From Acidimicrobiia bacterium (GTDB lineage: Bacteria > Actinomycetota > Acidimicrobiia > IMCC26256 > JAOSJM01), in the NCBI GenBank assembly GCA_027494165.1, contig JAOSJM010000005.1, positions 1,452,461 through 1,516,460 of the forward strand: a DNA stretch of 64,000 bases, read 5' to 3'. Shown piece after piece: positions 1 through 64,000 of the stretch (positions are counted from its first letter, which is position 1; the number at the start of each line of letters is the position of its first letter). The position numbers were made by a program, and so were the translations under genes. The notes beneath the pieces are model-generated. The model ran no database searches. It was not told the DNA's origin and saw only the letters and a program-made list of their open reading frames with translations.

Positions 1-171
1 CAGCTCGTCCGGGCGGACGTGGTCGCCGTTCGGGACACCGACGGGGAGGAGCTCCGGAAGGCCCTGCTCGACCGGTGCCGGCTCCACCTCCAACCGCACC
101 AGATCCCCCGCATCCTGCGGATCGTCGACTCCCTGGAGCAGAACGATGGCGGGAAGCTCGTCCGCAGGTAA
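1..171 (+). CDS. AMP-dependent synthetase/ligase, C-terminal fragment (5' end outside window)
   Basis: Frame 1 reads ...RILRIVDSLEQNDGGKLVRR and stops at TAA 169-171. The GK(L/V)xRR ending is typical of the acyl-CoA synthetase C-terminal domain. Confidence 0.6.
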   Translation, partial: QLVRADVVAVRDTDGEELRKALLDRCRLHLQPHQIPRILRIVDSLEQNDGGKLVRR

Positions 172-898
172 CCGGGTCGTCGTCGTCACGGGCGGGAGCC
201 GCGGGCTCGGGCAGGCCGTCGTCGAGCACCTGCTGGACCGCGGTGACGCCGTCGCCACCTGCAGCCGCAGCCGGACCCCGTTCGTCGACGCGGTCGAGCG
301 GGACCCCGATCGCTGCGACCGGTTCCTCTTCGCCGAGCTCGACATCGCCCGATCCGAATCGGTCCGCGAGCTCGTGAGGGCGACGGTGCAGCGGTTCGGC
401 GCTCTGGACGCGCTGGTCAACAACGCGGGGATCGCCCGCGACGGCCTCCTGGCCACGCAGTCCGTCGACCAGATCGACACGCTCGTCGACGTCAACCTCA
501 AGGGATCGCTGCTCGTGACCCGGGCCTGCCTGCGACCCATGCTGCGCGCCCGGGCCGGGCGGATCGTCAACATCTCCTCGGTCATCGGGTTGCGCGGCTA
601 CCGGGGCCTCGTCGCCTACGGCGCGACGAAGGGTGCGCTCGACGCCATGACCCGTGCCCTGGCGCGCGAGGTCGCCGAGGCGGGGATCACGGTGAACGGC
701 ATCGCCCCCGGCTACCTGGACACCGAGATGACCCACGGCCTCACCGAGCGGCAGATGACCCAGATCGTCCGCCGTACGCCGCTCGGCCGGCTCGGGACCC
801 CCGCCGACGTCCTGCCCGCGATCGACTTCCTGCTCTCGGAAGGAGCGGCGTTCGTCACCGGGCAGGTGCTGGTCGTGGACGGTGGACTCACCGCCTGA
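146..898 (+). CDS. SDR-family oxidoreductase (3-oxoacyl-ACP reductase FabG-like)
   Basis: 250-aa ORF with the TGGSRGLG Rossmann motif and an NNAG segment, matching the SDR fold. It overlaps the upstream ligase stop by 26 nt. Confidence 0.85.
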   Translation: MAGSSSAGNRVVVVTGGSRGLGQAVVEHLLDRGDAVATCSRSRTPFVDAVERDPDRCDRFLFAELDIARSESVRELVRATVQRFGALDALVNNAGIARDGLLATQSVDQIDTLVDVNLKGSLLVTRACLRPMLRARAGRIVNISSVIGLRGYRGLVAYGATKGALDAMTRALAREVAEAGITVNGIAPGYLDTEMTHGLTERQMTQIVRRTPLGRLGTPADVLPAIDFLLSEGAAFVTGQVLVVDGGLTA

Positions 899-931
899 CC
901 CGGCTGCGGTGGGAGCCGTCACGCCGGGACC

Positions 932-1492
932 TCACCCGGCGTCGCCGTCCCCGGCGGGCTCCCTGAGCACGACCCGGGCCGGCGCGGGCAGCACGGTCGC
1001 GCCGGGCGGCACGTCACGGAACACCACGGCTCCGATGCCGATCCGGGCCCGGTCACCGATGTGCACGGGTCCGAAGATCGACGCGCCGGTCCCGATGTAC
1101 ACGTCGTCGCCGATCACCGGGAGGACCAGGTCGGCGGGGAGCGCGCGACCCCGGTCGTCGAGCTGCTCGATGGCCCCGATGCTCACCCACTCGAAGACGG
1201 TGACGTTCCGGCCCATCCGGGTGAAGGGGTGGATGCAGACACCCCGCCCGCCGTGGGGGAGCCGCAGGCCCGGACCGATCCGGGCCGCCCTCGGGAGCTG
1301 GGCGCTCATGAGGAGCTCGATCCACACGAACTTCACCAGGAGGACCAGGGGGAGGAGCACGTGGCGCAGAGGACCGAACCGCGGGTCCGAGAGCCCCTGG
1401 CTGAGGCGGAACAGCGTCAGCGTGACGACGCTGAGGTACTCGCCGGGCGCGAGCCGGGCCAGATCCTCACGGAGCGCGCTGCGCCACTCCAC
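932..1492 (-). CDS. hexapeptide-repeat acyltransferase (maltose/serine O-acetyltransferase-like)
   Basis: 186-aa ORF with left-handed beta-helix hexapeptide repeats (IGDDVYIGTGASIFGPVHIGDRARIGIGAVV). Confidence 0.75.
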   Translation of the reverse strand: MEWRSALREDLARLAPGEYLSVVTLTLFRLSQGLSDPRFGPLRHVLLPLVLLVKFVWIELLMSAQLPRAARIGPGLRLPHGGRGVCIHPFTRMGRNVTVFEWVSIGAIEQLDDRGRALPADLVLPVIGDDVYIGTGASIFGPVHIGDRARIGIGAVVFRDVPPGATVLPAPARVVLREPAGDGDAG

Positions 1493-1682
1493 CGGCCGCG
1501 TACCCTACCGCCCGCTCGCCGGCGTGTCCTCGGCCGGAAGGCCTCGAGCACGGCCCCGCGCGGCGTGACGCACCCGCCAGGGGCGAGGCCCGGGCTCCTC
1601 CCGGCTGGCGGGCGGGGGGTGCGAGCATCGATGATCTGGCGCCGGCCGGTCGGCGTGACGGGCCAGAGGGTGAGGTGAGCCG

Positions 1683-2834
1683 TTGATCCCGAGGAGCTGC
1701 TTCGGCGAGGAGCACGATCTGTTCCGCGAGGGCTTCCGGAGGTTCGTGGAGGCCGAGATCGTCCCCCACCACCAGGAGTGGGAGGCGGCCGGCCGGGTCG
1801 ACAAGGCCATGTTCCGCAAGGCCGGCGAGGCCGGGTTCCTCGGCATGGCCGCCCCCGAGGAGCTCGGTGGCGGTGGCCAGCCCGACTTCCGCTTCAACCA
1901 GATCCAGGCCGAGGAGCTGAGCCGGGCCGACGTGATGACGTCGGGGATCTGCATGAACCTCCACAACGACATCTGCCTGCCCTACTTCCTCGCGGCCGCC
2001 GACGACGGGCAGCAGAAGCGCTGGCTCCCGGGGATCTGCTCCGGTGAGCTGATGACCGCCATCGCCATGACCGAGCCCGGGATGGGCTCCGACCTGGCCT
2101 CCATGCGCACGACGGCGATCCGGGACGGCGACCACTACGTGCTCAACGGGGCGAAGACCTTCATCACGAACGGGATCAACGCCGACCTCGTCATCGTGGC
2201 CGCCAAGACCGACCCCGAGGCGCGGCATCGGGGCATCACCCTCATGGTCGTCGAGGACGGCATGGACGGGTTCGAGCGCGGCCGCAACCTCGAGAAGGTC
2301 GGGCTGCACGCCCAGGACACGGCCGAGCTGTTCTTCAACGACGTCCGGGTCCCCGTCCACAACCGGTTGGGGGACGAGGGCTCGGGGTTCCTCCACCTCG
2401 TCACGAAGCTCCCCCAGGAGCGGCTGTCGATCGCCTGCGGAACCCTGGCCCACGCCCAGACCGCCTTCGACTGGACGCTGCAGTACGTCAAGGAGCGCGA
2501 GGCCTTCGGCCAGCCGATCGGCTCGTTCCAGAACAGCCGCTTCAAGCTGGCCGAGATGCGCACCGAGCTCGACATCGGCCAGGTGTTCGTCGACCGCTGC
2601 GTCGAGCTGCTGAACGCCGGCGAGCTCACCGCCGAGGACGCCTCCAAGGCCAAGCTGTGGTGCACCGAGCTCCAGGGTCGGGTCGTCGACCAGTGCGTCC
2701 AGCTCCACGGCGGGTACGGGTACATGGTCGAGTACCCCATCGCGCGCGCCTACCAGGACGCGCGGGTCTCCCGGATCTACGGCGGCGCCAACGAGATCAT
2801 GAAGGAGATCATCGGGCGGTCCCTGGGCGTGTAG
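1683..2834 (+). CDS. acyl-CoA dehydrogenase
   Basis: 383-aa ORF with ACAD N-terminal, middle and C-terminal domain motifs (EEHDLFRE, AMTEPGMGSD, YGGANEI). Confidence 0.9.
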   Translation: MIPRSCFGEEHDLFREGFRRFVEAEIVPHHQEWEAAGRVDKAMFRKAGEAGFLGMAAPEELGGGGQPDFRFNQIQAEELSRADVMTSGICMNLHNDICLPYFLAAADDGQQKRWLPGICSGELMTAIAMTEPGMGSDLASMRTTAIRDGDHYVLNGAKTFITNGINADLVIVAAKTDPEARHRGITLMVVEDGMDGFERGRNLEKVGLHAQDTAELFFNDVRVPVHNRLGDEGSGFLHLVTKLPQERLSIACGTLAHAQTAFDWTLQYVKEREAFGQPIGSFQNSRFKLAEMRTELDIGQVFVDRCVELLNAGELTAEDASKAKLWCTELQGRVVDQCVQLHGGYGYMVEYPIARAYQDARVSRIYGGANEIMKEIIGRSLGV

Positions 2835-2898
2835 CGGCGCGGCCTCCGTCACCCGGAGGCCGGCCGCGGGCCGAGGTCCGTCGCCGCTCCCGGCCGGG

Positions 2899-3174
2899 CT
2901 ACCCGAGCCAGTCCGAGATCTTGGGGAGCGCCTCGTCGACCGTGATGACCGGGCGGGTCTCGAGGTCCATGTACTCGGAGTACGCCAGGGCCCACTCGTA
3001 CGCGGTCGTCGCGTCGGTGATGTCCTCGACGAGGAGTCCGCCGCCGCCGTCGGCCCACACGTAGTGCGCGCGCGTCCCCGGTGTGGTCCCCTTCTCCGCG
3101 AAGAGCTTCATCATGTCCCGGGCGGCGTCCTTGTCGAGGTCGTCGCGGAACCGGTACGTCGTCACGAACAGCAC
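2899..3174 (-). CDS. DUF3303-like small protein
   Basis: 91-aa ORF beginning MLFVTTYRFRDDLDKDAARDMMKLFAEKG, a conserved small alpha/beta protein family. Confidence 0.55.
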   Translation of the reverse strand: MLFVTTYRFRDDLDKDAARDMMKLFAEKGTTPGTRAHYVWADGGGGLLVEDITDATTAYEWALAYSEYMDLETRPVITVDEALPKISDWLG

Positions 3175-3265
3175 GGCCGAACCCCCCTCGGTCCCGTCAC
3201 CGGACGGTCACGGCGATCGTGGCACGGGAGCGCCCGCACCACAAGGGGAGCGGTCCGTCGCCCGG

Positions 3266-4603
3266 TCAGCCGTCCCCGAACCAGCTCGCGTCGCCGAAGG
3301 CGAGGACCGTCCCGTCGGCGGCGACCAGCCAGTAGCCGTTCCCGGTCGCGGTCGGGACGACGCCGACCACGGGCGAGTCGAGCGACCGGTCGCCCGCCGA
3401 GCCGAAGAAGCGGGCGTCGCCGAACGTGAACACACCGCCGTCGGAGGCCACGAGCCAGTAGCCGTCGCCGGTGGGGGTGGGCGCCATCCCCATGACGGGC
3501 CGGTTGAGCCGGACGTCGCCGGTGGAACCCAGGAAGCGGGCGTCGCCGAACGTGAACACACCGCCGTCGGAGGCCACGAGCCAGTAGCCGTCGCCGGTGG
3601 GGGTGGGCGCCATCCCCATGACGGGCCGGTTGAGCCGGACGTCGCCGGTGGAACCCAGGAACCCGGCGTCGCCGAACGCGAAGACGCCGCCGTCGGCAGC
3701 GACGAGCCAGTAGCCGTCGCCGGTGGGGGTGGCGGCCATGCCCACGACGAGCTCGTTGAGGCGCGCGTGGCCGGTGGAGCCGAAGAACCCGGCGTCGCCG
3801 AAGGCGAAGAGGCCGCCGTCGGCGGCCACGAGCCAGTAGCCCCCGCCCGTGGGGGTCGGGGCCGCCCCCACCACGACCCAGGCGATGGGCACCCGGGCCA
3901 TCGAGCCCCGGTCGACCGCGTCGCCGTGGACGGCGACACCGCCCAGACCGGTGACCGTCGCGTATCCCTGCCCGTCGGCGCTGGGCAGCAGGCCGACCAC
4001 GTCGGCCCGGATCGGGTCGAGCCCGAGGTTCCCGCCGTCGCCCACCCACTCCCAGTGCCAGGGCTCGGGGCAGGCGCTGCCACCCGGCTCCGCCCAGCCG
4101 GGGTGGTTCCAGCCGACCGGGCCGGCCTCGCGCTTCAGGAAGGCGTAGGCCGGCGAGCCGAAGGTCAGCGTCCCGTCCGGGTCCTCGAGGTCGGCCGCCT
4201 TGCCCCACCCGTGCATCGACCGCCCCACCGGCTTGCCCGTCGGACTCGTCCCCACGCTCGCCACGCAGGCGGGGTTGCCGCCCGACAGGGCCTGCTGACG
4301 GATGACGACCTGCTCCTGGAGCGGCCGGTAGCACTGCTCGGCCCCGAGGCCCACCCCCTCGGCCCGGGCCAGCGAGAACAGGAGGCCGAGGCTGGGCCCC
4401 GTGCCCCGCGCCGCCAGGCAGCCCGGCCCCACCCGGACGAGCTCGCTCGCGGCGACCTCGCCGTTGACCTGGCCCGAGAGGGAGTTGGGCCGGTTCTCGG
4501 GGTGGATGGGGGTCGCCGCGCCCGCCGGCAGCGCCACGGCGGTGGCGAGCACGGCGACGGCGGCGAGCAGCAGCGGACCGGTCCGGCGGGTGAGGGTGCG
4601 CAT
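3266..4603 (-). CDS. secreted peptidase M15 (VanY-like D-Ala-D-Ala carboxypeptidase) domain protein with six C-terminal ~40-aa repeats
   Basis: Signal peptide LLLAAVAVLATAVALPAGAA. M15 motif SMHGWGKAADL. About six repeats of GYWLVAxDGGVFxFGDAxFxGSTG follow. A 117-bp exact tandem DNA duplication lies inside the gene (3419-3538 and 3539-3655). Confidence 0.75.
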   Translation of the reverse strand: MRTLTRRTGPLLLAAVAVLATAVALPAGAATPIHPENRPNSLSGQVNGEVAASELVRVGPGCLAARGTGPSLGLLFSLARAEGVGLGAEQCYRPLQEQVVIRQQALSGGNPACVASVGTSPTGKPVGRSMHGWGKAADLEDPDGTLTFGSPAYAFLKREAGPVGWNHPGWAEPGGSACPEPWHWEWVGDGGNLGLDPIRADVVGLLPSADGQGYATVTGLGGVAVHGDAVDRGSMARVPIAWVVVGAAPTPTGGGYWLVAADGGLFAFGDAGFFGSTGHARLNELVVGMAATPTGDGYWLVAADGGVFAFGDAGFLGSTGDVRLNRPVMGMAPTPTGDGYWLVASDGGVFTFGDARFLGSTGDVRLNRPVMGMAPTPTGDGYWLVASDGGVFTFGDARFFGSAGDRSLDSPVVGVVPTATGNGYWLVAADGTVLAFGDASWFGDG

Positions 4604-4694
4604 CGGCCCATTGAAGCATCGGGCTCCGTCCGGCGGGGATGGGCGGGCCGGCTCCGGGCGCGGGCCGAGCCGGTTCCCACGCCCGTCGTCACCG

Positions 4695-5150
4695 TCAGGC
4701 GTCGAGGGCGAGACCGGCCGCCATCGCCGCGCCGAGCTCCCGGCAGGCGTCGAGATCCTGGCGATCGGGCTCGCCCAGCACGGTCACCGGCTCCTGGGCC
4801 CGCCGCCACCGCAGGCCCGTCACGATCTTCTCGACGGCCCGCACCGCCCCGGTGGTGTCGTCGTTGCCGTGGACGTAGAGGCCGTAGGGGCGCCGGGCCG
4901 TCTCCTCGAGGCACGGGTAGTAGACCCGGTCGAAGAAGTGCTTGAGGGCCCCGGACATGTAGCCCAGGTTGGCCGGGGTCCCGAGCACGTAGCCGTCGGC
5001 GGCCATCACGTCGACCTCGGTGGCCGCCAGCGCGGCCCGGACGACGACCTCGACGCCCTCGATCCGCTCGTCGGTGGCCCCCGAGCGGACGGCCTCCAGC
5101 ATCGTGTGCGTCGAGGGCGACGGGGTGTGGTGGACGATCAGCAGCCTCAC
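4695..5150 (-). CDS. flavodoxin-like fold NAD(P)H-dependent oxidoreductase
   Basis: 151-aa ORF starting MRLLIVHHTPSPSTHTML with ...GYVLGTPANLGYMSGALKHFFDR, matching the flavodoxin_2 / NADPH-FMN reductase pattern. Confidence 0.7.
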   Translation of the reverse strand: MRLLIVHHTPSPSTHTMLEAVRSGATDERIEGVEVVVRAALAATEVDVMAADGYVLGTPANLGYMSGALKHFFDRVYYPCLEETARRPYGLYVHGNDDTTGAVRAVEKIVTGLRWRRAQEPVTVLGEPDRQDLDACRELGAAMAAGLALDA

Positions 5151-5280
5151 GCCAGAGGAGCCTGGCCAGCCGGCCGCCCGATGGCAAGGGCGCGCCCGGG
5201 GCGCGTGCCGGGCCGGGCAAGCTGTCGGGCGTTCGGCGTCGCCGGACGGATCGCCACCGGAGGCGGCGAGGGGAGGCGGG

Positions 5281-5788
5281 GTGCGCTACGAGCTGGTCCC
5301 CGAGGAGTCCGGGGTGCACGTGCGGGCCAGCTCGAGCCTGCACGCCGTCACCATGGACGCCACGGGCCTCACCGGCTACCTCGAGGCCGAGGTCGGCGAG
5401 GACGGCGCGGTGGCGCCCGAGCCCGTCTCCGCGGGGACGTCTCGTGGTCGCCGTCGACCGGCTCCGCTCCGGCAACCCGCTCTACGACCGCGAGGGGGCG
5501 CGCCGCATCGACGCCGACCGGTTCCCCGAGATCGTGGGGGAGCTCGTGGCGATGGAGCACCTCGGCGACGGGCGTCACCGGACCACCGGCCGGCTCACCT
5601 TCCACGGCGAGACTTGCGACGTCGAGGGCGAGCTCGTGGTCCGCCGGCCCGACGCCCGCACGGTCGTCCTCGACGGGGAACAGGTCTTCGACGTGCGCGA
5701 CTGGGGGGTCCGGCCCCCGCGCGTCCTGATGCTCAGGGTCCACCCCGACGCCCGGGTGCGCGTGCACCTGGTGGCCCGCCGCCGTTGA
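5281..5788 (+). CDS. YceI-family protein, apparent +1 frameshift near 5431-5436
   Basis: The N-terminal part (VRYELVPEESGVHVRASSSLHAVTMDATGLTGYLEAEV...) is in frame 1. The C-terminal part (LVVAVDRLRSGNPLYDRE...FPEIVGEL...) is in frame 2. Removing one G from the GCGGGG run joins them cleanly. Confidence 0.65.
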
Positions 5789-6072
5789 CGGCGTCGTCGG
5801 CCCGCTGCGACCGCCCGGCACGTGGTCCGGCGATCCCGCCGCCGGGCCGGGCTCGCGCGCCGTGGGACTAGCCCGTTCGGGCTAGGAGGTTTAGGCGAAT
5901 GTGACGATCTCGCCTGGCCCGTGACGAGCCGGGCAAACGGTCGCATCGGGTCATGGCGCGCGCACCGGGAGCGCCCGAGAATGACGGCACGGTGTCGCGC
6001 GTGACGCGCGTGCCCCGAACGACGCCGGTGGGTGGAGGCCCGGGGGATCCGCCGGGCGTCGAGGACGAGACC

Positions 6073-7981
<1,909 letters not shown>

Positions 7982-7985
<4 letters not shown>

Positions 7986-8210
7986 ACCCGGGGTGCCCGC
8001 GGGCACCGGTCAGCGCCGGGGTCGTGTGGTCGTAGAAGCCGCGCCCGGACTTCATCCCCAGGTGGCCGGCCGCGACCATCTGGCGGAGCACGCCCTCCTG
8101 AACCCGGGGTGCCCCGCGGGCACCGGTCAGCGCCGGGTCGTGTGGTCGTAGAAGCCGCGCCCGGACTTCATCCCCAGGTGGCCGGCCGCGACCATCTGGC
8201 GGAGCAGGGG
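7982..8210. repeat. direct tandem duplication (~115 bp x2) of the 3' end of the 3-hydroxyacyl-CoA dehydrogenase gene
   Basis: The unit cctcctgaacccggggtgcc(c)gcgggcaccggtcagcgccggg(g)tcgtgtggtcgtagaagccgcgcccggacttcatccccaggtggccggccgcgaccatctggcggagca occurs twice back to back. Copy 2 is the real C-terminus of the minus-strand gene. Confidence 0.85.
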
Positions 8211-8972
8211 CGGAGCGCGGAAGGCGTCGCCGAAGGCCTCGCGCAGGTCGTCGAGGATCGCCAGCAGGGTGTCGAGCCCGACCCGGTCGGCCAGCTCCAG
8301 GGGGCCCAGCGGGTGGTTGTAGCCCAGGCGCATGGCGGTGTCGATGTGCTCGGCGCTGGCGACGCCCTGCTCGAAGGCGCGGACGGCCTCGCACATCAGC
8401 AAGGTGCCGAGCCGGGTCGTGACGAAGCCGGGGAGGTCCCGGATCTCCACCGTCTCCTTCCCCAGCCGGGCGCAGAAGGCGAGGGCGGCGTCGAGCGTCG
8501 CGGCCGACGTCTCGGGGGAGCGCACCACCTCCACCAGGCGCATGGCCGGGACCGGGTTGAAGAAGTGGAGGCCCACCACCTGGGCCGGGCGCCCGCTGGC
8601 GGCCCCGAGCACCTGGATCGACAGGCCGCTCGTGTTCGAGGCCAGCAGGGAGGTGTCGCCGGCCGCGGCGCCGATGCGGGCCCACACCGCCCTCTTGAGC
8701 CCGAGGTGCTCGGGGACGGCCTCGACCACCACCTCGGCCGCTCCCACCGCGGCCGGGAGGTCGGCGACGACGTCGAGAGCGCCGAGCCCGTCGAGGTCCC
8801 CGCCCCGGTCCCGGGCCCGCCGCTCGTAGTGCTCGACGCGGTCGCGGGCCGCACCGAGCGCGTCGGGGTCGGCCTCGACCACGGTGACCGGGCAGCCCGC
8901 CGTCCGGGCCACGAACGCGATGCCCGCGCCCATGATCCCGCCGCCCACGACCACCACGGGAGGTCCGGGCAC
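8127..8972 (-). CDS. hbd: 3-hydroxyacyl-CoA / 3-hydroxybutyryl-CoA dehydrogenase
   Basis: 281-aa ORF with the NAD-binding motif VVVVGGGIMGAGIAFV plus the 3HCDH N- and C-terminal domains (LHFFNPV, LGYNHPLGP). Confidence 0.9.
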   Translation of the reverse strand: MPGPPVVVVGGGIMGAGIAFVARTAGCPVTVVEADPDALGAARDRVEHYERRARDRGGDLDGLGALDVVADLPAAVGAAEVVVEAVPEHLGLKRAVWARIGAAAGDTSLLASNTSGLSIQVLGAASGRPAQVVGLHFFNPVPAMRLVEVVRSPETSAATLDAALAFCARLGKETVEIRDLPGFVTTRLGTLLMCEAVRAFEQGVASAEHIDTAMRLGYNHPLGPLELADRVGLDTLLAILDDLREAFGDAFRAPPLLRQMVAAGHLGMKSGRGFYDHTTRR

Positions 8973-9374
8973 TCAGCCGTCCTTCCGCCGGACGATGAAG
9001 GTGCCCGTGGCGTTCGACACGACCTCACCGTCGCCGGAGCACACCGTCGCCTCGAGGTAGGCGACCTGGCGGGCCAGGCGGACGACCTCGCCCCGGACCC
9101 GGAGGTGGTCGCCCGCTCGGGCGGGCCGGATCGTGGAGATCTTCATCTCGAGGGTCGCCCCGTGCTCGCCCTTGTCGAGGGCCGCCGACATGGCGAAGTT
9201 CATGGCCGCGTCGAGCACCACGCCGTGGACGCCGGCCTGGACGATGCCGATCGGGTTGCAGGCGAGCTCGGTGGGGACCCACCCGGCACCCGACCAGCCC
9301 TCGCCGTAGCTGTCGAAGGCGACCCCGAGCCGACCGAGGAGCGGCATGCCGCCGTCGCCGAGGGAGCGGTCCAT
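8973..9374 (-). CDS. hotdog-fold acyl-CoA thioesterase (PaaI/YbgC-like)
   Basis: The C-terminal 133 aa of the 525-aa ORF read MDRSLGDGGMPLLGRLGVAFDSYGEGW...GEVVSNATGTFIVRR. ATG 9372-9374 follows GC-rich junk in the same frame. Confidence 0.7.
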   Translation of the reverse strand: MDRSLGDGGMPLLGRLGVAFDSYGEGWSGAGWVPTELACNPIGIVQAGVHGVVLDAAMNFAMSAALDKGEHGATLEMKISTIRPARAGDHLRVRGEVVRLARQVAYLEATVCSGDGEVVSNATGTFIVRRKDG

Positions 9375-9530
9375 GTCCCGTGCCACGGCCGGGGACGTTA
9401 GCGGTCCGGGCGCCGTCCCGGGGAGTCCCGCCGGCTCCCGCGGTGTTGACCGGGCCGAGCCCCACCGCCGACAATCGACCACCCGGTCCGTTCCCGTCCG
9501 GGAGCGTTCCCCACCCCGAGGAGACAGCTC

Positions 9531-10688
9531 ATGGCGACGGCCGTCATCGTCGACGCGGTCCGGACCCCGCTCGGACGCCGCAACGGCAAGCTCAAGGACA
9601 CCCACCCCGTCGACCTGGCCGCGATGACGCTGCGCGCCCTCGTCGAGCGCAACGACCTCGATCCGGCCCTCGTCGAGGACGTGATCATGGGCTGCGTCAT
9701 GCAGGTCGGCGAGCAGTCCATCAACGTCGGGCGCAACGCCGCCCTCGCGGCCGGGTTCCCCGAGTCCGTGGTCGGGACCACCGTCGACCGCCAGTGCGGC
9801 TCCTCGCAGCAGGCGGCCCACTTCGCGGCCCAGGGGGTCATCGCCGGCGCCTACGACGTCGTGATCGCCGCCGGCGTCGAGGTCATGACCAGGGTCCCCA
9901 TGGGCACGTCGGCGACCGTCGGCGGGATGCCGTTCGGGTCGAAGATGCTGGAGCGCTACCCGGACATGGTCCCCCAGGGCATCTCGGCCGAGCTCATCGC
10001 CGAGAAGTGGGGGCTGTCGCGCGAGGAGCTCGACGCGTTCTCGCTCGAGTCCCACCTCCGGGCGGCCCGGGCCACCGACGAGGGCCGCCTCGACCGGGAG
10101 ATCGTCCCGGTGACCGTCAGGACCGAGGAGGGCACCGAGGAGCTCCGGGTCGACGAGGGGTTCCGGCGCGACACGTCGCTCGAGAGGCTCGGGAGCCTCA
10201 AGCCGTCGTTCAAGCCCGACGGCGTCATCACGGCGGGGAACTCCTCGCAGATCAGCGACGGTGCCGCCGCGGTCCTGGTGATGAGCGAGGAGAAGGCGAA
10301 CGAGCTGGGTCTGGCGCCCCGGGCCCGCTTCCACACCTTCGCCCTCGCCGGCGTCGACCCGGTCACCATGCTCACGGGCCCCATCCCCGCCACCACGAAG
10401 GTGCTCGACCGGGCGGGGATGACCATCGACCAGATGGACGTCGTCGAGATCAACGAGGCGTTCGCCCCGGTCGTGCTGGCCTGGGAACAGGAGCACCACC
10501 CCGACATGGAGCGGGTCAACCCCAACGGCGGCGCGATCGCCATCGGCCACCCCCTGGGGTGCTCCGGGACGCGACTCATGGCCACCCTGCTCTGCGAGCT
10601 GGAGCGCACCGGCGGTCGGTTCGGGCTCCAGACGATGTGCGAGGGCGGAGGCATGGCCAACGCCACGATCATCGAGCGGCTCGGCTAG
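9531..10688 (+). CDS. acetyl-CoA C-acetyltransferase (thiolase)
   Basis: 385-aa ORF with thiolase N- and C-terminal signatures (VDRQCGSSQQA, NPNGGAIAIGHPLGCSG, MCEGGGMANA). Confidence 0.92.
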   Translation: MATAVIVDAVRTPLGRRNGKLKDTHPVDLAAMTLRALVERNDLDPALVEDVIMGCVMQVGEQSINVGRNAALAAGFPESVVGTTVDRQCGSSQQAAHFAAQGVIAGAYDVVIAAGVEVMTRVPMGTSATVGGMPFGSKMLERYPDMVPQGISAELIAEKWGLSREELDAFSLESHLRAARATDEGRLDREIVPVTVRTEEGTEELRVDEGFRRDTSLERLGSLKPSFKPDGVITAGNSSQISDGAAAVLVMSEEKANELGLAPRARFHTFALAGVDPVTMLTGPIPATTKVLDRAGMTIDQMDVVEINEAFAPVVLAWEQEHHPDMERVNPNGGAIAIGHPLGCSGTRLMATLLCELERTGGRFGLQTMCEGGGMANATIIERLG

Positions 10689-10747
10689 AGGGGCGGGCGG
10701 CCCCGGCCGACCGGGCCGGAGCCGGAGCCGGGGAGCCGTAGACTGCG

Positions 10748-10770
10748 GGGGCGCCCGACGGGCGCCCCCG
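10748..10770 (+). terminator. GC-rich hairpin downstream of the thiolase gene (no U-tract)
   Basis: GGGGGCGCCC-GAC-GGGCGCCCCC forms a perfect 10-bp stem with a 3-nt loop about 60 nt after the thiolase stop. Confidence 0.4.
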
Positions 10771-10774
10771 TCGC

Positions 10775-11044
10775 ATGTGGACCCTCGCCCGCATCCTGAT
10801 CGCGATCGGCGCCGCGCTGGTGCTCTACCTGATCGCCGCGGCGATCCTGAGGAAGTTCTGGATCCCGGCCCCCGAGGAGCCCGAGCCCGGCGAGCTCCGT
10901 CCCGTGCACCACCGCTACCGGTGCGTGGTCTGCGGGGCCGAGGTCACGATGACGGCCGCCCCGACCGACGAGGTGCCCGAGGCTCCACGGCACTGCCGCG
11001 AGGACATGGCGCTCGTCGTGGAGGCCGACGCCGACGGGGGCTGA
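10775..11044 (+). CDS. small membrane protein with CxxC...C motif (hypothetical)
   Basis: 89-aa ORF with an N-terminal TM helix (LARILIAIGAALVLYLIAAAIL) and a Cys-rich tail (YRCVVCGAEV...RHCRE). Confidence 0.45.
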   Translation: MWTLARILIAIGAALVLYLIAAAILRKFWIPAPEEPEPGELRPVHHRYRCVVCGAEVTMTAAPTDEVPEAPRHCREDMALVVEADADGG

Positions 11045-11171
11045 ACCAGCCCGCGACTTCTCCACAACCTGTGGACAACCTTGTGGGAAGTTACAGCCGT
11101 GGCATTCAAGTCGTGGTGGCGATGCCACGTTCCGTGGGATTCTGGGCCCGTATCGGCGACCGAGCGCGCGT

Positions 11172-11402
11172 TCAGCGGAACTGGGTGGCGAACAGGAAGC
11201 CGGCGGTGATCTCGGCGAGGCCCAGGAGGAGGAACCGGTTCGAGGTGCCGCCGGGGAGCAGGCCCACGTAGTTGAGCACGATCACGAGCGTCCCCAGCCC
11301 GAGCAGCGTGAACATGGCCACCGGGACCCAGAGCTTGCTGGGGGGCGGCTTCTTGGGGGGCGGCGGCGTGTACCGGGACCGCTTGCTCTTGGACTTGGGC
11401 AC
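11172..11402 (-). CDS. crgA: cell division protein CrgA
   Basis: 76-aa ORF starting [21 protein letters not shown] followed by two TM helices, the classic CrgA architecture. It sits at its conserved position next to pabA and pknB. Confidence 0.85.
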
Positions 11403-11428
11403 GCCCGGACAATAGTGGGCGGGCGGTC

Positions 11429-12052
11429 GTGGCCGTTGGGTACGGTGAGCGGGTGCCGCCGAGGGTGCTCGTCGTCGACAACTACGACTCGTTCGTCTAC
11501 AACCTCGTGCAGTACCTCGGCGAGCTCGGGGCCGAGCCGGTGGTGCACCGTCACGACGCCGTCACCCTCGAGGAGATGGACGCGCTCGGGCCCGACGCCG
11601 TGCTCGTGTCGCCCGGGCCGGGCCGGCCCGGCGACGCCGGCGTCTCGAACGCGGCCATCCGGCACTTCGGCGAGCGGGGCGTACCGGTGCTGGGCGTCTG
11701 CCTGGGCCTGCAGTGCATCGGCGAGGTCTACGGGGGCCGGGTCGTCCGGGCGCCGTACGTGATGCACGGCAAGACGTCGCTGATCCACCACCGGGGCGAG
11801 GGGGTCTTCCGAGGCCTGCCCGACCCCCTCACCGCGACCCGGTACCACTCCCTCGTCGTCGACCGGGCCTCGGTCCCCGACGTGCTCGAGGTGACCGCCG
11901 AGTCGGAGGACGGGCTCGTGATGGGGCTGCGCCACCGCGACCACCCGATCGAGGGCGTCCAGTTCCACCCCGAGTCGATCCTCACCGCCGGCGGCCACGA
12001 CCTGCTCCGCAACTTCCTCGCCGCCGCCGGGACCTCCGGCGCCCACCGCTGA
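11429..12052 (+). CDS. pabA: anthranilate/aminodeoxychorismate synthase component II (glutamine amidotransferase)
   Basis: Class-I GATase motifs are present: [28 protein letters not shown] and QFHPES. Confidence 0.9.
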
Positions 12053-12100
12053 ACCCGCCCGCCGGAACCTCCGGCGCCCACCGCTGACCCCGCCCGGCGG
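12030..12100. repeat. tandem ~35-bp duplication spanning the pabA stop codon
   Basis: cctccggcgcccaccgctga(a/c)cccgccc(g)ccgg occurs twice in tandem. Confidence 0.7.
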
Positions 12101-12120
12101 GCACCGGTCCCGGTTCGCGC

Positions 12121-12300
12121 TCCTCCCCCTACCCCCGGGTTGGCGCGCTTTCGGGGCTGTGGACCCCGATTCCGCACCAACCCGGCGAGGAGGAGGCGCA
12201 CCAACCCGGCGAGGGAGGGTGCGTTCCGGCCGGATGCCGTGCCCGGGTTGGCGCGCTTTCGGGGCTGTGGACCCCGATTCCGCACCAACCCGGCGAGGGG
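12121..12300. repeat. two copies of a 56-bp nested-palindromic intergenic element (locus 1 of the family)
   Basis: cccgggttggcgcgctttcggggctgtggaccccgattccgcaccaacccggcgagg appears at about 12133-12188 and 12239-12295. Outer arms GGGTTGGCGCG/CGCACCAACCC and inner arms CGGGG/CCCCG predict a hairpin. The same core recurs near 33.5 kb and 35.5 kb. Confidence 0.85.
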
Positions 12301-12309
12301 GAGGGTGCG

Positions 12310-13089
12310 TCAGGGGAGGCGGGCGAGGCCGTCCTCGACCGTGGCCAGGCCGTCGGTCGCCAGGGACGCCAGGGCCTCCCCGTCGAGCGTGCCCGTCGGG
12401 GCCGGGCCTTCCCGCAGCACGGCCAGCACCCGGCCCCGCCGCTGGCGGAACGACCCCTCGAAGCGGGCCTGGCGGGCACGCGCCTCGCCGGGCACCGGTC
12501 CCCGGCCCCGGCACCCGCCGCGCAGGGGGCACCCGTCGCAGCGGGGCTCGCCGGCCCGGCAGACCAGGCGCCCAGGTCCATGAGGGCGAGCAGCCGGTCC
12601 CGGGGCGGGAGCCCCGCCGCCACCGCCCGCTGGACCTCCTCGGCCCGGGCGTCGGTGAGCCGCTGCCCCGCCACCCGCTGCACCACCCTGCGCACGTTCA
12701 CGTCGACGGCGGCCCGGTCCGCGCCGTCGGCCTGGGCCGCCACCGCGTCCGCCGTGTACCGGCCGACGCCGGGGAGCTCGGTGAGGTCGTCGGGCCAGCC
12801 CTCGGCGGCGATCCGTGTGGCCGCCTCCCACAGCCGGCGGGCCCGGCGCGGGTAGCCCAACCGGCCCCATGCCGCGATGACCCGGCCCGGCGCGACCGCG
12901 GCCATGGCCGCGGGGCTCGGATAGCGGGCCATGAACGCCTCCCACACGGGGGTGACGCGGGAGACCTGGGTCTGCTGGAGCATCACCTCCGACACCAGCA
13001 CCGCCCACCGGTCGCGCGTCGCGCGCCACGGCAGGTCGTGGCGACCGTGGCGGCGGTACCAGGCCGCCAGCGGGCTCACGGGGCGACGG
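12310..13089 (-). CDS. mutY: HhH-GPD A/G-specific adenine DNA glycosylase (MutY-like, short form), apparent frameshift near 12565
   Basis: The N-terminal part (LAAWYRRHGRHDLPWRATRDRWAVLVSEVMLQQTQV...LTELPGVGRYTADAV) is in one frame. The Fe-S loop (LVCRAGEPRCDGCPLRGGC) is in the next frame. Adding one C in the GGCGCC(C) run gives LMDLGALVCRAG. The GTG start overlaps the pknB stop (GTGA). Confidence 0.7.
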   Translation of the reverse strand, partial: PSPREPAGGLVPPPRSPRPAVARDARPVGGAGVGGDAPADPGLPRHPRVGGVHGPLSEPRGHGRGRAGPGHRGMGPVGLPAPGPPAVGGGHTDRRRGLARRPHRAPRRRPVHGGRGGGPGRRRGPGRRRRERAQGGAAGGGAAAHRRPGRGGPAGGGGGAPAPGPAARPHGPGRLVCRAGEPRCDGCPLRGGCRGRGPVPGEARARQARFEGSFRQRRGRVLAVLREGPAPTGTLDGEALASLATDGLATVEDGLARLP

Positions 13090-14996
13090 TCGTGGTCGTC
13101 GGAGGCGGTGCCGACGTCGTCGTCGTGGGCGGGGTCTGGCCGATCTGGAGGGTGACCGTGTCCCCCAACGGCCAGGTCGTCCCGGCCACCGGGTCCTGGG
13201 CCACGACCTTCCCGGCGCTGGCCGGGTTGGCCACGGTGACCCCGACGACGACGACGTTCGTGAACCCGTCGCCGGCCAGCGCCTCCCGCGCGGCCGACTC
13301 GCTGAGGTTGACCACGTTCGGGACCCGCGCCGTCTCGGGTCCCGACGAGACGAACATCACGATCGTCTCGCCCTTGGGCACGAGCTCGCCGGCGGGCGGC
13401 TCGGTGCGGATCACCTGACCGGTCGCGAAGTCGTCGCTGGGCTCGGTGACCTGGCGAGTCACGAAGCCCCGCGCGCCGAGCTGGTTCGCGGCGGTGACCG
13501 CGTCGAGGCCCTCGACCTCGGGTACCTCGACCTGCTCGGCGACGGCGAGGAACACGGTCACCTCGGTGCCCCGCTCGAGCTCCTCGCCCACCGGGGGGTC
13601 GGTCCGGATGACCGTGCCGACGGGCCGCTCGCTCTCCTCGAACTGCGGGACGAACACCAGCCCGGCGGCCTCGATGGCCGCCCGGGCGTCGTCGGCGCTG
13701 TCGCCGACCACGTTCGGGACCTCGACGGTGCCCTGGCCCGCGCTCACCTTGAGCGTGACCGGCTGCCCCTTGCGGAGCTTGGTCCCCTCGGGAGGCTCCT
13801 GGTCGAAGACCTCGTCCTCGGGGACGTCCTCGTTGGCGACCCGCTCCTCGTCGACCTCGAAGCCGGCCTCCTCGAGGGTGGAACGGGCCTCGTCGATGGT
13901 CAGGCCGACCACGCCGGGGACGTCGGCCGTCGCCGGGCCGGAGTCGTCGCCGAGCTGGTCGACGATGAGGAAGCCGACGAGGCCGGCCAGCAGGAGGAGC
14001 ACGATCACGACGGCGGCGACGGCCCACGGGCTGCGGCGGGGCGGGGGCGGGCCGGTGCTCGTGGGACGGGGGGCCACCGGGGTCGTGGCCAGCGTCGGCG
14101 GGGCCCGCGGCGGTCGAGATCCCCGTGGTGGCCATGGCGATCTCGGCCGTGAGCGGGGTGGCCACGAGCGGGCGCCCCCGGCGGAACCGCAGGAGGTCGG
14201 CCCGCAGGTCCTCGGCCGACTGGTAGCGGGCCTCGAGGTCCTTGGCCATCGCGGTGAGGACGATGCGCTCGAGGTCGGGAGGCGTGCCGGGCATCCGCTG
14301 GGAGGGTGGGACCGGCTGCTCGCGCACGTGCTTGTAGGCCACGGCCACGGGGTTGTCGCCGGTGAACGGCGGGACGCCCGTGAGCATCTCGTAGAGGACG
14401 ACGCCCAGGCTGTAGACGTCGGAGCGGCCGTCGACGGGAAGCCCCTGGGCCTGCTCCGGCGAGAAGTAGGTGGCGGTGCCCATGACCGCGCCGGTCTGGG
14501 TGAGGGCCTCGCTGGTCCCGGCCCGGGCGATCCCGAAGTCCGTCACCTTCACCTGGCCCGACGGTGTGATGAGCACGTTGCCGGGCTTCACGTCGCGGTG
14601 CACGACCCCGCCCCGGTGGGCGTAGGAGAGCGCGCTGCCGATCTCGGCCGCCACGTCGGCGGCGGTCGAGGGGTCCAGGGGCCCGTCGGACCGGATGAGG
14701 TCACGCAGGGAGCGGCCCTCGACGTACTCCATGACGATGAAGTACGTGCCGTCCTCCTGGCCCCAGTCGTAGATGGCGACGATGTTGGGGTGGTTGAGGT
14801 TGGCCGCGGCCTGGGCCTCCCGGCGGAACCGCTCGACGAAGGACGGGTCGCGCGCGAACTCCTGGAACAGGACCTTGAGGGCGACCGGCCGGTCGAGGAG
14901 CTGGTCGCGGGCCAGGTACACCTCGGCCATCCCGCCCCGCGCGATCTCGCGCTGGATCTCGTATCGGTTCGAGAAGGTCCGGGCTCCGAGGGACAT
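13076..14996 (-). CDS. pknB: Ser/Thr protein kinase PknB with TM segment and four PASTA domains, apparent frameshift in the Pro-rich linker (~14100-14200)
   Basis: The kinase domain (YEIQREIARGGMAEVYLARD, HRDVKPGNVLI, DFGIA) is in the frame starting 14996. The TM and PASTA region (ORF 13076-14077, ...VPNVVGLTIDEARSTLEEAGF...) is in another frame. Confidence 0.8.
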
Positions 14997-15074
14997 CCGG
15001 CGACACCCTACCCGGCCGGGAACCCGCCGCCCCGGGTTCCCGTCGCGTCTCGCGGCGTGCCGGCCACGTCCCGG

Positions 15075-16526
15075 TCACACCCCCAGGAGGGCCCGGAGCA
15101 CCCGGGCCGCCACGGGGGCGGCCACCGCGCCACCGGTGGCCTCGTCACCGGCGCTCCCGCCCCGCTCGACGAGGACGGCGACGACGTACTCGGGCGCGTC
15201 GGCCGGGGCGAAGGCGACGAACCAGGCGTGGGGCGGTCCGCCGTCCTGCTGGGCGGTGCCGGTCTTGCCCGCCACCTGCACGCCCGGGATCCGGGCCGCC
15301 GTCCCGGTGCCGCGCTCGACGACCTGGACCATCATCTCGCGGATGGTGGCCGCGGTGGCCGGCGACATCGCCCGGCGCCACGGCTCCGGCGTGATGCGCC
15401 GGACGACCTGGAGGTCGGCGTCCTCGATGCGGTCGGCGACGTGGGGCTCCATGATCACGCCGTCGTTGGCCACCGCGGCGGCGACGAGGGCCATCTGGAG
15501 AGGCGTCACCGCGACGTCGCCCTGACCGATGCCGGCGAAGGCGAACAACGGCTGGTTGCGCTCGAAGGTGCCGGGCTCGGGCCCCGTGCTGGCCACCGCT
15601 CCGGGGCGGAGGTCGAGCGGTGGGGCCGAGCCGATCCCGAAGGCCTCCATGCCGGTGACGAATCCCTCGCCGAGGGCCAGGCCCAGCGCCCCGAAGGTGG
15701 TGTTGCACGAGCGGACGAAGCTCTCGACCAGGTCGCCCCCGCACACCTGGCCACCGAAGTTCCGGAGGGTGTTGGTCGTGAGGGGGAGCTCGATCTCGCG
15801 CACCGAGGGGAACTCGGTGTCGGTCTCGACGACCCCCTGCTCGAGACCCACCGCGGTGGTGACGATCTTGAAGGTGGACCCGGCCGGGTAGATCTCCCGG
15901 TAGGCGCGGGCGAGCGCCGGCTGGTCGGGGTTGGCGTTCAGGAGGGTCCAGTACGCCTCGACCTCGGGCTGGGAGTGGCCGGCCAGGGGCTGGGGGTCGA
16001 ACGACGGGTTCGAGTACATGGCCACGATCGCCCCCGTCCCCGGCTCGAGCACGACGACCGAGCCGTGCTGGTCGCCGAGGGCGTCGCGTGCCACCTCCTG
16101 GATGTCGGCGCGGACGGAGAGCACCACGGTCCCGGTCGCGTCCTGCTCGCCGAAGAGGTCGGCCAGTCCGCGGAGGGCCAGCTCGAGGTCGCGCCCGACG
16201 AGCTCGTCGTTGTAGAAGGCCTCGACGCCCGTGTTGCCGTACAGGAACGACTGGTAGCCGGCGACGTGGGAGAGCAGTGGACCGAGCGGGTAGACCCGCT
16301 GTCGTTCGAGCTCGTCGTCGGTAGGTTCGGAGCGTGCCACCTCACGCCCGTCGGCGGTGAGGATGCGCCCGCGCGGCCGTGCGTAGTCGCGAACGAGCGC
16401 ACGCACGTTGAGGGGGTCGTTCTCGAGCGTCTCGGCCGAGAAGACCTGGAGGTGGACGAGCTGCCCCACCAGGGCGAGGAACAGCACGACGACCGCGACG
16501 CCGACCCGTCGGATGCCGCGGTTCAT
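15075..16526 (-). CDS. pbpA: class B penicillin-binding protein (PbpA, transpeptidase)
   Basis: Starts at ATG 16524-16526 (MNRGIRRVGVAVVVLF...). Transpeptidase motifs STFK, SCN and KTGT are present. The start overlaps the rodA stop (ATGA). Confidence 0.88.
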   Translation of the reverse strand: MNRGIRRVGVAVVVLFLALVGQLVHLQVFSAETLENDPLNVRALVRDYARPRGRILTADGREVARSEPTDDELERQRVYPLGPLLSHVAGYQSFLYGNTGVEAFYNDELVGRDLELALRGLADLFGEQDATGTVVLSVRADIQEVARDALGDQHGSVVVLEPGTGAIVAMYSNPSFDPQPLAGHSQPEVEAYWTLLNANPDQPALARAYREIYPAGSTFKIVTTAVGLEQGVVETDTEFPSVREIELPLTTNTLRNFGGQVCGGDLVESFVRSCNTTFGALGLALGEGFVTGMEAFGIGSAPPLDLRPGAVASTGPEPGTFERNQPLFAFAGIGQGDVAVTPLQMALVAAAVANDGVIMEPHVADRIEDADLQVVRRITPEPWRRAMSPATAATIREMMVQVVERGTGTAARIPGVQVAGKTGTAQQDGGPPHAWFVAFAPADAPEYVVAVLVERGGSAGDEATGGAVAAPVAARVLRALLGV

Positions 16527-17857
16527 CGCGTCACCGCGGACACGGCCCGGGCCGCCGGGGCCTCGGCCTCGGCGTCGGCGGCGGTCTCGTCCGAGATGCG
16601 GAGCAGCAGGGCGAGGATCACGAAGTTGGCCACGAGCGACGACCCGCCGTAGGAGACGAAGGGGAGGGTGATCCCGGTGAGCGGGATGAGGCGGGTCACG
16701 CCCCCGAGGATGAGGAGCGTCTGCACTCCGACGATGGTGGTGAGGCCGGCGGCGAAGAGCTTGGCGAAGGGGCGCTCGGCCTGGACGGCGATCCGGTACC
16801 CGCTGCCCACGAGGAGCAGAAAGGCGATCACCATCCCCACGGTCCCGAGCAGGCCGAGCTCCTCCCCGACCGCCGCGAACACGAAGTCGGTGGCGGCGTT
16901 GGGGATCTTGTCGGGGCTCCCGAGACCGAGTCCCGTGCCGGCGAAGCCGCCGGTCCCGAAGGCGAACAGCGACTGCAGGATCTGGTAGCCGGTGCCCTGG
17001 GGGTCGGCCCAGGGGTCGAGCCAGGTCTCGACCCTTACCTGCACGTGGTCGAAGAGCTGGTAGGCGATCGAGGCTCCGGCGGCGAACAGGACCAGACCAC
17101 CCAGGAGGTACGCGGCCCGGTTCGTCGCCATGTAGAGCATGGCCGCGAACACGGCGAAGAACAGCAGCGAGGACCCCAGGTCCTTCTCCTGGATCATCAC
17201 CACCATCGAGACGCCCCAGGCGAGGGCGAGCGGGCCGAGGTGGCGGGGATCGGGCAGCATGAGCCGGCCCAGCCGGCGGTTCCCCGCGGCGAGGAGCTCG
17301 CGCCGCTCGACGAGGTAGGCGGCGAAGAAGACCACCAGGAGGACCTTGGCGGCCTCTCCGGGCTGGAAGTTCAACGGACCCGCCCGCACCCACAGGCGGC
17401 TGCCGTTCACCTCACGGCCGATGCCGGGGACGAGAGGTGCCAGCAGGCACACGATCCCGAGGAGGGCGAAGCTGTAGCGGTAGCGCTCGAGCACCCTGGT
17501 CCGGCGCACGAGGAGCAGCGTGGCGACGAACGCCCCGACACCCACGGCCGTCCAGGTGGCCTGGGCGGCGGCGAGGTCCTGGTCGAGCCGGGAGATGGCG
17601 ACGAAGCCGAGGCCGTTGAGGAGGGCGGCGAGCGGGAGGAGGGTGGCGTCGGCCCGGGGGGCCAGGCGGCGCACGGCGAGGTGGGCGGCGAGCAACAGAC
17701 CGACCACGACGGCCAGGAACCCCCAGATCCCGGCGGGCATGTCCGGGTCCTCGGCCAGGGCCGTGAGGACGTAGCCCCCCGCAGTCAGCAGCACGGCCAG
17801 CAGGCCGAGGCCAAGCTCGCGCGTGCGGCGGGCGCGGGCCAGAGGGCTCGGGCTCAC
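16523..17857 (-). CDS. rodA: SEDS-family peptidoglycan glycosyltransferase RodA/FtsW
   Basis: 444-aa polytopic membrane protein with FtsW/RodA signatures (GIGREVNGSRLWV, PLTGITLPFVSYGGSS). Confidence 0.88.
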   Translation of the reverse strand: MSPSPLARARRTRELGLGLLAVLLTAGGYVLTALAEDPDMPAGIWGFLAVVVGLLLAAHLAVRRLAPRADATLLPLAALLNGLGFVAISRLDQDLAAAQATWTAVGVGAFVATLLLVRRTRVLERYRYSFALLGIVCLLAPLVPGIGREVNGSRLWVRAGPLNFQPGEAAKVLLVVFFAAYLVERRELLAAGNRRLGRLMLPDPRHLGPLALAWGVSMVVMIQEKDLGSSLLFFAVFAAMLYMATNRAAYLLGGLVLFAAGASIAYQLFDHVQVRVETWLDPWADPQGTGYQILQSLFAFGTGGFAGTGLGLGSPDKIPNAATDFVFAAVGEELGLLGTVGMVIAFLLLVGSGYRIAVQAERPFAKLFAAGLTTIVGVQTLLILGGVTRLIPLTGITLPFVSYGGSSLVANFVILALLLRISDETAADAEAEAPAARAVSAVTR

Positions 17858-19076
17858 GTGGTGGGCGCTCCCGGGGCCGCTCCGTCGGCCGGGGTCGCGG
17901 TGGTCGGCGGCGCCGTGTCCGGCGCGGTCGTGGTCACGGTGGTGGTCGTGGCCGCGTCCCGTTCCTCGGCGTCACGCTCGAGCCGGGCGACGAACGCCTC
18001 GGCGCCGGAACGGGAGGAGAAGCGGTGGCCGCCGTCGAGGTCCCGGAGCTGGGCCTCGGTGAGGTCGTCGGTGGTGAGGTCGGCTCGCTCCTCGAGGGTC
18101 GGATCCCACCAGAGGAGTCCCCCGGGGACCCCCCGGTAGAGGGCCACCTGCTCGCCGTCGAGGCCCACGTAGTAGGGCCGGCGGGCGAACCAGCCGACCG
18201 CTCCGACGGCGACCCCGACCACGACGAGGACCGGCAGGGCGGCGAGGAGCAGCCGTCCGGCGCGCCGGGTCACGCGCCGGCGGAGAGGAGGAGGCGGCGG
18301 GGGGGCGGCCGAGGGGGCCTCGGGGAGCTCCTCGACCCGGGGAGGTCGTGCTGCCACCGCCGGGGGTCGTCACCGTCCTCCACGTCGACCACGACGACGG
18401 TGATGTTGTCCTCGCCCCCCGCCGCGTTGGCGGTGTCGACGAGGGCCCGGGCGGCACGCTCGGCGTCGTCCTCGCGCCGGAGGACCGTCGCGACGCCGTC
18501 GGGGCGGACCATCGAGGTGAGTCCGTCGGAGCAGAGCAGCACCCGGTCACCGGGCCGGAGCTCGACCGAGTACAGGTCGACCTCGACCTCGGCGTCGACC
18601 CCGAGGGCGCGGGTGATGATCGAGCGGTGCGGGTGGACCGTGGCCTGCTCGGGGGTGAGCCGGCCCTCGCGCACCAGCTCCTCCACCAGGCTGTGGTCGA
18701 CGGTCACCTGGCGGAGCTCGCCGTCGCGCAACACGTAGGCGCGCGAGTCGCCCACGTGGGCGACCAGGAGGGTCCCCCCGGCGGCCAGGGTGGCGGCGGT
18801 GAGCGTGGTCCCCATCCCGGCCAGCTCGGCGTCGCCGGCGGCCTTCTCGTGGACCGCGGCGTTGGCGGCGAGCACCGCGTCCCGTACCGCGCTCCCGGCC
18901 GCGACCGACGCCCGGAGGGCCTCGAGGGCGGTGGCGCTGGCGACCTCGCCCGCCCGGTGCCCGCCCATCCCGTCGGCGACGGCGTACAGGCCGACCCGCT
19001 CGTCGACGAGGAAGCCGTCCTCGTTCTCCTCCCGGACCCGCCCGACGTCGGTCGCGCCCCGCGCCGTGAGCCTCAT
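17854..19076 (-). CDS. pstP: PP2C Ser/Thr phosphatase PstP with C-terminal TM and extracellular domain, apparent frameshift near 18300-18360
   Basis: The PP2C domain (ORF 18270-19076: VADGMGGHRAGEVAS...GGEDNITVVVVD) is in one frame. The TM and extracytoplasmic tail (ORF 17854-18357: RRRVTRRAGRLLLAALPVLVVVGVAV...YYVGLDGEQVALYRGVPGGL) is in another. Confidence 0.8.
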
Positions 19077-19101
19077 CCCTCGCTCCCCGGCGCGCCGCCG
19101 T

Positions 19102-19560
19102 TCAACGGACGACCTCCCCGACCGTCTGGCCGAACTGGACCCGGTCGCCCCGTCGCAGGCGGGTGGGGGACTCGATCCGCTGCCCGTTCACGAGGGTCCC
19201 GTTCGTGGAGCCGAGGTCCTCGACCCACGTGTGGCCGTCGCGGGAGAACAGCCGGGCGTGCACCTGCGACACGTACGTGTCGTCGGCGAGCACGAGCGCG
19301 CAGCCCCCGGCCCGGCCCACCGTCAGCTCGTCGCCGATCGTGTGGACCTCGTCGCGCCGTGACGGCGGTTCGAGGAGGCGGAGGCGCGGGCCTCGCCGGG
19401 TGGACCGGCGGCGTCCCTCGGCTGACGGCTCCGGTGGTGCGGGCACGGTGACCGGAGCGGCCCGCAGCTCGAGCGTCACGACCCGGACGACGCGCAGCAG
19501 GAACAGGAACAGCAGCGCGAGGAAGCAGATCTTGAGGACGGTGAGCAACGATTCGGACAT
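19102..19560 (-). CDS. fhaB: FHA-domain membrane protein FhaB/FipA
   Basis: Starts MSESLLTVLKICFLALLFLFLL (TM helix) and ends in an FHA domain (GRAGGCALVLADDTYVSQVHARLF...GSTNGTLVNG). Confidence 0.85.
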   Translation of the reverse strand: MSESLLTVLKICFLALLFLFLLRVVRVVTLELRAAPVTVPAPPEPSAEGRRRSTRRGPRLRLLEPPSRRDEVHTIGDELTVGRAGGCALVLADDTYVSQVHARLFSRDGHTWVEDLGSTNGTLVNGQRIESPTRLRRGDRVQFGQTVGEVVR

Positions 19561-19571
19561 GCCCGCCCCCG

Positions 19572-20225
19572 CTACGAGGCCTCGAACCTGATGGTGGTCT
19601 CGCCCACGCCGATCGCGTCGCCGTCGGCGAGCGCGTGCTCGCGGACCTGCACGCCGTTCACCGTGGTCCCGTTCGTGGAGCCGAGGTCGCGCAGGACGTA
19701 GCCGTCGAGGTCGGGATGGACCTCGGCGTGGCGGCGGGAGACCCGCGGGTCCTCGATCGTGATCGTGCACTCGGCGAGCCGCCCGATGGTGGCGGGCTCC
19801 TCACCGAGGCCGACGCGCTGGCCGTCGGGGAGCACCAGCGCTCCCACCCGACCCCCCGCGCCCTCGGCGATGTCGGCCAGGAGGTCGAGGTCGCCCCGGC
19901 GGAGACCCGGGTCGACGACGAGCTCGACGGTGACCGGGCCCACGAAGTGGTAACCCTCCTCGTGGGCGTGGTTCCGGGCCGCCTCGACCAGCTCGCGGAC
20001 CAACGCGTCGTGGAAGGAGCCGAACCGCTCCGCGTCCTCCTGGGAGAGGAGCACCGTGACCCGGTTGGGGGCGACGGTCCCGCGCAGGCCGACCGTCCGC
20101 CCGGAGTCCATGGCCCGGACCATCTTCCGGCCGATCTCCACGGGTTGGAGGCCGGACCGGAACGCCTTCGTGAAGGCACCCTCGACCAGCCGCTCGAGCC
20201 GGCGCTCGAAGCTCTGGAGTCCCAC
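19572..20225 (-). CDS. fhaA: FHA-domain protein FhaA (DUF3662 N-terminal + FHA)
   Basis: GTG start gives VGLQSFERRLERLVEGAFTKAFRSGLQPVEIGRKM (DUF3662) followed by a C-terminal FHA domain (TIGRLAECTITIEDPRVSRRHAEV...GSTNGTTVNG). Confidence 0.8.
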   Translation of the reverse strand: MGLQSFERRLERLVEGAFTKAFRSGLQPVEIGRKMVRAMDSGRTVGLRGTVAPNRVTVLLSQEDAERFGSFHDALVRELVEAARNHAHEEGYHFVGPVTVELVVDPGLRRGDLDLLADIAEGAGGRVGALVLPDGQRVGLGEEPATIGRLAECTITIEDPRVSRRHAEVHPDLDGYVLRDLGSTNGTTVNGVQVREHALADGDAIGVGETTIRFEAS

Positions 20226-20381
20226 GACCGGCGAGTGTACCGGCGGTCCGGCACGGCCCACGGGGTCTGCCGGCGCGCCCCGCGCGCCCGGTGATCGCGT
20301 TGGCGGGGCGGCGGTGGCGGCATAGCGTGGGGGTGCCGGCGCCATCACCGGCGGCCGGGTCGGCGTCGAACGGGCAGGTCG

Positions 20382-23030
20382 ATGAGAGCGTTCTGGGACG
20401 GGCTCGCCACCGTGATCGCGCGTCGCTTCCGGCTGGTGCTGGTGCTGGCGCTGCTCGCCACCGCCGGTCTGGCGGTCGGGATCCCCCTGCTGGACTTCGA
20501 GACCAGCCAGGTGTCGCTGATCGGCGAGGAGAACCCGGTCGCTCAGGACAACGAGCGGTTCCAGGACGAGTTCGGCGGGGAGCCGATGATCGTGCTCCTG
20601 ACCGCGCAGGAAGGCCACGACGTCCTGGACCTCTTCGACGAGGAGAACCTGCCGAGGCTCCAGGCGTTCGACCAGTCGCTGCGCGACACCGGCCTCTTCC
20701 ATGCCGTGCTCAGCCCGCTCGTCGCGCTCGAGTTCGCCCGCAACCAGATGACGGTCGGCAACGGGCTCTTCGAGGCCGCCTCGGTCCGGGAGCAGCAGCG
20801 GGCCCGGGAGGAGGCGGCCGCCGCGGGCGCCGGCCCCGAGGAGCAGGAGGCCGCCGCCGCGGAGGTGGCCGCCGCGTTCACCGAGCGGTTGCTCGCCCTC
20901 GCCGGCCGGCTCGAGGCCGCCGAGCCGGGGATCACGGCCCGGGCTCTCACCGATCCCGCCTCGATCAGCAACAACGACGAGTTGCTCGAGAACCGCGACC
21001 TCCTCGAGGTGCTGCTCTACGAGGACGAGAACGAGAGCATCGTCCGGCCCGTACTGCGGGACAACTTCCTGGACCGCACCCACGCGGTCACCATCGCCCG
21101 CCTCAACGGGAACGTGGACATCGCCGACATGGGCGCGGCGGCCGACGCGGTGCAGGACGCCGTGCGGGAGGCGGGCTTCGAGGGCTTCGACGTCCTCGCC
21201 ACGGGCCCACCCGAGCTGCTCCAGGACATCAACGACTACCTCCAGGGCGGCATGGCCACCCTCGGCGGCCTCTCGTTCCTGGTGATGATCGTCGTGCTGT
21301 GGTTCGTGTTCCGCGTCCGATGGCGCCTCCTCTCGATGGTGATCGTGATCCTCGGGGCGATCTGGGGCTTCGGGATCATGGGCTACATCGGCCTGCCCCT
21401 CACGCTCATCACGATCTCCGGGCTGCCGATCCTCATCGGGATCGGCGTCGACTTCTCGATCCAGGCCCACAGCCGCTTCGAGGAGGAGATCGACCACGAC
21501 GGAGACGCCGAGTCGGCCGTCCGTCGGGTGATGCGCTGGCTCACCCCCGCGCTGGCGGTGGCGATGATCGCGGCGGTGGCCGGCTTCCTCGCCCTCCAGG
21601 TCTCCGAGGTGCCGCTCATCCGCGACTTCGGCGTCATGCTCGCCCTCGGGATCTTCGCCCTCTTCGTCGCCGGGATCACCGTCCCGACCTCGATCCTCGT
21701 GTGGCGCGAGCGCCGGCACCCCACCCCCGCCGGCGCGGCCAGCGTCCCCCACGGCGTGCTCGAGCGGATCGTCCGGTGGATGTGCTTCAGCGCCCGGACC
21801 TTCATCCTCCCGGTCGTGCTGGCCGGGCTCGGCGTCATCTTCGTGGGCCTGGCCCTGGAGGGCCGCTTCACCATCCAGACCGACCCCGAGGAGTGGATCC
21901 CCCAGGACGGCCGGACGGTGCGGAGCCTCGAGGAGCTCCGCGAGGACACGGGGTTCTCCAGCGAGCTGCAGCTCCTCATCGAGGCCGACGACGTGACCGC
22001 GACGCCGGTGAGCGAGTGGATCCAGGTCTTCACGATCGAGCAGGCCGGCTACGCGAACACGCTCGAGGCTCCCGAGATCGAGGGCAAGCACGAGGCCCTC
22101 ATCCGGGGCACCAGCCTCCCGGCCGTGGCCATGAGCGTGACCGGCGTGCCGCCCGGTCAGGAGGAGGTCGAGCTGCTGCTCGGCGACGCCCTGGAGGAGG
22201 ACCCCGAGTACACCGTCGCCCCGCGCGACTTCGTCGTCCAGTTCATGAGTTCGGACCTGACGAGCACCGCGCTCATCTTCCCGATCACCGACGTCACGCT
22301 CGGGGAGCGCGAGGAGCTCGTCGACGAGATGCTGGCCGACCTCGAGCTGCCACCCGGCTTCGACGCCGAGGTGGGCCTGACCGGGCCGCCGGAAGGCGTG
22401 TCGGTCCTGCCGGCCGGGCTCGTGTACGTGGGCGTCGAGCTGGTCGACGCGCTGGAGGCGAACCGGGCGCTCATGACCTGGCTCGCCCTCGGGGCCGTGG
22501 CGCTGTGGCTGCTGATCCGTTACCGGCGGATCGTGACCACGCTGCTCCCCCTCGTGCCGGTCACGATCGCGGTCGGGCTGTCCTCCCTGGTGATCTTCGC
22601 CACCGGCATCGAGCTGAGCCCGCTCACGAGCGTCACCGGCCCGCTCGTCATCGCCACCTGCACCGAGTTCTCGGTGCTGATCCTGGCCCGGTACGTGGAG
22701 GAGCGCGAGCGGGGGCGCGACCCCGACGACGCCGTCGCCCACGGCGCGGTGCGCATCGGCCGGGCGTTCGTGGCCTCGGGTCTCACGACGGTGGGCGGCT
22801 TCGGGGTGATGGCCTTCTCGGCGTTCCCGCTGCTGCGGGACTTCGGGATCGTCGTGGCGCTCAACGTGCTCGTGGCCCTGGTGTCCGCGCTGGTCGTGCT
22901 GCCGCCGCTGCTCATGTGGGCCGACCGGACGCCGTGGCTGAAGACGTTCTCCCCCGGGGAACGGCCCGGGATGCTCGCGGGGGCGGACGAGGTGGCGCCG
23001 GCCCGGACCGGCGGGCCCTCGCCTGGCTAG
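20382..23030 (+). CDS. MMPL-family RND-type membrane transporter
   Basis: 882-aa ORF with two 6-TM bundles separated by periplasmic domains. The sequence follows the MMPL pattern (e.g. GIGVDFSIQ, TGPLVIATCTEF). Confidence 0.85.
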   Translation: MRAFWDGLATVIARRFRLVLVLALLATAGLAVGIPLLDFETSQVSLIGEENPVAQDNERFQDEFGGEPMIVLLTAQEGHDVLDLFDEENLPRLQAFDQSLRDTGLFHAVLSPLVALEFARNQMTVGNGLFEAASVREQQRAREEAAAAGAGPEEQEAAAAEVAAAFTERLLALAGRLEAAEPGITARALTDPASISNNDELLENRDLLEVLLYEDENESIVRPVLRDNFLDRTHAVTIARLNGNVDIADMGAAADAVQDAVREAGFEGFDVLATGPPELLQDINDYLQGGMATLGGLSFLVMIVVLWFVFRVRWRLLSMVIVILGAIWGFGIMGYIGLPLTLITISGLPILIGIGVDFSIQAHSRFEEEIDHDGDAESAVRRVMRWLTPALAVAMIAAVAGFLALQVSEVPLIRDFGVMLALGIFALFVAGITVPTSILVWRERRHPTPAGAASVPHGVLERIVRWMCFSARTFILPVVLAGLGVIFVGLALEGRFTIQTDPEEWIPQDGRTVRSLEELREDTGFSSELQLLIEADDVTATPVSEWIQVFTIEQAGYANTLEAPEIEGKHEALIRGTSLPAVAMSVTGVPPGQEEVELLLGDALEEDPEYTVAPRDFVVQFMSSDLTSTALIFPITDVTLGEREELVDEMLADLELPPGFDAEVGLTGPPEGVSVLPAGLVYVGVELVDALEANRALMTWLALGAVALWLLIRYRRIVTTLLPLVPVTIAVGLSSLVIFATGIELSPLTSVTGPLVIATCTEFSVLILARYVEERERGRDPDDAVAHGAVRIGRAFVASGLTTVGGFGVMAFSAFPLLRDFGIVVALNVLVALVSALVVLPPLLMWADRTPWLKTFSPGERPGMLAGADEVAPARTGGPSPG

Positions 23031-23199
23031 CGGGGGTACAGACACCCGAGACCCAGGTTCCGCTGACTCGGGTGTCCCTACCGTCGCTCAGCGGGGGTAC
23101 AGACACCCGAGACCCAGGTTCCGCTGACTCGGGTGTCCCTACCGTCGCTCAGCGGGGGTACAGACACCCGAGACCCAGGTTCCGCTGACCCGGGTGTCC

Positions 23200-23216
<17 letters not shown>
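23031..23216. repeat. 3 x 62-bp perfect tandem repeat, each unit containing a 10-bp-stem hairpin
   Basis: The unit agcgggggtacagacacccgagacccaggttccgctgactcgggtgtccctaccgtcgctc occurs three times, with one substitution in copy 3. The internal inverted repeat is GACACCCGAG...CTCGGGTGTC. It lies between the convergent MMPL and livF genes. Confidence 0.9.
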
Positions 23217-23939
<723 letters not shown>

Positions 23940-23943
<4 letters not shown>

Positions 23944-25875
23944 GCGTGGTCCCCCAGGTAGGCCTGGACGACGCGGGGGTCGGCCCGGACGGCGTCGGGC
24001 GTCCCCTCGGCGATCTTCTCCCCGTAGTCGAGTACCGCCACCACGTCGGAGAGCGCCATGACCAGCTCCATGTGGTGCTCGATGAGGAGGACCGTCACTC
24101 CCTCGTCGCGGACGGTGCGGATCAGGTCGGCGAGTTCGTGGAGGTCATTGGGGTGCATGCCGGCGGCCGGCTCGTCGAGCAGCAGGAGATCCGGGTCACC
24201 GGCCAGGGCCCGGGCGATCTCGAGCCGGCGCTGGTCGGCGAAGGGGAGCGCGTCGGCCCGGACGTCGGCCCGGTCCTCGAGGCCGACGAACCGGAGGAGC
24301 CCGCGGGCCCGGTCCCGCACCTGCCGCTCCTCGGCCCGGGCGGGCTCGGGGAGGACCATGGACCGGGCGAGCCCGTAGCGGGTGCGGGAGTGGGCCCCCA
24401 CCATGACGTTCTCCAGGACGGTCATCCGCCGCCAGATCTGGCAGCCCTGGAAGGTGCGGGCGAGCCCGGCCTGGCTGGCCCGGTGGGGCGGGAGCCCGGC
24501 GACGTCGCGGCCGTGGAAGCTGACCTGGCCGGCGTCGGGCCGGTAGAAGCCGGTCACGACGTTCACGAAGGTCGACTTGCCGGATCCGTTGGGACCGATG
24601 AGGGCATGGACGGTCCCGGGCGCGACGGCGAGGTCCACCGCGCTGAGGGCGGCGAGGCCTCCGAAGCGCTTCGTGAGGCCCGAGACCGACAGCAACGGGC
24701 CCGCCTCGGCGGTCCCGGGTCGGGGCCGGGGACGGGGTCGTGCGAGCTCCTCGGGGAGGGGCCGGGCCGGGCCGGGCCGGCGGGCCGGCCGCCGCCGTTC
24801 CCGGAGATGGCGGACCTGGCCGACCAGCCCGCGGGGAAGGAGGATCGCGTTCACCACCACGAGGACGCCGAGGACGAGTTGCTCGCTGCGGCCCAGCCAC
24901 TCGCTGGTGGACTTCCCACCCAGGTCCACCCCGAAGCCGAGCGTGAAGACGAACGCCCCGACCACGGGGCCGGCCAGCGTTCCCAGCCCCCCGAAGAACA
25001 GGTAGATCACGTAGCGGAACGACTGACCGATGGTCTGGGTCCCGTCGAGCACGGCAACCTGGAGGGTGGTCTGGGCGGCGAGGACGCCGGCCAACGACAC
25101 GAGGCCGGCCGACACCGAGAACGCCGACACCTTGTACCAGTAGGTGTTGACGCCGCAGGAGCGCGCCGCCAGCTCCGACTCGCGGATGGCCTGGTAGGCC
25201 CGTCCCCACCGGCTGTGCACGAGGTTCCAGCTCACGTAGACGGCGATCACGAGCAGGGCGGCGCCGATCCAGTAGAGCCCCACGAGGTACCGGTGGGGGT
25301 TGTCGGCGGGGATCCAGGAGAAGGCGGTGTCGAGCGGCTCGGCCACGGTCCGGCCGCCCAGGCCGCCGAAGGCACCGTCGAAGAGGAGCGCGATCGACGT
25401 GGAGATCAGCGCGAAGGCGAGGGTGACGACGGTCAGGTAGAAGCCCCGGAGGTGGCAGCAGGTGAGGGCGAGCAGCGCGCCGAAGACCATGCCGGCGAGG
25501 AAGGCCGCGGGGAACCCGAGCCAGGGGTCCAGCCCCCAGTCCTCGACCGCCCACACGGCGCCGACGAACCCGCCGTACAGGAAGAACACGTGGTGGCCGA
25601 GCGAGAGGAGGCCGGCGTAGCCCAGCAGCAGGTTGAGGCCGACGACGGCGGTGGCCCACCACATGGCCGTGACGCCGAGCTGGATCCAGAACCGGTCCTC
25701 GGCCTGGCTCTGGCCGAACCAGGCGAGGAACGCGATCAGCGCCAGCCCGGGCCCCAGGCGGACGGCCCACCGGGAGAGCGGGGTGAGCCCGCCCGAACCT
25801 CGGATCGCCCGACCCCCGGCGTCGGGGGGCCGGGGCGGCCGGCGCGGCCGGGGCGGAGCCGGTGTCGAGGCTCAT
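23940..25875 (-). CDS. fused branched-chain amino acid ABC permease (LivM) / ATP-binding protein (LivG), apparent frameshift near 25824-25829
   Basis: The permease TM region and the ATPase (GPNGSGKST, LLLDEPAAG) lie in one ORF. The true N-terminus (MSLDTGSAPAAPAAPAP from ATG 25873-25875) is in a neighbouring frame. A run of six G (plus strand) needs one base removed to join them. The start overlaps the livH stop. Confidence 0.75.
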
Positions 25876-26783
25876 ACCTTCTCGATCACCGGCCGGCCGA
25901 AGAGGCCCGTCGGCCGGAAGACGAGGACGACGATGAACACGGCGAAGGTGACCAGCGGGCCCCACGTGTCGGCGTCGCTGGTGGCCACGCCCACGACGCC
26001 GCCGACCAGCGCGAGCAGGTAGCCGCCGGCCACGGCACCCCGGGTCGAACCGAGCCCGCCGATGACCGCGGCGATGAACCCGAAGACGCCGAGGCTCAGG
26101 CTGATGTTGAAGCGGATCCCGAGCCGGGGGGCCACGAGCACGGCGCCGAGGCCGGCGAGCGCACCGGCGATGACGAAGCTGATCGCCACGATCATCGCCG
26201 GGTTGATCCCCATGAGCGCCGCGGCCTGCCGATCCTGGGCGACGGCCCGGAAGGCCTGGCCGATCCGGGTCCGCCGCTGCATCGCCTCGATCGCCACGAC
26301 GAGCACGAGGGTGGTTCCGATCAGGGCGATGTCGCTGGGGCGGATGGCGACCCCGCGCACGACCGATCCCGTCCAGCCGAACACCGAGGAGACCAGGTCG
26401 GGGACGGTCTGGCCGCTGTCACTGATGGTCTTGGCGACGATCTCCTGGGCGACGATGCCGGCACCGAAGGTCGTGACGAGCCAGGCGATGCTCGTGGACG
26501 GGTCGAACCGTCCGAGCGGGGCCACCGCGACCAGGTCGAAGGCCAACCCGACCAGGCCCGAGAGGATGACCACCGCCACCGTGACCAGCGGGAGCGGGAC
26601 GTTCTCGTCGAGCACCTCGGAGTAGAGCCACCAGGCGAGGTAGCCGCCCACGACGACGAGGGTCCCCTGGGCGAAGTTGACGATGCGGGTCGTGGAGAAG
26701 ATCAGGCTGTAGCCGAGGGCCACGAGGGCGTAGATCGACCCGATCGTGCTCGTGAACACGACGACCTGGACGACCTTCCCCAT
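25872..26783 (-). CDS. livH: branched-chain amino acid ABC transporter permease (LivH-like)
   Basis: 303-aa polytopic membrane protein of the BPD_transp_2 family (MGKVVQVVVFTSTIGSIYALVALGYSLIF...). Confidence 0.88.
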   Translation of the reverse strand: MGKVVQVVVFTSTIGSIYALVALGYSLIFSTTRIVNFAQGTLVVVGGYLAWWLYSEVLDENVPLPLVTVAVVILSGLVGLAFDLVAVAPLGRFDPSTSIAWLVTTFGAGIVAQEIVAKTISDSGQTVPDLVSSVFGWTGSVVRGVAIRPSDIALIGTTLVLVVAIEAMQRRTRIGQAFRAVAQDRQAAALMGINPAMIVAISFVIAGALAGLGAVLVAPRLGIRFNISLSLGVFGFIAAVIGGLGSTRGAVAGGYLLALVGGVVGVATSDADTWGPLVTFAVFIVVLVFRPTGLFGRPVIEKV

Positions 26784-26874
26784 CGCGCCTCCCGCCGCCA
26801 GGGCTCGCGCCGTTCCCCGGCGGCCGAACGCTACCGGACGGTAGGGATCGGCCGCTTCCCCGAGTCGCGACGGG

Positions 26875-28465
26875 CTAGTGGACCTTGCAGTCGCTGGTGA
26901 GCTCGATGTCCTCGCCGGTGGCGTCGGGCGGGTCGACCGTGCAGAGGGTGCCCCACCCGCCTTCGAGGATCTCGGTGACGGTGTCGGGGAAGGCCCGGCG
27001 GTTGGCCTCGAGGGTCGGGCGCACGAGGTGGGTGGGGCCGACGTAGTCGGGGAAGGCGGGCAGCCACACCTCCTCCCACTCGCGGCCGAGCTGGTAGGGA
27101 GGGTCGGTCTCGGCGGGGCCCGTGTGGCGCTCGAGGGTGATGAGGACGAGCTGGTCCTCGGTGATGGCGAGGTGGCGGTCGGGTTCGAAGCCGTACTCGA
27201 GGCCGGCGAAGGTGGTCGTGAGGCCCTCGAGGGCGGTGACGACGGCCTCCCGGTCGGTGGTCCCGGCCCGGCGGACGGCCTCGACGAGGGCCCACAGGCC
27301 GTTGGCGGGGGACTCCTCGCCCCCGGTGGCGGGGATGCCGAGGTAGTCCTGCATCCAGGTGCGGATGGGGAAGGTCGGCAGGCCGATGAGGCCGCCCATG
27401 TGCCAGGTCGTGAGGCTCCCGGTCTTCGCCGCGTCGCCGGCCAGCTCGGCCCACTTCTTCTCGCCGGTGCCGCCGGGCCAGCCCATCACGTGCGGGCGCC
27501 AGGCCGGGCCCTTGGCCGTGGGGGGTGTCGACGTAGCCGGCACCGAGGGCGTCGAGCCCCTTCACGATCCCCGCGACGCTCTCCGCGGCTCCCCAGAGGC
27601 AGAGCGCCTGGGGAGCCGACTGCTGGAGCCGCTGGAGCTGGGCCCCGAAGTCGGCGGTGAAGAGGGTGAACTCCTCGACGCCGGCGACCGGCATGTCGTG
27701 CTTGGCGACCGCGTGCTCGAAGCTCTCCCGGAACGTCTGGCTGATGGTGCTGTCGTAGGCCAGGCCCACGCTCGCGTAGCCCCGGTCCTCCTTGGCGTAG
27801 CGGACCAGGAGGTCGAAGGCCATCTTGTCGGGCTGGATGAACTGGAAGATCGAGCGCTCGGGGACGTCGGGGTAGAGGAGCCCCTGGGACCACATGTCGT
27901 AGAAGACCGAGATGATCGGGATGCCGTCACGGGCGATCTGGGGGCGGGCCTCCTTGAGCCCGATGGGCGTGCACCACAGGATGCCGACGACGTCGGGGTC
28001 GGCGACGAGCTGGGCGTAGGCCCGGTTCGTGGCGTCGACCAGCTCCTCGGCCTTGGCGTTCACGATCTCGAGGGTGACCTTCGTGCCCTTGACGAGGCCC
28101 TCGCGCTCGATGTGCTCCATGGCGGCCCGGAGCGAGCGGTCGACGACGTCGCCGACGAACTGGCCGAGGCCCTCGAGGGGGGCGATGACGCCGATCTTCA
28201 GGCTGGACGGCAGGGTGGTGCCGCCGTCGCCTCCGCCGCTCCCGCCGGTCCCCGTCGTGCTCCGGGTGCCCCCCGTGCTCGGGCTCCCGCCGGAGTCCCC
28301 GCCGTCGCCGTCGCCGCCGCCGCACCCGGCGAGAGCGCCCCAGGCCCCGATCAGGGCCATCCCGGCCAGGCTGCTGCGGGCGGCCCACTCCATGAACACC
28401 CGCCGGTCGACGGGGCGGCGGATCAGGTCGTCGGCGCTGATGCGGATGGGCTCGTGCTCGGCCAC
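26875..28465 (-). CDS. ABC transporter substrate-binding lipoprotein (LivK/amide-binding family), paralog 1, apparent frameshift near 27520-27525
   Basis: Tat/lipoprotein signal RRVFMEWAARSSLAGMALIGAWGALAGCGG followed by a periplasmic binding fold. The C-terminal 222 aa (ORF 26875-27543) are in another frame. Removing one G from the six-G run reconstitutes YVDTPTAKGPAWRPHV, which matches the paralog. Confidence 0.75.
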
Positions 28466-28577
28466 GGCCGCCTCCTGTGTGGGGCCCCCGGAGGGCGCGG
28501 ATCCGCTGGAAGTCGGGCGAGTGTGACCTATGCGACGATCGGGTGCAAGAGGGCGAGCCCGACCCGCCGTCGCCTGC

Positions 28578-30134
28578 TCAGTGGATCTTGCAGTCGTTGC
28601 TGAGCTCGATGTCCTCGCCGGTGGCGTCGGGCGGGTCGACCGTGCAGAGGGTGCCCCACCCGCCTTCGAGGATCTCGGTGACGGTGTCGGGGAAGGCCCG
28701 GCGGTTGGCCTCGAGGGTCGGGCGCACGAGGTGGGTGGGGCCGACGTAGTCGGGGAAGGCGGGCAGCCACACCTCCTCCCACTCGCGGCCGAGCTGGTAG
28801 GGAGGGTCGGTCTCGGCGGGACCCGTGTAGCGCTCGAGCGACACCAGCACCACCTGGTCCTCGGTGATGGCGAGGTGGCGGTCGGGTTCGAAGCCGTACT
28901 CGAGGCCGGCGAAGGTGGTCGTGAGGCCCTCGAGGGCGGTGACGACGGCCCGCCGGTCGGTGGTCCCGGCCCGGCGGACGGCCTCGACGAGGGCCCACAG
29001 GCCGTTGGCGGGGGACTCCTCGCCCCCGGTGGCGGGGACGCCGAGGTAGTCCTGCATCCAGGTGCGGATCGGAAGCGAGGGCAGGCCGATGAGGCCGCCC
29101 ATGTGCCAGGCGGTGAGGGTCCCGGTCTTCGCCGCGTCGCCGGCCAGCTCGGCCCACTTCTTCTCCCCGGTCCCGCCGGGGGAGCCGAGGACGTGCGGGC
29201 GCCACTGCGAGCCCCGGGCCGTGGGCGTGTCGACGTAGCTCGCGCCGATCGCGTCGAGGCCCTGGACGATCCCGGCCGTGTTCTCGGCCAGGCCCCAGAC
29301 GAAGAGGCAGTGGCTTCCCTGGTCCCCCAGCCGCTGGAGCTGGGCGCCGTAGTCGGCGCTGAAGATGTTGAACTGCTCGACGCCGGCCACCGAGAGGCCG
29401 TGCTTGTCGATGGCCCGCTCGAACCCCGTCCGGTAGACCTCGCCGATGCTGCTGTCGTAGAAGAGCCCGGCGCTGGCGTAGCCGCGGTCCTCCTTCGCGT
29501 AGCGCATGAGGACGTCCATGGCCATCGAGTCGGGCATGAGGAGCTGGAACACCGAGCGCTCCGGCCCGTCGGGGTAGAGCCAGTCCTCGGACCAGGCGTC
29601 GTAGAAGACCGAGATCACCGGGATGCCGTCGCGGGCGATCTGGGCCCGGGACTCGGGGAGCCCGACGGGCGAGCACCAGAGGATGCCGACGACGTCGGGG
29701 TCGGCGACGAGCTGGGCGTACGCCTTGCCCGTGGCGTCGGCCAGCTCCTCGGCCTTGGCGTTCACGATCTCGTAGGAGACCTTCGTGCCCTTGACGAGGC
29801 CCTCGCGCTCGATGTGCTCCATGGCGGATCTCAGGGAGTGGTCGACGATGTCGCCGATGAACTTCCCGAGCCCCTCCATGGGCGCGATCACCCCGATCTT
29901 GAGGGTCGGCGGGAGCGTCCCGCCGTCGCCCTCGCCGTCGCCGGTGCCGGTCCCGGTGGTCCGCCCGGTCCGGTCGGAGTCGTCGTCGCCGCAGCCGGAC
30001 AGCCCGCCCCACGCCCCGAGCAGGGCCATCCCGGCCAGGCTGGTGCGCCCGGCCCACCGGAGGAACACCCGGCGGTCCACCGGGTGGCGGACCACGTCGT
30101 CGGCGGGGACCCGGAGAGGCTCGTGCTCGGACAT
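28578..30134 (-). CDS. ABC transporter substrate-binding lipoprotein (LivK/amide-binding family), paralog 2 (intact)
   Basis: ATG 30132-30134 gives MSEHEPLRVPADDVVRHPVDRRVFLRWAGRTSLAGMALLGAWGGLSGCG and a 518-aa protein. Its 3' ~650 bp are about 95 % identical in DNA to paralog 1. Confidence 0.85.
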   Translation of the reverse strand: MSEHEPLRVPADDVVRHPVDRRVFLRWAGRTSLAGMALLGAWGGLSGCGDDDSDRTGRTTGTGTGDGEGDGGTLPPTLKIGVIAPMEGLGKFIGDIVDHSLRSAMEHIEREGLVKGTKVSYEIVNAKAEELADATGKAYAQLVADPDVVGILWCSPVGLPESRAQIARDGIPVISVFYDAWSEDWLYPDGPERSVFQLLMPDSMAMDVLMRYAKEDRGYASAGLFYDSSIGEVYRTGFERAIDKHGLSVAGVEQFNIFSADYGAQLQRLGDQGSHCLFVWGLAENTAGIVQGLDAIGASYVDTPTARGSQWRPHVLGSPGGTGEKKWAELAGDAAKTGTLTAWHMGGLIGLPSLPIRTWMQDYLGVPATGGEESPANGLWALVEAVRRAGTTDRRAVVTALEGLTTTFAGLEYGFEPDRHLAITEDQVVLVSLERYTGPAETDPPYQLGREWEEVWLPAFPDYVGPTHLVRPTLEANRRAFPDTVTEILEGGWGTLCTVDPPDATGEDIELSNDCKIH

Positions 30135-30325
30135 GACCCCGTCCCTTCGCTGGCCCGTCGGGGGCCGAGGGGTGGCCGCCGGCCCGCGTGGCGGGATCAT
30201 GGCGGAGGCGAGGCGGGGTCGCAAGGACCCGTGTCGTGGCGCCGATCCGGCGATCGGATCGTGCGCCGGGCCGACCGGGGCCATGGAGGAGCGGCCCCCG
30301 TCGCCTGGTAGATTGCGACGCTCGC

Positions 30326-30409
<84 letters not shown>

Positions 30410-30580
30410 CTCTCCGGTCCGGCCCGCGGTGCCCGCGCGCTCCGGGCGCGCGAGCGGGCCTACGCTCTCGCCTCGTGGACCGGTCCGGGCGATCCGCGTG
30501 GCCCCACGGGTGTGCGGTCCGTCGCCGCACGACGCGGGATCCCGGCGCCTCCCGAACGGAAGCCGCTCCGGGAGCGCGAC

Positions 30581-30983
30581 CGTGATCCGCCTCGTGGCGT
30601 CCGGCGTCGTCAGCCTCGTCGCCAGCGCGGTCGCGCTCGTCGTCGGGGCCGCCGTGCTCGACGGCATGGCGCTCGAGCCAGACGGCTTCGTGGTCGCGGT
30701 GCTCGTGTTCACCGTGGTCGAGGTCATCGTGGAGCCCCTCATCCGTCAGACGGCGTTCCGGAGCGCGCCCGCCCTGCTCGGGAGCAGCGCGCTCGTCGCG
30801 ACCCTCGCCAGCCTCGTCGTCACGGTGGCCGTCACGGACGGGTTGCGGATCTCGGACGCCGGGACGTGGGTGCTGGCGACGGTGCTGGTCTGGGCCGTGG
30901 CGCTCGTCGCCCGGTTCCTGCTGCCCTTCGTGGTGTTCAAGCGCGTCTTCGCGGAGCAGCGGGCGGCCGGCCACCGCCGCTGA
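30581..30983 (+). CDS. small 4-TM membrane protein (phage-holin-4-like / DUF superfamily), hypothetical
   Basis: GTG start gives VIRLVASGVVSLVASAVALVVGAAVLDG...VVFKRVFAEQRAAGHRR. The upstream part of the ORF overlaps the tRNA and is not coding. Confidence 0.5.
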
Positions 30984-31217
30984 GCCCCGGGCGTCGGCGT
31001 CGCCACCGGCGACGGCTCCCGGGTGTCTCCGGCCCCGTCGGGCGGCGGGGGGCACACCCGGGTGGCCCGGGCGCGGTGCATCCTCCCGGGGTGTCCGTTA
31101 GCGTCTCGTCCGGCCGGTCCGGCGCGCGGGCGACGCCGGCCCGGCCGTCGGACCTGCCGTCGGACCAGCCGGGCCGCCGCAGACCGGCGAGCGTGGATGA
31201 CGGGGAGGAGCCACACG

Positions 31218-31604
31218 ATGGCCGCAGGGAGCGCAGGGCTGCACGAGGAGGCCGGGAAGCTCCGGCCCGAGACGATCGAGCGACACCGGGCCGTCGTCTC
31301 GCTGATGGAGGAGCTCGAAGCCGTCGACTGGTACGACCAGCGGGTCGACGCGTCCGGGGACCCGGAGCTCGCCGAGATCCTCGCCCACAACCGCGACGAG
31401 GAGAAGGAGCACGCCGCCATGCTCCTCGAGTGGCTCCGCCGGCGCGACCCCGCCCTCGACGGGCACCTGCGGACCTACCTCTTCACCGAGGCGCCGGTCA
31501 CCGAGATCGAGGAGGCCGAGGAGGGCGGCGGCGGTGACGGAGGAGCCGAAGGGGATGCTGCCGCCGGTCTCGGGATCGGCTCGCTCCGGGAGGGTGCCCG
31601 ATGA
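31218..31604 (+). CDS. encapsulin-associated ferritin-like cargo protein (EncFtn) with C-terminal cargo-loading peptide
   Basis: RBS GGGGAGGAG precedes ATG 31218. The ferritin-like E..H motifs are ETIERHRAV and DEEKEHAAM. A Gly-rich linker is followed by GLGIGSLREGAR, which matches the family-1 encapsulin targeting peptide consensus. The stop overlaps the encapsulin start (ATGA). Confidence 0.8.
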   Translation: MAAGSAGLHEEAGKLRPETIERHRAVVSLMEELEAVDWYDQRVDASGDPELAEILAHNRDEEKEHAAMLLEWLRRRDPALDGHLRTYLFTEAPVTEIEEAEEGGGGDGGAEGDAAAGLGIGSLREGAR

Positions 31605-32401
31605 ACCGCCTCCTGCGCGACGCGGCCCCGATCTCCGGCGCGGCCTGGGCGGCGGTCGACGACGAAGCCCGCCGGGCCCTACGCCACTTCCTCGCCGCCC
31701 GCCGGTTCGTGGACTTCAGCGGCCCTCGCGGGTTCGACCTGGCCTCGATCCCGGTCGGCCGGCTCGGGTCGACCGGGGCCTGGCTCGGTGAGGGCGTCGA
31801 CGTCGCGCTGCGCGAGAGCCAGCCCGTCGTCGAGACCAGCGTCGACCTCACCCTGCGCCGGGCCGGGCTCGAGACGATCGAGCGCGGGGGCGAGCCCGAC
31901 CTCGAGCCCGTGCTGGAGGCCGCCCGCCGGGCGGCCCTCGCCGAGGATCGGGCCGTCTTCCAGGGCATCGACGAGCGCGACCTGCCGGGGATCGTCCCGG
32001 CGTCGCCGCACGAGCCGATCGGCATCGGCGACGACTACACCCAGTACCCCACCCTCGTGACGAGGGCGGTCGAGCAGCTCCGGCGGGCCGGGGTGGGCGG
32101 TCCCTACGGCATCGTGCTCGGACCCCGCTGCCACGCCGGCGTGCTGGAGACCACCGAACGGGGCTACCCGGTCATCGAGCACCTCAAGCTCGTGCTCGAC
32201 GGGCCGATCGTCCCCGCCGACACCGTGTCGGGGGCCGTGGTCCTGAGCGCGCGGGGTGGCGACTACGAGCTCGTGAGCGGGGTCGACTTCGAGATCGGCT
32301 ACCGCTCCCACGACGCCGAGACGGTCACGCTCTTCCTCCGGGAGACCTTCGCCTTCCGGGTGCTCGAGCCGGCCGCCGCGGTCGCGCTCGTCCATCCCTG
32401 A
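31601..32401 (+). CDS. enc: family 1 encapsulin nanocompartment shell protein (HK97 fold, Cfp29/linocin-like)
   Basis: The 266-aa protein aligns along its whole length with mycobacterial Cfp29 (MNRLLRDAAPISGAAWAAVDDEARR...GGPYGIVLGPR...GYPVIEHL...IGYRSHDAETVTLFLRETFAFRV). Confidence 0.88.
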   Translation: MNRLLRDAAPISGAAWAAVDDEARRALRHFLAARRFVDFSGPRGFDLASIPVGRLGSTGAWLGEGVDVALRESQPVVETSVDLTLRRAGLETIERGGEPDLEPVLEAARRAALAEDRAVFQGIDERDLPGIVPASPHEPIGIGDDYTQYPTLVTRAVEQLRRAGVGGPYGIVLGPRCHAGVLETTERGYPVIEHLKLVLDGPIVPADTVSGAVVLSARGGDYELVSGVDFEIGYRSHDAETVTLFLRETFAFRVLEPAAAVALVHP

Positions 32402-32578
32402 GGCGCACCCGCGGTCCCGGGCTCGGCCGGCGATCCCGCCGGCCGGCGCCGGCCGCCCGGCGCGTCCACTCGCTCCCCGAGGTGTCGTCGGCCCCCGCCG
32501 GGGGGGCGGGTCGGCTCCCTGCTCCGGTGACGAGCGGCGGACGGTGGCAGGCTGGTGCCGCACCGACGAGGGGACGCC

Positions 32579-33490
32579 ATGAGGCTGGGGATCTCGCTGC
32601 GCAGCGCGCACGCCGTCGACGACGCCCGCGTCGGCGCACGCTGGATGGTCGAGCGGGCGGTCGTGGCGCGCGAGGCCGGGCTCGACTCGCTCTTCGTCGG
32701 GGACCACCACGCCGTGCCCGTCCCCTACTACCAGAACACCGCGATCCTCGGTCGCCTGCTCGCCGAGTGGGGGGACCGGCCGGCGGGCGCGCTCTACCTC
32801 CTGCCCCTGTGGCACCCGGTGCTGGTGGCCGAGCAGGTCGGCACGCTGGCGGCGATCGCCCGGGGACGGTTCGTGATGCAGTGCGCGGTCGGCGCCGGGG
32901 CCGGGCAGTTCGGGGCGCTCGGCGTGGCCCCGGCCGACCGGGCGTCCCGCATGGAGGCGGCCCTCGACGTGATCCGCCGGCTCCTCCGCGGCCAGGAGGT
33001 GACCTCGGACGGGCCGTGGCGCATCGGACCGACCCGGATCGCGCCCCTGCCGCCCGAGCCGGTCGAGGTGTGGGTGGGAGGTCATGCCCCACCGGCCGTC
33101 GACCGGGCCGCTCGGCTCGGGGACGGGTGGCTGGCCGGGCCGGAGCTGCTCCCCGCCGAGGCCCGGGACCTGCTCGAGGCGTACCGGGAGCGCTGTCACG
33201 TCCACGGCCGGACCCCGAGCGCGATCGCCATCCGCCGCGACGTCCACGTGGGGGCCGATCCCGCCGACGCCCGCCGGGTCGCCGAACGCGTGCTGGAGCG
33301 GGGCTACCGGGGGTTCCGGCCCGGGGTCTGCGTCGTGGGCGGGGTGGAGGAGGTCGCCGGGGAGCTCCGGGACCTCGGGTCGATGGGCTACACGGACGTG
33401 ATCGTGCGCCACCTCGCCGACGACCAGGGCGAGGCGCTCGCCTCGATCGCCCGGCTGCGCGAGGTGCGGGCCGCGCTCATCGACGCCTGA
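32579..33490 (+). CDS. LLM-class (luciferase-like) F420/flavin-dependent oxidoreductase
   Basis: MRLGISLRSAHAVDD...LDSLFVGDHH...VWVGGHAPPAVDRAARLGDGWL matches the bacterial luciferase-like TIM barrel pattern. Confidence 0.8.
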   Translation: MRLGISLRSAHAVDDARVGARWMVERAVVAREAGLDSLFVGDHHAVPVPYYQNTAILGRLLAEWGDRPAGALYLLPLWHPVLVAEQVGTLAAIARGRFVMQCAVGAGAGQFGALGVAPADRASRMEAALDVIRRLLRGQEVTSDGPWRIGPTRIAPLPPEPVEVWVGGHAPPAVDRAARLGDGWLAGPELLPAEARDLLEAYRERCHVHGRTPSAIAIRRDVHVGADPADARRVAERVLERGYRGFRPGVCVVGGVEEVAGELRDLGSMGYTDVIVRHLADDQGEALASIARLREVRAALIDA

Positions 33491-33514
33491 GGGCGCGCGG
33501 GAGGGCCCCTGGTC

Positions 33515-33795
33515 TCCTGCCGGGTCGGCACGTTTTCGGGGCTGTGGACCCGGTTCCGCTCCAACCCGGCCGAAATGACATGGGGTCGGCGCGCCGGGGC
33601 TCTGGACCCCGATTCCGCTCCAACCCGGTTGAGTGACATGCCCGGGTCGGCGCGTGCGGGGCCGGTCTCCTGCCGGGTTGGCGCGCTTTCGGGGCTGTGG
33701 ACCCCGTTTCCGCTCCAACCCGGTTGAAATGACATGCCCGGGTTGGCGCGTGTTCGGGGTTCTGGACCCCGATTCCGCTCCAACCGAGCGCTCCG
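33515..33795. repeat. tandem array of 4-5 degenerate ~72-bp nested-palindromic units (locus 2 of the family)
   Basis: Units of the form CGGGT(C/T)GGCGCG...CGGGGCTGTGGACCCCGATTCCGCTCCAACCCGG+TTGAAATGACATGCC. One unit carries an extra half-copy. The units are contiguous and have no unique spacers. Confidence 0.85.
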
Positions 33796-33798
33796 GGC

Positions 33799-34701
33799 TC
33801 AGGGCTCGACGAGGACACCGACGACGTCGTGGACCGCGTAGGCCGTGCCGGCGGAGAGGCGCGCGCTCCCGACGGGGACCGGACGGCCCGCGATGCCGGG
33901 GCCGGTCAGGACCACGTCCGCGGTCCAGGTCGCCCGGACCGTGAGCGAGCGGGAGCCCCGGATCTCGAAGTCGAGCCGCGCCGCGGGGTCCCCCGCCCGG
34001 CCCGGCAGCTCGGAGGCCTCGGCGGTCTCGCCGCGGTCGGTCTCCCATGCCACGGCGGCGAGGCGCGCCGTGCCGGTGACCGTCCACGGCCCGATCGACA
34101 CCGCGACCGCCACCTCGGTCGGGCCGTCGTACCACAGGTCCGTGGCCATCCCCACCAGCCCGACGGGCGGGCTGGTCCCGGTGCGCGGCGGCGGGACCTG
34201 GGACAGGGCCCGGGCCCAGATCTCCCCGATCGACGGGACCGGTGGCAGCGGAGGTGGGGCGGGAGGCTCCCCGCCGAGGTCGTAGGGCACGCAGACCGTC
34301 TCGGACGCGAGCAGGTTCCCGGCCAGGTCGAGGGTGAGGAGGCGGTACGACCAGCCCAGGGCGTGCTCCGGGGGTCCGGTGTCGCAGAGGTGGTCGAGCG
34401 GCGTCCCCCCGGCTCCCGGGGAGTCGGCCGCGACCCACACGTGCTGCACGACGTCCGGACCACCCGCCCCGCCCGGGCCCACCGCCTCCCAGGTCCCCGA
34501 GCCGCCGGACCCGGCTGTCCCGGGAATCCCGATCTCCACCGTGATCGTGCCGTCGGGGTCGAGGCCGCCCCCGTGGGACGGTTGCCCGTCGGCGAGCGCG
34601 GTCCGGGGGACGAGGAGGACGATGGCCGCGGAGACCACTGCGGCGGCGACCGACGTCGTGCGCCGGGCGGGGCCGGGCGGGTCGGTGGCCCGTCCGGTCA
34701 C
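33799..34701 (-). CDS. secreted hypothetical protein
   Basis: GTG start with signal peptide VTGRATDPPGPARRTTSVAAAVVSAAIVLLVPRTALA. About 300 aa, Pro/Gly-rich with two Cys. The start overlaps the upstream lipoprotein stop (GTGA). Confidence 0.55.
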   Translation of the reverse strand: MTGRATDPPGPARRTTSVAAAVVSAAIVLLVPRTALADGQPSHGGGLDPDGTITVEIGIPGTAGSGGSGTWEAVGPGGAGGPDVVQHVWVAADSPGAGGTPLDHLCDTGPPEHALGWSYRLLTLDLAGNLLASETVCVPYDLGGEPPAPPPLPPVPSIGEIWARALSQVPPPRTGTSPPVGLVGMATDLWYDGPTEVAVAVSIGPWTVTGTARLAAVAWETDRGETAEASELPGRAGDPAARLDFEIRGSRSLTVRATWTADVVLTGPGIAGRPVPVGSARLSAGTAYAVHDVVGVLVEP

Positions 34702-35399
34702 AGCTCCACCACCAGGTCCTCGACGGCCGCCGACCAGTCCGCGATCCGCCAGCGTCCGCCCCGGTCGGCGACGAGCACGACGGTCCAGGCGTACGGGGTC
34801 CCCCGGGGCCACTCCTCGACGAGCTGCCCGCTCGCGTCGACGATGCGCTCGCTCTCGTGACGGTCGACGAGACGGAGGCTCGCGGCGTCGGGGAGGACCG
34901 ACAGGACCTCCACCGACAGGACCTGGTACCCCGCGTCGGCCCAGCGGTACCCGCGCTCGACGAGGAGCTCCTGCCAGGCGAGCTTGTGCTCGTAGGGGAG
35001 TGTCCCGGGGACGTAGACCTCGTCGAGGAGCGACGGGTCGGGGTTCTCCCCGATCCATCGTGACGCGAGGATCAGCGACGCCAGGATCGCCGCGTGGTCG
35101 TCGCCGGTGTTGACGATGCGTGGGCGGGGGATGCCGTGCAGCGAGCCGGCCGGGAGCGGTCGTGACAGGTCGGGCGCCGGCGCGGCCGTGACCGCGGTGG
35201 TCGGCGTCGTGTCCGGCGCCGGCGTCGACGCGGGCCCGGGCGCGGCATCGCCGGTCGTCGTGGAGGTCGCCGGTGGGGCCGGGACGGGACGCCTCGCCGG
35301 ATCGGCGCCCGCCCCGGCCCCGCGGCCGCAGCCCGCGGCGATCGCCACGAGGACGATCCATCCCAGAGCGCCTCTGAGTGCACCAGGGTGCGTCACCAT
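34698..35399 (-). CDS. hypothetical lipoprotein
   Basis: Lipobox LVAIAAGCG with a Pro/Thr-rich linker. Conserved-looking C-terminal domain (EVYVPGTLPYEHKLAWQELLVERGYRW...). Confidence 0.55.
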   Translation of the reverse strand: MVTHPGALRGALGWIVLVAIAAGCGRGAGAGADPARRPVPAPPATSTTTGDAAPGPASTPAPDTTPTTAVTAAPAPDLSRPLPAGSLHGIPRPRIVNTGDDHAAILASLILASRWIGENPDPSLLDEVYVPGTLPYEHKLAWQELLVERGYRWADAGYQVLSVEVLSVLPDAASLRLVDRHESERIVDASGQLVEEWPRGTPYAWTVVLVADRGGRWRIADWSAAVEDLVVEL

Positions 35400-35449
35400 G
35401 CCCCGCTCCGCCGGTCAGGACACCAGTCGCGGCGAGCCTACCCGGTTGT

Positions 35450-35700
35450 CCCAATCCGGTCGAGAGGGATGAACCGTCCCCGGTCGGGTTGGTGCGGGAT
35501 CGGGGTCGAGAACCCCGAAGCGCGCCAACCCGGGATGGAGGGAGATGGAGGGAGATGGAGGAGCGTGCCAACCCGGCGAGACGACGGGTCCGGTTGGTGC
35601 GGGATCGGGGTCGAGAACCCCGAAAGCGCGCCAACCCGGGATGGAGGAGATGGAGGGAGATGGAGGAGCGCGCCAACCCGGGATGGAGGGGGGGACGGAG
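35450..35700. repeat. two ~110-bp units of the palindromic element in opposite orientation, each followed by a (GGAGGGAGAT)n-like purine microsatellite (locus 3 of the family)
   Basis: ggttggtgcgggatcggggtcgagaaccccgaa(a)gcgcgccaacccgggatggagggagatggag... occurs twice. It is the reverse complement of the 12.1-kb and 33.5-kb core. Confidence 0.85.
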
Positions 35701-35710
35701 CTTCCCCGGG

Positions 35711-36937
35711 CTAGGCGGTGTGGTCCGAGACCCAGGCCAGGATGCGGAAGTACACCGTGAAGATGGCGTCGCCGTAGTGGCTCGCCGTCGCCCACGTCCC
35801 GGTCAGGCCGCCCCACGTCGGGGCGACGCCCCGGAGCTGGAACTCCCCGAGGCGGGGCAGGACCGGGGGGTTCGCCAGCGCGTCGACGGTGAGGCCGGCG
35901 TCGGCGTAGGCCCGCAGGAGCTGGATCTGGGCCCGCACGCCGCTGCGCGCGTCGGGGAACGAGTACCCGGTGTCGCAGCTGTCGCAGGCGCCGATGCCGG
36001 CGAAGTTGTTGTCGGTCGTCCGGACCTGGCCGTAGTCGGGGAGGTAGAAGTGGCCGGTCTCGAGCACCGACTGGGCGAACGCCACGTCGCCCCGGACACC
36101 CTCCGCCGCGCCCTCCTCCACGAACATCCGGGCCAGCTCCCGGATCGGCACGGTCGTGCGGGCGCGCACCCCCGTCGACTCGAACCAGGCGGCCAGCTCG
36201 TCGCCGCTGAGCCGGGAGCGCCCGAGGATCGGCGTGCCGGGCCCGGCGGACACCGAGGTCCAGCGGTCGAGGGCCCAGCGGGCCCGGCCCAGGGCCGCCT
36301 CGGCGTCGACCACGGCCGCCTCGGCCTCGGGGATCTGCTGCTCGAGGCGGACGAGCCGCTCCCCGAGCTGGCGGCGCTCGGCCACGACGGCCTCGAGCGC
36401 CGCGCGGGCCGTGGCCTCGTCCTCCCGGAGCCGCTGCACGAGCCGGAGCCGCTCGTCACTGGCCTGGGCGAACAGCTCGGCCCGCCGCCGCACGTCGAGG
36501 AGGTCGTCGGCGCTGGCGAGGGCCTCGAGCTCCCCGAGGTCCCCCCGCCCGACGTACGCCCGGACCGCCACCCGTTCGAGCTTCGCCCGGGTGGTGGCGT
36601 AGCGGGCGAGCGCGTCCTTGGCCTCGATCTGGCGGGCCACGGTCCGGGCCTCGGCGTCCTCGAGGCGGGCCCGGGTGTCGACGAGGTCGGCGTACAGGCC
36701 GTCCCGGTGCTGCGACGCGGCGAGCAGCCGGGCCTCGGCGTCGGTGACCTGGCGGCCGAGCGCCGCGACGCGGACCGCCGGTGAGGTGGAGCCTGCCGCT
36801 CCGGAGGTGGTGGGGCTCGCCGCGCCGACGACCGCCGGCCACGACGCCGCCAGCGCGACGACGATCGACGCCGGGCGGGCGAGCCGCCGGCGCGGGCGCG
36901 ACCACGGGCGCGACCACGGGCGCTTCACGAGGATCAC
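35711..36937 (-). CDS. secreted coiled-coil protein with C-terminal glucosaminidase (FlgJ/mannosyl-glycoprotein endo-beta-N-acetylglucosaminidase-like) domain
   Basis: Signal peptide, then a long Ala/Arg/Glu-rich coiled coil. The C-terminal domain carries ...SVLETGHFYL...NNFAGIGACDSC..., resembling the PF01832 catalytic motifs. Confidence 0.6.
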   Translation of the reverse strand: MILVKRPWSRPWSRPRRRLARPASIVVALAASWPAVVGAASPTTSGAAGSTSPAVRVAALGRQVTDAEARLLAASQHRDGLYADLVDTRARLEDAEARTVARQIEAKDALARYATTRAKLERVAVRAYVGRGDLGELEALASADDLLDVRRRAELFAQASDERLRLVQRLREDEATARAALEAVVAERRQLGERLVRLEQQIPEAEAAVVDAEAALGRARWALDRWTSVSAGPGTPILGRSRLSGDELAAWFESTGVRARTTVPIRELARMFVEEGAAEGVRGDVAFAQSVLETGHFYLPDYGQVRTTDNNFAGIGACDSCDTGYSFPDARSGVRAQIQLLRAYADAGLTVDALANPPVLPRLGEFQLRGVAPTWGGLTGTWATASHYGDAIFTVYFRILAWVSDHTA

Positions 36938-37100
36938 ATCGGCATCTGGGGCCGCCGCACTGTACCCGGTTCTGCCGCGCAGCGACCCGGCTGCGCGCGT
37001 TGGGTGGCCGAACGGGCCCTGGCGGCGGGCCCGGACCGCGGTCGGTGGGGGGCGCGCGGGCGGATCGACCGCCGGTCGCTAGCGTGCGCGCATCGCGTTC

Positions 37101-37364
37101 GTGTCCAGGGAGTCCCACGGAGCCGCCGTCGAGGCCGGTGGCCGGACGATCGTCCCCGTCGCCGCGACCGTCGGCCTCCGGTTCGGCGGGAAGCGCGGGG
37201 GTGTGTTCTGGGCGCGCACCGGTCCCCGGCGGGTGGAGGTCACCGAGACCGGCGGGGAGCGTCGCGTCGTCGTGGTTCCCCGACGCGAGGCCCGGATCCG
37301 CGCCGGGATCCTGATCGCGGCCCTGGCCGCGGTCCTCGTCGTGCGAGCGAGGAGGTCACGATGA
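37101..37364 (+). CDS. small protein, putative GerW/YtfJ-family (Spore_YtfJ-like), hypothetical
   Basis: 87 aa: GGRTIVPVAATVGLRFGG...GGVFWARTGP with a C-terminal hydrophobic helix. The stop overlaps the next start (ATGA). Confidence 0.4.
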   Translation: MSRESHGAAVEAGGRTIVPVAATVGLRFGGKRGGVFWARTGPRRVEVTETGGERRVVVVPRREARIRAGILIAALAAVLVVRARRSR

Positions 37365-37852
37365 GCGAGCCCACCGTCCCTCCGTCGGGGCCGGGACAGG
37401 GGCCCGACCCCGCGGTCCTCGAGAACCTCGGTGCGCGGGTGGAGCGTTGCCTGGGTCGCCTGGTCGAGGACACGACGGCGGCGCAGGTGTTCGGCCCGCC
37501 GGTGCAGGTCGGGGAGCGGACCGTGATCACGGCGTCCGTCGTGCAGCGGGCCGGGGGTTCGGCTTCGGAGCGGGATCCGGCAGCGACCCCCGGGAGGGGG
37601 TGGGGCCGGCGGCGGGGCCGGCTTCGGCGGGTCGAGCGAGGGCCGTCCCGTCGCGGTCATCGACGTCGGGCCGGAGGGCGTCACGGTCCGTCCCGTGCTC
37701 GACCTCACCCGGATCGGGCTCACGGCGCTCACGGGCCTGCTCGCCGTCTGGCGCTTCGGCCGCCGTCCCGGGGGCATCGGGGAGGTCGAAGGGGCCCGGG
37801 CCGCCAGCGCCGCGGCGGTCCCGGCCGGCGCCACCCGGCGGTCCCCGGCGGC
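37361..37852 (+). CDS. GerW/YtfJ-family protein, at least two apparent frameshifts (37553-37557 and ~37640)
   Basis: RBS GAGGAGG precedes ATG 37361. The protein is split across three frames: ...VFGPPVQVGERTVITASVVQRAGG / GFGFGAGSGS...GPAAGPASAG / RPVAVIDVGPEGVTVRPVLDLTRIGLTALTGLLAVW. Together they make a typical YtfJ-like protein. Confidence 0.5.
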
Positions 37853-38560
37853 TAGCTCACCCCGGGGATCGCCGTCGAAGAGCTCGTCGCGCTCGCCGGG
37901 CCGGCGCCCGCCCGCCACGGCGACGGGTCCGTAGTGCTCGAGGAAGGCGGCCATGATCTCGTCGACCGGCAGGTCGGCGTAGGTGCCCCGGTCCGCGAGG
38001 TACTCCATGTGCCGGTCGCCCCCCGCGGTGTGCTCCTGGAGCAGGGCGTCGTGGACGCCGTCGAACTCGAGGGGCTTCACACCGAAGCGGTCGCACAGCT
38101 CCCGGTTGAACGCCGGGGTGGCCTTCACCCAGCGGCCGCCGAGGTACAGCTCGGTGTACCCGTGGAAGACGAACAGGTCGGTGCCCATCCGCTCCCGGAG
38201 CCGCTCGCTCTGGAGGTGGTTGCGGACGTCGGCGAAGCCGAGCCGGGCGGGGATGCCGACGGCCCGGGCGAGGGCCGCGAGCAGCACGGCCTTGGGCACG
38301 CAGAAGCTCGCGGGGGTTTGGAGCACGGCGCTGGCCCGGAAGGACGACACGTCGTCGACCGCGGTGTAGGGGTCGTAGCGGATGCCGTCGCGCACCGCGT
38401 GGAAGAGCCGGACGGCCCGCTCCCGGTCGGTGGCGGCGTCGCCGACGATCTCACGGGCCCGGGCGACCACGCCGGGGTCGTCGGAGTCGACGTACTCGCC
38501 CGGATCGAGGTACCGGGCGGGGTCGTCGTGGCCGCCGGGGTCGGCCGGGAGCGTCACCAT
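37850..38560 (-). CDS. transglutaminase-like superfamily protein (3' end uncertain, probable frameshift)
   Basis: ATG at 38560. About 230 aa match the bacterial transglutaminase-like cysteine protease core (...FCVPKAVLLAALARAVGIPARLGFADV...FHGYTELYLGGRWVKATPAF). The remainder of the 493-aa ORF is GC-frame junk. Confidence 0.6.
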
Positions 38561-38615
38561 GGCCGCAGCCTACCGGCGGTCACGCGAGAGCCGTCCGGGG
38601 GTCGGCGACGACGGG

Positions 38616-39317
38616 TCAGGGACGGGGTGGCGTCGGGCCGGCCGGGCGGGGCGACCAGATCGGGTAGTCGATGCCGGCCAGCCGGTTGATGGCGAAGCCC
38701 TGGATCACGAGCAGGACGACGGCGAGCATGAGCACGAGGAGCTGCTCGGGCTCGCGCAGGATCCCGAGCGACACGATGAGCGTCGTGGCGCCGGCGGGAG
38801 GGTGGGGTACCCGGGCCCACACCATCGCCCCGCTCGTCAGGCCGAGCGAGAGGGCGGCGGCGCCGACCCGTGCCGCGGTGACGCTGGTGGCGAGGGCCGG
38901 CGGGTCGTCGGTGAGCCCGAACACGACGAGGGCCAGGTACCCGGCCGCCGCCCCGATGGCGTGACCCCCGACGGTGTTGCGGGGAGACGCCGCCGGCGCC
39001 GTCGGCGTGTAGAAGAGCAGGAACGCGGTCGGGCCGAGCGACGGGAAGACGAACGGCTCACCGGTCACCCACGCCGCCGCGGCCATGATCGCGATGGAGA
39101 TGAGCCCGTTCACGAACGCGAACAGGCCCATCACGGTGGTGTTGGAGCGCCGGGCGGTGAGGGCGGGGATGCGGGCCCGGCGGGCCAGGCCGAAGACGAC
39201 CGCGGCCATGTCGCCTCCGATCGGCCCCGGCCGCCTCGGGTGCTCGGGCGCCTCGGCGGGCCGGGGATCGGACCCCGCGCCGGGTGGCCGGTCGTCGCCG
39301 TCGCCGCGGTCGGTCAT
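38616..39317 (-). CDS. HPP-family integral membrane protein
   Basis: Four to five TM helices and the signature ARVPHPPAGATTL. Confidence 0.7.
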   Translation of the reverse strand: MTDRGDGDDRPPGAGSDPRPAEAPEHPRRPGPIGGDMAAVVFGLARRARIPALTARRSNTTVMGLFAFVNGLISIAIMAAAAWVTGEPFVFPSLGPTAFLLFYTPTAPAASPRNTVGGHAIGAAAGYLALVVFGLTDDPPALATSVTAARVGAAALSLGLTSGAMVWARVPHPPAGATTLIVSLGILREPEQLLVLMLAVVLLVIQGFAINRLAGIDYPIWSPRPAGPTPPRP

Positions 39318-39510
39318 CGCTCCCGCAGGTACCGGTAGAAGGCCACGGATCCCGCGGCCAGCACGAGCGAGCACGCGGCCGAGACCCACGCCAGGCCGGG
39401 GTCGTCGGCGAGGAGGGCGTCGAGGCCGACGGTGAGCAGGAAGATCTGCAGGGACAGGAGCACGATCACGTACACGCCCACCGCGGAGGAGACCTTGCGG
39501 CCCAGCCGGC

Positions 39511-40014
39511 TCATCCGGGCCGGGCCCCCAGCGCCCAGACCGTGCCGTCGGATCGGACCTCGACGTCGATCCGGCCGAGCGGGCGCTGCGGAGGCCCCGC
39601 CCGCACGTCGCCGGTCCGGGCGTCGAAGAACCCCTCGTGGCAGGGGCACACCAGCTCCTCCTCGGCGGCCGAGTAGTAGACGACGCAGCCGAGGTGGGTG
39701 CACTTCTGGCTGAAGGCCGCGAGCTCGCCGTCGGGGAAGCGGACCAGGATCGCCGGGTCCTGCGAGCCCGGGTAGCGGAAGAGGTACGTGCCGTCCTCGG
39801 GGATCCGGTCGAGCGCGACGATCGGGCGGGGCTCCCCCTCGTTGACGCTCCGCAGCGAGGCCCACGCCGCGATGCCCACGCTGCCCGCGGCGAACGCCCC
39901 CGAGGCCAGCACGAGGTAGCGGACGAACTCCCGCCGGGTGACGTCGTCCTCGCCGGCCGACGTGTACGGGAAGTCCTCCCGCCAGGTCGCCTCGTTCGTC
40001 GCGTCCTGCGTCAC
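39511..40014 (-). CDS. Tat-exported Rieske [2Fe-2S] domain protein
   Basis: Twin-arginine signal [18 protein letters not shown]. Rieske boxes CTHLGC and CPCHEG. The start overlaps the stop of the upstream Fe-S subunit. Confidence 0.85.
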
Positions 40015-40629
40015 GATCCCTCCTCGATCCCGAACGGGTCGTCGAGCCAGCGGGTGTCCCGGGTCCCCAGCACGTCGATCGGCCCCTCGGAGACCACGAC
40101 CGTGTGCACCTTCGTGCGCACGGGCTGGTTCCCGAAGACGAAGTCACCGGTGAGGAGCCCGGTCCGGGTGGCGGCGAACCGGTCGAGGGTGCCGAACCAG
40201 AGCGCCTCGCTGGGGCAGACGGAGGCGCACATCGGCGCGAGGCCGACCGAGGACCGGTCGTAGCACATGTCGCACTTCATCATCTGCTCGAGACCCGCCA
40301 TGTGCTTCGGGACGCCGAACGGGCAGGCCAGGACGCAGTTCGAGCAGGCGATGCAGCGTGGCTTCAGGGCCGACTGCACGACCCCGTCCTCGTTCTGCTT
40401 GATGGCGTCGGCGGGGCACACCTCGGCGCAGGTGGGGTCCTCGCAGTGCATGCAGACCATCGGGACCGTCTGGGGGGTCGTCGCGGGGTCGACGAAGTCG
40501 AGGTGGATGAGCGAGTGCCCCCGGTGGGTCCCGCACTCCTCGCAGGCCGTCACGCAGGCCTGGCAGCCGATGCAGCGGCTCTGGTCGATGACGAAGACCT
40601 TGTCGGCCAGGCCCGGGAGCGCGTTCACG
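40011..40629 (-). CDS. 4Fe-4S ferredoxin-type iron-sulfur subunit (DmsB/NrfC/HybA-like, four clusters)
   Basis: GTG start. Four Cys clusters: [40 protein letters not shown] and [21 protein letters not shown]. Confidence 0.85.
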
Positions 40630-42859
40630 CGTCCGGCTCCGTCTTCAGCTCGAGGTCCCGCTGGTCGGTGAGGGACCGCCCCGGACCCACCCGCTCGATC
40701 CGCACGGCCGACACCTTGTACTCGGGGATCTTCGAGACCGGGTCGAGGGCCCGGTTCGTGAGCTGGTTGACCGCCCGGTCGCCGGGCCAGTGGAAGGGGA
40801 TGAACACGGTGTCGGGGCGGATCGTCGCGACCACCCTGGCCGGGAGCGTCATCGTCCCCCGGCGCGACGTGACTCGCACCAGGTCGCCGTCGGCGACACC
40901 GTGGCGCTCCGCCAGGAGGGGATGCATCTCGCAGAGCGGCTCCGGGTACTGGGCGAGGAGCGGGCCGATCCGGCGGGTCTGGGTGCCCGAGAGGTACTGG
41001 CTCACCACCCGCCCGGTGGTCAGCCACACCGGGTACTCGTCGTCGACGACCTCGGCCGGGGGCCGGTAGCGGACGGGGTGGAACCGGGCCCGCCCGTTCT
41101 CGGTGAAGAACCGGCCGCCCTCGTAGAGGCGGGGGGTGCCCGGGTGGCCCTCCTCCGGGCAGGGCCAGAACACGCCCTGCTCGTCCTCGACCCGCTCCCA
41201 GGTGATGCCGAGGTAGTCGGCCGTCCCCCCGTGGGAGGCGACGCGCATCTCGTCGAACATCTCCCGGGTGCTCGTGTAGGGGAAGTACCGGCCCTGCCCG
41301 AGCCGGCGGGCGATGTCGAGGAGGATCTCCCAGTCGCGCCGGGCCCGGCCGGGCGGCGCCGTGGCCGGGTTGATCTTGACCACCCGCCCCTCGACCGTCG
41401 TCGACGTCCCCTCGTCCTCCTCGTGCAGCGAGCCGGGGAGCACCACGTCGGCGTGGAAGGCGCTCTCGGAGAGGAAGAACTCGATGACGGCGTAGAACTC
41501 CAGCTTGTCGAGCGCCTCGGCGGTGAAGGCGGCGTCGGGCAACGAGACCGCCGGGTTGAAGCAGATGGACAGGAGTCCCTTGATCTCCCCGGCGTGGATG
41601 GCCTCCACGATCTCCTCGGCCGTCAGGCCCTTGCCGGGGATCTCGTCGACGTCGCAGCCCCACACGGACGCCACGTAGGCCCGGTGCTCGGGGTTCGTGA
41701 TGTCGCGGTTCCCGGGGAGCTGGTCGCACTTGTGGCCCTGCTCCCGGCCTCCCTGGCCGTTCCCCTGGCCGGTGATGGTGGTGACGCCGCAGCCCGGCTT
41801 GCCGTACTTGCCGGTCGCGAGCCCGAGGTTGATGCACGAGAGGACGTTCTCGACGCCCTTGCTCTGGTGCTCGATCCCCCGGGCGTGGAGCAGCATGCCG
41901 GTGGCGGAGGTGCCCCACAGCTCGGCGGCCTGCTCGATGCGGGCGGCGGGCACGCCGGTGACCTCGGCGCCCCACTCGAGGGTGTGGTCGCGGACGGCCT
42001 CGACCGCCTCCTCGAAGCCCTCGGTGTGGTGGTCGATGAAGTCGTGGTCGAGCCAGTCCCGCTCGACGAGCACGTGGAGGATCGTGCCCATGAGGGCCGA
42101 GTCCGTGCCGGGCCGGAGCCCGAGGAAGACGTCGGCGGTGCGGGCGAGCGGGGTCACCCGCGGGTCGGCCACGATGAGCTTCGCCCCCGGTCGCGGGCCC
42201 GCCAGATGTAGCTGGTGGTGATGGGGGCGCACTCGGCGACGTTCGCGCCGGCGACGAAGACCACGTCGGCCAGGGGGATGTCGCTCCACGGGTTCGCGGC
42301 CCGGTCGACACCGAGGGCCTTCTTGTTCGCCGCCCCGGCCGAGACCATGCAGAGCCGGCCGTTGTAGTCGAGGTTGGCGGTCCCCAGCGCCAGCCGGGCG
42401 AACTTCCCGATCAGGTAGGACTTCTCGTTCGTCAGCGAGACGCCCGACAGCATGGCGAAGGCGTCGGGGCCGTGGGCCTCCTGGATGCGCCGGATCTCCG
42501 ACACGACCCGGTCGAGCGCGTGGTCCCAGGTCACGGTCCGGAATCCGGTGGGGCTGGCCGGGTCGCGCTCGAGCGGGTCGAGGAGCCGGTCGGGGTGGCT
42601 GCCTTGCAGGTAGCGCTTCACGCCCTTGGGGCAGAGCTTCCCCCTCGTTGAACGGGAACTCGTACCAGGGCTCGAAGCCGACGACCTGCTCCCCGGCGAC
42701 CTTCAGCACGATGCCGCACTGCTGGCCGCAGAAGCAGCAGTGGGTCTTCACCTCCCGGTCGACCTCGAGGCCCGCGTCCCAGCCACCCGGCGGCGCCTGG
42801 TTGAGGTGCGGGCCGTACCGGGCGACGAGCTCCTCCTCGGAGATCGGGGGTCGGGCCAT
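40625..42859 (-). CDS. molybdopterin (bis-MGD) oxidoreductase catalytic subunit, NasA/NarB/FdhA-like, cytoplasmic (no Tat signal); at least two apparent frameshifts (~42645 and ~42185)
   Basis: The N-terminal Fe-S motif [10 protein letters not shown]...(KLCPKG) is in one frame. The segment [30 protein letters not shown]...[13 protein letters not shown] (ORF 42154-42621) is in another. The remainder ([19 protein letters not shown]...) is in the 802-aa ORF. Trimming G5 to G4 at about 42645 restores [14 protein letters not shown]. Confidence 0.75.
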
Positions 42860-43968
42860 CAGCCGAAGCCCCCTACCCGTCGCGACTGGGCCAGGGTCAC
42901 GAGCCGGCGGCGGCACGGCGGGCAGACGTCCTGGTAGTGACCGCCGCCGGGGGCCGAGTAGTCGAAGCCGACCCGCGGCAGGACCGCCTTGAGGTCGCCG
43001 ACCTGGAGCGCCGACGCGAACGGCCGCCCGCACTCGACGCAGTGCTGCTGCGGCCCGGACTCACCCTCGGCCTTGTAGTAGGCGATGCCGAGGTTCGCGG
43101 GCCGCTGGAAGATGTGGAACAGCTTCCCGAACGGGATGTACATGAGGCCGAGGATCACGGTGAGCGCGTGGACCGTGGTCAGGAAGGTGTAGAAGCGGCC
43201 CTCCATCCAGAGGTTCGACGCGGTGAGCAGGAGCCCGGTGATCGAGACGGCGAAGAGACCGGCGAGCGCGAGGAAGTCGCTCGACCGCTCCACGGCGAGG
43301 GCCCCGGGGTCGCGCAGCCGGCGCGACAGGAAGATGAAGACGCCGGCGAGCACGAGGAACGCGGCGACGTCGAGGGCGTGGATGACGAACCAGCCGAGGA
43401 CGCCGCGGGAGTCGAAGCTGAAGGTGCCGATGCCGGCCACGTACGTGCGGTACTCGCGGGCGTCCTGCCCCACCGACTCGAAGTGGAGCCACCCGAACAC
43501 GAGCGGGAAGGTCACCAGCGCGGCGAGCACGCAGCCCCAGAACACGAGCTGGTGGGCCGCCCAGCGGGCCCCGGACCGGCGCCGGATGAAGCCCTGGGCG
43601 GCGAGGTTCGTGAGCACGAGGCCCGGGAGGGAACCCACGTTGCGCACCCGGGCACCCCGGCGCCAGAAGGCCTCCCAGCCCCGGCGGTTCAGCATCGCGG
43701 TCGGCGGGCGGCGGAGCCACACGACGTAGCGGTACACGACGCCGAAGAGGGCGAAGAGCGTGCCGAACAGGTACCCGACGAGCGCGGCGTCGAACCAGCG
43801 CAGCCCGCTGCTGCCGAGGACCACGAGCGCGACGGTGACGGCGACGGCGACGAGACCCCAGGCCACGGCGCTCCGGTCGAGCCCGCCGGCACCCCGCGCG
43901 CTCATGGGTGGTCCCGGCGCCGGTCGGTGCGTCCGGGCCGGGCGGTGCGAGCCACGCCATGGAGTCAA
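42859..43968 (-). CDS. NarI-like (nitrate reductase gamma family) di-heme cytochrome b membrane subunit with C-terminal Cys-rich ribbon
   Basis: Five TM helices with conserved His residues. The C-terminal motif is HCVECGRPF...CPPCRRR. Confidence 0.7.
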   Translation of the reverse strand: MTPWRGSHRPARTHRPAPGPPMSARGAGGLDRSAVAWGLVAVAVTVALVVLGSSGLRWFDAALVGYLFGTLFALFGVVYRYVVWLRRPPTAMLNRRGWEAFWRRGARVRNVGSLPGLVLTNLAAQGFIRRRSGARWAAHQLVFWGCVLAALVTFPLVFGWLHFESVGQDAREYRTYVAGIGTFSFDSRGVLGWFVIHALDVAAFLVLAGVFIFLSRRLRDPGALAVERSSDFLALAGLFAVSITGLLLTASNLWMEGRFYTFLTTVHALTVILGLMYIPFGKLFHIFQRPANLGIAYYKAEGESGPQQHCVECGRPFASALQVGDLKAVLPRVGFDYSAPGGGHYQDVCPPCRRRLVTLAQSRRVGGFG

Positions 43969-44088
43969 GCACGGCCCGGCCCCGGTTTCCCGTCAGCCGC
44001 CGGCGGCACCGGTCACACCCGGGGTGGCGGCGGCGGTCGGTCCCGGCTAGGAAGGGGGCGCGGGGAGCGGTCGGCGCGGAGGTGCGGG

Positions 44089-44645
44089 ATGCACCGGGAG
44101 GCGAGGACGGAGCCCCCCGTCCGGGTGCTGCAGGCGACGTTCCGGGACGTGGGCAGCGCGCACCGGGCGGTCGAGGCCCTCGAGCGGGCCGGGGTCGACG
44201 GTCAGGCCATCGTGCTGCGGGACCCGGCCGCCTCGCAGGCGCGGGATCCCCGCCACACCCGTGCGCTCGACGCCCGGGGGATGCACCGCTTCGGCGGCGG
44301 GATCGTGCGCGGCGGCGTCGCGGGCGGGCTCGTCGGGGCGGTGCTGGGAGCGGCGGTGGCGCTCGTGCTGTCGGGCCCCCTGCCGTGGGGAGGGCCGGTG
44401 GCCTGTCGGCGCTGGGCCTCGGCGGGCTGGCGCTCGGCGTGTACGTCGGGACGCTCGTGGGGGCGGCGAGGAACGCGGGCTTCTCCGACGCGTGGGAGCT
44501 CACCTTCGCCGACGTCCCGGCGGCGCCGGTCGTCGTCGAGGTGCGAGCCGTGAGCCCGAGGACGGTCCGGACCGCCCGACCCGTGCTGCGTTCCCTCGGT
44601 GGCGAGACCGTCCCGGCCGCCACGCCGCCCGGGACCTCCGGATGA
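44089..44645 (+). CDS. hypothetical protein with C-terminal glycine-zipper TM region, apparent frameshift near 44400
   Basis: The N-terminal part (MHREARTEPPVRVLQATFRDVGSAHRAVEALERAGVDGQAIVL..., ORF 42937-44553 frame) continues as ...GGLSALGLGGLALGVYVGTLVGAARNAGFSDAWELTF (ORF 43908-44645 frame). Confidence 0.5.
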
Positions 44646-44663
44646 CGCCCCGGCGCGCCCGCG

Positions 44664-44885
44664 TCAGCCGAGCTCCTGGAGGCGCTCCCGGTACTCCTCG
44701 GTCGTGATCTCGCCCCGCGCGTAGCGCTCGGCGAGGATGTCGCGGGCCCGGGCCCGGCCGTCGCCCGCCCCGGGTGCCCGGCCGGCCCGCGCTCCCCAGA
44801 CGAGGGCGGCGACCGCGAGCCCGACGAGGGCCACCATGACGACGGTGCCCAGGAGCCACATCCAGCCCCAACCGTCGCCCCACAT
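44664..44885 (-). CDS. SHOCT-domain membrane protein
   Basis: MWGDGWGWMWLLGTVVMVALVGLAVAALVW...ILAERYARGEITTEEYRERLQELG: a TM helix plus a SHOCT motif. Confidence 0.7.
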   Translation of the reverse strand: MWGDGWGWMWLLGTVVMVALVGLAVAALVWGARAGRAPGAGDGRARARDILAERYARGEITTEEYRERLQELG

Positions 44886-44961
44886 GTGGTCGTGGTCTCC
44901 GCGATGAGCCGGCAGGCTGCCGATCAGCGTGCTCCACACGGTCCCTCCTCCCGTCGGAAGC

Positions 44962-47139
44962 TCAGCGTGTGTCCACGGTCCGGGGCGTGCGGCCGGGCGC
45001 CCGTGGCACACCGTCCCGGTCGTCGCGGTCGGGCCCGTCGGCGCGCAGGTCGACCCGCCGGAGGAGCTGGGCGTTGAGGGCCACGATCACCGTCGACGCG
45101 CTCATCAGCAGCGCGCCGACGGCCGGGGCCATCGTGACCCCGGCCCAGGCCAGCGCCCCGGCGGCGAGCGGGATGGCCACGACGTTGTAGCCGGCGGCCC
45201 AGGCCAGGTTCTGCACCATCTTCCGGTACGCGGCGTGGGACAGCCGGACGACGCCCAGCACCGCTCGGGGATCCGAGGACGCCAGCACCACCCCGGCCGA
45301 CTCGATGGCGACGTCGGTGCCGGCGCCGATGGCGATGCCGACGTCGGCCCGGGCCAGGGCCGGGGCGTCGTTCACCCCGTCGCCCACCATGGCCACCCGC
45401 AGGCCGCGCTCCTGGAGCTCGGCGACCCTGGCGTCCTTGTCCTCGGGGAGGATCTCGGCCATGACCTCGTCGATCCCGAGTCGCTCACCGACGGCCTCGG
45501 CGACCGGGCGGGCGTCGCCGGTGATCATGACGACCCGTACCCCGAGGCGGTGGAGCTCCTCCACGGCCGCGGCCGACTCGGGCCGGACCTCGTCCTCCAG
45601 CGCCATGGCCCCGACGACCTCGCCGTCCCTGACGACGTGCAGCACGGCTGCGCCGCGCGCGGACCACTCCTCGACCGTGTCGGCCAGCGCGCCGGGGGAG
45701 CGCAGGTCACGCTCACGCAGGAGAGCCGGGCCGCCGACCGCCACCGCGGCCCCGTCCACGGAGGCTTCGACGCCGCGCCCCGCGATGGAGCGGAAGTCCC
45801 GCCCGTCCGGGACCGGCCCCCGTTCCCGGGCCTCGGCCACGATGGCCCGGGCCAGGGGATGCTCGCTCTCGGCCTCGGCCGCGGCGGCCAGCGCGAGGAC
45901 CCGGTCCTCGTCGCCGTCGAGCGCGGCGACGGCCGTCACGGCGTGCTCGCCCCGGGTCAACGTCCCGGTCTTGTCGAACAGCACGGCGTCCACCTGACGC
46001 ATCCGCTCGAGGGCGAGCCGGTCCTTCACCAGGATCCCGGCCCGGGCGGACAGCGCGGTCGAGAGGGCGATCACGAGGGGGATCGCCAGCCCGAGCGCGT
46101 GGGGGCAGGAGATCACGAGCACCGTCACGGTCCGGACGACCGCGTCGGCGGCGTCGCCGGCGAGGAGCCACGCGGCGAAGGTGACGGTCGCGGCGGCGAG
46201 GGCCACGTAGAAGAGGAGCGCCGCGGCCCGGTCGGCGAGGGCCTGGGCCCGGGAGCGCGAGGTCTGGGCCTGCTCGACGAGGCGCCGGATGCCCGCCAGC
46301 GCGGTGTCGTCGCCGATCGCGTCGACCGCCACCCTGATCGACGAGTCGGTGGCCACCGTCCCGGCCACGACGCGGTCGCCCACCCCCCGGGGGACCGGCC
46401 GGGACTCACCGGTGATCATGGACTCGTCCACCTCGGCCTCGCCGTCGACCACGGTCCCGTCGGCGGGCACCCGGGCGCCGGGGCGGACCAGCGCGACGTC
46501 GCCCACGGTCAGCTCGGCGATGGAGACCGTCTCGGTGCCGCCGTCGACGACCCGCTCGGCCTCGTCCGGCAGCAGCTCCGCGAGCGCGCCGAGCGCCCCT
46601 CGGGCCTGGCCCACGGCCCGCATCTCCTGCCAGTGACCCAGGAGCATGACGACGATCAGCGCCGCCAGCTCCCACCAGAGCTCGAGGTCGAGGACGCCCA
46701 GGGACCCGAGCACCGAGGTGACGAAGGCCACCGAGATCGCCATGGCGATGAGCAGCATCATCCCGGGTCGCCGGTCGCGGGCCTCGCGCCAGCCTCCGGC
46801 GAGGAACGGCCGGCCCCCGTGGAGGAAGACGACCGTGCCGAGGACCGGGGCGACGAGGCCGTCGCCGGGGAAGCTCGGGGGCGTGAGGTGCAGCCAGCCC
46901 TGGATCGTCTCGCTGAAGACCAGCACCGGGAGGGTCAGCACGAGGTCGACCCAGAAGAGGCGGCGGAACATCGCGGCGTGGTCGTCGTGCCCGCCGTGAC
47001 CCTCGTGACCCTCGTGACCGCGGTCCGGCCGGGACCCGGGGCGCGACGGCCCGGACCCCTGCTCCGGGCCCGGACCGGCGGGGAGGCTGCCGCCGGGCCG
47101 CCGGACCGTCCCGGAACGGTCGTGCTCCGTGTGCGTCAT
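44962..47139 (-). CDS. heavy-metal (Cu+/Ag+-type, CPx) P1B-type ATPase with His-rich N-terminus
   Basis: ATG at 47137-47139. N-terminal GHEGHEGHGGHDDH. Motifs TGES, CPH (SCPHALGLA), DKTGTLT and GDGVNDAP are present. Confidence 0.9.
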   Translation of the reverse strand: MTHTEHDRSGTVRRPGGSLPAGPGPEQGSGPSRPGSRPDRGHEGHEGHGGHDDHAAMFRRLFWVDLVLTLPVLVFSETIQGWLHLTPPSFPGDGLVAPVLGTVVFLHGGRPFLAGGWREARDRRPGMMLLIAMAISVAFVTSVLGSLGVLDLELWWELAALIVVMLLGHWQEMRAVGQARGALGALAELLPDEAERVVDGGTETVSIAELTVGDVALVRPGARVPADGTVVDGEAEVDESMITGESRPVPRGVGDRVVAGTVATDSSIRVAVDAIGDDTALAGIRRLVEQAQTSRSRAQALADRAAALLFYVALAAATVTFAAWLLAGDAADAVVRTVTVLVISCPHALGLAIPLVIALSTALSARAGILVKDRLALERMRQVDAVLFDKTGTLTRGEHAVTAVAALDGDEDRVLALAAAAEAESEHPLARAIVAEARERGPVPDGRDFRSIAGRGVEASVDGAAVAVGGPALLRERDLRSPGALADTVEEWSARGAAVLHVVRDGEVVGAMALEDEVRPESAAAVEELHRLGVRVVMITGDARPVAEAVGERLGIDEVMAEILPEDKDARVAELQERGLRVAMVGDGVNDAPALARADVGIAIGAGTDVAIESAGVVLASSDPRAVLGVVRLSHAAYRKMVQNLAWAAGYNVVAIPLAAGALAWAGVTMAPAVGALLMSASTVIVALNAQLLRRVDLRADGPDRDDRDGVPRAPGRTPRTVDTR

Positions 47140-47164
47140 CTCGGATCCCCCCGGATCGGTGGCC

Positions 47165-47215
47165 GGACGAGTCCCCCGACCTTCCTCAATACCTATACCC
47201 CCATCCCTATCTGTC
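47165..47215 (-). promoter_or_regulatory. sigma-70-like promoter for the P-type ATPase gene (AT-rich island)
   Basis: The minus strand reads cccTTGACAgatagggatgggggTATAGGTATtgagg about 30-75 nt upstream of ATG 47139. It has a perfect -35 TTGACA, a 16-17-nt spacer and a TATAGGTAT -10 region, in an otherwise ~72 % GC context. Confidence 0.55.
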
Positions 47216-47258
47216 AAGGGCGTGGAGTCCCGGCACCCGGGGACCGGGCGACCACGCG

Positions 47259-47795
47259 TCAGGGCCGGCGCCGGCCCGCCGGTCCCTGCTCGCGCTCGGG
47301 CGACCGGAGGCGGTCCGAGTGGTGCTGGGGGCCGAAGGCGACGAGGGGGAGGTACGCCCAGGCCCACAGGACGAGACCCGCGACGACGGCCGTGGCCGCG
47401 GCGGCCGCCGTGACGTCGTAGACGAGCGACGACACGAGGTAGACGGCGGCGCCGAGAGCGACCGCCAGCAGCGCCGTCCCCGTGATCGCGAGCCGCACCG
47501 CGGTCATGAGGTGGCGTCGCGAGTGGCGCTCCACCCCGGTCCGCGGTGACCGCATCCGCTGGTGCACGCTCGGGGCGATCAACAGCACGGAGGAGACGGC
47601 CGCGCTCAGGAACGCCGTGTAGTAGACGCCGCGCTCGATCGTCCCCAGGGTGGCGAACTCCCCCTGGAGGGGGAGGATCAGGAGGAAGGCCATGAGCACC
47701 TGCACACCGGGGAGGGTCGTGCGAAGACCCTCGAGGAGCGCCCGGAACTGGTCGTCGACGTCGTTCTCCCGGTCCGGATCGGTGCTCGCAGCCAT
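47259..47795 (-). CDS. hypothetical multi-TM membrane protein (DUF6328-like)
   Basis: MAASTDPDRENDVDDQFRALLEGLRTTLPGVQVLMAFLLILP... with four predicted TM helices. Confidence 0.5.
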   Translation of the reverse strand: MAASTDPDRENDVDDQFRALLEGLRTTLPGVQVLMAFLLILPLQGEFATLGTIERGVYYTAFLSAAVSSVLLIAPSVHQRMRSPRTGVERHSRRHLMTAVRLAITGTALLAVALGAAVYLVSSLVYDVTAAAAATAVVAGLVLWAWAYLPLVAFGPQHHSDRLRSPEREQGPAGRRRP

Positions 47796-47936
47796 GCGGG
47801 CGTGTGTTACCCGGTCCGCTCCCGGGGCCAAACCCGCGCGGGCACCCGGTGTGCGGACCGGTGGCGGCGCCCGCCCCGGGGATCGGCGCCGGCCCTCCGC
47901 CGGGCAGGTGCCCGGAGGGGATCAGGGGTCGAGCCA

Positions 47937-48569
47937 CCCGTCGAGGACGACCTCGTCGTCCCCGTCGGTGAGCCACACCCGGTCGACGTCGGGGAGCGGG
48001 AGCGCCGAGGCGAGGACCAGCGCGCCGTCCCGGACGTGCCCCGGAAGCTCCCGGCACCGACTCGCCGGCCGTCCTCACCGGTCAGCCAGAGCCAGTAGCG
48101 GCTCCCGGGCTCCAGGCCCCTGACCTCCAGCGCCACCTCGGTGCCCCCACGGGCGCTCGGCGAGGACGGCGACCGCCTCGCTGCCGGCGGGCCGCACCGG
48201 GAAGGCCACCTCCCGGTCCCCCGAGGACGGGGATCCGGAGACGAGCGCGACGACCAGGAGCGCGGCGGCCGCGGCGGCGGCGAGCCCGGCGACCGTGCCG
48301 GCCCGCCGGCGGCGACGGCGCACCCGCTCGCGCGCCACGCGCCCGAGGACCCGTTCCGAGAGGTCCGGCGGCGCCTCCTCGGCAGGCGTCAGCCGGGACG
48401 GGTCGGCGGCCGGGAGCGCGCGGGCCACCGCCTCCAGCTCCGACAGCTCGTCGCGGCACTCGGGGCAGCCGTCGAGATGGGCCCGCAGCGCGGTGCGCCG
48501 CGCCGGCTCGAGGCGCCCGAGCGCCTCGGCGGCGAGGTCGCCCCGCTGGTCACGGCACTCAGCCGTCAT
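47937..48569 (-). CDS. anti-sigma factor (zf-HC2 N-terminus, RskA-like C-terminal domain), at least two apparent frameshifts near 48130 and 47960
   Basis: N-terminus LRAHLDGCPECRDEL (zinc finger) and a TM helix. The C-terminal domain is split over three frames (...ALEVRGLEPGSRYWLWLTGEDGRRVGAGSF... then ...DVDRVWLTDGDDEVVLDGWLDP stop). The start overlaps the sigma factor gene. Confidence 0.6.
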
Positions 48570-49092
48570 CGGTCCACCCCATCTCCTCCAGGGCCAGGCG
48601 GAGCGCCTTGAGGCCGTAGTACACCCGGCTCTTCACCGTCCCCGTCGGGACGCCCAGGTCGGCGGCCACCTCGTCGTAGGGGCGTCCCCGGTAGTGGACC
48701 TCCACGAGGGCGACCCGGTGGTCCGGGCCGATCCGCCGCAGGGCCTCCTCGACCTGGAAGGCGAGGAGGACCCGTTCGATCTCGCCGTCGGATGCCGGCT
48801 CGGCGAGCGTGCGGTCGTGGCGCACCGCGGGTCGGGCGGCGCGGGCCCGGCCGAGGTCGACGACCACGTTCCGCACGATGGCGAAGAGCCACGTGCGCAA
48901 CGATCCCAGGGTCTCGTCGAAGCGGTCGGCGGCTCGCCAGGCGCGCAGGAACGTCTCCTGCACGGCCTCCTCCGCGAGGCCGTCGTCGGCGAGCGCCCGG
49001 CGCGCGAACCGGTACAGCTCGCCCCCGTGGGCCGCGTACGCGGCCCGCAGGCCGTCGTCGCCGCCGAGGGTCCCGGATCGACCGACTCGCAC
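48559..49092 (-). CDS. ECF (sigma-70 family, group 4) RNA polymerase sigma factor
   Basis: Region 2 (ETFLRAWRAADRFD...LRTWLFAIVRNVVVD) and region 4 (YDEVAADLGVPTGTVKSRVYYGLKALR) are present. Confidence 0.85.
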   Translation of the reverse strand: MRVGRSGTLGGDDGLRAAYAAHGGELYRFARRALADDGLAEEAVQETFLRAWRAADRFDETLGSLRTWLFAIVRNVVVDLGRARAARPAVRHDRTLAEPASDGEIERVLLAFQVEEALRRIGPDHRVALVEVHYRGRPYDEVAADLGVPTGTVKSRVYYGLKALRLALEEMGWTDDG

Positions 49093-49265
49093 CCCTCCCC
49101 GGTCCTCTCCCCCGGTCCTCCCCGTCCCTGGATACGGACGGGCGCCGCGTCGGGTTCAACGCCCGGCGCCCCCCGACCCTGCCCGGCCCGCGGCGGCCCG
49201 GTGAACCGGGTGGCGTCCGCGTCCGTATCCCGTCGTGACCCCGCACGCGACCGTCGGAGGCACCC

Positions 49266-49841
49266 ATGCGCCGGACCGCCCGCCCGCTCGCCGTCGTCGC
49301 CGCTGTCGCGGCCCTCGTCCTCGCCGCCTGTGGATCCGACGACGGGTCCGACGCCGCGCCGGCCGGCACCGGGTCCCCGGAGGCCACGACCGCGCCGCCG
49401 TCCGGTGACGCCGCGGGGAGCACGAGCGCGCCGCCGTCGGGCGACGCCGCGGGGAGCACGGACGCGCCCACGGTGCGCACGGCGTCGAGCGACCTCGGCG
49501 AGATCCTGGTCGACGGGGACGGCCGTACGCTCTACGTCTTCCTGAACGACACCGGGGGGACGAGCACCTGCTCGGGGACCTGCGCGGACGCCTGGCCGCC
49601 CGTGACCGTCGACGGCGACGTGGCCGTGGGGCCGGGGCTCGACGCGGCCGGCTTCGGGACGATCACCCGTGACGACGGCAGCCGCCAGGTCACCATCGGC
49701 GAGGCGCCCCTGTACCTCTACGCGGGGGACGCCGCCGCGGGTGACGTGAACGGCCAGGGCCTGAACGAGCTCTGGTACGTCGTCGGGACGGACGGCGCCC
49801 CGATCGGCGCGCCACCGGCAGCCGCCGGCGCGTACGGATGA
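49266..49841 (+). CDS. secreted lipoprotein of the COG4315 / Yx(FWY)xxD-repeat family
   Basis: Lipobox LVLAAC. A Ser/Pro/Gly-rich linker with two SAPPSGDAAGST repeats. Two YxYxxD-type repeats (TLYVFLNDTGG..., PLYLYAGDAAAGD). Confidence 0.7.
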   Translation: MRRTARPLAVVAAVAALVLAACGSDDGSDAAPAGTGSPEATTAPPSGDAAGSTSAPPSGDAAGSTDAPTVRTASSDLGEILVDGDGRTLYVFLNDTGGTSTCSGTCADAWPPVTVDGDVAVGPGLDAAGFGTITRDDGSRQVTIGEAPLYLYAGDAAAGDVNGQGLNELWYVVGTDGAPIGAPPAAAGAYG

Positions 49842-50030
49842 GGCCGCCCCGGCCGGCCGACCGCCTCGCGGCGAGACCGGCGTGCCGCGGGTCGGGCCCG
49901 TGGCCGGGGTTCCGGAGGGGAGCGCCGGCCCCGGCTGCGGGGCCCGAGACCGTGACCGGGGCCGACCTTCCCCGCCCGGGTGGACGCCGGTAGCCTCGGG
50001 GCGACCGGCCGTCGTCCTCCGGGAGGCACC

Positions 50031-50900
50031 ATGCACCTGCCCGACGGGATCCTCTCCGGCCACGCCGAGGCCGCCGCCGGCGTCGTCGCCGTCGGGGGTG
50101 TGGCCGCCGCGGCGAAGGTGGCGGCGAGGCAGCTCCCCGGGATCCGGCCGGGCCGGGTGGCCGCGGTGACCGCGGCGGTCTTCGCGGGGCAGATGCTGAA
50201 CTTCCCCGTGGCCCAGGGCACGAGCGGCCACCTCCTCGGTGCAGCCCTGGCGGTGGCGCTCCTCGGGCCGGCCCTCGGCGTGCTCTCGGTGACCGCCGTG
50301 ATCGTGGTCCAGGCCCTCGCCTTCGCCGACGGCGGCACGTCCTCGCTCGGCCTCAACGTCGTGAACATGGCGCTCGTGCCGGGCGTGGCGGCGTGGCTCG
50401 TCCTGCGTCGCGGGGGCCGGGTCGAGCTCGCGGCGCTGCTGTCGGTGCTCGCCGCGGCGCTGGCCTTCTCCGCCGAGCACGCGCTCGCCGGCCTCGGGAC
50501 GGCCGACCCGTCCGCCGTCGCCGGGCACATGCTCCTCGTCCACCTCGCCATCGGCGCCGGGGAGGTCGTCCTCACGGTGGCCGGGGTGGCGCTGGCTCGC
50601 CGGCTCCGCCCGGTGGCCCTCGGCGTCGCCGCGCTCGCCGCCGGCGTGCTCGTCGCCCCGTGGGCGAGCGCCAGCCCCGACGGGCTCGAGCGGGTGGCGC
50701 TCGACCGGGGCCTCGCCTCCCTGGCCCGGACCCCCGTGCTCGAGAGCCTCCCGCTCGCCGGGTACGAGCTCGACGGCGTGGCCAGCCCGGTCGTGTCCGT
50801 GGCCCTCGCCGCCGCGGCCGGCGTGCTGCTCGTCGGGGCGCTCGTCGCGGTCGTCGAGCGGACCGCCCGCCTGCGCCTGGCCCGGGCCCGTCACCCCTGA
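50031..50900 (+). CDS. cbiM: CbiM-family metal (Co/Ni) ECF transporter substrate-capture component fused to a C-terminal PDGLE domain
   Basis: RBS GGGAGG precedes ATG 50031. N-terminus MHLPDGILSG (CbiM signature). Multi-TM. The C-terminal part contains ...ASPDGLERVALDRGL... (PDGLE). Confidence 0.75.
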   Translation: MHLPDGILSGHAEAAAGVVAVGGVAAAAKVAARQLPGIRPGRVAAVTAAVFAGQMLNFPVAQGTSGHLLGAALAVALLGPALGVLSVTAVIVVQALAFADGGTSSLGLNVVNMALVPGVAAWLVLRRGGRVELAALLSVLAAALAFSAEHALAGLGTADPSAVAGHMLLVHLAIGAGEVVLTVAGVALARRLRPVALGVAALAAGVLVAPWASASPDGLERVALDRGLASLARTPVLESLPLAGYELDGVASPVVSVALAAAAGVLLVGALVAVVERTARLRLARARHP

Positions 50901-51096
50901 CCGGCTCCGCCGCGCGCCGCGCGCCGGGCGACGGCGGCGCGGCGAGGGCACGACCCCGCCCCACGCGGCCCCTCCGCGGTGCCCAGCCGTTAGCGTGGGG
51001 TGGATCGCCCATGACGACCGCTCGTAGCCCGGGCCGGCGCCGGGTGGACCACCCGGGGAGTCGGCGCACGGCTCCCTCGGGGTCTCGAACCGGGAC

Positions 51097-52515
51097 GTGC
51101 GCCGCCCCGCACGGGTGCCCGCCCGAAGGGTCGCGGTGACCCCCGGCCCGGCTCGCCGCCTCCGCCGGTGGGTCGCGGGTGCCGCGGCGCTGCTCGGGCT
51201 CGTCGCGCTCGCCGGTGGACCGCGAGCCGGGGCCCAGGAGGACGCGCCCCGCGTCCTCGTCAGCCGGGTCGCCGACGCGATCACGCCGGTCGTCTCCGAC
51301 CACCTCCGGGACGGCGTCGCCCGGGCCGAGCGTGACGGCTACGACGCCTTCGTCGTGGAGCTCGACACGCCGGGCGGCCTGGACACGTCGATGCGGGAGA
51401 TCGTGCAGCGCTTCCTCGGTGCCGACGTCCCCGTGATCGTCTACGTGAGCCCGCGGGGAGCCCGGGCGGCCTCGGCCGGCGCCGTCATCACGTTCGCGGC
51501 GCACGTGGCGGCGATGGCCCCGGGCACGAACATCGGTGCGGCCACCCCCGTCTCGCTGGAGGGTGGCGAGGTGTCGGGCAAGGTCGTGAACGACGCCGCG
51601 GCGTACGTCGAGGCGGTCGCGGAGGTCCGGGGTCGCAACCCCGACTTCGCCGTGGACACCGTGCGCGACGGCCGCTCGGCCGGCGTCGAGGAGGCCGTGG
51701 AGATCGGTGCCGTCGACCTCGAGGCCCGCTCGCTGGCCGAGCTGCTCGAGCTGGTCGACGGCGACCCCGTCGAGCTGGCGTCGGGTGCCGTGGAGAGGCT
51801 CCGCACGGCGGGCGCCGCCGTCGACCGCTACGAGCTCGGGCTGTTCCGCGAGATCCTCCAGTTCCTCGCCGACCCCAACGTGATCTTCCTCCTGCTCTCC
51901 CTCGGGACGCTGGGGCTGATCTACGAGCTGGCCACCCCGGGTGTCGGCTTCGGCGGCGTCACCGGGGTCATCCTGCTGGTCCTGGCCCTGTTCGGGCTGT
52001 CGGTCCTGCCGGTGCGGGCCGTCGGGGTCGTCTTCCTCGTCCTCGCGGCGGCGCTCTTCGTGGCCGAGGTCGTCGCCCCCGGGTTCGCCGGCTTCGCGGC
52101 CGGCGGGGCCGCGCTCCTCGTCGTCAGCGCCCTCTTCCTGTTCGAGGAGACGCCCGGTCTCAGCGTCAGCCTGGCCATGGTGCTCCCCGTCGCGATCGTC
52201 GTCGGCGGAGCGGTCGTGGTGGCGGGCCGCCTGGCGCTCCGGTCCCGGCGGGCTCCGCCGTCCAGCGGATCCGACGCGCTCCGGGGCCGGGTCGCGGTCG
52301 TCCGCCGCGACGACCGGGCCGGTGCCCAGGTCTTCCTGGACGGGGCCTGGTGGAAGGTCCGGGCCGAGGGGGCGGCCGGGGAACCCGAGGACGGCCGCAG
52401 GATCCGGGTCGTGGGCGTCGACGGCCTCGTGCTCCTGGTGGAGCCGGCCCCGGACGAGGCGACCGCGGCGGGGACGCCGCCGCCGTCACGAGACCACGGA
52501 GGTGCTCATGAGTGA
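51097..52515 (+). CDS. NfeD-family membrane-bound ClpP-class serine protease
   Basis: Signal peptide, periplasmic ClpP-like domain ([18 protein letters not shown]), a TM bundle and a C-terminal OB-fold. Confidence 0.8.
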
Positions 52516-53278
52516 TGCTCTGCTGATCGGGCTCGCGGTGGCCGCGGGCGTCGCGCTCCTGCTCCTGGCGTCGGCGGTGCGCATCGTCAAGGAGTACGAG
52601 CGCGGGGTGATCTTCCGCCTGGGCCGGGTGATCGGGGCGAAGGGCCCCGGCCTGTTCTTCATCATCCCGATCATCGACCGGATGGTGAAGGTGAACCTGC
52701 AGACCGTGACGACCGACATCCCGCCCCAGGACATCATCACGAAGGACAACGTCACGGTGCGGGTCAACGGCGTCGCGTACTTCAACGTCGTGGACCCGGT
52801 GCGAGCCGTCGTGGCCATCCAGGACTACCGGTACGGGACGTCGCAGGTCTCCCAGACGACGCTGCGGAGCATCCTCGGCCAGGTCCAGCTCGACGAGCTC
52901 CTCGTGAACCGGGACGAGATCAACCGGCAGCTCCAGCAGATCATCGACGACGTCACCGACCCATGGGGTGTGAAGGTGACCCTCGTCGAGGTGAAGGACG
53001 TCGAGCTGCCGGACTCGATGCGCCGGGCCATGGCTCGTCAGGCCGAGGCCGAGCGCGACCGGAGGGCCAAGGTCATCCACGCCCTCGGCGAGCGGGAGGC
53101 GGCCGAGGCTCTCGGGGACGCGGCCGCGGTCCTCGAGACCCACCCGGGGGCGATGCAGCTCCGGGTGCTGTCGACGATGGTCGACGTGGCCGCCGAGCGG
53201 AACTCGACGCTCGTCTTCCCCGTGCCGGTCGAGCTGCTGCGGATGGCCGACGCCCTCACCGGGGAGCGCCGGGCCTGA
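52508..53278 (+). CDS. SPFH/band-7 (stomatin-like) protein
   Basis: [41 protein letters not shown]... matches the classic band-7 domain. It follows NfeD with an ATGA start/stop overlap. Confidence 0.88.
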
Positions 53279-53331
53279 GCGACGGAGGCGGGGGCGCCTA
53301 GGCTGGCCCGCGCCGACGGAAGGGGTCATCG

Positions 53332-54570
53332 ATGCCGCACGAGCGGCCGGCGAGCTTCCCGTACCCGGTGGTCGATCTGGACAGCCACGTCTACGAGCAG
53401 CCGGAGATCTTCACCGGGTACCTGGACGAGCGCTGGAGGGAGCCCGTCACGATCGTCCTCGGCGAGCTGTACCCGGCGACCCTCGGGGCGCTCGCCCGCG
53501 GGCGCACCCCCGCCATGACGGCCCTCCGGGGCGCCAAGTACCGGATGGGCCTCGACGCCGCCGAGAGCTGGCCGTTGAACCTCGAGGACCGTGACTACGT
53601 CTATCCCGGCGCCTTCGATCCGCACGAGCGCCTGGCGAGCATGGACGCCGAGGGCATCGACGTGACGATCGTGCGCAACACGCTGATGGCCGGCGTCACG
53701 AGCCTGCCCGACCCGGCCATGGTCGATGCCCTGTGCCGGGCGTACAACGACTGGGTCGGCGACTTCTGCGCCGCGGACCCGCGGCGGCTGGTCCCCGAGG
53801 CGCTGCTTCCGACCGCGGACCCGGACCGGGCCGTCGCGGAGCTGGAGCGGACCGCCGCGAAGGGCTTCCGGGGCGTGATCGTGGCGGGCTCGACCCCCGG
53901 CCCGCCGCTCTCCGATCCCCACTGGGAGCCGTTGTTCGCCCGGATGCAGGAGATGGGCTGGCCGCTCTGCGTCCACGCCGCGCTCAACAACTATCTCAAC
54001 AGCGCGTGCCAGTGGCTGGCCGACGAGAAGATCGAGCACCCGGTATCCGGGCCGGCCTTCTACTCGATCCACGTCAACCTCGACTTCGTGATCGACAACC
54101 TGGTCACCCTCGGCGAGATCACGCTGGGAGGGATGGCCGATCGGTTCCCTGACCTGAACGTCTACTTCGTCGAGGGTGGGCACTCCTGGGTCGGCGAGGT
54201 GCTCTACCGGCTCGACAAGGGCTTCCACTGCCCGCCGGTCGAGCACTTCCGCGACTACGAACCCCGGGCCACGACGCCGCCGAGCGAGATCTTCGAGCGG
54301 CAGGTGTTCGTCGCCTTCGAGGGAGGCGACCGCCTGTACCTGTCCCCCCAGGTCTTCGACCGGCTGGCCCGGAACCTGGTCTGGACCTCCGACATCCCCC
54401 ACTGGGACGCGGACGGCCCCTGGGAGGCCGTCGGTGCCCTCCGCGCGCTGGGGGCCTCCGAGGCGGCCGAGCGGGCCGTCATGGGTGGGAACGCGGCCCG
54501 CCTGCTCGGCGTCCCGCACGAGAAGCGGGTGGGGACCAGCCCGGCGTCGCCGGCGGCCGGGCGCTCCTGA
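53332..54570 (+). CDS. amidohydrolase-2 family metal-dependent hydrolase/decarboxylase
   Basis: TIM-barrel metal ligands are present (VVDLDSHVYE...HAALNNY...VYFVEGGHSW...DIPHWD), typical of PF04909. Confidence 0.75.
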   Translation: MPHERPASFPYPVVDLDSHVYEQPEIFTGYLDERWREPVTIVLGELYPATLGALARGRTPAMTALRGAKYRMGLDAAESWPLNLEDRDYVYPGAFDPHERLASMDAEGIDVTIVRNTLMAGVTSLPDPAMVDALCRAYNDWVGDFCAADPRRLVPEALLPTADPDRAVAELERTAAKGFRGVIVAGSTPGPPLSDPHWEPLFARMQEMGWPLCVHAALNNYLNSACQWLADEKIEHPVSGPAFYSIHVNLDFVIDNLVTLGEITLGGMADRFPDLNVYFVEGGHSWVGEVLYRLDKGFHCPPVEHFRDYEPRATTPPSEIFERQVFVAFEGGDRLYLSPQVFDRLARNLVWTSDIPHWDADGPWEAVGALRALGASEAAERAVMGGNAARLLGVPHEKRVGTSPASPAAGRS

Positions 54571-54620
54571 CCGCCGGTCCGGGATCGACGCCGTGGGCGG
54601 TCGTCCCGACGCGGTGACCG

Positions 54621-56118
54621 TCAGGACGTGGCGAGGTCCGCCCGCAGGACCCTCCGCAGGAGCTTGCCGGTCTCGGTGTAGGGGAGCTCGGAGACGAACA
54701 CGATGCGCTCCGGCGTGCGCGACGACCGGAGGTGGTCGCGCACCCAGGCCCGCAGGTCGTCCTCACCGGGAGCCTGCCCGTCCGCCGGCACGACCGCGGC
54801 GACGACCTTCTCGCCCCACTCGGTGTCGGGGAGGCCGACGACCCCCGCCTCGGCCACGCCGGGGTGGCGCAGCAGGACCTCCTCGATCTCCCCGGGGGCC
54901 ATGTTCTCGCCCCCGCGCACGATCACGTCGTCGAGGCGTCCCTCGACGAACAGGTAGCCCTCGGCGTCGAGGTAGCCGCTGTCGTGGGTGGGGAACCACC
55001 CGTCCTCCCGGGTGGCCTGCCGGCCCAGGTACTCGCCCGACACCTGCTCCCCGCGCACCCAGACCTCGCCGCGCTCCCCGTCGGCCACCGGCCGGCCCGC
55101 GGGGTCGCGGATCTCGAGCTCGAGGGTCGGGAGGGGCCGCCCGACGGAGCCGAGGCGGCTCCGCACGGCGGGGTCGTCGCCCGCCATGGCCGCGCGGTGG
55201 TCCTCGGGGCCGAGGACGGAGATCGTCGAGCTGGTCTCGGTGAGGCCGTAGGCGTTGACGAAGTCGACGTGGGGAAGGGCCTGCAGGGCCCGCTCGATGA
55301 TCGGGACGGGCATGCGCCCACCCCCGTAGGAGAGCAGGCGGAGGTCCGGCAACGCCTCCCCCGCCTCCTCGACGACGTCGAGGATCCGCTGGAGCATGGT
55401 GGGGACCAACATCGCGTGGGTCACGCCCTCGTCGCGGGCGAGGCGGACCCAGGACTCGGGGTCGAACGACGCGAGCTGGATCATCCTCCGCCCGGAGTAC
55501 GCCGAGGTGAGCACGGCGGAGATCCCCGCCACGTGGTACGGCGGGACGCTCACGAGCGCCGCGTCGTCCTCCGACGAGCCCATGAACTCGACGGTCGTGA
55601 TGACGTAGGAGACGAGGTGACGGTGCCGGAGGACCGCGGCCTTCGGCTCCCCCGTGGTGCCGCTCGTGAAGAGCAGCACCGCGATCGCGTCCGGGTCGCC
55701 GGTCCAGCCTTCGGGGGAAGGTGCGCCCTCGTCGCAGGCGCGGGCGAGCAGCTCGTCGCGGGTGACGAGCTCGATCCCGTCGACCGTGCCCACCCGCTCG
55801 ACCACCGGCGCGTCGACGACGACGACGGCCGGCGCGATCCGGGCCAGCAGGGCGCGGAGCTGCTCGTCGGGGGAGCCGGTAGTTGAGCGGGACGAACGGC
55901 GTGCCGGCCATCGAGCTGGCGAAGAGGGCGATGGGGAGCGCCTCGGAGTTGAGGTCGACGAAGCCGACGTTCTCGACGCCCTTGCCGTCGAGCCAGGAGG
56001 CGACACGGCGGGACCGCTCGAGGAGGCTCGCGTAGGACAGGCCACCCGAGCGGGAACCGACGGCGATCCTCTCGCCGAGGCCGTCGGCGGCCATCTCGAG
56101 CAGCATCGCGACGTTCAT
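54621..56118 (-). CDS. AMP-dependent acyl-CoA synthetase (FadD-like), apparent frameshift near 55869-55873
   Basis: The N-terminal ~85 aa (MNVAMLLEMAADGLGERIAVG...FVPLNYRL) are in the frame of ORF 54763-56118. The rest (TSGTTGEPK, GYGLTET, GKLLRR) is in ORF 54621-56045. Trimming the G5 run to G4 restores NYRLPDEQLRALLAR. Confidence 0.8.
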
Positions 56119-56130
56119 GGTGGCGCCCCC

Positions 56131-56586
56131 TCAGTCCGAGGACGGCAGCGGCTTGGCCTCCTTGAGGCCGAGCGGCACCTCCCCAACCGAGAGCGAGCCC
56201 TTCCCGGCCTTGGTGCACAGCAGCTCGAGGCCGAGCTCCTCGTCGGCGTAGCGCTTGCCGAGGAGGGTGCCCTCGCCGTGCGCGGGATCCAGTCCGGCGT
56301 CCACCGGCGGCTCCGAGCCGTGGGGGATCATCGGCTGCCCGCCGCACCTCAGGTCGAGATCGCTCGCCGGTGCCCGCACGACGATGACCTCGGTGTCGCA
56401 CACCGCGCTGCGAAGTCGCGTTCCCGCCTTGACCTCCAACGCCACCACCCCTTCCTCCCTCGTCGCTTCGTCGGACCCCACACCGGTCGATCGGCTCACC
56501 TGCCCGTCGGGCGCACCAGAACTCCCCGACGAAGAGACCAGCCTCGATCCCCTTCTGGGGTACGGGGGTCGATCGGAAAGGGCCAC
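56131..56586 (-). CDS. hypothetical protein (possibly shorter, ~105 aa from internal GTG)
   Basis: 151-aa ORF with a conserved-looking C-terminal part (...CDTEVIVVRAPASDLDLRCGGQPMIPHG...GKRYADEELGLELLCTKAGKGSLSVGEVPLGLKEAKPL). Confidence 0.3.
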   Translation of the reverse strand: MALSDRPPYPRRGSRLVSSSGSSGAPDGQVSRSTGVGSDEATREEGVVALEVKAGTRLRSAVCDTEVIVVRAPASDLDLRCGGQPMIPHGSEPPVDAGLDPAHGEGTLLGKRYADEELGLELLCTKAGKGSLSVGEVPLGLKEAKPLPSSD

Positions 56587-56646
56587 GCTACCGCGCCGGT
56601 CGGACCGGGACCGCTTGGGGCCGACGCCCCGAGAGGGCTCGCGGTC

Positions 56647-57057
56647 TCAGGTCGTCTCGGTGGGGATGGGCTGGGGCACCGTGGGAAGGATCACCCGTTC
56701 GAAGACCTCGTTGGCCTCGTCGGGGTCGAAGTCCTGGCCCTTGATCTTCCTGACCTCATGGTTCTGGAGCTCGTGGGCCACGGTCGGCTCGATGCCGTGG
56801 CGGGCCAGGGCGTGCTGGACGCAGGTGAGGGCGCAGCCGTCGATGGCGATGATGGGACGCCCGGTCTCGGCCGCCTTCCTGGCCACCTTCACCAGGGAGG
56901 GCACGTCGCCGCCCACCCCGGCGATGCAGGACATCTCGGCGAGGCCGCGGCGGTCGAGGGCGATGGCGAAGTGGTTCGACATCTGGGCCGAGCTCGAGCA
57001 TCCCGAGCACGAGTAGACGAGGGGGAGCGAGGACTTGTCGGTCACGGCTGTTCTCCT
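56647..57057 (-). CDS. DGC-domain putative zinc-binding protein
   Basis: RBS GAGGAG precedes a GTG start. Motifs VYSCSGCSS and the eponymous IIAIDGCALTC. Confidence 0.65.
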   Translation of the reverse strand, partial: RRTAVTDKSSLPLVYSCSGCSSSAQMSNHFAIALDRRGLAEMSCIAGVGGDVPSLVKVARKAAETGRPIIAIDGCALTCVQHALARHGIEPTVAHELQNHEVRKIKGQDFDPDEANEVFERVILPTVPQPIPTETT

Positions 57058-57149
57058 CGGCGGGCAGGCCCGTGGCGTGAGCCATCCGGAAGTAGTTCCC
57101 GTAATCATATCGGTAAGCCCGACGAGTGTCAACGGTCACACCCAGGGCC

Positions 57150-58799
57150 TCACGAAGAGCAGTCGGGCCCCTCGATCCGGGCACGCTCGCGCAGCTCGTA
57201 CCTGAGGACCTTGCCGGTGGCGTTGAGGGGGAAGGAATCGACGACCTCGATCCGGCGGGGGACCTTGAAGTTGGCCATCCGCTCCCGACACCAGGCGATC
57301 ACCTCGCCGGGGTCGACGGTCTGGCCGGGCCGGGTGATCACGAAGGCGATCCCCACCTCGCCGAGCCGTCCGTCGGGGATCCCGACGACAGCAGCCTGAG
57401 CGATCGCGGGGTGGGTCAGGAGGGCGTTCTCGATCTCGGCCGGATAGGCGTTGAAGCCGCCGACGATGAACATGTCCTTGAGGCGGTCGGTGATCCGGAC
57501 GTTCCCCTGTTCGTCCATGACCGCGATGTCGCCGGTGTGCAGCCAGCCGTCGTGGTCGATCGCCGCCGCGGTCCCCTCGGGGTCCTCGAAGTACCCGGTC
57601 ATGACGTTGTACCCGCGGACCACGAGCTCGCCCGGCTCTCCCCGGGGGACCTCCTGGTTCGAGTCGTCGACGATCCGGATCTCCGTGCCGGGGATCGCCC
57701 GCCCCGATGTCGTCGCGATGATCTCGGGGTCGTCGTCGGGGTACGACATCGTGGCGAGGCCGGTGGCCTCGGTGAGGCCGTACCCGGAGATGACGGTCTT
57801 GAAGGTGAGCTCGTTGCGCATCCGCTTGATCATCTCGACCGGTACTGCCGCGGCCCCGGTGACCCCGAGACGGAGGGACGACAGGTCGTGGTCCGACCGG
57901 TTCGGGTGGTTGAGGATCCCCAGGAAGAGGGTCGGGGGACCGGCGAGGACCGAGATCCGCTCCTCCTCCACCTTCCCGAGCAGCTCGTCCATGTCGAGGG
58001 TGGCCATGGGGACCGAGCAGGCCCCACGCATCATCGAGCAGAGCCACCCGGCCCGGTACCCGAAGTTGTGGAAGAACGGGTTGACGATGAGGTACCGGTC
58101 GCCCTCGGCGATCCCGATGATCCCGGTCCAGGAGTGGTACGTGCGCAGGGCCTGCTCGTGGTGGCAGACAACCCCCTTGGGGTGGCCCGTCGTGCCCGAC
58201 GTGTAGAGGATGTCGCAAGTGTCGCCGGGCTCCACCGCCCGGGCGCGCTCCTCGGCCTCCTCGGGGCTCACCGCGGTGCCCGCGGCGAGGAGGTCGGCCC
58301 AGCTCGTCGAGCCCTCCGCGGCATCGCCCCGGAGAACGACGATCCGCTCGAGCGACGGCACGTCCTCGCCGGAGCCGCGCAGGAGCGCCACGTAGTCGGT
58401 GTCGAGGAACCCGGTCACGGTGAAGAGCATGCGGGCCCGGCTCTTGTTCAGGATGTACGCGGCCTCCTGGCCCCGATACCGGGTGTTGACGGGGACGACG
58501 ACGCCGCCCGCCGACAGGATGCCCAAGGCGCACACGATCCACTCGTGGACGTTCGGCGCCCAGATGCCGACGCGCTCGCCGGGCGCCAGCCCGGCGGCGA
58601 TCATCGCTCGCGTCGCCTCCCGCGAGGCCTCGAGTACGTCGGTGAAGCTCAGTCGGGTGTCGCCGTCGGCGACGGCCTCGGCCCCGCCGTAGCGCTCGGC
58701 AGCGCTCCGGACCATCCTGGGGATCGTGCTCGCCTCGGGCTCGTCAACCACCGGATCCTCCTCGCTTCGTTCTCCGGCCACGCGTCCCGACCGCGTCAT
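57150..58799 (-). CDS. AMP-dependent acyl-CoA synthetase (fatty-acid--CoA ligase)
   Basis: ATG at 58797-58799 (MTRSGRVAGERSEEDP...). Motifs YTSGTTGHPKG, GYGLTEATG and GKVLRYELR are present. The start overlaps the upstream SDR stop (ATGA). Confidence 0.88.
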   Translation of the reverse strand: MTRSGRVAGERSEEDPVVDEPEASTIPRMVRSAAERYGGAEAVADGDTRLSFTDVLEASREATRAMIAAGLAPGERVGIWAPNVHEWIVCALGILSAGGVVVPVNTRYRGQEAAYILNKSRARMLFTVTGFLDTDYVALLRGSGEDVPSLERIVVLRGDAAEGSTSWADLLAAGTAVSPEEAEERARAVEPGDTCDILYTSGTTGHPKGVVCHHEQALRTYHSWTGIIGIAEGDRYLIVNPFFHNFGYRAGWLCSMMRGACSVPMATLDMDELLGKVEEERISVLAGPPTLFLGILNHPNRSDHDLSSLRLGVTGAAAVPVEMIKRMRNELTFKTVISGYGLTEATGLATMSYPDDDPEIIATTSGRAIPGTEIRIVDDSNQEVPRGEPGELVVRGYNVMTGYFEDPEGTAAAIDHDGWLHTGDIAVMDEQGNVRITDRLKDMFIVGGFNAYPAEIENALLTHPAIAQAAVVGIPDGRLGEVGIAFVITRPGQTVDPGEVIAWCRERMANFKVPRRIEVVDSFPLNATGKVLRYELRERARIEGPDCSS

Positions 58800-59689
58800 C
58801 TCCGCTCGTCGGGATCGAACGGGCCCTTCCCCATCTGCCGGCGCACGGTGACGACGGACGCCATCGTGAGGGTCCGCCGCTGCCAGTTGGCGCCGTCGAC
58901 GACCAGGGTGTGGCCGGAGATGAAACGGGCGTAGGGCGACGCCAGGAAGGTCGCCGCCCAGCCGAGCTCCCGAGGCCGTCCGGCGCGCATCGCGGGCTGC
59001 AGGGAATCCTTCTCGCTGCGGGTCCCCAGCGCACCCTGGATGTCGGTCGTCATGTCCTCGTGGGGGAAGAGGCCGGGAACCAGGCCGTTGACCTGGATCC
59101 CGTACGGGCCCCACTCCACGGCCAGGGTCTCGACGAGGTTCTTCACGCCGGCCTTGGCCGCGGCCGAATGCGCGAAGCCGGGCCCGCCGGTCCAGGCGTA
59201 CGACGCGCCGACGTTGACGATCGAGCCCGGCGTCCGCGCGGCGAGGTGGCGGCGGCCGAACTCCCGCGCGCAGAAGAACGTTCCGTTGAGCGTGATGTCC
59301 ACGACGGTGCGCCAAGCGTTCGGCGACATGTCCTCGGCGGGCACCGGGAAGTTGGCCGCCGCGTTGTTGACCAGCACGCCCGGGAGCCCGAGCGCCGCCT
59401 CGGCGGCGTCGAAGGCGGCCGCGACGTCGTCGGGCTGGCGGATGTCGCAGGTCACGGCCAGGGCACGTCGCCCCAGCTCGGCGATCGCGGCCCGGCCGGC
59501 TTCGACGTGCTCTTCCTTGCGGCTGGCGATCACCAGATCGGCTCCCAGACGGGCGAACTCGAGGGCGATCGCCTTCCCCAGGCCGGTGCCACCTCCGGTC
59601 ACGAGCACGCACATCCCGTCGAAGGTCCCCGCGGGCAGCGCGCTCTCCCCCAGGGGAGGCGCGTCGGGCAGACCGATGGGTTCGGTCAT
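58796..59689 (-). CDS. SDR-family oxidoreductase (2,4-dienoyl-CoA reductase-like)
   Basis: GMCVLVTGGGTGLGKAIA Rossmann motif, the NNAA segment, and YxxxK-like catalytic residues (SYAWTGGPGFAHSAAAKAG). Confidence 0.85.
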   Translation of the reverse strand: MTEPIGLPDAPPLGESALPAGTFDGMCVLVTGGGTGLGKAIALEFARLGADLVIASRKEEHVEAGRAAIAELGRRALAVTCDIRQPDDVAAAFDAAEAALGLPGVLVNNAAANFPVPAEDMSPNAWRTVVDITLNGTFFCAREFGRRHLAARTPGSIVNVGASYAWTGGPGFAHSAAAKAGVKNLVETLAVEWGPYGIQVNGLVPGLFPHEDMTTDIQGALGTRSEKDSLQPAMRAGRPRELGWAATFLASPYARFISGHTLVVDGANWQRRTLTMASVVTVRRQMGKGPFDPDERR

Positions 59690-59690
59690 C

Positions 59691-60469
59691 TCAGCTCCCC
59701 GTATAGCGCGGCTCGCGGTCCTCGGCCCGTGCGGCGCGGAACTCCGCGAAGTCGTCGGATTTGTTGACGAAGGTCTGGCCGATCATCTCGACGTTCATCG
59801 AGGCCCGGACCTCGGGCTCGCCGAGCTGCTGGATCACCCGGCGGGCCATCTTCACCGAGGCGAACGGGGCGGAGACGACCTGGCGGGCGATCTCCCACAC
59901 GGTGTCGTCGAGCGCCTCGGGCGCGACGAGCCGGGAGACGATCCCATGCTGGTAGGCCTCTTGGGCGTCCATCACCCGCCCCGTGAGCACGAGGTCACTC
60001 GTCACCCCGTGACCACACATCTGGAACAGCCGGCTCACGCCGCCCGTGTCGGGGATCACGCCGTGGGTGAGCTCGGGCAGCCGGAAGCGGGAGCCCTCGG
60101 CGGCGACCCGGATGTCGCAGAGCAGCGCTCGTTGGAACGAACCGCCCATCGCCCAGCCCTTGATCGCGACGATGATCGGCGCGTCGATCTCGAAGATGTG
60201 CTGGGTAGCCCGGTGACCCTGCAGCATCATCTCGTGATGGGTCCGGGGCATCGTGTGGCTGCCGATGGCGGAGACGTCTCGCCCCGAGGAGAACGACTTG
60301 CCTTCCCCCTCCAGATGACCGCCCGGATGTCCGAACGCCCCCGCAGCTCGTCGAAGATCTCGAACAACTGCTCGTCCATCTCCTCGTCGAACGCGTTGTG
60401 CTTGTCGGGGTTGTTGTTCGTGATCAAGGCGATCGGGCCGTCGCACTCGAAGAGCACCCGGTCGGTCAC
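59691..60469 (-). CDS. enoyl-CoA hydratase/isomerase (crotonase fold), apparent frameshift near 60300-60315
   Basis: The N-terminal 52 aa (MTDRVLFECDGPIALITNNNPDKHNAFDEEM..., ORF 60227-60469) continue as ...EGEGKSFSSGRDVSA...IKGWAMGGSFQRALLCDIRVAAE in ORF 59691-60446. Confidence 0.8.
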
Positions 60470-60524
60470 GTGGCGTCTCCCGGATCCGGCGCGACGGGGA
60501 AGCGCCCGACGCGCGACGAGACGA

Positions 60525-60630
60525 AGCTAACCGGAGTTGACGATTTCGTCAACTGTCGAGAAAAAATCACTTCCGGGATCCATGAGTCCGCGGAATGCGA
60601 AGCGAATCATTGACGATACCGTCAGGTCAT
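60525..60630. promoter_or_regulatory. two operator-like palindromes in the AT-richer divergent intergenic region between the enoyl-CoA hydratase and ligase genes
   Basis: Site 1 is TTGACGAtttCGTCAA (~60533-60552), a perfect 7-bp inverted repeat. Site 2 is TTGACGAtaccGTCAGG (~60610-60626). Local GC falls to about 50 % (GAGAAAAAATCAC). Confidence 0.45.
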
Positions 60631-60768
60631 CAGATGGAGGCGCGAAGACGCGGTGCGCGTTCCTCGCCCAGGAGATCCTGATGCTCCCGGTCCGCCAGGC
60701 CGGTGACGGATGAGTAGCGCGGAGCTCGGCTCCGGGGCGGCGCACCGCCTCGTTCCCGGCGCCAGCGC

Positions 60769-62232
60769 TTGCGAGCATGCCGGTCGCACTGGAGGAAGGG
60801 GTTGGGCGGAGCGTTGGCCGACACGCTGAACGCCTACTTGCTCGCCCACTGGGCAGGGAACGCCGACCCGGCGGTGGTCGGCGGTCCGGACGAGGTGTGG
60901 GCCGGTACCGAGCTGATCCGGCGGGCCGCGGGCGCGGCGGCCTGGCTGGACGAGCTGGGAGCCCCGGAGGGCGGGCCGGTCCCCGCGCTCCTCGACGAGT
61001 CGCCGGCCGCGATCGCGATCGCGCTGGGGGCCTCCTTGTCAGGACGGTCGCTCGCCCCGTTGGGGACGAAGCTGCCGGCCGACGAGCTGGCGCTTGCCAT
61101 GGCGGGGCTCGGGGCCGGGCTGCTGGTCGGCGAACCGGCCCGGGCCGAGCTGGCGGGGGAGGTGGCCCGGCGGACGGGAGCCCAGCTCGCGCTCGTCGAG
61201 CGCGCACCCGAGCCCGTCGACCTGACCGCGCCTCGCGGCAGTCCCGACGACGTCGCGGCGGTGATCCACACCTCGGGCACCACGGGAACCCCGCGCCCCG
61301 TGCTCATGCGCCACGCCCCGCTGGTCGCGCGGACCCGGATCTACTCGTCGGCGATCGAGCTGGGTCCGGGCGATCGCTACTGCTCGGCGTCGCCCTACCA
61401 CCACGTGGCCGGGATGGGCATGGCGCTCGTCGCTCTCGCGGCGGGCGCGGCCGTGATCCCGTGCCCGGGCTTCACGCCCGCCGAGTGGCGGAGGCTGCGG
61501 TCCCTCGACCCCACCCATGCTCTCCTGGTCCCCACCATGATCGATCGGTTGCTGGCGGAGGGGGACCTCGACGCGTCCCTGCACGTCCTACAATACGGCG
61601 CGGCGCCGATCCATCCCGACACGCTGGCCGAGGCGATCCGCGCCGCGCCGTCGACCCGACTGATCCAGATCTTCGGGCAGACCGAGGTCAGCCCGATCAC
61701 CGTGCTCTCCCACGACGACCACGTCCGTGCGGCAAGCGGTGACACCTCGCTGCTCCGCTCGGTCGGGCGCCCCCTGCCCGAGGTCGAGCTGCAGATCGAG
61801 GATCCCGACGCCGAGGGGATCGGGGAGCTCGTCGTCCGGGCTCCCCACGCCTTCGACGCCGACGCCGACGGATGGCGGCGGACCGGGGACCTCGGATGCC
61901 TTGACCCCGAGGGCTACGTGTTCCTGCACGGGCGGCGCAACGACCGGATCGTGCGTGGGGGAGAGAACATCTACCCGGTCGAGATCGAGGCAGTGCTCGT
62001 CTCCCATCCTGAGGTCGTCGAAGCCTGCGTCGTCGGCGTGCCAGACCGTCGCTGGGGGGAGGTGGTCAAAGCCGTCGTCGTGACGAGGCCGGGAGCGGAG
62101 GTGACCGCGGCGGCCCTGCAGGCGCACGTCCGCGATCGGCTCGCCCACTTCAAGGTCCCCGCGCTGATCGAGTTCACCCGGGAACTCCCGCGAACGCCCA
62201 GCGGAAAGGTGCTGCGACGCGCCCTCGTGTGA
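60769..62232 (+). CDS. AMP-dependent synthetase/ligase (acyl-CoA ligase)
   Basis: Motifs IHTSGTTGTPR, FGQTEVSP and GKVLRRAL are present. The exact start is uncertain. Confidence 0.8.
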   Translation: MRACRSHWRKGLGGALADTLNAYLLAHWAGNADPAVVGGPDEVWAGTELIRRAAGAAAWLDELGAPEGGPVPALLDESPAAIAIALGASLSGRSLAPLGTKLPADELALAMAGLGAGLLVGEPARAELAGEVARRTGAQLALVERAPEPVDLTAPRGSPDDVAAVIHTSGTTGTPRPVLMRHAPLVARTRIYSSAIELGPGDRYCSASPYHHVAGMGMALVALAAGAAVIPCPGFTPAEWRRLRSLDPTHALLVPTMIDRLLAEGDLDASLHVLQYGAAPIHPDTLAEAIRAAPSTRLIQIFGQTEVSPITVLSHDDHVRAASGDTSLLRSVGRPLPEVELQIEDPDAEGIGELVVRAPHAFDADADGWRRTGDLGCLDPEGYVFLHGRRNDRIVRGGENIYPVEIEAVLVSHPEVVEACVVGVPDRRWGEVVKAVVVTRPGAEVTAAALQAHVRDRLAHFKVPALIEFTRELPRTPSGKVLRRALV

Positions 62233-62284
62233 GCGGCCGCGTCCTGCCTCCTCGACGGGACGCGACCCGATCGGGCGGCGTAGA

Positions 62285-63013
62285 TCAGATGTGGGGCGTG
62301 GTGCCGGAGCGCGTGGTGTCGGCGAGGTACGCGTCCTGGAGGTCGGACAGCCGGTCACCGATCTCGGTCGGGGCCCCCGAGAGCACGACCTTGCCGCGCT
62401 GCATCACGTGCACCTGGTCGGCGATGGTCAGGACCTGGCTCACGTGCTGCTCGACGAGCAACACGCCGATCCCCTGCTCCGTCGCGGCCTGACGGACCAC
62501 CCCGAGGAGCCGCCGCACGATGATGGGCGCGAGCCCCAGCGAGAGCTCGTCGGCGAGGAGCACCTCCGGGTTGCGACCGAGGGCGCGGCCCACCGTGAGC
62601 ATCTGCTGCTCGCCCCCCGAGAGGAGACCGGCGGGCCGGTTCATCATCGGCTCGAGCTCGGGGAACAGCGCGAGCACGCGCTCGACCGGGACGCCAGCCA
62701 CCTTGAGATTCTCGGCGAGGGTGAAGTCCATGAACACCGAGCGCTCCTCGGTGACCAGGGAGAGCCCCTTGCGGGCCCGCTTGAACAGGGGCTCACGCGT
62801 GCGGGTCCCCTTCCAGAGGACCGCTCCGCGGAGGGAGGGGAGACCCCCGCTCAGGGTCAGCAGGGTCGTCGTCTTGCCCGCGCCGTTTGGACCGATGAGC
62901 GCCACGACCTGCCCCGGCTCGACCCGGAGGTCCAGACCGCGCACGACGGCCATCCGCCCGTACCCGGCGGACAGGTCCCGGCACTCGAGGAGGGGCGTGC
63001 CCTCGCCGCTCAT
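62285..63013 (-). CDS. livF: branched-chain amino acid ABC transporter ATP-binding protein (LivF-like)
   Basis: ATG at 63011-63013 (MSGEGTPLLECRDLSAGYG...). Walker A GPNGAGKTT, signature LSGGEQQ, Walker B LLADE. The start overlaps the upstream livG stop (ATGA). Confidence 0.88.
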   Translation of the reverse strand: MSGEGTPLLECRDLSAGYGRMAVVRGLDLRVEPGQVVALIGPNGAGKTTTLLTLSGGLPSLRGAVLWKGTRTREPLFKRARKGLSLVTEERSVFMDFTLAENLKVAGVPVERVLALFPELEPMMNRPAGLLSGGEQQMLTVGRALGRNPEVLLADELSLGLAPIIVRRLLGVVRQAATEQGIGVLLVEQHVSQVLTIADQVHVMQRGKVVLSGAPTEIGDRLSDLQDAYLADTTRSGTTPHI

Positions 63014-64000
63014 CGCGTCGCCTCCGCCGGCTCTCCGTGCTCGGCCGGCCCGCCGAGGTAGGCGGCGATGACGGCGGGGTCGTTGCGGACCTCTTCGGGT
63101 GTGCCCTGGGAGATCACCCGACCGAAGTCGAGCACGATCACCCGGTTGCAGGTGGACATGACCAGGCGCACGTCGTGCTCGACGAGGAGCACGGCCATCC
63201 CCCGCTCGTCGGCCAGCGCGCGGATGAGCGTGGCGAGCTCCTGCGACTCGGTCTCGTCCAGACCGGCCGCCGGCTCGTCGAGCATGATGACCGAGGGGCC
63301 GGAGGCCACCGCCCGGGCGATGCCCACGAGCCGCCGCCGGCCGTAGGGGAGCTGGGTGGGGCGCTGCGGCAGGTCGTCCTCGAGCCCGAAGGTCCGGATC
63401 GCGTCGACGGCGGTGGGCGGGAGGGGATGGCGGCCCGGCCGGAACAGGTCGGTCAGCCACGAGAGCCGGCTCGCCCGGTCGGCGCCGGCGCGGAGGTTCT
63501 CGGCCACCGTCACGTCCTCGAAGAGCTCCAGCGATTGGAACGAGCGCCGAAGCCCCGCCCGCGCTCGGCGTGAGGCGCTGGCATGGTCCAGGGAGCGCTG
63601 CCCGAGGGCGATCGAGCCCCGGACGGGCTTCACGAACCCGGTGATGGCGTCGATGAGCGTCGTCTTGCCGGCGCCGTTCGGCCCGATCAGTCCGACGACC
63701 TCCCCCGGGTGCAGGTCGAGGCTCACGTCCTCGACCGCGGTCACGCCACCGAAGCGGACGACGACGTCGCGCACCTCCAGGACGGCGTGAGGCACCCGTC
63801 CGGCCGTGGCCTCGGGCAGGGTCTCGGTGGCGACCGTGGGCGGACGCCGCACTAGCTGGCCGCCCAGCCTGCGGATCGCTGCGATCGCGCCGTCGGCCAG
63901 ACCGTTCGGGTTCACGATCAGGATGACGACGAGGAGCGCGCCGCTGATGAAGGTGACCCACTCACCCAGGCCGATCGCCTTCGACTCGAGGAGCAGCGAC
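63010..64000 (-). CDS. fused ABC permease (LivM C-terminus) / ATP-binding protein (LivG); 5' end outside window
   Basis: The ATPase (GPNGAGKTT, LDEPAAG) is preceded in the same frame by a TM segment (...WVTFISGALLVVILIVNPNG...). This is the same LivM-LivG fusion as at 23940-25875. Confidence 0.8.
   Translation of the reverse strand, partial: SLLLESKAIGLGEWVTFISGALLVVILIVNPNGLADGAIAAIRRLGGQLVRRPPTVATETLPEATAGRVPHAVLEVRDVVVRFGGVTAVEDVSLDLHPGEVVGLIGPNGAGKTTLIDAITGFVKPVRGSIALGQRSLDHASASRRARAGLRRSFQSLELFEDVTVAENLRAGADRASRLSWLTDLFRPGRHPLPPTAVDAIRTFGLEDDLPQRPTQLPYGRRRLVGIARAVASGPSVIMLDEPAAGLDETESQELATLIRALADERGMAVLLVEHDVRLVMSTCNRVIVLDFGRVISQGTPEEVRNDPAVIAAYLGGPAEHGEPAEATR

Follow-up and report, generated by a model that had tools for sequence, protein, structure and literature searches.

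In BIMEs, REPs are regularly spaced, alternate in orientation and are joined by conserved linker motifs, and in E. coli these elements bind gyrase and IHF. REPs are present in >100 copies per genome, and the cognate RAYT gene, which the repeats flank and which encodes a Y1 HUH transposase, is typically single-copy. REPs mainly follow ORFs, in gaps between unidirectional and convergent genes, and may plausibly be RNA elements; in REPs sensu stricto, one end of the palindrome bears an unpaired tetranucleotide, GTAG or CGTC (PMC3733652). Another palindrome, TRIT (Tuberculosis Rho-independent terminator motif), is conserved in 147 gene-terminus copies and is limited to a single genus (Gardner et al. 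2011, PMC3152330). The repeat described here behaves like REP/BIME and the mycobacterial TRIT repeats and for this reason may well be an ordinary kind of new family; we see about an even chance that it is a lineage-restricted extragenic palindromic family of the same general kind.

The repeat was analysed in a 64-kb stretch (the window) of the MAG "Acidimicrobiia bacterium" (locus tag M5U14). A covariance model (R1) was built from repeat copies and run over all 64 kb with filters off. It retrieved exactly eight full copies (63-82 bits, E 6e-12 to 4e-16), while the best unrelated match in the window reached 16 bits and the opposite strand at the eight copy sites scored only 23-41 bits. Similarly, a 47-nt IUPAC pattern with up to three mismatches gave five matches, compared with none in 100 dinucleotide shuffles. 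The R1 scores and the pattern search against shuffles establish that the family is real and has a defined orientation. Thus, the hairpin-forming core of the original prediction was recovered at all three of its loci, far beyond chance, including the two copies at the first locus and the two reverse-oriented copies at the third. All eight copies were intergenic, and the repeat was confined to three gaps, 12134-12293, 33519-33788 and 35484-35640 (in loci 1, 2 and 3, respectively). The 9-mer CCAACCCGG occurred 10 times on the plus strand, every time inside these loci. Besides the full copies, the loci contain a truncated one and, at 12196, 35563 and 35668, three solo right arms (GCGYRCCAACCCGG). 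No coding signal was found in the repeat units, and the repeat had no matches in Rfam, JGI metagenome contigs, viral contigs, plasmids, phages or 5.8 billion predicted proteins. No Rfam family reached its gathering threshold, the sole Rfam match being a genuine tRNA, and the matches below threshold were to miRNA models and of a generic hairpin kind.

The unit is a 52-nt nested imperfect palindrome. Its outer stem of 12-13 bp (CCGGGTTGG-x-GCG / CGC-x-CCAACCCGG), in which one position is mismatched in every copy, encloses a symmetric 3x3 internal loop, a 5-6-bp GC inner stem and a 7-nt loop, and optional CT-rich 5′ and GA-rich 3′ extensions lengthen it. Folding energies ranged from -22 to -42 kcal/mol for the cores and reached -61 kcal/mol with the extensions. 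When the units were folded on both strands, as had been suggested, the hairpins far exceeded shuffled sequences in stability, with Z-scores of -3.3 to -6.9 in seven of the eight strand/locus folds and -1.2 in the eighth (plus strand of 12236-12310). In none of the eight copies did the reverse strand fold less well than the forward one (margin 0.2-7 kcal/mol), owing to G-U pairs; at locus 3 this reverse strand is antisense to both flanking genes. Among the copies there were no compensatory changes (0 pairs altered on both sides), and the 92% pairing across copies was the same as in the shuffle control. The proposed structure is therefore based solely on palindromy.

Locus 1 lies between the convergent genes pabA and an HhH-GPD glycosylase gene. 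Its first core on the plus strand, the forward copy c1 (CCCGGGTTGGCGCGCTTTCGGGGCTGTGGACCCCGATTCCGCACCAACCCGG, 12134-12185; 81.7 bits, E 4e-16), is preceded by the CT-rich 5′ extension CTCCTCCCCCTAC (12121-12133), whose pairing with the GA tail at 12186-12196 makes the hairpin longer. The interval 12186-12225 comprises this GA tail (CGAGGAGGAGG), the solo right arm GCGCACCAACCCGG (12196-12209) and a second GA tail (CGAGGGAGGGTGCGTT). The forward core c2 (12242-12293, 81.7 bits) is identical to c1, and the GA tail behind it (12294-12309) reaches the glycosylase stop codon at 12310. The c1 core folds with -35.0 kcal/mol in the forward and -41.8 kcal/mol in the reverse direction, and 12121-12200 with -48.3 (plus strand) and -60.8 kcal/mol (minus strand). 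The locus is a tandem duplication of a 63-nt core-plus-tail unit, 98% identical between c1 and c2.

Locus 2 separates the convergent genes of an LLM oxidoreductase and a 279-aa secreted protein. A degenerate left-arm fragment with a GGTCTCCTG leader (33492-33518, plus strand) begins directly after the oxidoreductase stop codon and, in a local alignment of the locus 2 halves, is homologous to 33649-33671. Four full cores lie forward on the plus strand: c3 (33519-33569, 66.1 bits), which is degenerate, with a T>C change in the left arm and a 1-nt deletion in the inner stem, and precedes the linker CCGAAATGACATG; c4 (33580-33628, 63.1 bits), with a 3-nt deletion in the internal loop and the linker TTGAGTGACATG; c6 (33672-33723, 78.8 bits), with the linker TTGAAATGACATG; and c7 (33737-33788, 73.5 bits), which according to the ORF list ends 10 nt before 33799, where the convergent 279-aa gene has its stop codon. 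Sequence and alignment place the truncated c5 at 33640-33671 on the plus strand, where it retains only the left arm CCCGGGTCGGCGCGTGCGGGGCC (33640-33661) and the GGTCTCCTG leader. Of the array of four to five copies originally predicted, four were full and the fifth was this truncated left arm. The predicted period of ~72 bp was not recovered, as start-to-start distances were 58-65 nt and 95 nt across the truncated copy, and the linker expected after each core was present, as a TTGAAATGACATG-type linker, after three of the four. The locus is a tandem duplication of a ~135-nt dimer unit (~87% identity).

Locus 3 lies not between convergent genes but between two co-directional minus-strand genes, a glucosaminidase gene and a 233-aa gene. 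Both cores have their forward sequence on the minus strand, where c9 (35484-35534) scored 73.6 bits, versus 39.1 on the plus strand, and c8 (35589-35640) scored 74.6 bits. TRF and the sequence, read on the plus strand, place a (GATGGAGGGA)x2.8 purine microsatellite, the solo arm GCGTGCCAACCCGG (35563-35576) and a 12-nt spacer at 35534-35588, and a (GATGGAGGA/GATGGAGGGA)x3 microsatellite, the solo arm GCGCGCCAACCCGG (35668-35681) and a G-rich tail at 35640-35700. This tail stops 10 nt short of the glucosaminidase stop codon (35711). The locus is a tandem duplication of a 105-nt unit with 95% identity.

Since each locus is an internal tandem duplication, the eight copies amount to about three independent placements, and only three independent loci carry the repeat in the 64-kb window. 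The core may have reached these separate loci via a copy-and-paste process or recombination, and hairpin-promoted replication slippage or unequal crossing-over could have generated the arrays, solo arms and microsatellite tails. Separately, we observed that unrelated hairpin-containing gene-end segments in the window are likewise tandemly duplicated.

The repeats sit at two of the ~9 convergent junctions and at one co-directional junction of the window, flanked at the three loci by housekeeping genes, and follow stop codons at distances of +10, +14, +28, +29 and +81 nt. Relative to the upstream gene, the forward orientation is sense at each of the three loci, which is informative at locus 3 only. 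At other convergent junctions of the window there are unique GC-rich hairpins that have no U-tract, and therefore the repeat occupies this genome's usual site of a terminator-type hairpin. Canonical U-tract terminators were at chance level (2 found versus 1.6 expected in 20 kb), and the terminator scan detected none at the three loci. A canonical intrinsic (Rho-independent) terminator was rejected, as the hairpin is present but no T-run follows on either strand. By its title, Czyz et al. 2014 (PMC3993855) reports that mycobacterial RNA polymerase depends on a U-tract for intrinsic termination, a point against hairpin-only motifs acting as simple intrinsic terminators. Once transcribed with the upstream gene, the repeat would form a very stable RNA hairpin which, because it has no U-tract, is more likely to be a 3′-end barrier than a canonical intrinsic terminator. 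Such a hairpin could protect the mRNA against 3′-5′ exonucleases, or could be a pause or roadblock aiding factor-dependent termination and insulating convergent genes. The RNA-hairpin roles put forward in the original prediction appear plausible; a purely RNA-hairpin role leaves the solo arms and the conserved loop sequences unexplained.

That one 52-nt core recurs in either orientation and between different flanks at three unrelated loci would also suit a purely selfish non-autonomous mobile element (MITE- or REPIN-like) moved in trans by a transposase encoded elsewhere, for example an IS200/IS605-type HUH Y1 enzyme or a RAYT acting on a single-stranded DNA hairpin; the position after genes would then merely be where insertions are tolerated. 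The terminal inverted arms look like TIRs, and an imperfect palindrome with a conserved mismatch has the type of asymmetry that hairpin-recognising HUH enzymes use, as established for IS608 and RAYT. We nevertheless consider such an element unlikely. The flanks of the eight copies carry no consistent GTAG or CGTC tag (the only GTAG is on the minus strand, 5 nt away from the c1 arm, and the only CGTC lies 8 nt from c8), the arrays are direct rather than alternating, and no transposase, integrase or reverse transcriptase was detected with Pfam among the ~50 window ORFs; on the same observations, the REP-associated transposase proposed earlier finds no support in the window. MITEs have terminal inverted repeats and a target-site duplication and usually measure 100-400 bp. 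Here, inverted arms are present, but neither a direct repeat nor a target-site duplication was seen at any locus border, and the unit of only 52 nt (~80 nt with tails) is below typical MITE size.

The arm is the most invariant part of the copy alignment, and the three solo arms are conserved as well as the core arms, as could be expected if the 14-nt arm GCGYNCCAACCCGG were recognised as a half-site by a DNA-binding protein (a nucleoid-associated protein, a gyrase-type enzyme or a recombinase, for instance). The repeat would then be a DNA-level protein-binding or topological site, with inverted pairs (the core) or single arms at junctions that accumulate transcription-driven supercoiling, comparable to the binding of gyrase and IHF by E. 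coli BIMEs. Two of the three loci are indeed convergent junctions, and the passages of PMC2817692 that concern BIMEs and REPs describe them as binding sites for several proteins. However, conservation of the inner stem and loop equals that of the arms, although a half-site model has no need of it, and no candidate for the binding protein was found. The solo arms, each of them part of a duplicated arm-plus-tail unit, have a simple explanation as products of slippage. These points make a binding site decidedly improbable.

It is a long shot that the 14-nt arms are sites of an undescribed, lineage-confined, hairpin- or site-specific recombination system of a non-RAYT kind that copies the element and moves or inverts cassettes bracketed by inverted copies. 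If true, one such cassette would be the 233/279-aa pair, which neighbours infB in relatives, and the conserved mismatch and asymmetric loops would confer strand and orientation specificity on the system. We regard as very remote that the arms are recombination sites bracketing the 233-aa and 279-aa gene pair between loci 2 and 3 as a movable cassette, relocated or inverted through recombination at the repeats. These loci, forward and reverse, respectively, are 88-90% complementary inverted repeats ~1.8 kb apart that enclose exactly these two genes, and a homologous pair (43-56% identity) has other neighbours in four related Acidimicrobiia contigs, where it follows infB near rbfA. Yet the case stands alone, any two adjacent loci are inverted relative to each other with a probability of 50%, the outer borders have no direct repeats, locus 1 brackets nothing, no recombinase lies nearby, and the relatives are distant, so that differing synteny is unsurprising.

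A tRNA 3′-end mimic or a remnant of tRNA-type attachment sites is barely tenable and already largely refuted. The 3′ half (CGGGG-N7-CCCCG-ATTCCGC-A-CCA) would correspond to a T-arm, a 7-nt acceptor strand, the discriminator and CCA in their spacing, the always-mismatched stem position falls on the discriminator, and a loose pattern from this half found ~20 genuine tRNA 3′ ends among 88 genome matches. tRNA T-loops have the conserved T54-Psi55-C56-R57-A58, but the loop here (CTGTGGA, TTCTGGA, TTCTCGA) lacks the conserved purine-57 and A58, and the CCA is base-paired within the outer stem. Moreover, the Rfam tRNA and tmRNA models gave no match even at E<=10 or E<=5, ARAGORN called only the genuine tRNA-Leu at 30326-30410, and the window contains no integrase. 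Finally, mis-assembly or polishing of an error-prone long-read MAG, an artefact raised in the original prediction and suggested by several probable frameshifts and some near-identical tandem duplications in the window, is hardly credible as the source of the repeats: the copies differ mutually (by 2-35%, with 62-98% identity to the reference copy), their linkers differ by locus, they have unique flanks, are bordered by intact genes and are internal to a 1.54-Mb contig, and one and the same diverged 52-mer, at three places and in either orientation, is not what an artefact would produce, even if exact copy numbers inside the arrays could still be wrong.

Comparison with known systems separated the repeat from several of them. 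CRISPRs combine regular repeats, unique spacers of similar length and cas genes; here, short linkers shared between copies, or microsatellites, take the place of unique spacers, Pfam detected no cas domains in the ~50 window ORFs, and the view of the repeat as non-coding, dispersed over three loci and distinct from CRISPR was borne out. Integron attC sites have R''/R' core sites (RYYYAAC / GTTRRRY) and an integron integrase nearby, whereas the arms GTTGGCG, GTTGGTG and CACCAAC violate the third R and the first R and no integrase is present in the window. With MIRUs, the repeat shares tandem intergenic arrays, 50-100-nt units, an actinobacterial host and a potentially variable copy number. MIRUs are reportedly non-palindromic, as attributed to Supply et al. 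in 1997, and lie within operons with small ORFs overlapping neighbouring stop/start codons; in contrast, the units here are palindromic, lack such overlapping small ORFs, show no visible ORF logic and have spacings of 58, 61, 65, 95, 105 and 108 nt, mostly not multiples of 3. The suggested likeness to REP/BIME or MIRU elements was accordingly retained for the gene-end intergenic niches of REP/BIME and dropped for MIRU. REPINs and MITEs resemble the repeat in having two inverted arms around a spacer that form one long hairpin, in being non-coding and in occurring in both orientations, but the arms here are not themselves palindromic REPs, the unit is smaller than typical MITEs, and no target-site duplication or cognate transposase was seen.

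The repeat is closer to REP/BIME, which, in the relevant parts of PMC2817692 and PMC3733652, are likewise short GC-rich imperfect palindromes, extragenic and mostly downstream of ORFs, clustered with variable linkers in a mosaic architecture and species- or lineage-specific. It differs in lacking the GTAG or CGTC tag, in its nested double hairpin of 52 nt instead of 20-40 nt, in that no RAYT was seen among the ~50 window ORFs, and in its host, which belongs to the Acidimicrobiia (Actinomycetota) and not to the Proteobacteria; Actinobacteria are not mentioned in the tagged-REP survey. Linker motifs are present (TGACATG-type at locus 2, GGAGG-type at loci 1 and 3), but the cores share one orientation within every locus, unlike those of BIMEs. 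As for TRIT, that motif lies at about -8 from the stop codon, inside the coding sequence, and has 147 dispersed copies, whereas the repeat starts 10-81 nt past the stop, was counted within 64 kb only and forms tandem arrays with tails; given these stop-codon distances (+10 to +81) and the lack of sequence similarity, with one genome compared, it was not classed as a TRIT-like motif. Both nevertheless belong to high-GC actinobacterial hosts, consist of a conserved palindromic stem-loop that lies at gene ends and has no U-tract, are largely bidirectional and are confined to one lineage, and in both the sequence conservation hints at a partner factor (PMC3152330).

The repeat family that the original prediction placed at three intergenic loci was confirmed. 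A 47-nt degenerate pattern of the core, allowing up to 3 mismatches, matched the window five times and had no match in 100 dinucleotide-preserving shuffles. Repeat finding grouped the three loci as a single family, with locus 3 (35484-35640) being the reverse complement of loci 1 (12134-12293) and 2 (33519-33788) at 88-92% complementarity. A covariance model (R1; 52 positions, 18 pairs) was built from the aligned copies and run across the whole window with filters off. It returned eight sites at 63-82 bits (E 6e-12 to 4e-16 for 64 kb), at which the opposite strand reached 23-41 bits, while its top unrelated match in the window scored 16 bits (E 0.2). These scores indicate that the family is real, that its orientation is defined and that the 64 kb hold no further degenerate copies. 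The CCAACCCGG motif occurs 10 times on the + strand of the window, always inside the three loci, and three of these occurrences are right arms standing alone (GCGYRCCAACCCGG, at 12196, 35563 and 35668).

The core is laid out as CCCGGGTTGG-C-GCG-CTT-TCGGGG-(7-nt loop)-CCCCGA-TTC-CGC-A/T-CCAACCCGG. On the forward strand, the outer stem has a single position that never pairs (C opposite A or T), and it encloses a symmetric internal loop, an inner stem of 5-6 bp and the 7-nt loop. As anticipated, the units folded into stable hairpins on both strands, with predicted core energies of -22 to -35 kcal/mol (forward) and -28 to -42 kcal/mol (reverse); when its extensions, CT-rich on the 5′ side and GA-rich on the 3′ side, were included, one copy (c1) reached -48 and -61 kcal/mol, respectively. 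Fold z-scores ranged from -3.3 to -6.9 in seven out of eight folds and were -1.2 for the + strand of 12236-12310. In all eight copies, the fold of the reverse strand equalled or surpassed that of the forward strand because the variable positions form G-U on the reverse strand and C-A on the forward one. At locus 3, the reverse strand of the core is antisense to both flanking genes. In the covariation analysis, base pairing (92%) equalled the shuffle control and no pair had changed on both sides, but the copies are too alike for this result to be informative; the palindromy of the core is what argues for the predicted hairpin. A DnaA box in the loop (GTCCACA, reverse strand) was also considered and rejected because the loop differs among copies.

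Every locus is a local tandem duplication, with units of 63 nt at locus 1 (98% identity), a dimer of about 135 nt at locus 2 (about 87%) and 105 nt at locus 3 (95%). Therefore, the eight copies represent about three independent placements that were then amplified locally. On the + strand of loci 1 and 3, GGAGG-type purine tracts and solo arms lie 3′ of the cores, and at locus 2 TTGAAATGACATG-type linkers connect the cores, with GGTCTCCTG standing ahead of them. Whether the interior of the core is inverted between loci 1 and 3, with tails that keep their place, was also considered; no inversion is needed, as a symmetric arrangement of CT tail, core and GA tail, in which the tails on either side are partial, accounts for the layout. 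Judging from their sequence, the runs of three to seven G in the purine tails (12294-12325 and 35640-35700, e.g., GGGGGAGGGTGCGTCAGGGGAGGCGGG) could form G-quadruplexes on the + strand, and the opposite strand would present CCUCC-rich tracts similar to the anti-Shine-Dalgarno sequence.

Genes were mapped roughly, using GC3 and Pfam domains. The window (GC content 70-78%) carries the conserved actinobacterial crgA-pabA / pknB-pbpA-rodA-pstP-fhaB-fhaA cluster, together with transporters, metabolic enzymes and, at 31023-32401, an encapsulin (Linocin_M18) gene that directly follows its EncFtn-like cargo gene one gene upstream of locus 2. A 126-nt tandem repeat of about five copies (3283-3926, 72-85% identity) within a 445-aa VanY-domain ORF (3266-4603, - strand) is presumably a protein-level repeat. 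Locus 1 lies between the convergent pabA (stop 12052) and HhH-GPD glycosylase (stop 12310) genes. Locus 2 also occupies a convergent junction, where the gene of a luciferase-like oxidoreductase, with its stop at 33490, meets that of a 279-aa secreted protein, with its stop at 33799. Two - strand genes flank locus 3, one for a glucosaminidase (stop 35711) and one of 233 aa that starts at 35399 or 35348. The core copies start 10-81 nt past stop codons and, in their forward orientation, run sense to the gene upstream of each of the three loci, a point on which locus 3 alone discriminates. The family occupies 2 of about 9 convergent junctions in the window; other convergent junctions carry unique GC-rich hairpins without U-tracts, and a terminator scan found canonical U-tract terminators at chance level. 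Our preferred reading, held with even confidence, is that the repeat is a lineage-specific extragenic palindrome acting post-transcriptionally as a 3′-end hairpin. Such a hairpin would serve as an exonuclease barrier, or as a pause or roadblock assisting termination between convergent genes. The core would have been dispersed to separate loci by a copy mechanism; its local amplification, ascribed to slippage, is the part of this account that was shown.

Other explanations were weighed against this 3′-end role. A purely selfish hairpin transposon seems unlikely; Pfam searches of about 50 window ORFs found no transposase, integrase, reverse transcriptase or Cas domains. The solo arms are well conserved, which suggests a half-site bound by a protein at the DNA level, a reading that we consider quite improbable. 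The 233-aa and 279-aa genes (33799-35399; no Pfam match) are kept as a pair in other Acidimicrobiia (contigs L089-L092), where they follow infB near rbfA, and here they stand elsewhere, between inverted repeat arrays. Although their position beside infB in relatives would fit a cassette bracketed by recombination sites, we find this very doubtful. The 3′ half of the core (12152-12181 and equivalents) is spaced like the T-arm, acceptor strand and ACCA of a tRNA, and a loose pattern of this half picked up many real tRNA 3′ ends from unrelated genomes. Mimicry of a tRNA 3′ end is nevertheless extremely improbable and was rejected, since the T-loop is wrong and tRNA structure models were negative. 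That the family is an assembly artefact is next to negligible.

Other gene ends in the window are duplicated as well. The MMPL (stop 23030) and ABC ATPase (stop 23200) genes converge on a distinct hairpin repeat (23029-23214; three 61-nt units, 99-100% identity) that exactly spans the gap between them, and each unit is predicted to fold into an imperfect stem of 16 bp (-31.9 kcal/mol, z -3.1). At 7978-8206, an entire convergent junction lies in a 116-nt tandem duplication (98% identity) that takes in the stop codon of a histidine kinase, the final ~80 nt of a 3-hydroxyacyl-CoA dehydrogenase gene and a GGTGCCCGCGGGCACC hairpin. Just upstream of locus 1, the final codons of pabA and its stop are duplicated within a 35-nt unit present 2.2 times (12024-12101, 90% identity). 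Together with the duplications inside the three loci, these cases suggest a tendency, of the genome or of its assembly, for gene ends that carry hairpins to be duplicated in tandem. Probable frameshifts were seen in pknB, whose kinase domain and TM/PASTA half lie in separate frames (13076-14996), in the HhH-GPD glycosylase gene, which switches frame near 12500-12700 (12310-13400), and in a paralogue, with internal stops, of the 28581-30281 solute-binding protein (26878-28577). They suggest indel errors in a MAG assembled from long reads, which calls for caution with single-base indels that distinguish the repeat copies.

Outside the window, Rfam gave no match at gathering thresholds, and generic hairpin noise only below them. 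Two patterns, loop-specific and arm-plus-stem-specific, had no match in JGI metagenome contigs, a scan of viral contigs gave none, and distant blastn found none in plasmids and phages. Six-frame core peptides, aimed at spurious ORFs over other copies, retrieved nothing from 5.8 billion proteins. A loose pattern run on genome contigs gave at least 88 matches, consisting of chance hits with many tRNA 3′ ends, and no true family member was found among the matches listed. A 22-bit match in an Ilumatobacteraceae MAG (L051) was rejected, as the complementary left arm was absent. The 233-aa protein matches MCZ7527915.1 (M5U14_16965) at 100% identity, and the gene of the latter is carried on a 1,537,480-bp contig; the closest accessible relatives found through the 233-aa protein share 44-56% identity in it and are not syntenic, and ~59 kb from four of their contigs contained neither the family nor an analogous dispersed palindrome. 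Altogether, these negative results in Rfam, metagenome, viral, plasmid, phage and protein sets and in relatives support that the family is lineage-restricted.

To our knowledge, work on small extragenic palindromic repeats has dealt almost solely with Proteobacteria and with mycobacteria, in which TRIT and MIRU represent them. A well-defined family from an uncultured member of the Acidimicrobiia would carry the phenomenon into another actinobacterial class and offer a starting point for studying transcript ends in high-GC genomes without U-tract terminators, and its arrays could be strain-typing (VNTR) markers in metagenomes. The absence of RAYT-type tags makes its mode of spread a testable question. 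None of this would upset present understanding.

Several known identities were rejected for the core family: CRISPR, attC site, canonical terminator, and MITE, for which no target-site duplication was seen at the core loci. The original prediction had likened the units to REP/BIME or MIRU elements more than to CRISPR and had considered a REP-associated transposase. The REP/BIME-like niche and form held; the likeness to MIRU did not, nor did the RAYT link, as the family lacks the GTAG/CGTC tag and alternating orientation and no RAYT was seen in the window. REPs are mostly found 3′ of ORFs, where neighbouring genes converge or run in one direction, and a role as RNA is plausible for them (PMC3733652). 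The mycobacterial TRIT, a conserved palindrome confined to one genus, is found at gene termini in 147 copies and has no U-tract (PMC3152330). The core family shares niche and form with both, and it is a new family in an already known class of elements.

Follow-up and report, generated by a model that had tools for sequence, protein, structure and literature searches.

What is a tandem array of hairpins doing between the stop codons of two convergent transporter genes in an Acidimicrobiia genome, and how did its copies arise? The array lies between a gene for an MMPL-family transporter and a facing livF gene, inside the stretch of 64,000 nucleotides that was analysed as a whole (the window). 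A preliminary description had proposed that near-perfect tandem copies of a hairpin-forming unit occupy this position, that they behave like a mycobacterial MIRU/VNTR locus, and that they could act as a bidirectional terminator array for the two operons. The presence of the units between convergent MMPL and livF genes was confirmed, with three copies and one substitution. The unit sequence was as quoted; its length was not, as the quoted sequence has 61 letters rather than 62 and recurs with a period of 61, and the coordinates given were 2 nt too high.

Tandem Repeats Finder placed the array at 23029-23214, with a period of 61, 3.0 copies, 99% matches and no indels, and a repeat search of the array returned three 64-nt copies spaced 61 nt apart. 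Counted head to tail, there are 3.05 copies, and the sole difference among them is a T-to-C substitution at 23190, position 40 of the unit in copy 3. The pattern GACACCCGAG-N16-CTCGGGTGTC was matched three times in the window, against 0.02 matches expected by chance. Copy 1 (23029-23089) consists of a 60-nt imperfect palindrome plus one nucleotide, C; copy 2 (23090-23150) is identical to it and is the only copy clear of both neighbouring stop codons; and copy 3 (23151-23211) carries the substitution and contains the stop codon of LivF. No strand is assigned to the copies. The array closes with AGC (23212-23214, likewise without strand), the first three nucleotides of a fourth unit, so that the unit is bordered by a 3-nt direct repeat offering microhomology. 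With a period of 61, 99% identity and units of the 10-100-bp class arranged head to tail, the array is a minisatellite in form. The recent expansion that had been read from the near identity of the copies is probable: one substitution in 183 nt would indicate either a recent event or ongoing homogenisation.

Short-read data from other samples bear on whether the repeat is real. Logan contigs from SRR11288142, SRR11288141 and SRR30756395 carry the same locus at 99.77-99.96% identity to the window, and the three contigs end at 23058, 23058 and 23055, that is, 27-30 nt into copy 1. If these short-read assemblies are taken as having k = 31, then 23058 lies exactly k-1 (30 nt) into copy 1, the point at which a de Bruijn unitig has to stop if two different bases precede the 30-mer that begins at 23029. 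The repeat and the start of the array at 23029 are therefore supported independently in three read sets, whereas the copy number is not given by these break points. By arithmetic, a 186-nt array of 61-nt period becomes unambiguous once reads or k-mers reach 126 nt, and a count of three can thus be resolved. On the right flank, the Logan contigs that carry LivH end inside livG/livF. The array explains why short-read assemblies break at this locus. The sample accessions themselves returned no mention in the searchable literature. Although tandem repeats are error-prone in assemblies, the chance that an assembler made the copy number or the tandem arrangement is negligible, given that three independent k = 31 assemblies branch within copy 1, two of them at exactly 30 nt, that copy 3 has a substitution of its own, and that k-mers or reads of at least 126 nt suffice to resolve the array.

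The genes on either side are well defined. The MMPL/HAE3-family transporter gene (RND superfamily) occupies 20382-23030 on the + strand and encodes 882 aa, with a Pfam MMPL match at E = 3e-44 and a sterol-sensing domain; its product is 100% identical to the protein P0001, whose cluster includes MCZ7527903.1, annotated as 'MAG: MMPL family transporter [Acidimicrobiia bacterium]'. Facing it on the - strand is the gene for a LivF-type branched-chain amino-acid ABC transporter ATPase (23200-23943; Pfam ABC_tran and BCA_ABC_TP_C). LivF has 247 aa here and is 100% identical to P0123 (243 aa), which is encoded on the same 1.54-Mb contig as MCZ7527903.1. Upstream of livF, a LivM-LivG fusion of permease and ATPase (Pfam BPD_transp_2, ABC_tran and BCA_ABC_TP_C) runs from 23940 to 25874, also on the - strand, the end at 25874 being derived from the 644-aa length called on Logan contig L155. 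The stop codon of this fusion overlaps the livF start by 4 nt and its start overlaps the livH stop, and livF is the last gene of a liv-like operon that comprises the LivM-G fusion, LivH and binding proteins. Within this operon, two adjacent Peripla_BP_6 genes (26877-28496 and 28580-30165) are tandem paralogues with segments 75-96% identical; their first 300 nt are 96% identical, which suggests recent duplication or gene conversion. A tRNA at 30326-30409 on the + strand was the sole Rfam match in the window, and the crude GC3-based gene map, which draws a long - strand ORF there, is unreliable at that point.

The array reaches into both flanking genes, a point absent from the preliminary description. 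At one end, the MMPL stop codon TAG (23028-23030) shares 2 nt with the start of the array, and at the other end the LivF stop codon (read as cta at 23200-23202) sits in the outer stem of copy 3, which encodes both this stop and the three LivF codons before it (E-R-R). The AGC that ends the array doubles as the last conserved codon of LivF (GCT, the Ala of YLGA). Among LivF homologues listed with the YLG motif, 103 of 118 end in YLG plus one residue, typically as YLGA and stop, while the protein here ends in YLGAERR and stop. As the last three bases of the array are the LivF Ala codon, the array supplies LivF with three extra codons and a stop. Tandem duplication leaves the outer junctions unchanged; neither reading frame is altered by it, and the array is accordingly free to expand or contract. 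From this geometry, both the LivF and the MMPL proteins should be unaffected by copy number. The nearest relatives of the MMPL protein are only ~57% identical and have other neighbours, and the spacer has no comparable counterpart there.

Each unit can be written as AGCG-GG-GGTA-CA-GACACCCGAG / 16-nt loop / CTCGGGTGTC-CC-TACC-GT-CGCT plus one C, the partner arm of the palindrome being GGTA..GGCACCCGAG. The inverted-repeat search recorded this palindrome (I10) with arms of 22 nt that are 82% complementary. At the centre of copy 1 is a core hairpin (23041-23076) with a perfect 10-bp stem and a 16-nt loop, to which the hairpins at 23102-23137 in copy 2 and 23163-23198 in copy 3 are equivalent, all three without assigned strand; the core stem extends to 19 pairs. 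For a single unit as RNA, the predicted folding energy is -36.6 kcal/mol (z = -5.0) for the + strand and -35.6 kcal/mol (z = -4.3) for the - strand; for the entire array it is -126 and -132 kcal/mol on the two strands (z ~ -6). Because the arms reach the unit borders, an alternative set of hairpins centred on the junctions is also possible: at 23067-23111, copy 1 contributes its 3′ arm and copy 2 its 5′ arm to the stem, and a second hairpin of the same type can form at the next junction (23128-23172), again with no strand assigned. The first of these was computed to fold at -31.3 kcal/mol over the 46-nt stretch 23066-23111. The substitution at 23190 yields an A.C mismatch in + strand (MMPL-sense) RNA and a G.U wobble in - strand (livF-sense) RNA; it would thus keep the livF-sense pairing and not the MMPL-sense pairing, although as one data point this is given no weight.

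Whether the unit is confined to this locus was addressed by searches at several scales, and the answer was mixed: one related locus was recovered, and no other copy of the 61-bp unit was found in the rest of the 64-kb window. The related locus lies behind P0059, a second MMPL gene that this organism has on the same 1.54-Mb contig, a paralogue with 43% identity. In the stretch downstream of P0059 (3853-3905 on Logan contig L153, from SRR11288141, and 3279-3331 on L154, from SRR30756391), the sequence 25 nt past the TGA reads CTCGGGTGCCGATACCGTCGCTGAGCGG, which is identical at 24 of 28 positions to the 3′ arm of the unit and the inter-unit junction, CTCGGGTGTCCCTACCGTCGCTCAGCGG. The match scored 16, compared with a maximum of 12 among 2987 random window segments, which speaks against a unit private to this locus. 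The part of the unit conserved at the paralogous MMPL locus is the junction-centred portion. Both contigs stop right at the match (...CGCTGAGCGG), so that only the 28-nt stretch is seen, without its partner arm; an identical break point in two samples suggests that the sequence downstream of P0059 is itself repeated, in tandem or dispersed. Coding DNA of the MMPL gene and P0059 aligns at only 69-72% identity and the 3′ tails do not align, which makes common descent of the flank from an ancient gene duplication unlikely. Judged from these sequences, the unit is probably a member of a small multi-locus family of palindromes at gene 3′ ends, represented at two loci, the second of them partial.

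Wider searches gave no further relatives. The exact-stem pattern GACACCCGAG-N12-20-CTCGGGTGTC matched only unrelated hairpins in 185,579 representative genomes, the source genome not being matched; the 22 single matches obtained there come from unrelated phyla and have unrelated loops and flanks, and were rejected as chance hairpins or terminators. When the stem was loosened to R/Y, the metagenome matches were swamped by a gut family (GACACCCGGGTGTC...), and none of those listed shows BLAST similarity to the unit, which is no evidence of absence from metagenomes; five viral loci retrieved with the loosened stem pattern were negative in the same comparison. A family-core pattern gave 0 matches in viral contigs, and plasmids and phages gave no BLAST match to the unit. 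The gut metagenome loci (L028-L147, for example L032-L069) hold an abundant unrelated repeat on human-gut contigs, in which two palindromic boxes (GACACCCGGGTGTY / RAGACCCGGGTGTC) are separated by ~9 variable bases.

The window has a second, dispersed palindromic family, with copies near 12.1, 33.5 and 35.5 kb, to which the array had been described as unrelated in sequence. This was borne out: the HMM of that family scores the array at E = 17-31, a background level, and kinship through a shared GGTTCCGCT-like stretch was rejected on the same score. The family consists of ~55-nt hairpins of the form CCGGGTTGG...GGACCCCGATTCCGCNCCAACCCGG, of which 8 copies are clustered in the 64 kb (12134-12196, 12242-12304, four copies within 33519-33799, 35483-35545 and 35588-35650), some of them followed by GGAGG-rich stretches; it has no Rfam match and looks like the main REP-like repeat of this genome. 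Set against these 8 copies, the family to which the array unit would belong, if real, appears sparse, with no further copy in the window.

Active mobility was considered as another route: a MITE, or a REP served by a RAYT-type transposase, would have inserted again and again, head to tail, at this site, a reading with which the second related locus behind P0059, the position on stop codons and the new stop given to LivF are all consistent. On the - strand, GTAG also stands at the base of the core stem, as it does in REPs recognised by RAYTs. However, a 4-mer could be there by chance, and the perfect 61-bp phasing, the 1-nt spacer and the 99.5% identity are what slippage would produce, and not what separate insertions would. 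Apart from AGC there is no sign of a target-site duplication, and in the window and the few short contigs available from this organism no transposase was identified. Repeated insertion of a mobile palindrome is therefore very improbable.

Several known repeat and RNA classes were also considered. A CRISPR array was rejected, as the 16-nt 'loops' between the arms are identical in all three copies, and a coding repeat likewise, as the period is not a multiple of three (61 mod 3 = 1) and stop codons occur in all frames (TGA on the + strand, TAG and TGA on the - strand). A riboswitch or sRNA was set aside for want of an Rfam match: a scan of the whole window at gathering thresholds found nothing at the array, and in a permissive scan of 22500-23700 the best E value was 0.2, all matches lying far below gathering scores. 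The comparison with MIRU/VNTR loci held in part. Like MIRU-VNTRs, the array is built of tandem extragenic units in the 40-100-bp range that touch the stop or start codons of neighbouring genes, and its shape is that of a tandem minisatellite touching stop codons. Membership in the MIRU family did not hold. MIRUs insert at start codons within operons, where both neighbours share one orientation, and their short ORF is coupled in translation to the gene that follows (PMC12548453), whereas the genes here are convergent and the stops and period leave no coupled ORF. MIRU-VNTRs form a family spread across several loci, and their copy number changes by slippage. The unit here differs in being a hairpin, and its host is not a mycobacterium.

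The proposal of a bidirectional terminator array was not supported: the hairpins are strong on both strands, but the U-tract is absent on both. As canonical Rho-independent terminators, the hairpins would each directly release RNA polymerase arriving from either gene; they are GC-rich, they lie right behind both stop codons, and a convergent arrangement is the usual place for bidirectional terminators, in which one symmetric GC-rich hairpin serves both facing transcription units. Bidirectional intrinsic terminators are, however, flanked by A- and U-tracts, and the array, which is also triplicated, has neither. Runs of three or more T or A were absent from 22990-23260, so no U-tract exists on either strand; of the two elements of a canonical intrinsic terminator, the GC-rich hairpin is present and the U-rich tract (7-9 nt directly 3′) is missing, and a terminator scan detected no terminator-like site at the array. 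In Mycobacterium, the high-GC actinobacterial system that has been studied best, hairpins without a U-tract fail to terminate the RNA polymerase in vitro, and NusA and NusG do not change this (PMC3993855). In addition, the stems start in or at the stop codons, so that terminating ribosomes would unfold the outer copies. The lack of a U-tract after the hairpin on either strand means that this is not a canonical intrinsic terminator, and an array of such terminators is an improbable description of the locus. Structures without U-tracts have been proposed to stabilise RNAs or to define 3′ ends after downstream factor-dependent termination, and have been likened to REPs (PMC3993855); by analogy, a role as 3′-end barrier or stabiliser is the most likely one, ahead of that of a canonical terminator.

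The closest structural parallels are indeed with the REP/BIME elements of E. coli and other proteobacteria. These are extragenic palindromes, imperfect and 30-60 nt long, in which a mismatch bulge is conserved; they are located mostly in 3′ UTRs and also between convergent genes, as single units or in arrays of 1-12, and usually without a U-tract; the unit here, an imperfect palindrome in the 30-60-nt range at gene edges, between two stop codons, has a comparable position. REPs bring about partial, Rho-dependent termination and form a barrier against 3′-to-5′ decay (bioRxiv 10.64898/2026.03.23.713779; PMC3993855). The 12-hairpin REP325 of E. coli is both a partial Rho-dependent terminator and an mRNA stabiliser, and RNAs ending in its hairpins form a ladder; where REPs lie between convergent genes, their presence correlates with raised expression of the two (bioRxiv 10.64898/2026.03.23.713779). 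The array nevertheless has no sequence relationship with REPs and comes from a different phylum. In REP arrays, Y units take turns with Z units of the opposite orientation, and there are linker motifs; the units here are identical and follow one another head to tail, 1 nt apart. A genome has REPs in the hundreds, and the array unit is known at two loci.

A second parallel is found in Mycobacterium. TRIT is a bidirectional palindrome without a classical U-tail that overlaps the stop codon (about -8) and is reported to be restricted to Mycobacterium (PMC3152330), where it marks defined mRNA 3′ ends (PMC3384566). The array shares with TRIT a sequence-conserved, palindromic hairpin that sits at the ends of genes, in a high-GC actinobacterial host, and overlaps the stop codon. 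TRIT differs in having its own consensus and in occurring as 147 dispersed single copies, and it is not described as a tandem array. On these comparisons, the array is built, and would work, like REP/BIME and TRIT elements while being a member of neither by sequence or by taxon.

With moderate confidence, we favour the view that the unit is a REP/TRIT-like extragenic palindrome that was amplified locally by slippage and acts as a two-way barrier and stabiliser at mRNA 3′ ends. Its origin would be a single palindrome from a small family of the REP/TRIT kind that settles at gene 3′ ends. The first duplication may have occurred by slipped-strand mispairing between the AGC triplets bordering the unit, with the hairpin bringing the triplets together, and the third copy by slippage or unequal exchange between 61-bp copies. 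Transcription from either side would then place a hairpin of ~ -36 kcal/mol from every copy in the 3′ UTRs of both mRNAs, where the hairpins are predicted to protect the transcripts from 3′-to-5′ exonucleases and to define their 3′ ends. They may also hinder RNA polymerase from running on into the antisense of the facing gene, via pausing, factor-dependent (Rho/NusG) termination or collision-assisted termination. A ribosome that terminates at the stop codon in copy 1 or in copy 3 would unfold the hairpin of that copy, leaving at least the middle copy always free, and a permanently free middle hairpin is a possible selective reason to keep more than one copy. This functional reading is drawn by analogy with distant organisms, E. 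coli and Mycobacterium.

Other duplications and hairpins occur at gene ends elsewhere in the window. At 7978-8206, a 116-bp tandem duplication (two copies, 98% identity, two compensating 1-nt indels) has a unit that holds the stop codon of a + strand gene (6381-7985) and the palindromic hairpin GGTGCCCGCGGGCACC between convergent stops, and that also takes in ~80 nt of the 3′ end of a - strand gene ending at 8127; it is the second duplication in the window to span a convergent stop-to-stop hairpin. A further small duplication, the third that is located at the 3′ end of a gene, lies at 12024-12101, where a 35-bp unit present in 2.2 tandem copies includes CGCCCACCGCTGA, the stop codon of a + strand gene (11429-12052), and carries a small GCCGG/CCGGC hairpin. 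Events of this kind thus recur here and are tolerated at 3′ ends. Two other convergent gaps, 2834/2899 and 54570/54621, hold single GC-rich hairpins without T-tracts, as would be expected if this organism used such hairpins generally. A periodic repeat of a different character is found at 3283-3926, where 4.5-5 copies of a 126-bp unit, 72-85% identical, lie inside a - strand ORF of 445 aa (3266-4603) that presumably encodes a repeat-domain protein with 42-aa repeats.

The duplications at 7978-8206 and 12024-12101 suggest a general tendency of this genome to duplicate gene 3′ ends, and they bear on the alternative that survives best, in which the array is a neutral minisatellite private to its locus. 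Under this alternative, an intergenic hairpin was duplicated by replication slippage and tolerated because the reading frames stay unchanged, with no family and no extra function. The single substitution in 183 nt and the AGC microhomology at the unit borders agree with it, as does the absence of any other copy within the 64-kb window, and the sequence data are accounted for just as well by a purely neutral duplication that has no function. However, the 24/28 match behind the paralogous MMPL gene, where contigs break as well, is at odds with a private origin, and the replacement of the normal LivF stop looks more like an element landing on a stop codon than like native spacer. We regard a purely neutral, private array as possible, though not probable, and retain the locally amplified 3′-end palindrome as the preferred reading.

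As a locally amplified extragenic palindromic repeat, the array is of an ordinary known bacterial kind, here met in a poorly studied phylum, and it introduces no new system. What is new is its overlap with both stop codons, the extension of LivF by three codons, the repeat signature in three read sets, and the relative behind a paralogous MMPL gene. That the two known sites both lie behind MMPL-family genes could be chance, or it could reflect a shared 3′ regulatory element. The array could also serve as a VNTR marker for typing strains of this Acidimicrobiia lineage, which is uncultured and present in at least 6 sequencing runs. More speculatively, and in our estimation doubtfully, such units could be Acidimicrobiia-specific 'portable 3′-end modules' that target stop codons, bring a replacement stop, serve both genes and amplify in situ, with copy number tuning read-through and mRNA stability as a strain-variable rheostat. 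For high-GC Actinomycetota that lack U-tract terminators, the locus adds a data point on how mRNA 3′ ends are marked, and if both the family and a copy-number effect are true, it would provide a compact natural test, with one versus three hairpins in both orientations, of termination versus RNA stabilisation.

Follow-up and report, generated by a model that had tools for sequence, protein, structure and literature searches.

The pair of genes at 31218–32401 raises the question of whether this Acidimicrobiia bacterium encodes a protein compartment for iron, in which a family 1 encapsulin shell encloses an EncFtn ferritin-like cargo. An earlier note, made from the letters of the sequence, had proposed a family 1 shell, an EncFtn cargo with a targeting peptide, and an overlap of the two genes, and this proposal is borne out by profile searches, Foldseek comparisons, and the homologues of both proteins. 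The locus is very probably a family 1 encapsulin operon of the canonical two-gene kind on an Acidimicrobiia (Actinomycetota) chromosome, and it would specify an iron-oxidizing and iron-storing compartment. Two co-directional ORFs are located exactly where the note had placed them on the plus strand of the window, which is the whole 64-kb stretch of DNA that was analyzed. The operon features the following elements:

31202–31210, plus strand: Shine-Dalgarno-like GGGGAGGAG, 7 nt 5' of the cargo ATG, read from the sequence
31218–31604, plus strand: EncFtn cargo gene, 128 aa including the targeting peptide, with the ATG at 31218 and the TGA at 31602–31604
31218–31508, plus strand: folded EncFtn domain of the cargo, residues 1–97, from an ungapped alignment to 5da5
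31509–31562, plus strand: flexible Gly/Glu/Ala-rich linker of the cargo, residues 98–115, EEAEEGGGGDGGAEGDAA, from its composition
31563–31589, plus strand: targeting peptide core AGLGIGSLR, residues 116–124, followed by an EGAR tail up to the stop codon
31588–31594, plus strand: Shine-Dalgarno-like GGGAGGG, within the 3' end of the cargo gene and 6 nt 5' of the shell ATG
31601–32401, plus strand: gene of the family 1 encapsulin shell, a 266-aa protein with a predicted HK97 fold, with the ATG at 31601 and the stop codon at 32399–32401
32417–32452, plus strand: GC-rich inverted repeat, 16 nt past the shell stop codon, with 16-nt arms that are 81% complementary and a 4-nt loop

The ATGA overlap (31601–31604) between the stop codon of the cargo gene and the start codon of the shell gene can be read directly in the sequence, and because the genes overlap in this way they are probably translationally coupled. 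The assignment of ATG 31218 as the cargo start is supported by the upstream GGGGAGGAG. This codon corresponds to Met1 of R. rubrum EncFtn in a residue-for-residue alignment, and the 128-aa protein deposited at NCBI agrees with it. The GC3 values in the called frames are 0.88 for the cargo and 0.94 for the shell, which is as high as expected of real genes in a genome with a GC content of ~74%; the GC content is uniform across the window at about 72–78%. A scan of 30400–32700 revealed no sigma-70-like promoter or intrinsic terminator. The inverted repeat at 32417–32452 has no T-tail and was not called by the terminator scan; tentatively, it may form a hairpin at the end of the operon. No IdeR/DtxR-type iron box was found in the whole window with 3 mismatches allowed, and the Rfam search of the window gave no match besides the tRNA described below and recognized no riboswitch.

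The identity of the shell was established by profile searches of the kind that the earlier note had proposed as a check. The protein matches PF04454 (Linocin_M18) with E=3.5e-75 and 252.9 bits against a cut-off of 24.3, covering profile positions 1–253 of 253, and it matches the equivalog NF041155, 'family 1 encapsulin nanocompartment shell protein', with 269.1 bits against a cut-off of 100, covering positions 1–261 of 261. The best PDB matches found by phmmer are T=1 family 1 shells without exception, with E values of 1e-60 to 1e-65, namely those from R. rubrum (9ry4, E=2.1e-65), Arthrobacter (9i8d, E=4.3e-64), H. ochraceum (7odw, E=1.5e-63), and K. pneumoniae (8u50, E=4.1e-62), and mycobacterial Cfp29 (7boj, E=9e-62). 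The end-to-end alignment with Cfp29 that had been described is genuine, with residues 1–263 of one protein aligned to residues 1–263 of the other. The native T=3 and T=4 shells, such as M. xanthus EncA, that of Q. thermotolerans, and similar ones, match the shell with E values of only ~1e-7 to 1e-13.

An AlphaFold2 model of the shell was built from an alignment of 38 homologues and has a mean pLDDT of 93.6 and a pTM of 0.88. Foldseek comparison with the PDB determined that the model superimposes over its full length on the shells from H. ochraceum, M. tuberculosis, and M. smegmatis with TM scores of 0.93–0.96 and an rmsd of 1.5–2.0 Å, and that the TM scores against T=3 and T=4 protomers are 0.73–0.81. 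The protein consists of 266 aa with one Pfam domain, agrees with the HK97 architecture of A-domain, P-domain, and E-loop, and features neither the N-terminal extension nor the cNMP insert of family 2-type shells. Based on the profile, PDB, and Foldseek matches, the assignment of the shell as an HK97-fold family 1 encapsulin of the T=1 type is well supported. A T number of 1, that is, 60 subunits, is suggested because both the sequence and the modeled fold are far closer to the T=1 shells than to the native T=3 and T=4 shells.

The HK97 fold is common to encapsulins and phage capsids, which are often mistaken for each other (PMC8346489), and this gives some weight to the alternative that the shell gene is a leftover major capsid gene of an HK97-type prophage and that its ferritin-like neighbor is coincidental. 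The genes on either side of the operon bear on this alternative:

30326–30410, plus strand: tRNA-Leu(CAG), ~800 nt 5' of the encapsulin operon
30582–30983, plus strand: small multi-pass membrane protein with a sub-threshold PF04020 match (27.1 bits, cut-off 28.8), directly 5' of the cargo gene
32579–33490, plus strand: LLM-class oxidoreductase (luciferase-like monooxygenase family) with a PF00296 match (E=1.6e-34), 178 nt 3' of the shell gene

The membrane protein could be taken to favor a prophage, as PF04020 is named 'phage holin 4_2'. However, no phage-like genes were found near the operon, and terminase, portal, protease, and tail genes are all absent nearby. The family 1 equivalog score exceeds its cut-off by a wide margin, and the best 50 Foldseek matches listed are all encapsulin shells or engineered derivative cages with no phage capsid among them. 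Additionally, the partner gene, which overlaps the shell start, encodes a protein with a conserved peptide for encapsulin targeting, and the same gene pair recurs in an unrelated genomic context. The latter occurrence is on a 1.5-Mb contig, L006, where a shell that is 54% identical is paired with the same type of EncFtn gene through the same 4-nt overlap in an unrelated neighborhood. Encapsulin operons are described as mobile and modular (PMC8346489), and the presence of the pair in this other neighborhood fits that description. Taken with the Foldseek results, the equivalog score, the neighboring genes, and the targeting peptide effectively refute a prophage origin of the shell, the chance of which is considered vanishingly small.

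The upstream membrane protein is probably unrelated to the encapsulin, because it is not conserved beside the operon on L006. Its gene is more likely to be 30582–30983 (133 aa) than the mechanically listed ORF 30369–30983, because the shorter gene is the one called in the independent contig L004. The start of the longer ORF is overlapped by the tRNA-Leu(CAG) gene. The best NCBIfam similarities of the downstream protein are to F420-dependent LLM oxidoreductases, all under cut-off, which suggests that it is probably an F420-dependent oxidoreductase; no link between this gene and the encapsulin was found. The farther neighbors encode an MMPL transporter, parts of a branched-chain amino-acid ABC system, and glucosaminidase-domain, transglutaminase-like, and Rieske proteins. 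No obviously iron-related gene was found among the neighbors.

The cargo protein was compared with the EncFtn profiles and scores above the curated cut-offs of both PF22277 EncFtn-like (E=1.8e-39, with 133.8 bits against 27) and the NCBIfam subfamily TIGR04535, 'encapsulin-associated ferritin-like protein' (with 143.9 bits against 125). It also matches NF058679 EncB_fam with 92 bits against a cut-off of 90. The best solved match is R. rubrum EncFtn (33bf/5da5), with a phmmer E value of 4.9e-46, an overall identity of 66%, and an alignment of residues 1–97 that is free of gaps, so that the residue numbering of the R. rubrum protein transfers directly to the cargo. Mutagenesis studies on R. rubrum EncFtn established the role of Glu32, Glu62, and His65 as the ligands of the di-iron ferroxidase site, and Tyr39, the group Glu31/Glu34/Trp38, and the group His57/Glu61/Glu64 are further metal-site residues described for EncFtn (PMC11202242). 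All ten of these residues (E31, E32, E34, W38, Y39, H57, E61, E62, E64, and H65) are identical in the cargo and 5DA5.

The earlier note had quoted two E..H motifs as those of EncFtn, of which one stands. The motif DEEKEHAAM contains the ligands Glu62 and His65, and of the two motifs it is the only one to hold, in its EKEH, the ExxH motif of the family. The other motif, ETIERH (Glu18 to His23), does not correspond to any described metal site, and the third ferroxidase ligand, Glu32, is instead located in the stretch MEELEAVDWY. By its sequence and fold, the cargo is an EncFtn-type ferritin-like protein whose predicted ferroxidase site is complete. Because of its identity to the characterized R. 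rubrum protein, the cargo would be expected to form a decamer (D5) and to have a ferroxidase activity that is boosted inside the shell.

The folded domain of the cargo is followed by a linker and a targeting peptide, and the C-terminus reads AGLGIGSLREGAR. The quoted features, a Gly/acidic linker (EEAEEGGGGDGGAEGDAAAG) and the terminal GLGIGSLREGAR, were both confirmed. The conservation of this end was analyzed in the 120 closest homologues of the cargo, which are drawn from many phyla and have identities of 62–100%. The region equivalent to the linker differs in both length and sequence across these homologues, and in crystal structures it is disordered (PMC11202242). The L-x-[IVL]-G-x-L motif is found in all 120 homologues at a distance of 0–21 residues from the C-terminus (median 5), and the exact LGIGSL, mostly followed by Lys or Arg, is found in 83 of them. 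The LGIGSL-type tail is thus conserved among the orthologs. Of the two outcomes that the earlier note had named as refuting it, a variable cargo tail and a shell that misses the encapsulin profiles, neither was observed. The map of the H. ochraceum shell (7OE2) has the peptide GSLGIGSLR built in, and the published core of the targeting peptide is GxLGIxxL (PMC8791618). The ending of the cargo agrees with this consensus, as had been claimed: the Leu, Gly, Ile, and Leu residues are in register and the first Gly is replaced by Ala to give AGLGIGSLR, a variant that also occurs in a few homologues.

EncFtn-fold proteins that have no targeting peptide are known (3k6c; PMC11202242), and by comparison with them the cargo could be a free, non-encapsulated ferritin-like protein of the short NE0167 type that works outside the shell. 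The cargo, however, bears both the full linker and the targeting peptide and scores above the cut-off of the encapsulin-associated subfamily TIGR04535. Also, EncFtn decamers alone are unable to retain mineralized iron (PMC8346489). A role outside the shell is for these reasons judged to be highly improbable, and the cargo is treated here as an encapsulated EncFtn.

The site on the shell that would receive the targeting peptide was examined by alignment to K. pneumoniae Enc (8U50). In that protein Arg34, Asp38, Asp229, and Ile230 were probed by mutagenesis, and Arg34 and Asp229 are essential for loading (PMC10960027). The shell keeps Arg34, Asp38, and Asp229 and features Phe at position 230, as does the R. 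rubrum shell. Both Arg34 and Asp229 are invariant in the alignment of 38 shell relatives. The partner of Asp38 is the basic residue directly after GSL, in the cargo Arg124. The luminal P-domain peptide pocket of the shell is conserved and, as judged from the alignment, appears to be intact.

The shell has just 57% identity to its nearest non-identical relative, and the closest relatives of the cargo have 76–80% identity to it. Residues 205–207 of the shell (32213–32221) are P-A-D, in contrast to W-A-P in 95% of 37 relatives, and residue 45 (31733–31735) is Phe, in contrast to Trp in 95% of the 37 relatives. In total, the shell deviates at 7 of the columns whose conservation in the 37 relatives is 90% or higher. 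A degenerating shell was considered and rejected: the relatives themselves deviate at 0–9 such columns, so the count of 7 is at the high end and still within their range, and gives no sign of decay. The AlphaFold2 model is confident through the region of residues 205–207. The substitutions are read here as ordinary divergence, and the shell appears from its sequence to be rather divergent within the T=1 clade. The alternative that P-A-D and the W45F change alter the assembly, pore dynamics, or stability of the shell relative to the characterized EncFtn encapsulins is given little credence; if it were true, the variant encoded at the locus would be structurally distinct, and it would come from an uncultured lineage of the Acidimicrobiia for which there is no study of an encapsulin.

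The most likely function of the two proteins is a 60-subunit compartment that would oxidize and store iron, and the mechanism proposed for it is drawn from characterized encapsulin systems (PMC11202242, PMC8791618, PMC8346489). By analogy with R. rubrum, H. ochraceum, and T. maritima, 60 shell subunits would assemble into a cage of ~24 nm. During shell assembly the pocket on the inner P-domain of each protomer could take one cargo tail, so that a few EncFtn decamers would be trapped inside the cage by means of their tails. The pores of the shell would admit Fe(II), which would be oxidized at the inter-subunit di-iron sites formed by Glu32, Glu62, and His65. The ferric mineral would be kept in the lumen of the shell, because EncFtn by itself cannot retain it, and this would provide both iron storage and protection from iron-driven oxidative damage. 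Assembly, loading, ferroxidase activity, and iron storage at this locus are all predicted from the orthologues. No evidence that contradicts the encapsulin and EncFtn assignments was found, and the locus suggests that the organism may sequester iron in a protein compartment.

There are two other ways in which the same compartment could be used. Its main role could be protection from oxidative stress through the detoxification of Fe(II) and peroxide and not bulk storage, or it could hold mainly another cargo with a gene at a different place in the genome, such as a DyP peroxidase. The solved shells closest to this one include DyP-loaded shells, and the peptides of such cargo are near-identical to the one found here, e.g., SGSLNIGSLK, which makes cross-loading chemically plausible; moreover, the contig is at least 1.54 Mb long, and the search for cargo covered 64 kb of it. 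However, the partner that is co-transcribed and translationally coupled with a shell is normally its primary cargo, and a six-frame scan of the 64-kb window found no further genuine targeting-like C-terminus. The sole additional candidate in that scan is a long frame (35378–36784) with a targeting-like end, which was rejected as spurious because it runs antisense to a real gene. A primarily protective role or a different main cargo is regarded as unlikely, and iron oxidation and storage by the EncFtn cargo is the preferred reading.

Outside of the operon the window features a family of ~51-nt imperfect palindromic repeats with 86–100% mutual identity, CCGGGTTGGCGCG..TTCGGGG.TCTGGACCCCG.TTCCGCTCCAACCCGG, which are clustered between genes and resemble REP/BIME-type elements. 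The copies are located as follows:

12135–12185: one copy of the ~51-nt repeat
12243–12293: one copy of the ~51-nt repeat
33520–33785: 4 copies of the ~51-nt repeat
35485–35639: 2 copies of the ~51-nt repeat, in opposite orientation

The cluster at 33495–33800 folds better than shuffled sequence (z = −2.7). Two inverted clusters flank ~1.7 kb of DNA (33799–35480) that contains the minus-strand ORFs 33799–34851 and 34698–35399. Both ORFs are protein-like and have no Pfam match; one product is Pro/Gly-rich and secreted-looking, and the other has an N-terminal lipoprotein-like signal.

Additionally, the window contains tandem paralogous genes for Peripla_BP_6 substrate-binding proteins at 26831–28465 and 28578–29951, both on the minus strand. 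The 26831–28465 gene is split over two frames near 27510–27560, which points to a frameshift and to either a pseudogene or an assembly error. Its N-terminal part, in the frame of 28465, has 70% identity to the neighboring paralogue, and its C-terminal part (26875–27561, in a different frame with a GC3 of 0.98) has 92% identity to it. This uneven identity hints at gene conversion.

The suggestion that this instance may be uncatalogued did not hold. The exact proteins are already present in NCBI from an Acidimicrobiia MAG, where the cargo is MCZ7527911.1, 'MAG: ferritin-like domain-containing protein [Acidimicrobiia bacterium]', and the shell is MCZ7527912.1, 'MAG: family 1 encapsulin nanocompartment shell protein [Acidimicrobiia bacterium]', both on a 1.54-Mb contig. 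An identical locus is found in the assemblies of two further sequencing runs, SRR11288141 and SRR30756391, and annotated homologues are present in other Acidimicrobiia MAGs. A scan with the shell of one genome per GTDB species returned three distant loci only, with 39–42% identity (Paraburkholderia, Actinomycetospora), and the source genome was not among them. The part of the 2021 encapsulin catalogue's supplementary tables that was accessible contains no Acidimicrobiia names, and none of the papers searched names both encapsulin and Acidimicrobi*. This absence shows only that the lineage has gone undiscussed and says nothing about the novelty of the system.

The kind of system is well described, both proteins are in the public record, and the standard annotation pipeline has given the shell its correct name. 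The cargo record could take the more specific name 'encapsulin-associated ferritin-like protein'. With this locus, a family that has thousands of members and several solved structures gains a further EncFtn-type encapsulin, in this case from an uncultured member of the Acidimicrobiia, and the sequence may be of use as a further high-GC pair of shell and targeting peptide for engineering. Nothing at the locus suggests new biology; the value added by the analysis is the name of the cargo and the correction of its metal site.

Among the known systems, a more distant one is the T. maritima encapsulin with its Flp cargo (3DKT). It is a system of the same kind, with a T=1 shell and a ferritin-like cargo that has a C-terminal peptide, but the shell is only 31% identical (E=2.7e-35). 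The T. maritima peptide, GGDLGIRK, features an internal salt bridge, which is not expected here. The mycobacterial Cfp29 and DyP-type T=1 shells (7BOJ, 7P1T, 9BKX) and K. pneumoniae Enc (8U50) align end to end with ~42% identity and TM scores of 0.95–0.96. They have the pocket residues Arg34, Asp38, and Asp229 in common with the shell described here; however, their genes adjoin those of DyP peroxidase cargo, whereas the partner here is EncFtn, and position 230 is Ile in K. pneumoniae Enc and Phe here.

The H. ochraceum encapsulin:EncFtn system (7ODW, 7OE2, 5N5F) also features a T=1 family 1 shell, with a TM score of 0.93 and 44% identity, and its EncFtn matches the cargo with E=4.9e-38. The peptide bound in its shell is almost identical to the one found here. 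The two systems differ by sequence divergence only, and a tetrahedral arrangement of four loaded decamers is conceivable for the locus described here. R. rubrum EncFtn (Rru_A0973) and its encapsulin (5DA5, 33BF, 9RY4) are the best solved match of both genes. The host of the R. rubrum system is an alphaproteobacterium, whereas the host here is an actinobacterium of the Acidimicrobiia. The R. rubrum shell has 280 aa, while the 266-aa shell described here does without its small insertions; the linker is shorter here than in R. rubrum, and the peptide begins with A-G-L here and with G-S-L in R. rubrum. Apart from these differences, the R. rubrum system has the same operon logic and the same LGIGSL(K/R) tail as the Acidimicrobiia locus.

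Follow-up and report, generated by a model that had tools for sequence, protein, structure and literature searches.

A conserved, translationally coupled five-gene operon from an Acidimicrobiia bacterium that probably encodes a quinol-dependent nitrate reductase with an exported Rieske subunit

The 64,000-nucleotide stretch of Acidimicrobiia DNA analysed here (the window) carries a five-gene operon whose products, judged from their sequences, probably form a five-subunit, membrane-bound (mena)quinol-dependent nitrate reductase, analogous to NarGHI and assembled from other modules; we put the probability of this reading at roughly 60%. No description of this module was found in the searchable literature. 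The operon and the HPP gene that follows it occupy positions 38616-43905 of the minus strand, with the following features:

42859..43905, minus strand: membrane subunit, 348 aa, six predicted TM helices
40625..42859, minus strand: Mo-bisPGD catalytic (Moco) subunit, 744 aa once the frame is corrected
42640..42644, minus strand: frameshift site 1, a five-G run where four are expected; assembly error
42184..42188, minus strand: frameshift site 2, a five-G run where six are expected; inferred assembly error
40011..40628, minus strand: iron-sulfur (FeS) subunit, 205 aa; its GTG start overlaps the Moco stop codon
39511..40014, minus strand: Rieske [2Fe-2S] protein, 167 aa
39314..39514, minus strand: DUF6755 protein, 66 aa, two TM helices; its ATG overlaps the Rieske stop codon
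38616..39209, minus strand: HPP-family membrane protein, 197 aa, 105 nt downstream of the DUF6755 gene

The four ORFs described in the initial annotation are all present on the minus strand and do constitute one translationally coupled unit, as the overlapping start and stop codons reveal: TGATG at 42859-42861 between the membrane and Moco genes, GTGA at 40625-40628 between the Moco and FeS genes, and GTGA at 40011-40014 between the FeS and Rieske genes. The proposed four-gene module was nevertheless incomplete, since a further overlap (ATGA, 39511-39514) couples the Rieske gene to the DUF6755 ORF, and this gene and the subsequent HPP gene had both been overlooked. In addition, the membrane ORF reaches upstream to a TTG at 43968, previously taken as its start; the start is more likely the ATG at 43905, which gives the 348 aa of the NCBI record.

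As assembled, the Moco gene contains two frameshifts, one surplus G in the run at 42640-42644 (site 1) and one missing G in the run at 42184-42188 (site 2). For site 1, short-read data from the same organism offer an independent comparison: contigs L002 and L003 (99.8% identical) both carry GAGGGGAAG, with four G, and site 1 is therefore not frameshifted in them; in the window it is an assembly error. Within about 6.4 kb, the same contigs differ from the window by eight more single-base indels and three mismatches, and homopolymer indels occur in the window at roughly one per 700 bases. Site 2 lies outside the two contigs; there the corrected reading (15 residues) aligns without gaps to all orthologues, and we take this site to be an assembly error as well. 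Since the frameshift at site 1 is an assembly error, the genes of the operon are probably intact.

Homologues of the membrane subunit were recovered as at least 578 matching stretches in a set of species-representative genomes. The membrane, Moco, FeS and Rieske genes are all present at 61 of the 63 loci with enough downstream sequence, in identical order in 60 of those 61 and across at least six phyla; hosts include Acidimicrobiia, Deinococcus, Acidobacteriota, Planctomycetota, Gemmatimonadota and Verrucomicrobiota. The Rieske gene is thus a conserved neighbour (61/63), while two Chthonomonadaceae loci possess the anchor and Moco genes and lack the FeS and Rieske genes downstream. At 64 of 67 loci, the Rieske gene is followed by DUF6755. 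Uninterrupted ORFs that join a NarK nitrate/nitrite porter to the anchor occur in 13 genomes, and many Acidobacteriota have such a fusion; in other genomes NarK is encoded next to the anchor. The flanks recurrently encode SLAC1, ClC, ScdA/RIC, Rrf2, globin, NnrS, YwiC and ModC-like proteins. The Iamia locus additionally adjoins genes for a three-domain Cu-oxidase protein (possibly NirK) and a cupredoxin, as well as NIR_SIR and FocA/NirC genes; this locus excepted, no conserved acceptor for the Rieske protein (cytochrome c or cupredoxin) was found in the neighbourhoods.

The catalytic subunit contains the Pfam domains Molybdop_Fe4S4, Molybdopterin and Molydop_binding. Its N-terminal [4Fe-4S] motif, ...(27)...CPKG, becomes readable once the frame is corrected. 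Its assignment as NasC/NarB-like was borne out by both model searches and phylogeny: the best NCBIfam model is NasC (785 bits, below the curated cutoff of 1100; Fdh-alpha, 585 bits), and the subunit is monophyletic with NasC to the exclusion of FdhF and NapA (100/100 bootstrap). Within this grouping it forms a clade of its own beside classical NasC, again with 100/100 bootstrap, and falls outside the classical nas operon type. This placement and the conserved position of the Rieske gene speak against the two refutations envisaged in the initial annotation. With classical NasC it shares domain order, the four-Cys [4Fe-4S] motif and the lack of a signal peptide, but identity is only 44-51%, and a conserved 40-aa N-terminal extension sets this clade apart. 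The partners differ as well: classical NasC adjoins NirB/NirD or NasB, which the Moco subunit of the module never does; its coupled partners are the cytochrome b, the four-cluster FeS protein, DUF6755 and the Rieske protein that is exported. The active site displays GRLCMVS plus an 11-residue motif, and this Cys-Met ligand motif and the 11-residue motif are common to NasC, whereas formate dehydrogenases have Cys/Sec-His and RGQNNVQG. The original statement that the substrate could not be inferred was therefore too cautious, as active-site motifs, NarK fusions, the HPP protein and NO-stress neighbours all point to nitrate.

The FeS subunit belongs, as first proposed, to the DmsB/FdnH/HybA-like proteins (Pfam Fer4_11, 74 bits, among others; NCBIfam DmsB, 96 bits where the cutoff is 214), and its four Cys groups read as one [4Fe-4S] cluster each. 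The Rieske protein has a conserved cytoplasmic N-peptide, W-R-x-D-F-P, and carries TRREFVRYL followed by a hydrophobic helix (a TM anchor) and then the cluster boxes CTHLGC...(18)...CPCH. The Tat-like anchor is retained in all 65 orthologues, consistent with the Tat dependence suggested earlier, and the cluster domain is bc-type. In NCBIfam it comes closest to PetC and actinobacterial QcrA, at scores far below the cutoffs (52 versus 250). The module Rieske protein resembles those of bc1/b6f complexes in its CxHxxC and CxCH boxes, disulfide cysteines and twin-arginine signal anchor, but its partner cytochrome has the NarI fold rather than the cytochrome b/b6 fold, and cytochrome c1 or f is lacking. 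A Rieske partner as such is not as unusual as had been claimed, given the soluble Rieske-type NirD/NasG of classical nas operons and NarB of the haloarchaeal pNar cluster; it is the pairing of an exported bc-type Rieske protein with a NarI-type cytochrome that stands out. Against the Pfam model DUF6755, whose cutoff is 27 bits, the small two-TM protein scores 24.7 bits and an acidobacterial orthologue 42.6 bits; it is called as a gene on Logan contigs and annotated as 'DUF6755 family protein' in Deinococcus. The HPP protein (Pfam TM_HPP, 95 bits; also a 197-aa gene call on Logan contigs) is a putative nitrite transporter or channel, nitrite transport by HPP proteins being reported by Maeda 2014 as cited in PMC7438415; among 44 Acidimicrobiia-like loci, 16 have it after the module.

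The membrane subunit adopts a NarI/EtfD-like cytochrome b fold and ends in HCVECG...(35)...CPPC, a predicted cytoplasmic CxxC...CxxC tail. This conserved Cys4 tail and the pair H118/H264 are both placed on the predicted cytoplasmic side, while the candidate second axial ligand of a putative outer haem (H141 or H176) is found in 32 of 40 homologues and is thus not conserved. EtfD is the best structural match, with weak sequence matches to TmcC, QmoC and HmcE. In the HdrE/DsrM/TmcC/QmoC/EtfD anchors, too, membrane haem b connects a Cys-rich part on the cytoplasmic side with the menaquinone pool; the module anchor, however, has only the short tail in place of a CCG or HdrD-like domain, its partner is a molybdoenzyme, and its six predicted TM helices compare with five, and a single haem, in EtfD (PMC13083937).

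Among known nitrate reductases, NarGHI with NarK is similar in having soluble subunits without export signals and in its proximity to NarK, NO-stress genes and YwiC. Yet the catalytic subunit of the module is not NarG (40 bits, cutoff 1084) and the FeS subunit is not NarH (38 bits, cutoff 524). Mo is ligated by Cys where NarG has Asp, the anchor combines six TM helices with a Cys4 tail and in some genomes has NarK fused to it, the Rieske and DUF6755 subunits are extra, and no narJ was seen in the operon. The haloarchaeal pNar cluster similarly encodes a Tat-type Rieske protein (NarB) and a b-type cytochrome (NarC) proposed to oxidise quinol (PMC7754194). There, however, the catalytic subunit is NarG-type, bears its own Tat signal and faces outwards; NarC, a di-haem cytochrome b, is described as having nine TM helices and no homology to NarI (PMC7754194), and NarB did not co-purify with the nitrate reductase. 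None of pNarGH, NarB and NarC is orthologous to the module subunits.

A cytoplasmic active site is favoured on several grounds: no Moco or FeS orthologue has a signal peptide (in agreement with the initial annotation, 0 of 18 Moco orthologues has an RR motif or a hydrophobic N-terminus), the nearest relatives are cytoplasmic NasC proteins of NarK-NasC-NirBD operons, an importer is fused to the anchor, and the Cys4 tail and H118/H264 lie on the predicted cytoplasmic side. Against this counts the periplasmic Rieske centre, which is hard to fit into a simple electron path of the NarGHI kind. It would gain a clear role if the same nitrate reductase worked outside the membrane, with Moco and FeS subunits folding in the cytoplasm, binding the Rieske protein and being exported as hitch-hikers on its Tat signal, and electrons passing from cytochrome b-oxidised quinol through Rieske and FeS to Moco at the outer face. 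The twin-arginine anchor and both disulfide cysteines kept in all Rieske orthologues, the coupling of the Rieske gene to the FeS gene, and the kinship of the FeS subunit with exported DmsB, FdnH and HybA types, DmsB-type subunits usually being periplasmic, fit such an arrangement. Arsenite oxidase offers a precedent as a Moco enzyme exported through its own Rieske subunit: AioAB is a Mo-bisPGD enzyme whose small subunit, a bc-type Rieske protein, bears the Tat signal and whose large subunit has none. AioA differs, though, in its [3Fe-4S] cluster and in lacking an amino-acid Mo ligand; the module proteins score below the AioA and AioB cutoffs (Moco 148 bits versus 359, Rieske 39.5 versus 95.7), and Aio is an oxidase without a four-cluster subunit or a cytochrome b anchor. 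In the haloarchaeal pNar model, too, Rieske and cytochrome b feed an outward nitrate reductase (PMC7754194), and, as suggested for pNarGH with NarB and NarC, the second electron might be returned by way of the b haems in a kind of Q cycle. We nonetheless regard an outward-facing enzyme as unlikely: the NarK-anchor fusions and adjacent nitrate/nitrite transporters would be unnecessary, the anchor's cytoplasmic cysteines and histidines would be left without a role, the catalytic subunit is sister to cytoplasmic NasC and not to NapA, and a limited search of the neighbourhood clusters showed no recurrent Tat-proofreading chaperone gene (NarJ, NapD or DmsD type).

An ordinary assimilatory Nas that draws on the quinone pool instead of NADH or ferredoxin, with no role in energy conservation, appears rather improbable. 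Its NasC lineage would suit this role, a published survey counts all NasC/NasA homologues as assimilatory (PMC10100899), and the Iamia operon lies ~8 kb from the FocA/NirC and NIR_SIR (nitrite/sulfite reductase) genes. None of the other 80 loci, however, has assimilatory nitrite reductase genes within +/-10 kb; the neighbours that recur are genes for NO stress and anion efflux, as is typical of dissimilatory nitrate reduction; a transmembrane cytochrome b with a Rieske protein is a bioenergetic architecture, and classical nas operons (NasC, NirB, NirD) form a separate clade with other partners. That the locus is a decaying pseudogene cluster, as the two frameshifts might suggest, or encodes a formate dehydrogenase, the closest solved structures to the Moco subunit being FdhF-type formate dehydrogenases (482 bits), is very improbable. 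Both frameshifts are single-G changes in G-runs of a homopolymer-indel-prone assembly, site 1 is missing from the same-organism short-read assemblies and the corrected frame is conserved, while the residues diagnostic of formate dehydrogenases (Cys/Sec-His, and Arg in RGQNNVQG) give way to those of the NasC/Nap type; together these largely refute this explanation. The nearest structures and the sub-cutoff NasC score still count against the preferred reading, in which a quinol-dependent nitrate reductase has its active site in the cytoplasm, and so do the variable outer-haem ligand together with the single haem of EtfD, the lack of a conserved Rieske acceptor and the two Chthonomonadaceae loci.

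For that enzyme, nitrate would be taken up by the anion transporter that accompanies the module: HPP or SLAC1 in Acidimicrobiia, NarK in other groups. Quinol would be oxidised at the outer face of the NarI-like cytochrome b, where the Rieske domain, inserted by Tat, would reside together with DUF6755 and its two TM helices, and b-type haem would carry electrons across the membrane to the cytoplasmic face. From there the Cys4 tail and the four-cluster FeS subunit may hand them to the [4Fe-4S] cluster and Mo-bisPGD of the NasC-type subunit, which would reduce nitrate to nitrite. The quinol donor and the sidedness of the Moco and FeS subunits we infer from the proteins' sequences, along with the number of haems, the metal of the Cys4 tail, the role of the Rieske protein and the respiratory, dissimilatory or assimilatory role of the whole. 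The chain from a periplasmic Rieske centre to a cytoplasmic Moco site envisaged in the initial annotation is plausible. Nitrite would then be exported or further processed, with the nearby NO-stress genes handling by-products. The five-gene operon occurs in hundreds of soil and water bacterial species, and its context points to nitrate and nitrite.

The window has a G+C content of ~74%, and six genes on its minus strand, spanning positions 43905 down to 38616, make up the module and the HPP-family gene that follows it.

Genes of the module and of its immediate flank (window positions)
42859-43905, minus strand: membrane protein (anchor), 348 aa
40625-42859, minus strand: Mo-bisPGD subunit (Moco subunit), 744 aa after frame correction
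40011-40628, minus strand: FeS protein, predicted to hold four [4Fe-4S] clusters, 205 aa
39511-40014, minus strand: Rieske protein, 167 aa
39314-39514, minus strand: small membrane ORF (DUF6755), 66 aa, two TM helices
38616-39209, minus strand: HPP-family gene, 105 nt downstream of the small membrane ORF
44088-44645, plus strand: divergent gene
44664-45011, minus strand: SHOCT-domain gene, beyond the divergent gene
44962 to about 47100, minus strand: P-type ATPase with CPH motif, after the SHOCT-domain gene

The window's anchor and Rieske protein each match an NCBI protein from a metagenome-assembled genome of Acidimicrobiia at 100% identity. Stop/start overlaps (TGATG, GTGA, GTGA and ATGA) link the first five module genes; the three overlaps claimed by the initial annotation are correct in the sequence, and the ATGA is a fourth one besides. 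The HPP gene matches TM_HPP (PF04982) with 95.4 bits against a cutoff of 27.2. The genes that flank the module are unrelated to it, namely a transglutaminase-like and a glucosaminidase gene on one side and SHOCT, P-type ATPase, DUF6328 and sigma factor genes on the other. The divergent gene encodes 185 aa on L002, a short-read contig of the same organism, and is frameshifted in the window. A scan of positions 38300-44400 detected neither promoters nor terminators, which is to be expected for an actinobacterium of 74% G+C.

The reading frame of the Moco gene shifts twice, each time at a G-run and by a single G: site 1 (GAGGGGGAAG at 42640-42644) carries one surplus G, and site 2 (CGGGGGCGAAG at 42184-42188) is one G short. 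We compared the region with the Logan short-read assemblies SRR11288141 and SRR11288142, which derive from the same population and are 99.8% identical to the window. The Logan contigs have GAGGGGAAG at site 1, giving an unbroken 170-aa N-terminus of the Moco subunit, and they differ from the window by eight further single-base indels in ~6.4 kb (positions including site 1: 37552, 37595, 37769, 37863, 42640, 44061, 44083 (two bases) and 44386; about 1 per 700 bases), a pattern characteristic of homopolymer errors in long reads. A programmed frameshift or a pseudogene was considered and rejected, given that the changes are of single Gs within G-runs, that the site 1 shift is absent from the short-read contigs and that eight further indels are present. 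No independent contig spanning site 2 was found, the Logan contigs that carry the Rieske gene ending within the FeS gene, and the corrected Moco protein has no exact match in the protein collection. Since the corrected reading of site 2 aligns without gaps to every orthologue, the Moco gene is most likely intact. Many other long ORFs of the window are probably broken or artificially lengthened; the 493-aa ORF at 37079-38560, for example, stands where the real gene encodes a transglutaminase-like protein of 234 aa.

The corrected Moco protein matches the Pfam families PF04879 (Molybdop_Fe4S4), PF00384 (Molybdopterin) and PF01568 (Molydop_binding), all above cutoff, and possesses the N-terminal CxxCxxxC...C [4Fe-4S] motif. 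Its top NCBIfam model is NasC, with 785 bits under an equivalog cutoff of 1100, followed by Fdh-alpha (585 bits), haloarchaeal NasA (392 bits) and NapA (264 bits). The models of NarG (TIGR01580, 40 bits versus a cutoff of 1084) and AioA (TIGR02693, 148 versus 359) score far lower, and AioA, moreover, has a [3Fe-4S] cluster and no protein ligand to Mo, whereas in the window protein the ligand is Cys and the cluster motif contains four Cys. The nearest solved structures are those of FdhF-type formate dehydrogenases, and an assignment to this group was accordingly weighed. To compare active-site motifs, we aligned three plasmid-borne NasC-like proteins from NirB-containing operons, an unannotated Brevibacillus homologue, E. 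coli FdhF, the Haloferax FDH and E. coli NapA. The Mo-ligand region of the Moco subunit reads GRLCMVS, that is, Cys followed by Met, and its second loop is also of the NasC type, whereas formate dehydrogenases have Sec/Cys-His and RGQNNVQG at these places; the Cys-Met and loop motifs are common to the Moco subunit and to NasC-type proteins from annotated nas operons. A neighbour-joining tree built on 727 columns with 100 bootstraps recovers the Moco subunits of the module type as a clade of their own in 100/100 replicates and unites them with NasC, separate from FdhF and NapA, again in 100/100. Formate dehydrogenase was rejected on both the active-site motifs and the tree.

Within this lineage the module proteins stand apart from classical NasC, to which the Moco subunit is 44-51% identical: they share a conserved N-terminal extension of 40 residues (...[YF]GP[HT]L...), devoid of a twin-arginine motif or a hydrophobic stretch, which classical NasC lacks. 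The genomic setting differs as well. The nearest Moco genes outside the module clade reside in classical NarK-NasC-NirB-NirD operons, whereas NirB/NasB or NirD/NasG genes lie beside the Moco gene in none of the 80 related loci.

These loci were retrieved by a scan of one genome per species with a nine-sequence alignment as query, which detected at least 578 anchor-family stretches; the family comprises 162 clusters at 50% identity (E<1e-30). Co-occurrence of the four genes in other genomes, named by the initial annotation as a check, is extensive: among 63 loci whose sequence continues for 4.7 kb or more past the anchor gene, tblastn detects the Moco, FeS and Rieske genes in 61, and in 60 the order is the same. 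A local profile places the DUF6755 gene immediately behind the Rieske gene in 64 of 67 loci, the remaining three stopping at a contig edge. The carriers include Acidimicrobiia (Iamia, Ilumatobacteraceae, Microthrixaceae), Acidobacteriota (Blastocatellia, Bryobacteraceae, Thermoanaerobaculia, Holophagales, Vicinamibacterales), Deinococcus, Phycisphaerales and other Planctomycetota, Gemmatimonadota, and bins of Verrucomicrobiota and Myxococcota, lineages which we take to be menaquinone-using. Cultured carriers are Iamia sp. SCSIO 61187 and four Deinococcus megaplasmids (65% Moco identity); in D. wulumuqiensis NEB 479 (pDrdI, DVJ83_RS17015-17035) the genes for an 'MFS transporter', a molybdopterin oxidoreductase, a 4Fe-4S dicluster protein, a Rieske protein, a DUF6755 family protein and a nitrate/nitrite transporter all overlap.

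This arrangement has exceptions. Two Chthonomonadaceae contigs (L050, positions 1-8000, and L052) have the NarK, anchor and Moco genes, while the FeS, Rieske and DUF6755 genes are absent downstream of the Moco gene and a gene for an FAD-binding protein comes next instead; these are either a two-gene minimal form or loci whose missing genes lie upstream past the contig end, as in the related L080. In one bin, the FeS-Rieske-DUF6755 genes are located upstream of the anchor gene. Some taxonomy labels conflict with the affinity of the locus: those labelled Burkholderiales (L005), Chthoniobacterales (L020) and Ardenticatenales (L026) are 66-79% identical to Acidimicrobiia versions, and L053, labelled Acidimicrobiia, has the acidobacterial NarK-fusion type of locus, which suggests mis-binning or recent transfer.

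The anchor scores 19.4 bits against Pfam Nitrate_red_gam (cutoff 22.9), with weak matches to TmcC, QmoC and HmcE; searches of Pfam and NCBIfam and a fold comparison returned NarI-like families and folds only, and no match to cytochrome b or b6 of the PetB/QcrB type. Pfam detected no CCG domain, just a CxxC-x35-CxxC tail. An AlphaFold model built with 40 diverse homologues reached a pLDDT of 93.9. The topology prediction called for by the initial annotation, based on hydropathy and on the positive-inside rule, puts both termini in the cytoplasm with six TM helices between them; loop 65-119 contains 12 Lys/Arg, and the C-terminal tail of 80 residues is predicted to be cytoplasmic. Little or no variation is seen at H118 and H264 on the cytoplasmic side, at H246 on the outer side and at the four tail cysteines; H141/H176, candidates for a fourth haem ligand, occur in just 32 of the 40 homologues. 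EtfD spans the membrane with five TM helices and binds a single haem (PMC13083937), so that the anchor may hold one haem or two. In the AF2 model, the outer TM3-TM4 loop (residues 140-165, window about 43411-43488) folds into a three-stranded beta-sheet that is not found in NarI and onto which the Rieske domain may dock.

The anchor is encoded in 13 genomes as part of a single unbroken ORF of ~730 aa, whose other part is a transporter of the NarK family (TIGR00886, up to 234 bits); elsewhere narK lies just downstream. As the C-terminus of NarK is cytoplasmic, the fusion fits the predicted N-in topology of the anchor, and it suggests substrate channelling. NCBI names the anchor 'MFS transporter' (P0001, P0009, P0076 and P0089 among the proteins compared; WP_114673479 in D. 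wulumuqiensis) despite the lack of an MFS domain, a name whose probable source is the NarK-anchor fusion proteins of Acidobacteriota. Two apparent anchor-Moco fusions (P0265 and P0372) were rejected as evidence on topology because both are riddled with frameshifted sequence from error-prone assemblies.

The FeS subunit has no signal peptide, matches Pfam Fer4_11 and contains four Cys groups read from the sequence, each of which is a predicted [4Fe-4S] cluster site. It is nearest to DmsB, HybA and FdnH and reaches no equivalog cutoff (DmsB 96 versus 214); the NarH model TIGR01660 gives 38 versus a cutoff of 524. Among the models, PetC, actinobacterial QcrA and AioB come closest to the Rieske protein, each score falling far short of its cutoff (AioB model TIGR02694, 39.5 versus 95.7). 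The pattern CxHxxC-x12-CxCH, with box starts 18 residues apart, is present in every Rieske orthologue with a readable box (64 of 67 matches) and holds both cluster ligand pairs along with both disulfide cysteines, the latter typical of exported, high-potential Rieske proteins. Wherever the N-terminus is complete (65 orthologues), it shows a [ST]RRxFxK[FY]L-like motif and then a hydrophobic helix. The boxes, the disulfide cysteines and the twin-arginine anchor are features of bc-type Rieske proteins, from which export and a high potential are predicted. At the Rieske N-terminus (window 39930-40014), about 12 residues ahead of the twin-arginine motif, a W-R-x-D-F-P peptide recurs in 63 of the 65. 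Since a plain signal peptide does not normally have a conserved Tat n-region, a cytoplasmic contact is suggested, for which this peptide may serve as the docking element. The small ORF scores 24.7 bits against Pfam DUF6755 (cutoff 27) and its acidobacterial orthologue 42.6; a local profile ties all 64 orthologues together, the Deinococcus one being named DUF6755 by NCBI.

When all ORFs of the flanks were clustered and annotated with Pfam, the recurrent neighbours proved to be the ScdA/RIC di-iron repair protein (26 loci), an SLAC1 anion channel (18), HPP (16), a bacterial globin (12), YwiC (12), an Rrf2/NsrR-like regulator (11), a ModC-like ATPase (9), ClC (5) and NnrS (4). HPP proteins are described as nitrite transporters (Maeda 2014, as cited in PMC7438415). 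With the exception of Iamia (L001), where NIR_SIR and FocA/NirC genes lie 8 kb from the operon, assimilatory nitrite reductase genes were found in none of the flanks of related loci.

These observations support reading the locus as a NasC-lineage nitrate reductase wired to the membrane. We favour a cytoplasmic active site, with a probability of roughly 0.6-0.65, because the Moco and FeS subunits have no signal peptide in any phylum, because the closest relatives are cytoplasmic, because the anchor comes fused to a nitrate/nitrite porter in 13 genomes and because the conserved Cys4 tail and His pair of the anchor are predicted to face the cytoplasm. In such a NarGHI-like layout, quinol would be oxidised near the outer face and the electrons would cross the membrane and reach Mo via the FeS subunit, a path that would be electrogenic. 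The NO-stress neighbourhood and the bioenergetic architecture lead us to lean towards a dissimilatory rather than an assimilatory role.

The element that the NarGHI-like scheme leaves unexplained is the exported Rieske domain. It might be part of the quinol site, accepting one electron in the manner of a Qo site. It might, alternatively, bring the Moco and FeS subunits along on its own export. AioB carries AioA out by such hitch-hiking. The outcome would be an outward-facing enzyme, as in the haloarchaeal pNar model (PMC7754194), and the NarK fusion, the cytoplasmic Cys4 tail and His pair of the anchor and the kinship with NasC speak against it. Or the Rieske domain might link the complex to some outside partner; the recurrent neighbourhood clusters contain no conserved cytochrome c or cupredoxin that could serve as its periplasmic acceptor, and the sole locus with a candidate is that of Iamia, where genes for a multicopper protein of three domains (possibly NirK) and for a cupredoxin lie directly upstream of the operon (L001, 8307-9907). 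A far-reaching proposal, which we consider unlikely, is as follows: the NarI-type cytochrome b, the exported Rieske protein and DUF6755 would constitute a new quinol-oxidising site, analogous to Qo on a different cytochrome scaffold, at which one menaquinol electron passes to the high-potential Rieske centre and on to an outside acceptor (cupredoxin/NirK), thereby driving the second onto low-potential haem b and FeS clusters and hence across the membrane to the NasC-type Mo site. A Mo site of this type normally needs reductant at the level of ferredoxin or NADH. Were the proposal true, the bc-type Rieske module would have been recruited independently a third time, the earlier cases being the Rieske/cytochrome b complexes and arsenite oxidase, and these enzymes would form a fifth architectural class of nitrate reductase beside Nar, Nap, Nas and eukaryotic NR, one now mis-scored as 'assimilatory' in metagenomic nitrogen-cycle surveys.

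All of the modules are individually known and it is their combination that is apparently new; we found no published description of it in the full-text literature, a scope outside which most subscription journals fall. We place the enzyme among the Mo-bisPGD nitrate reductases, outside the strict Nas, Nar, Nap, Aio and bc families, since for each of these one defining feature was tested and found to be lacking. What emerges is a new combination from the "redox construction kit", in which a bc-type Rieske protein, a NarI-fold cytochrome and a Nas-type molybdoenzyme are brought together, and the anchor, carried as an 'MFS transporter', and the function-less DUF6755 are now assignable to one complex. 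Predictions can be tested directly on the orthologous operons of cultured Deinococcus (megaplasmids) and Iamia sp. SCSIO 61187. A survey of the superfamily regards NasC/NasA as cytoplasmic and exclusively assimilatory (PMC10100899), and genome and metagenome surveys score NasC/NasA/NarB homologues in that way only (e.g. PMC10100899). The architecture predicted here is that of a membrane-bound, quinol-linked enzyme, and at least several hundred species carry it, from phyla that are abundant in soil and water (Acidimicrobiia, Acidobacteriota, Gemmatimonadota, Planctomycetota, Verrucomicrobiota and Deinococcota). If the enzyme is dissimilatory, estimates of how far these taxa can respire nitrate and produce nitrite are too low.
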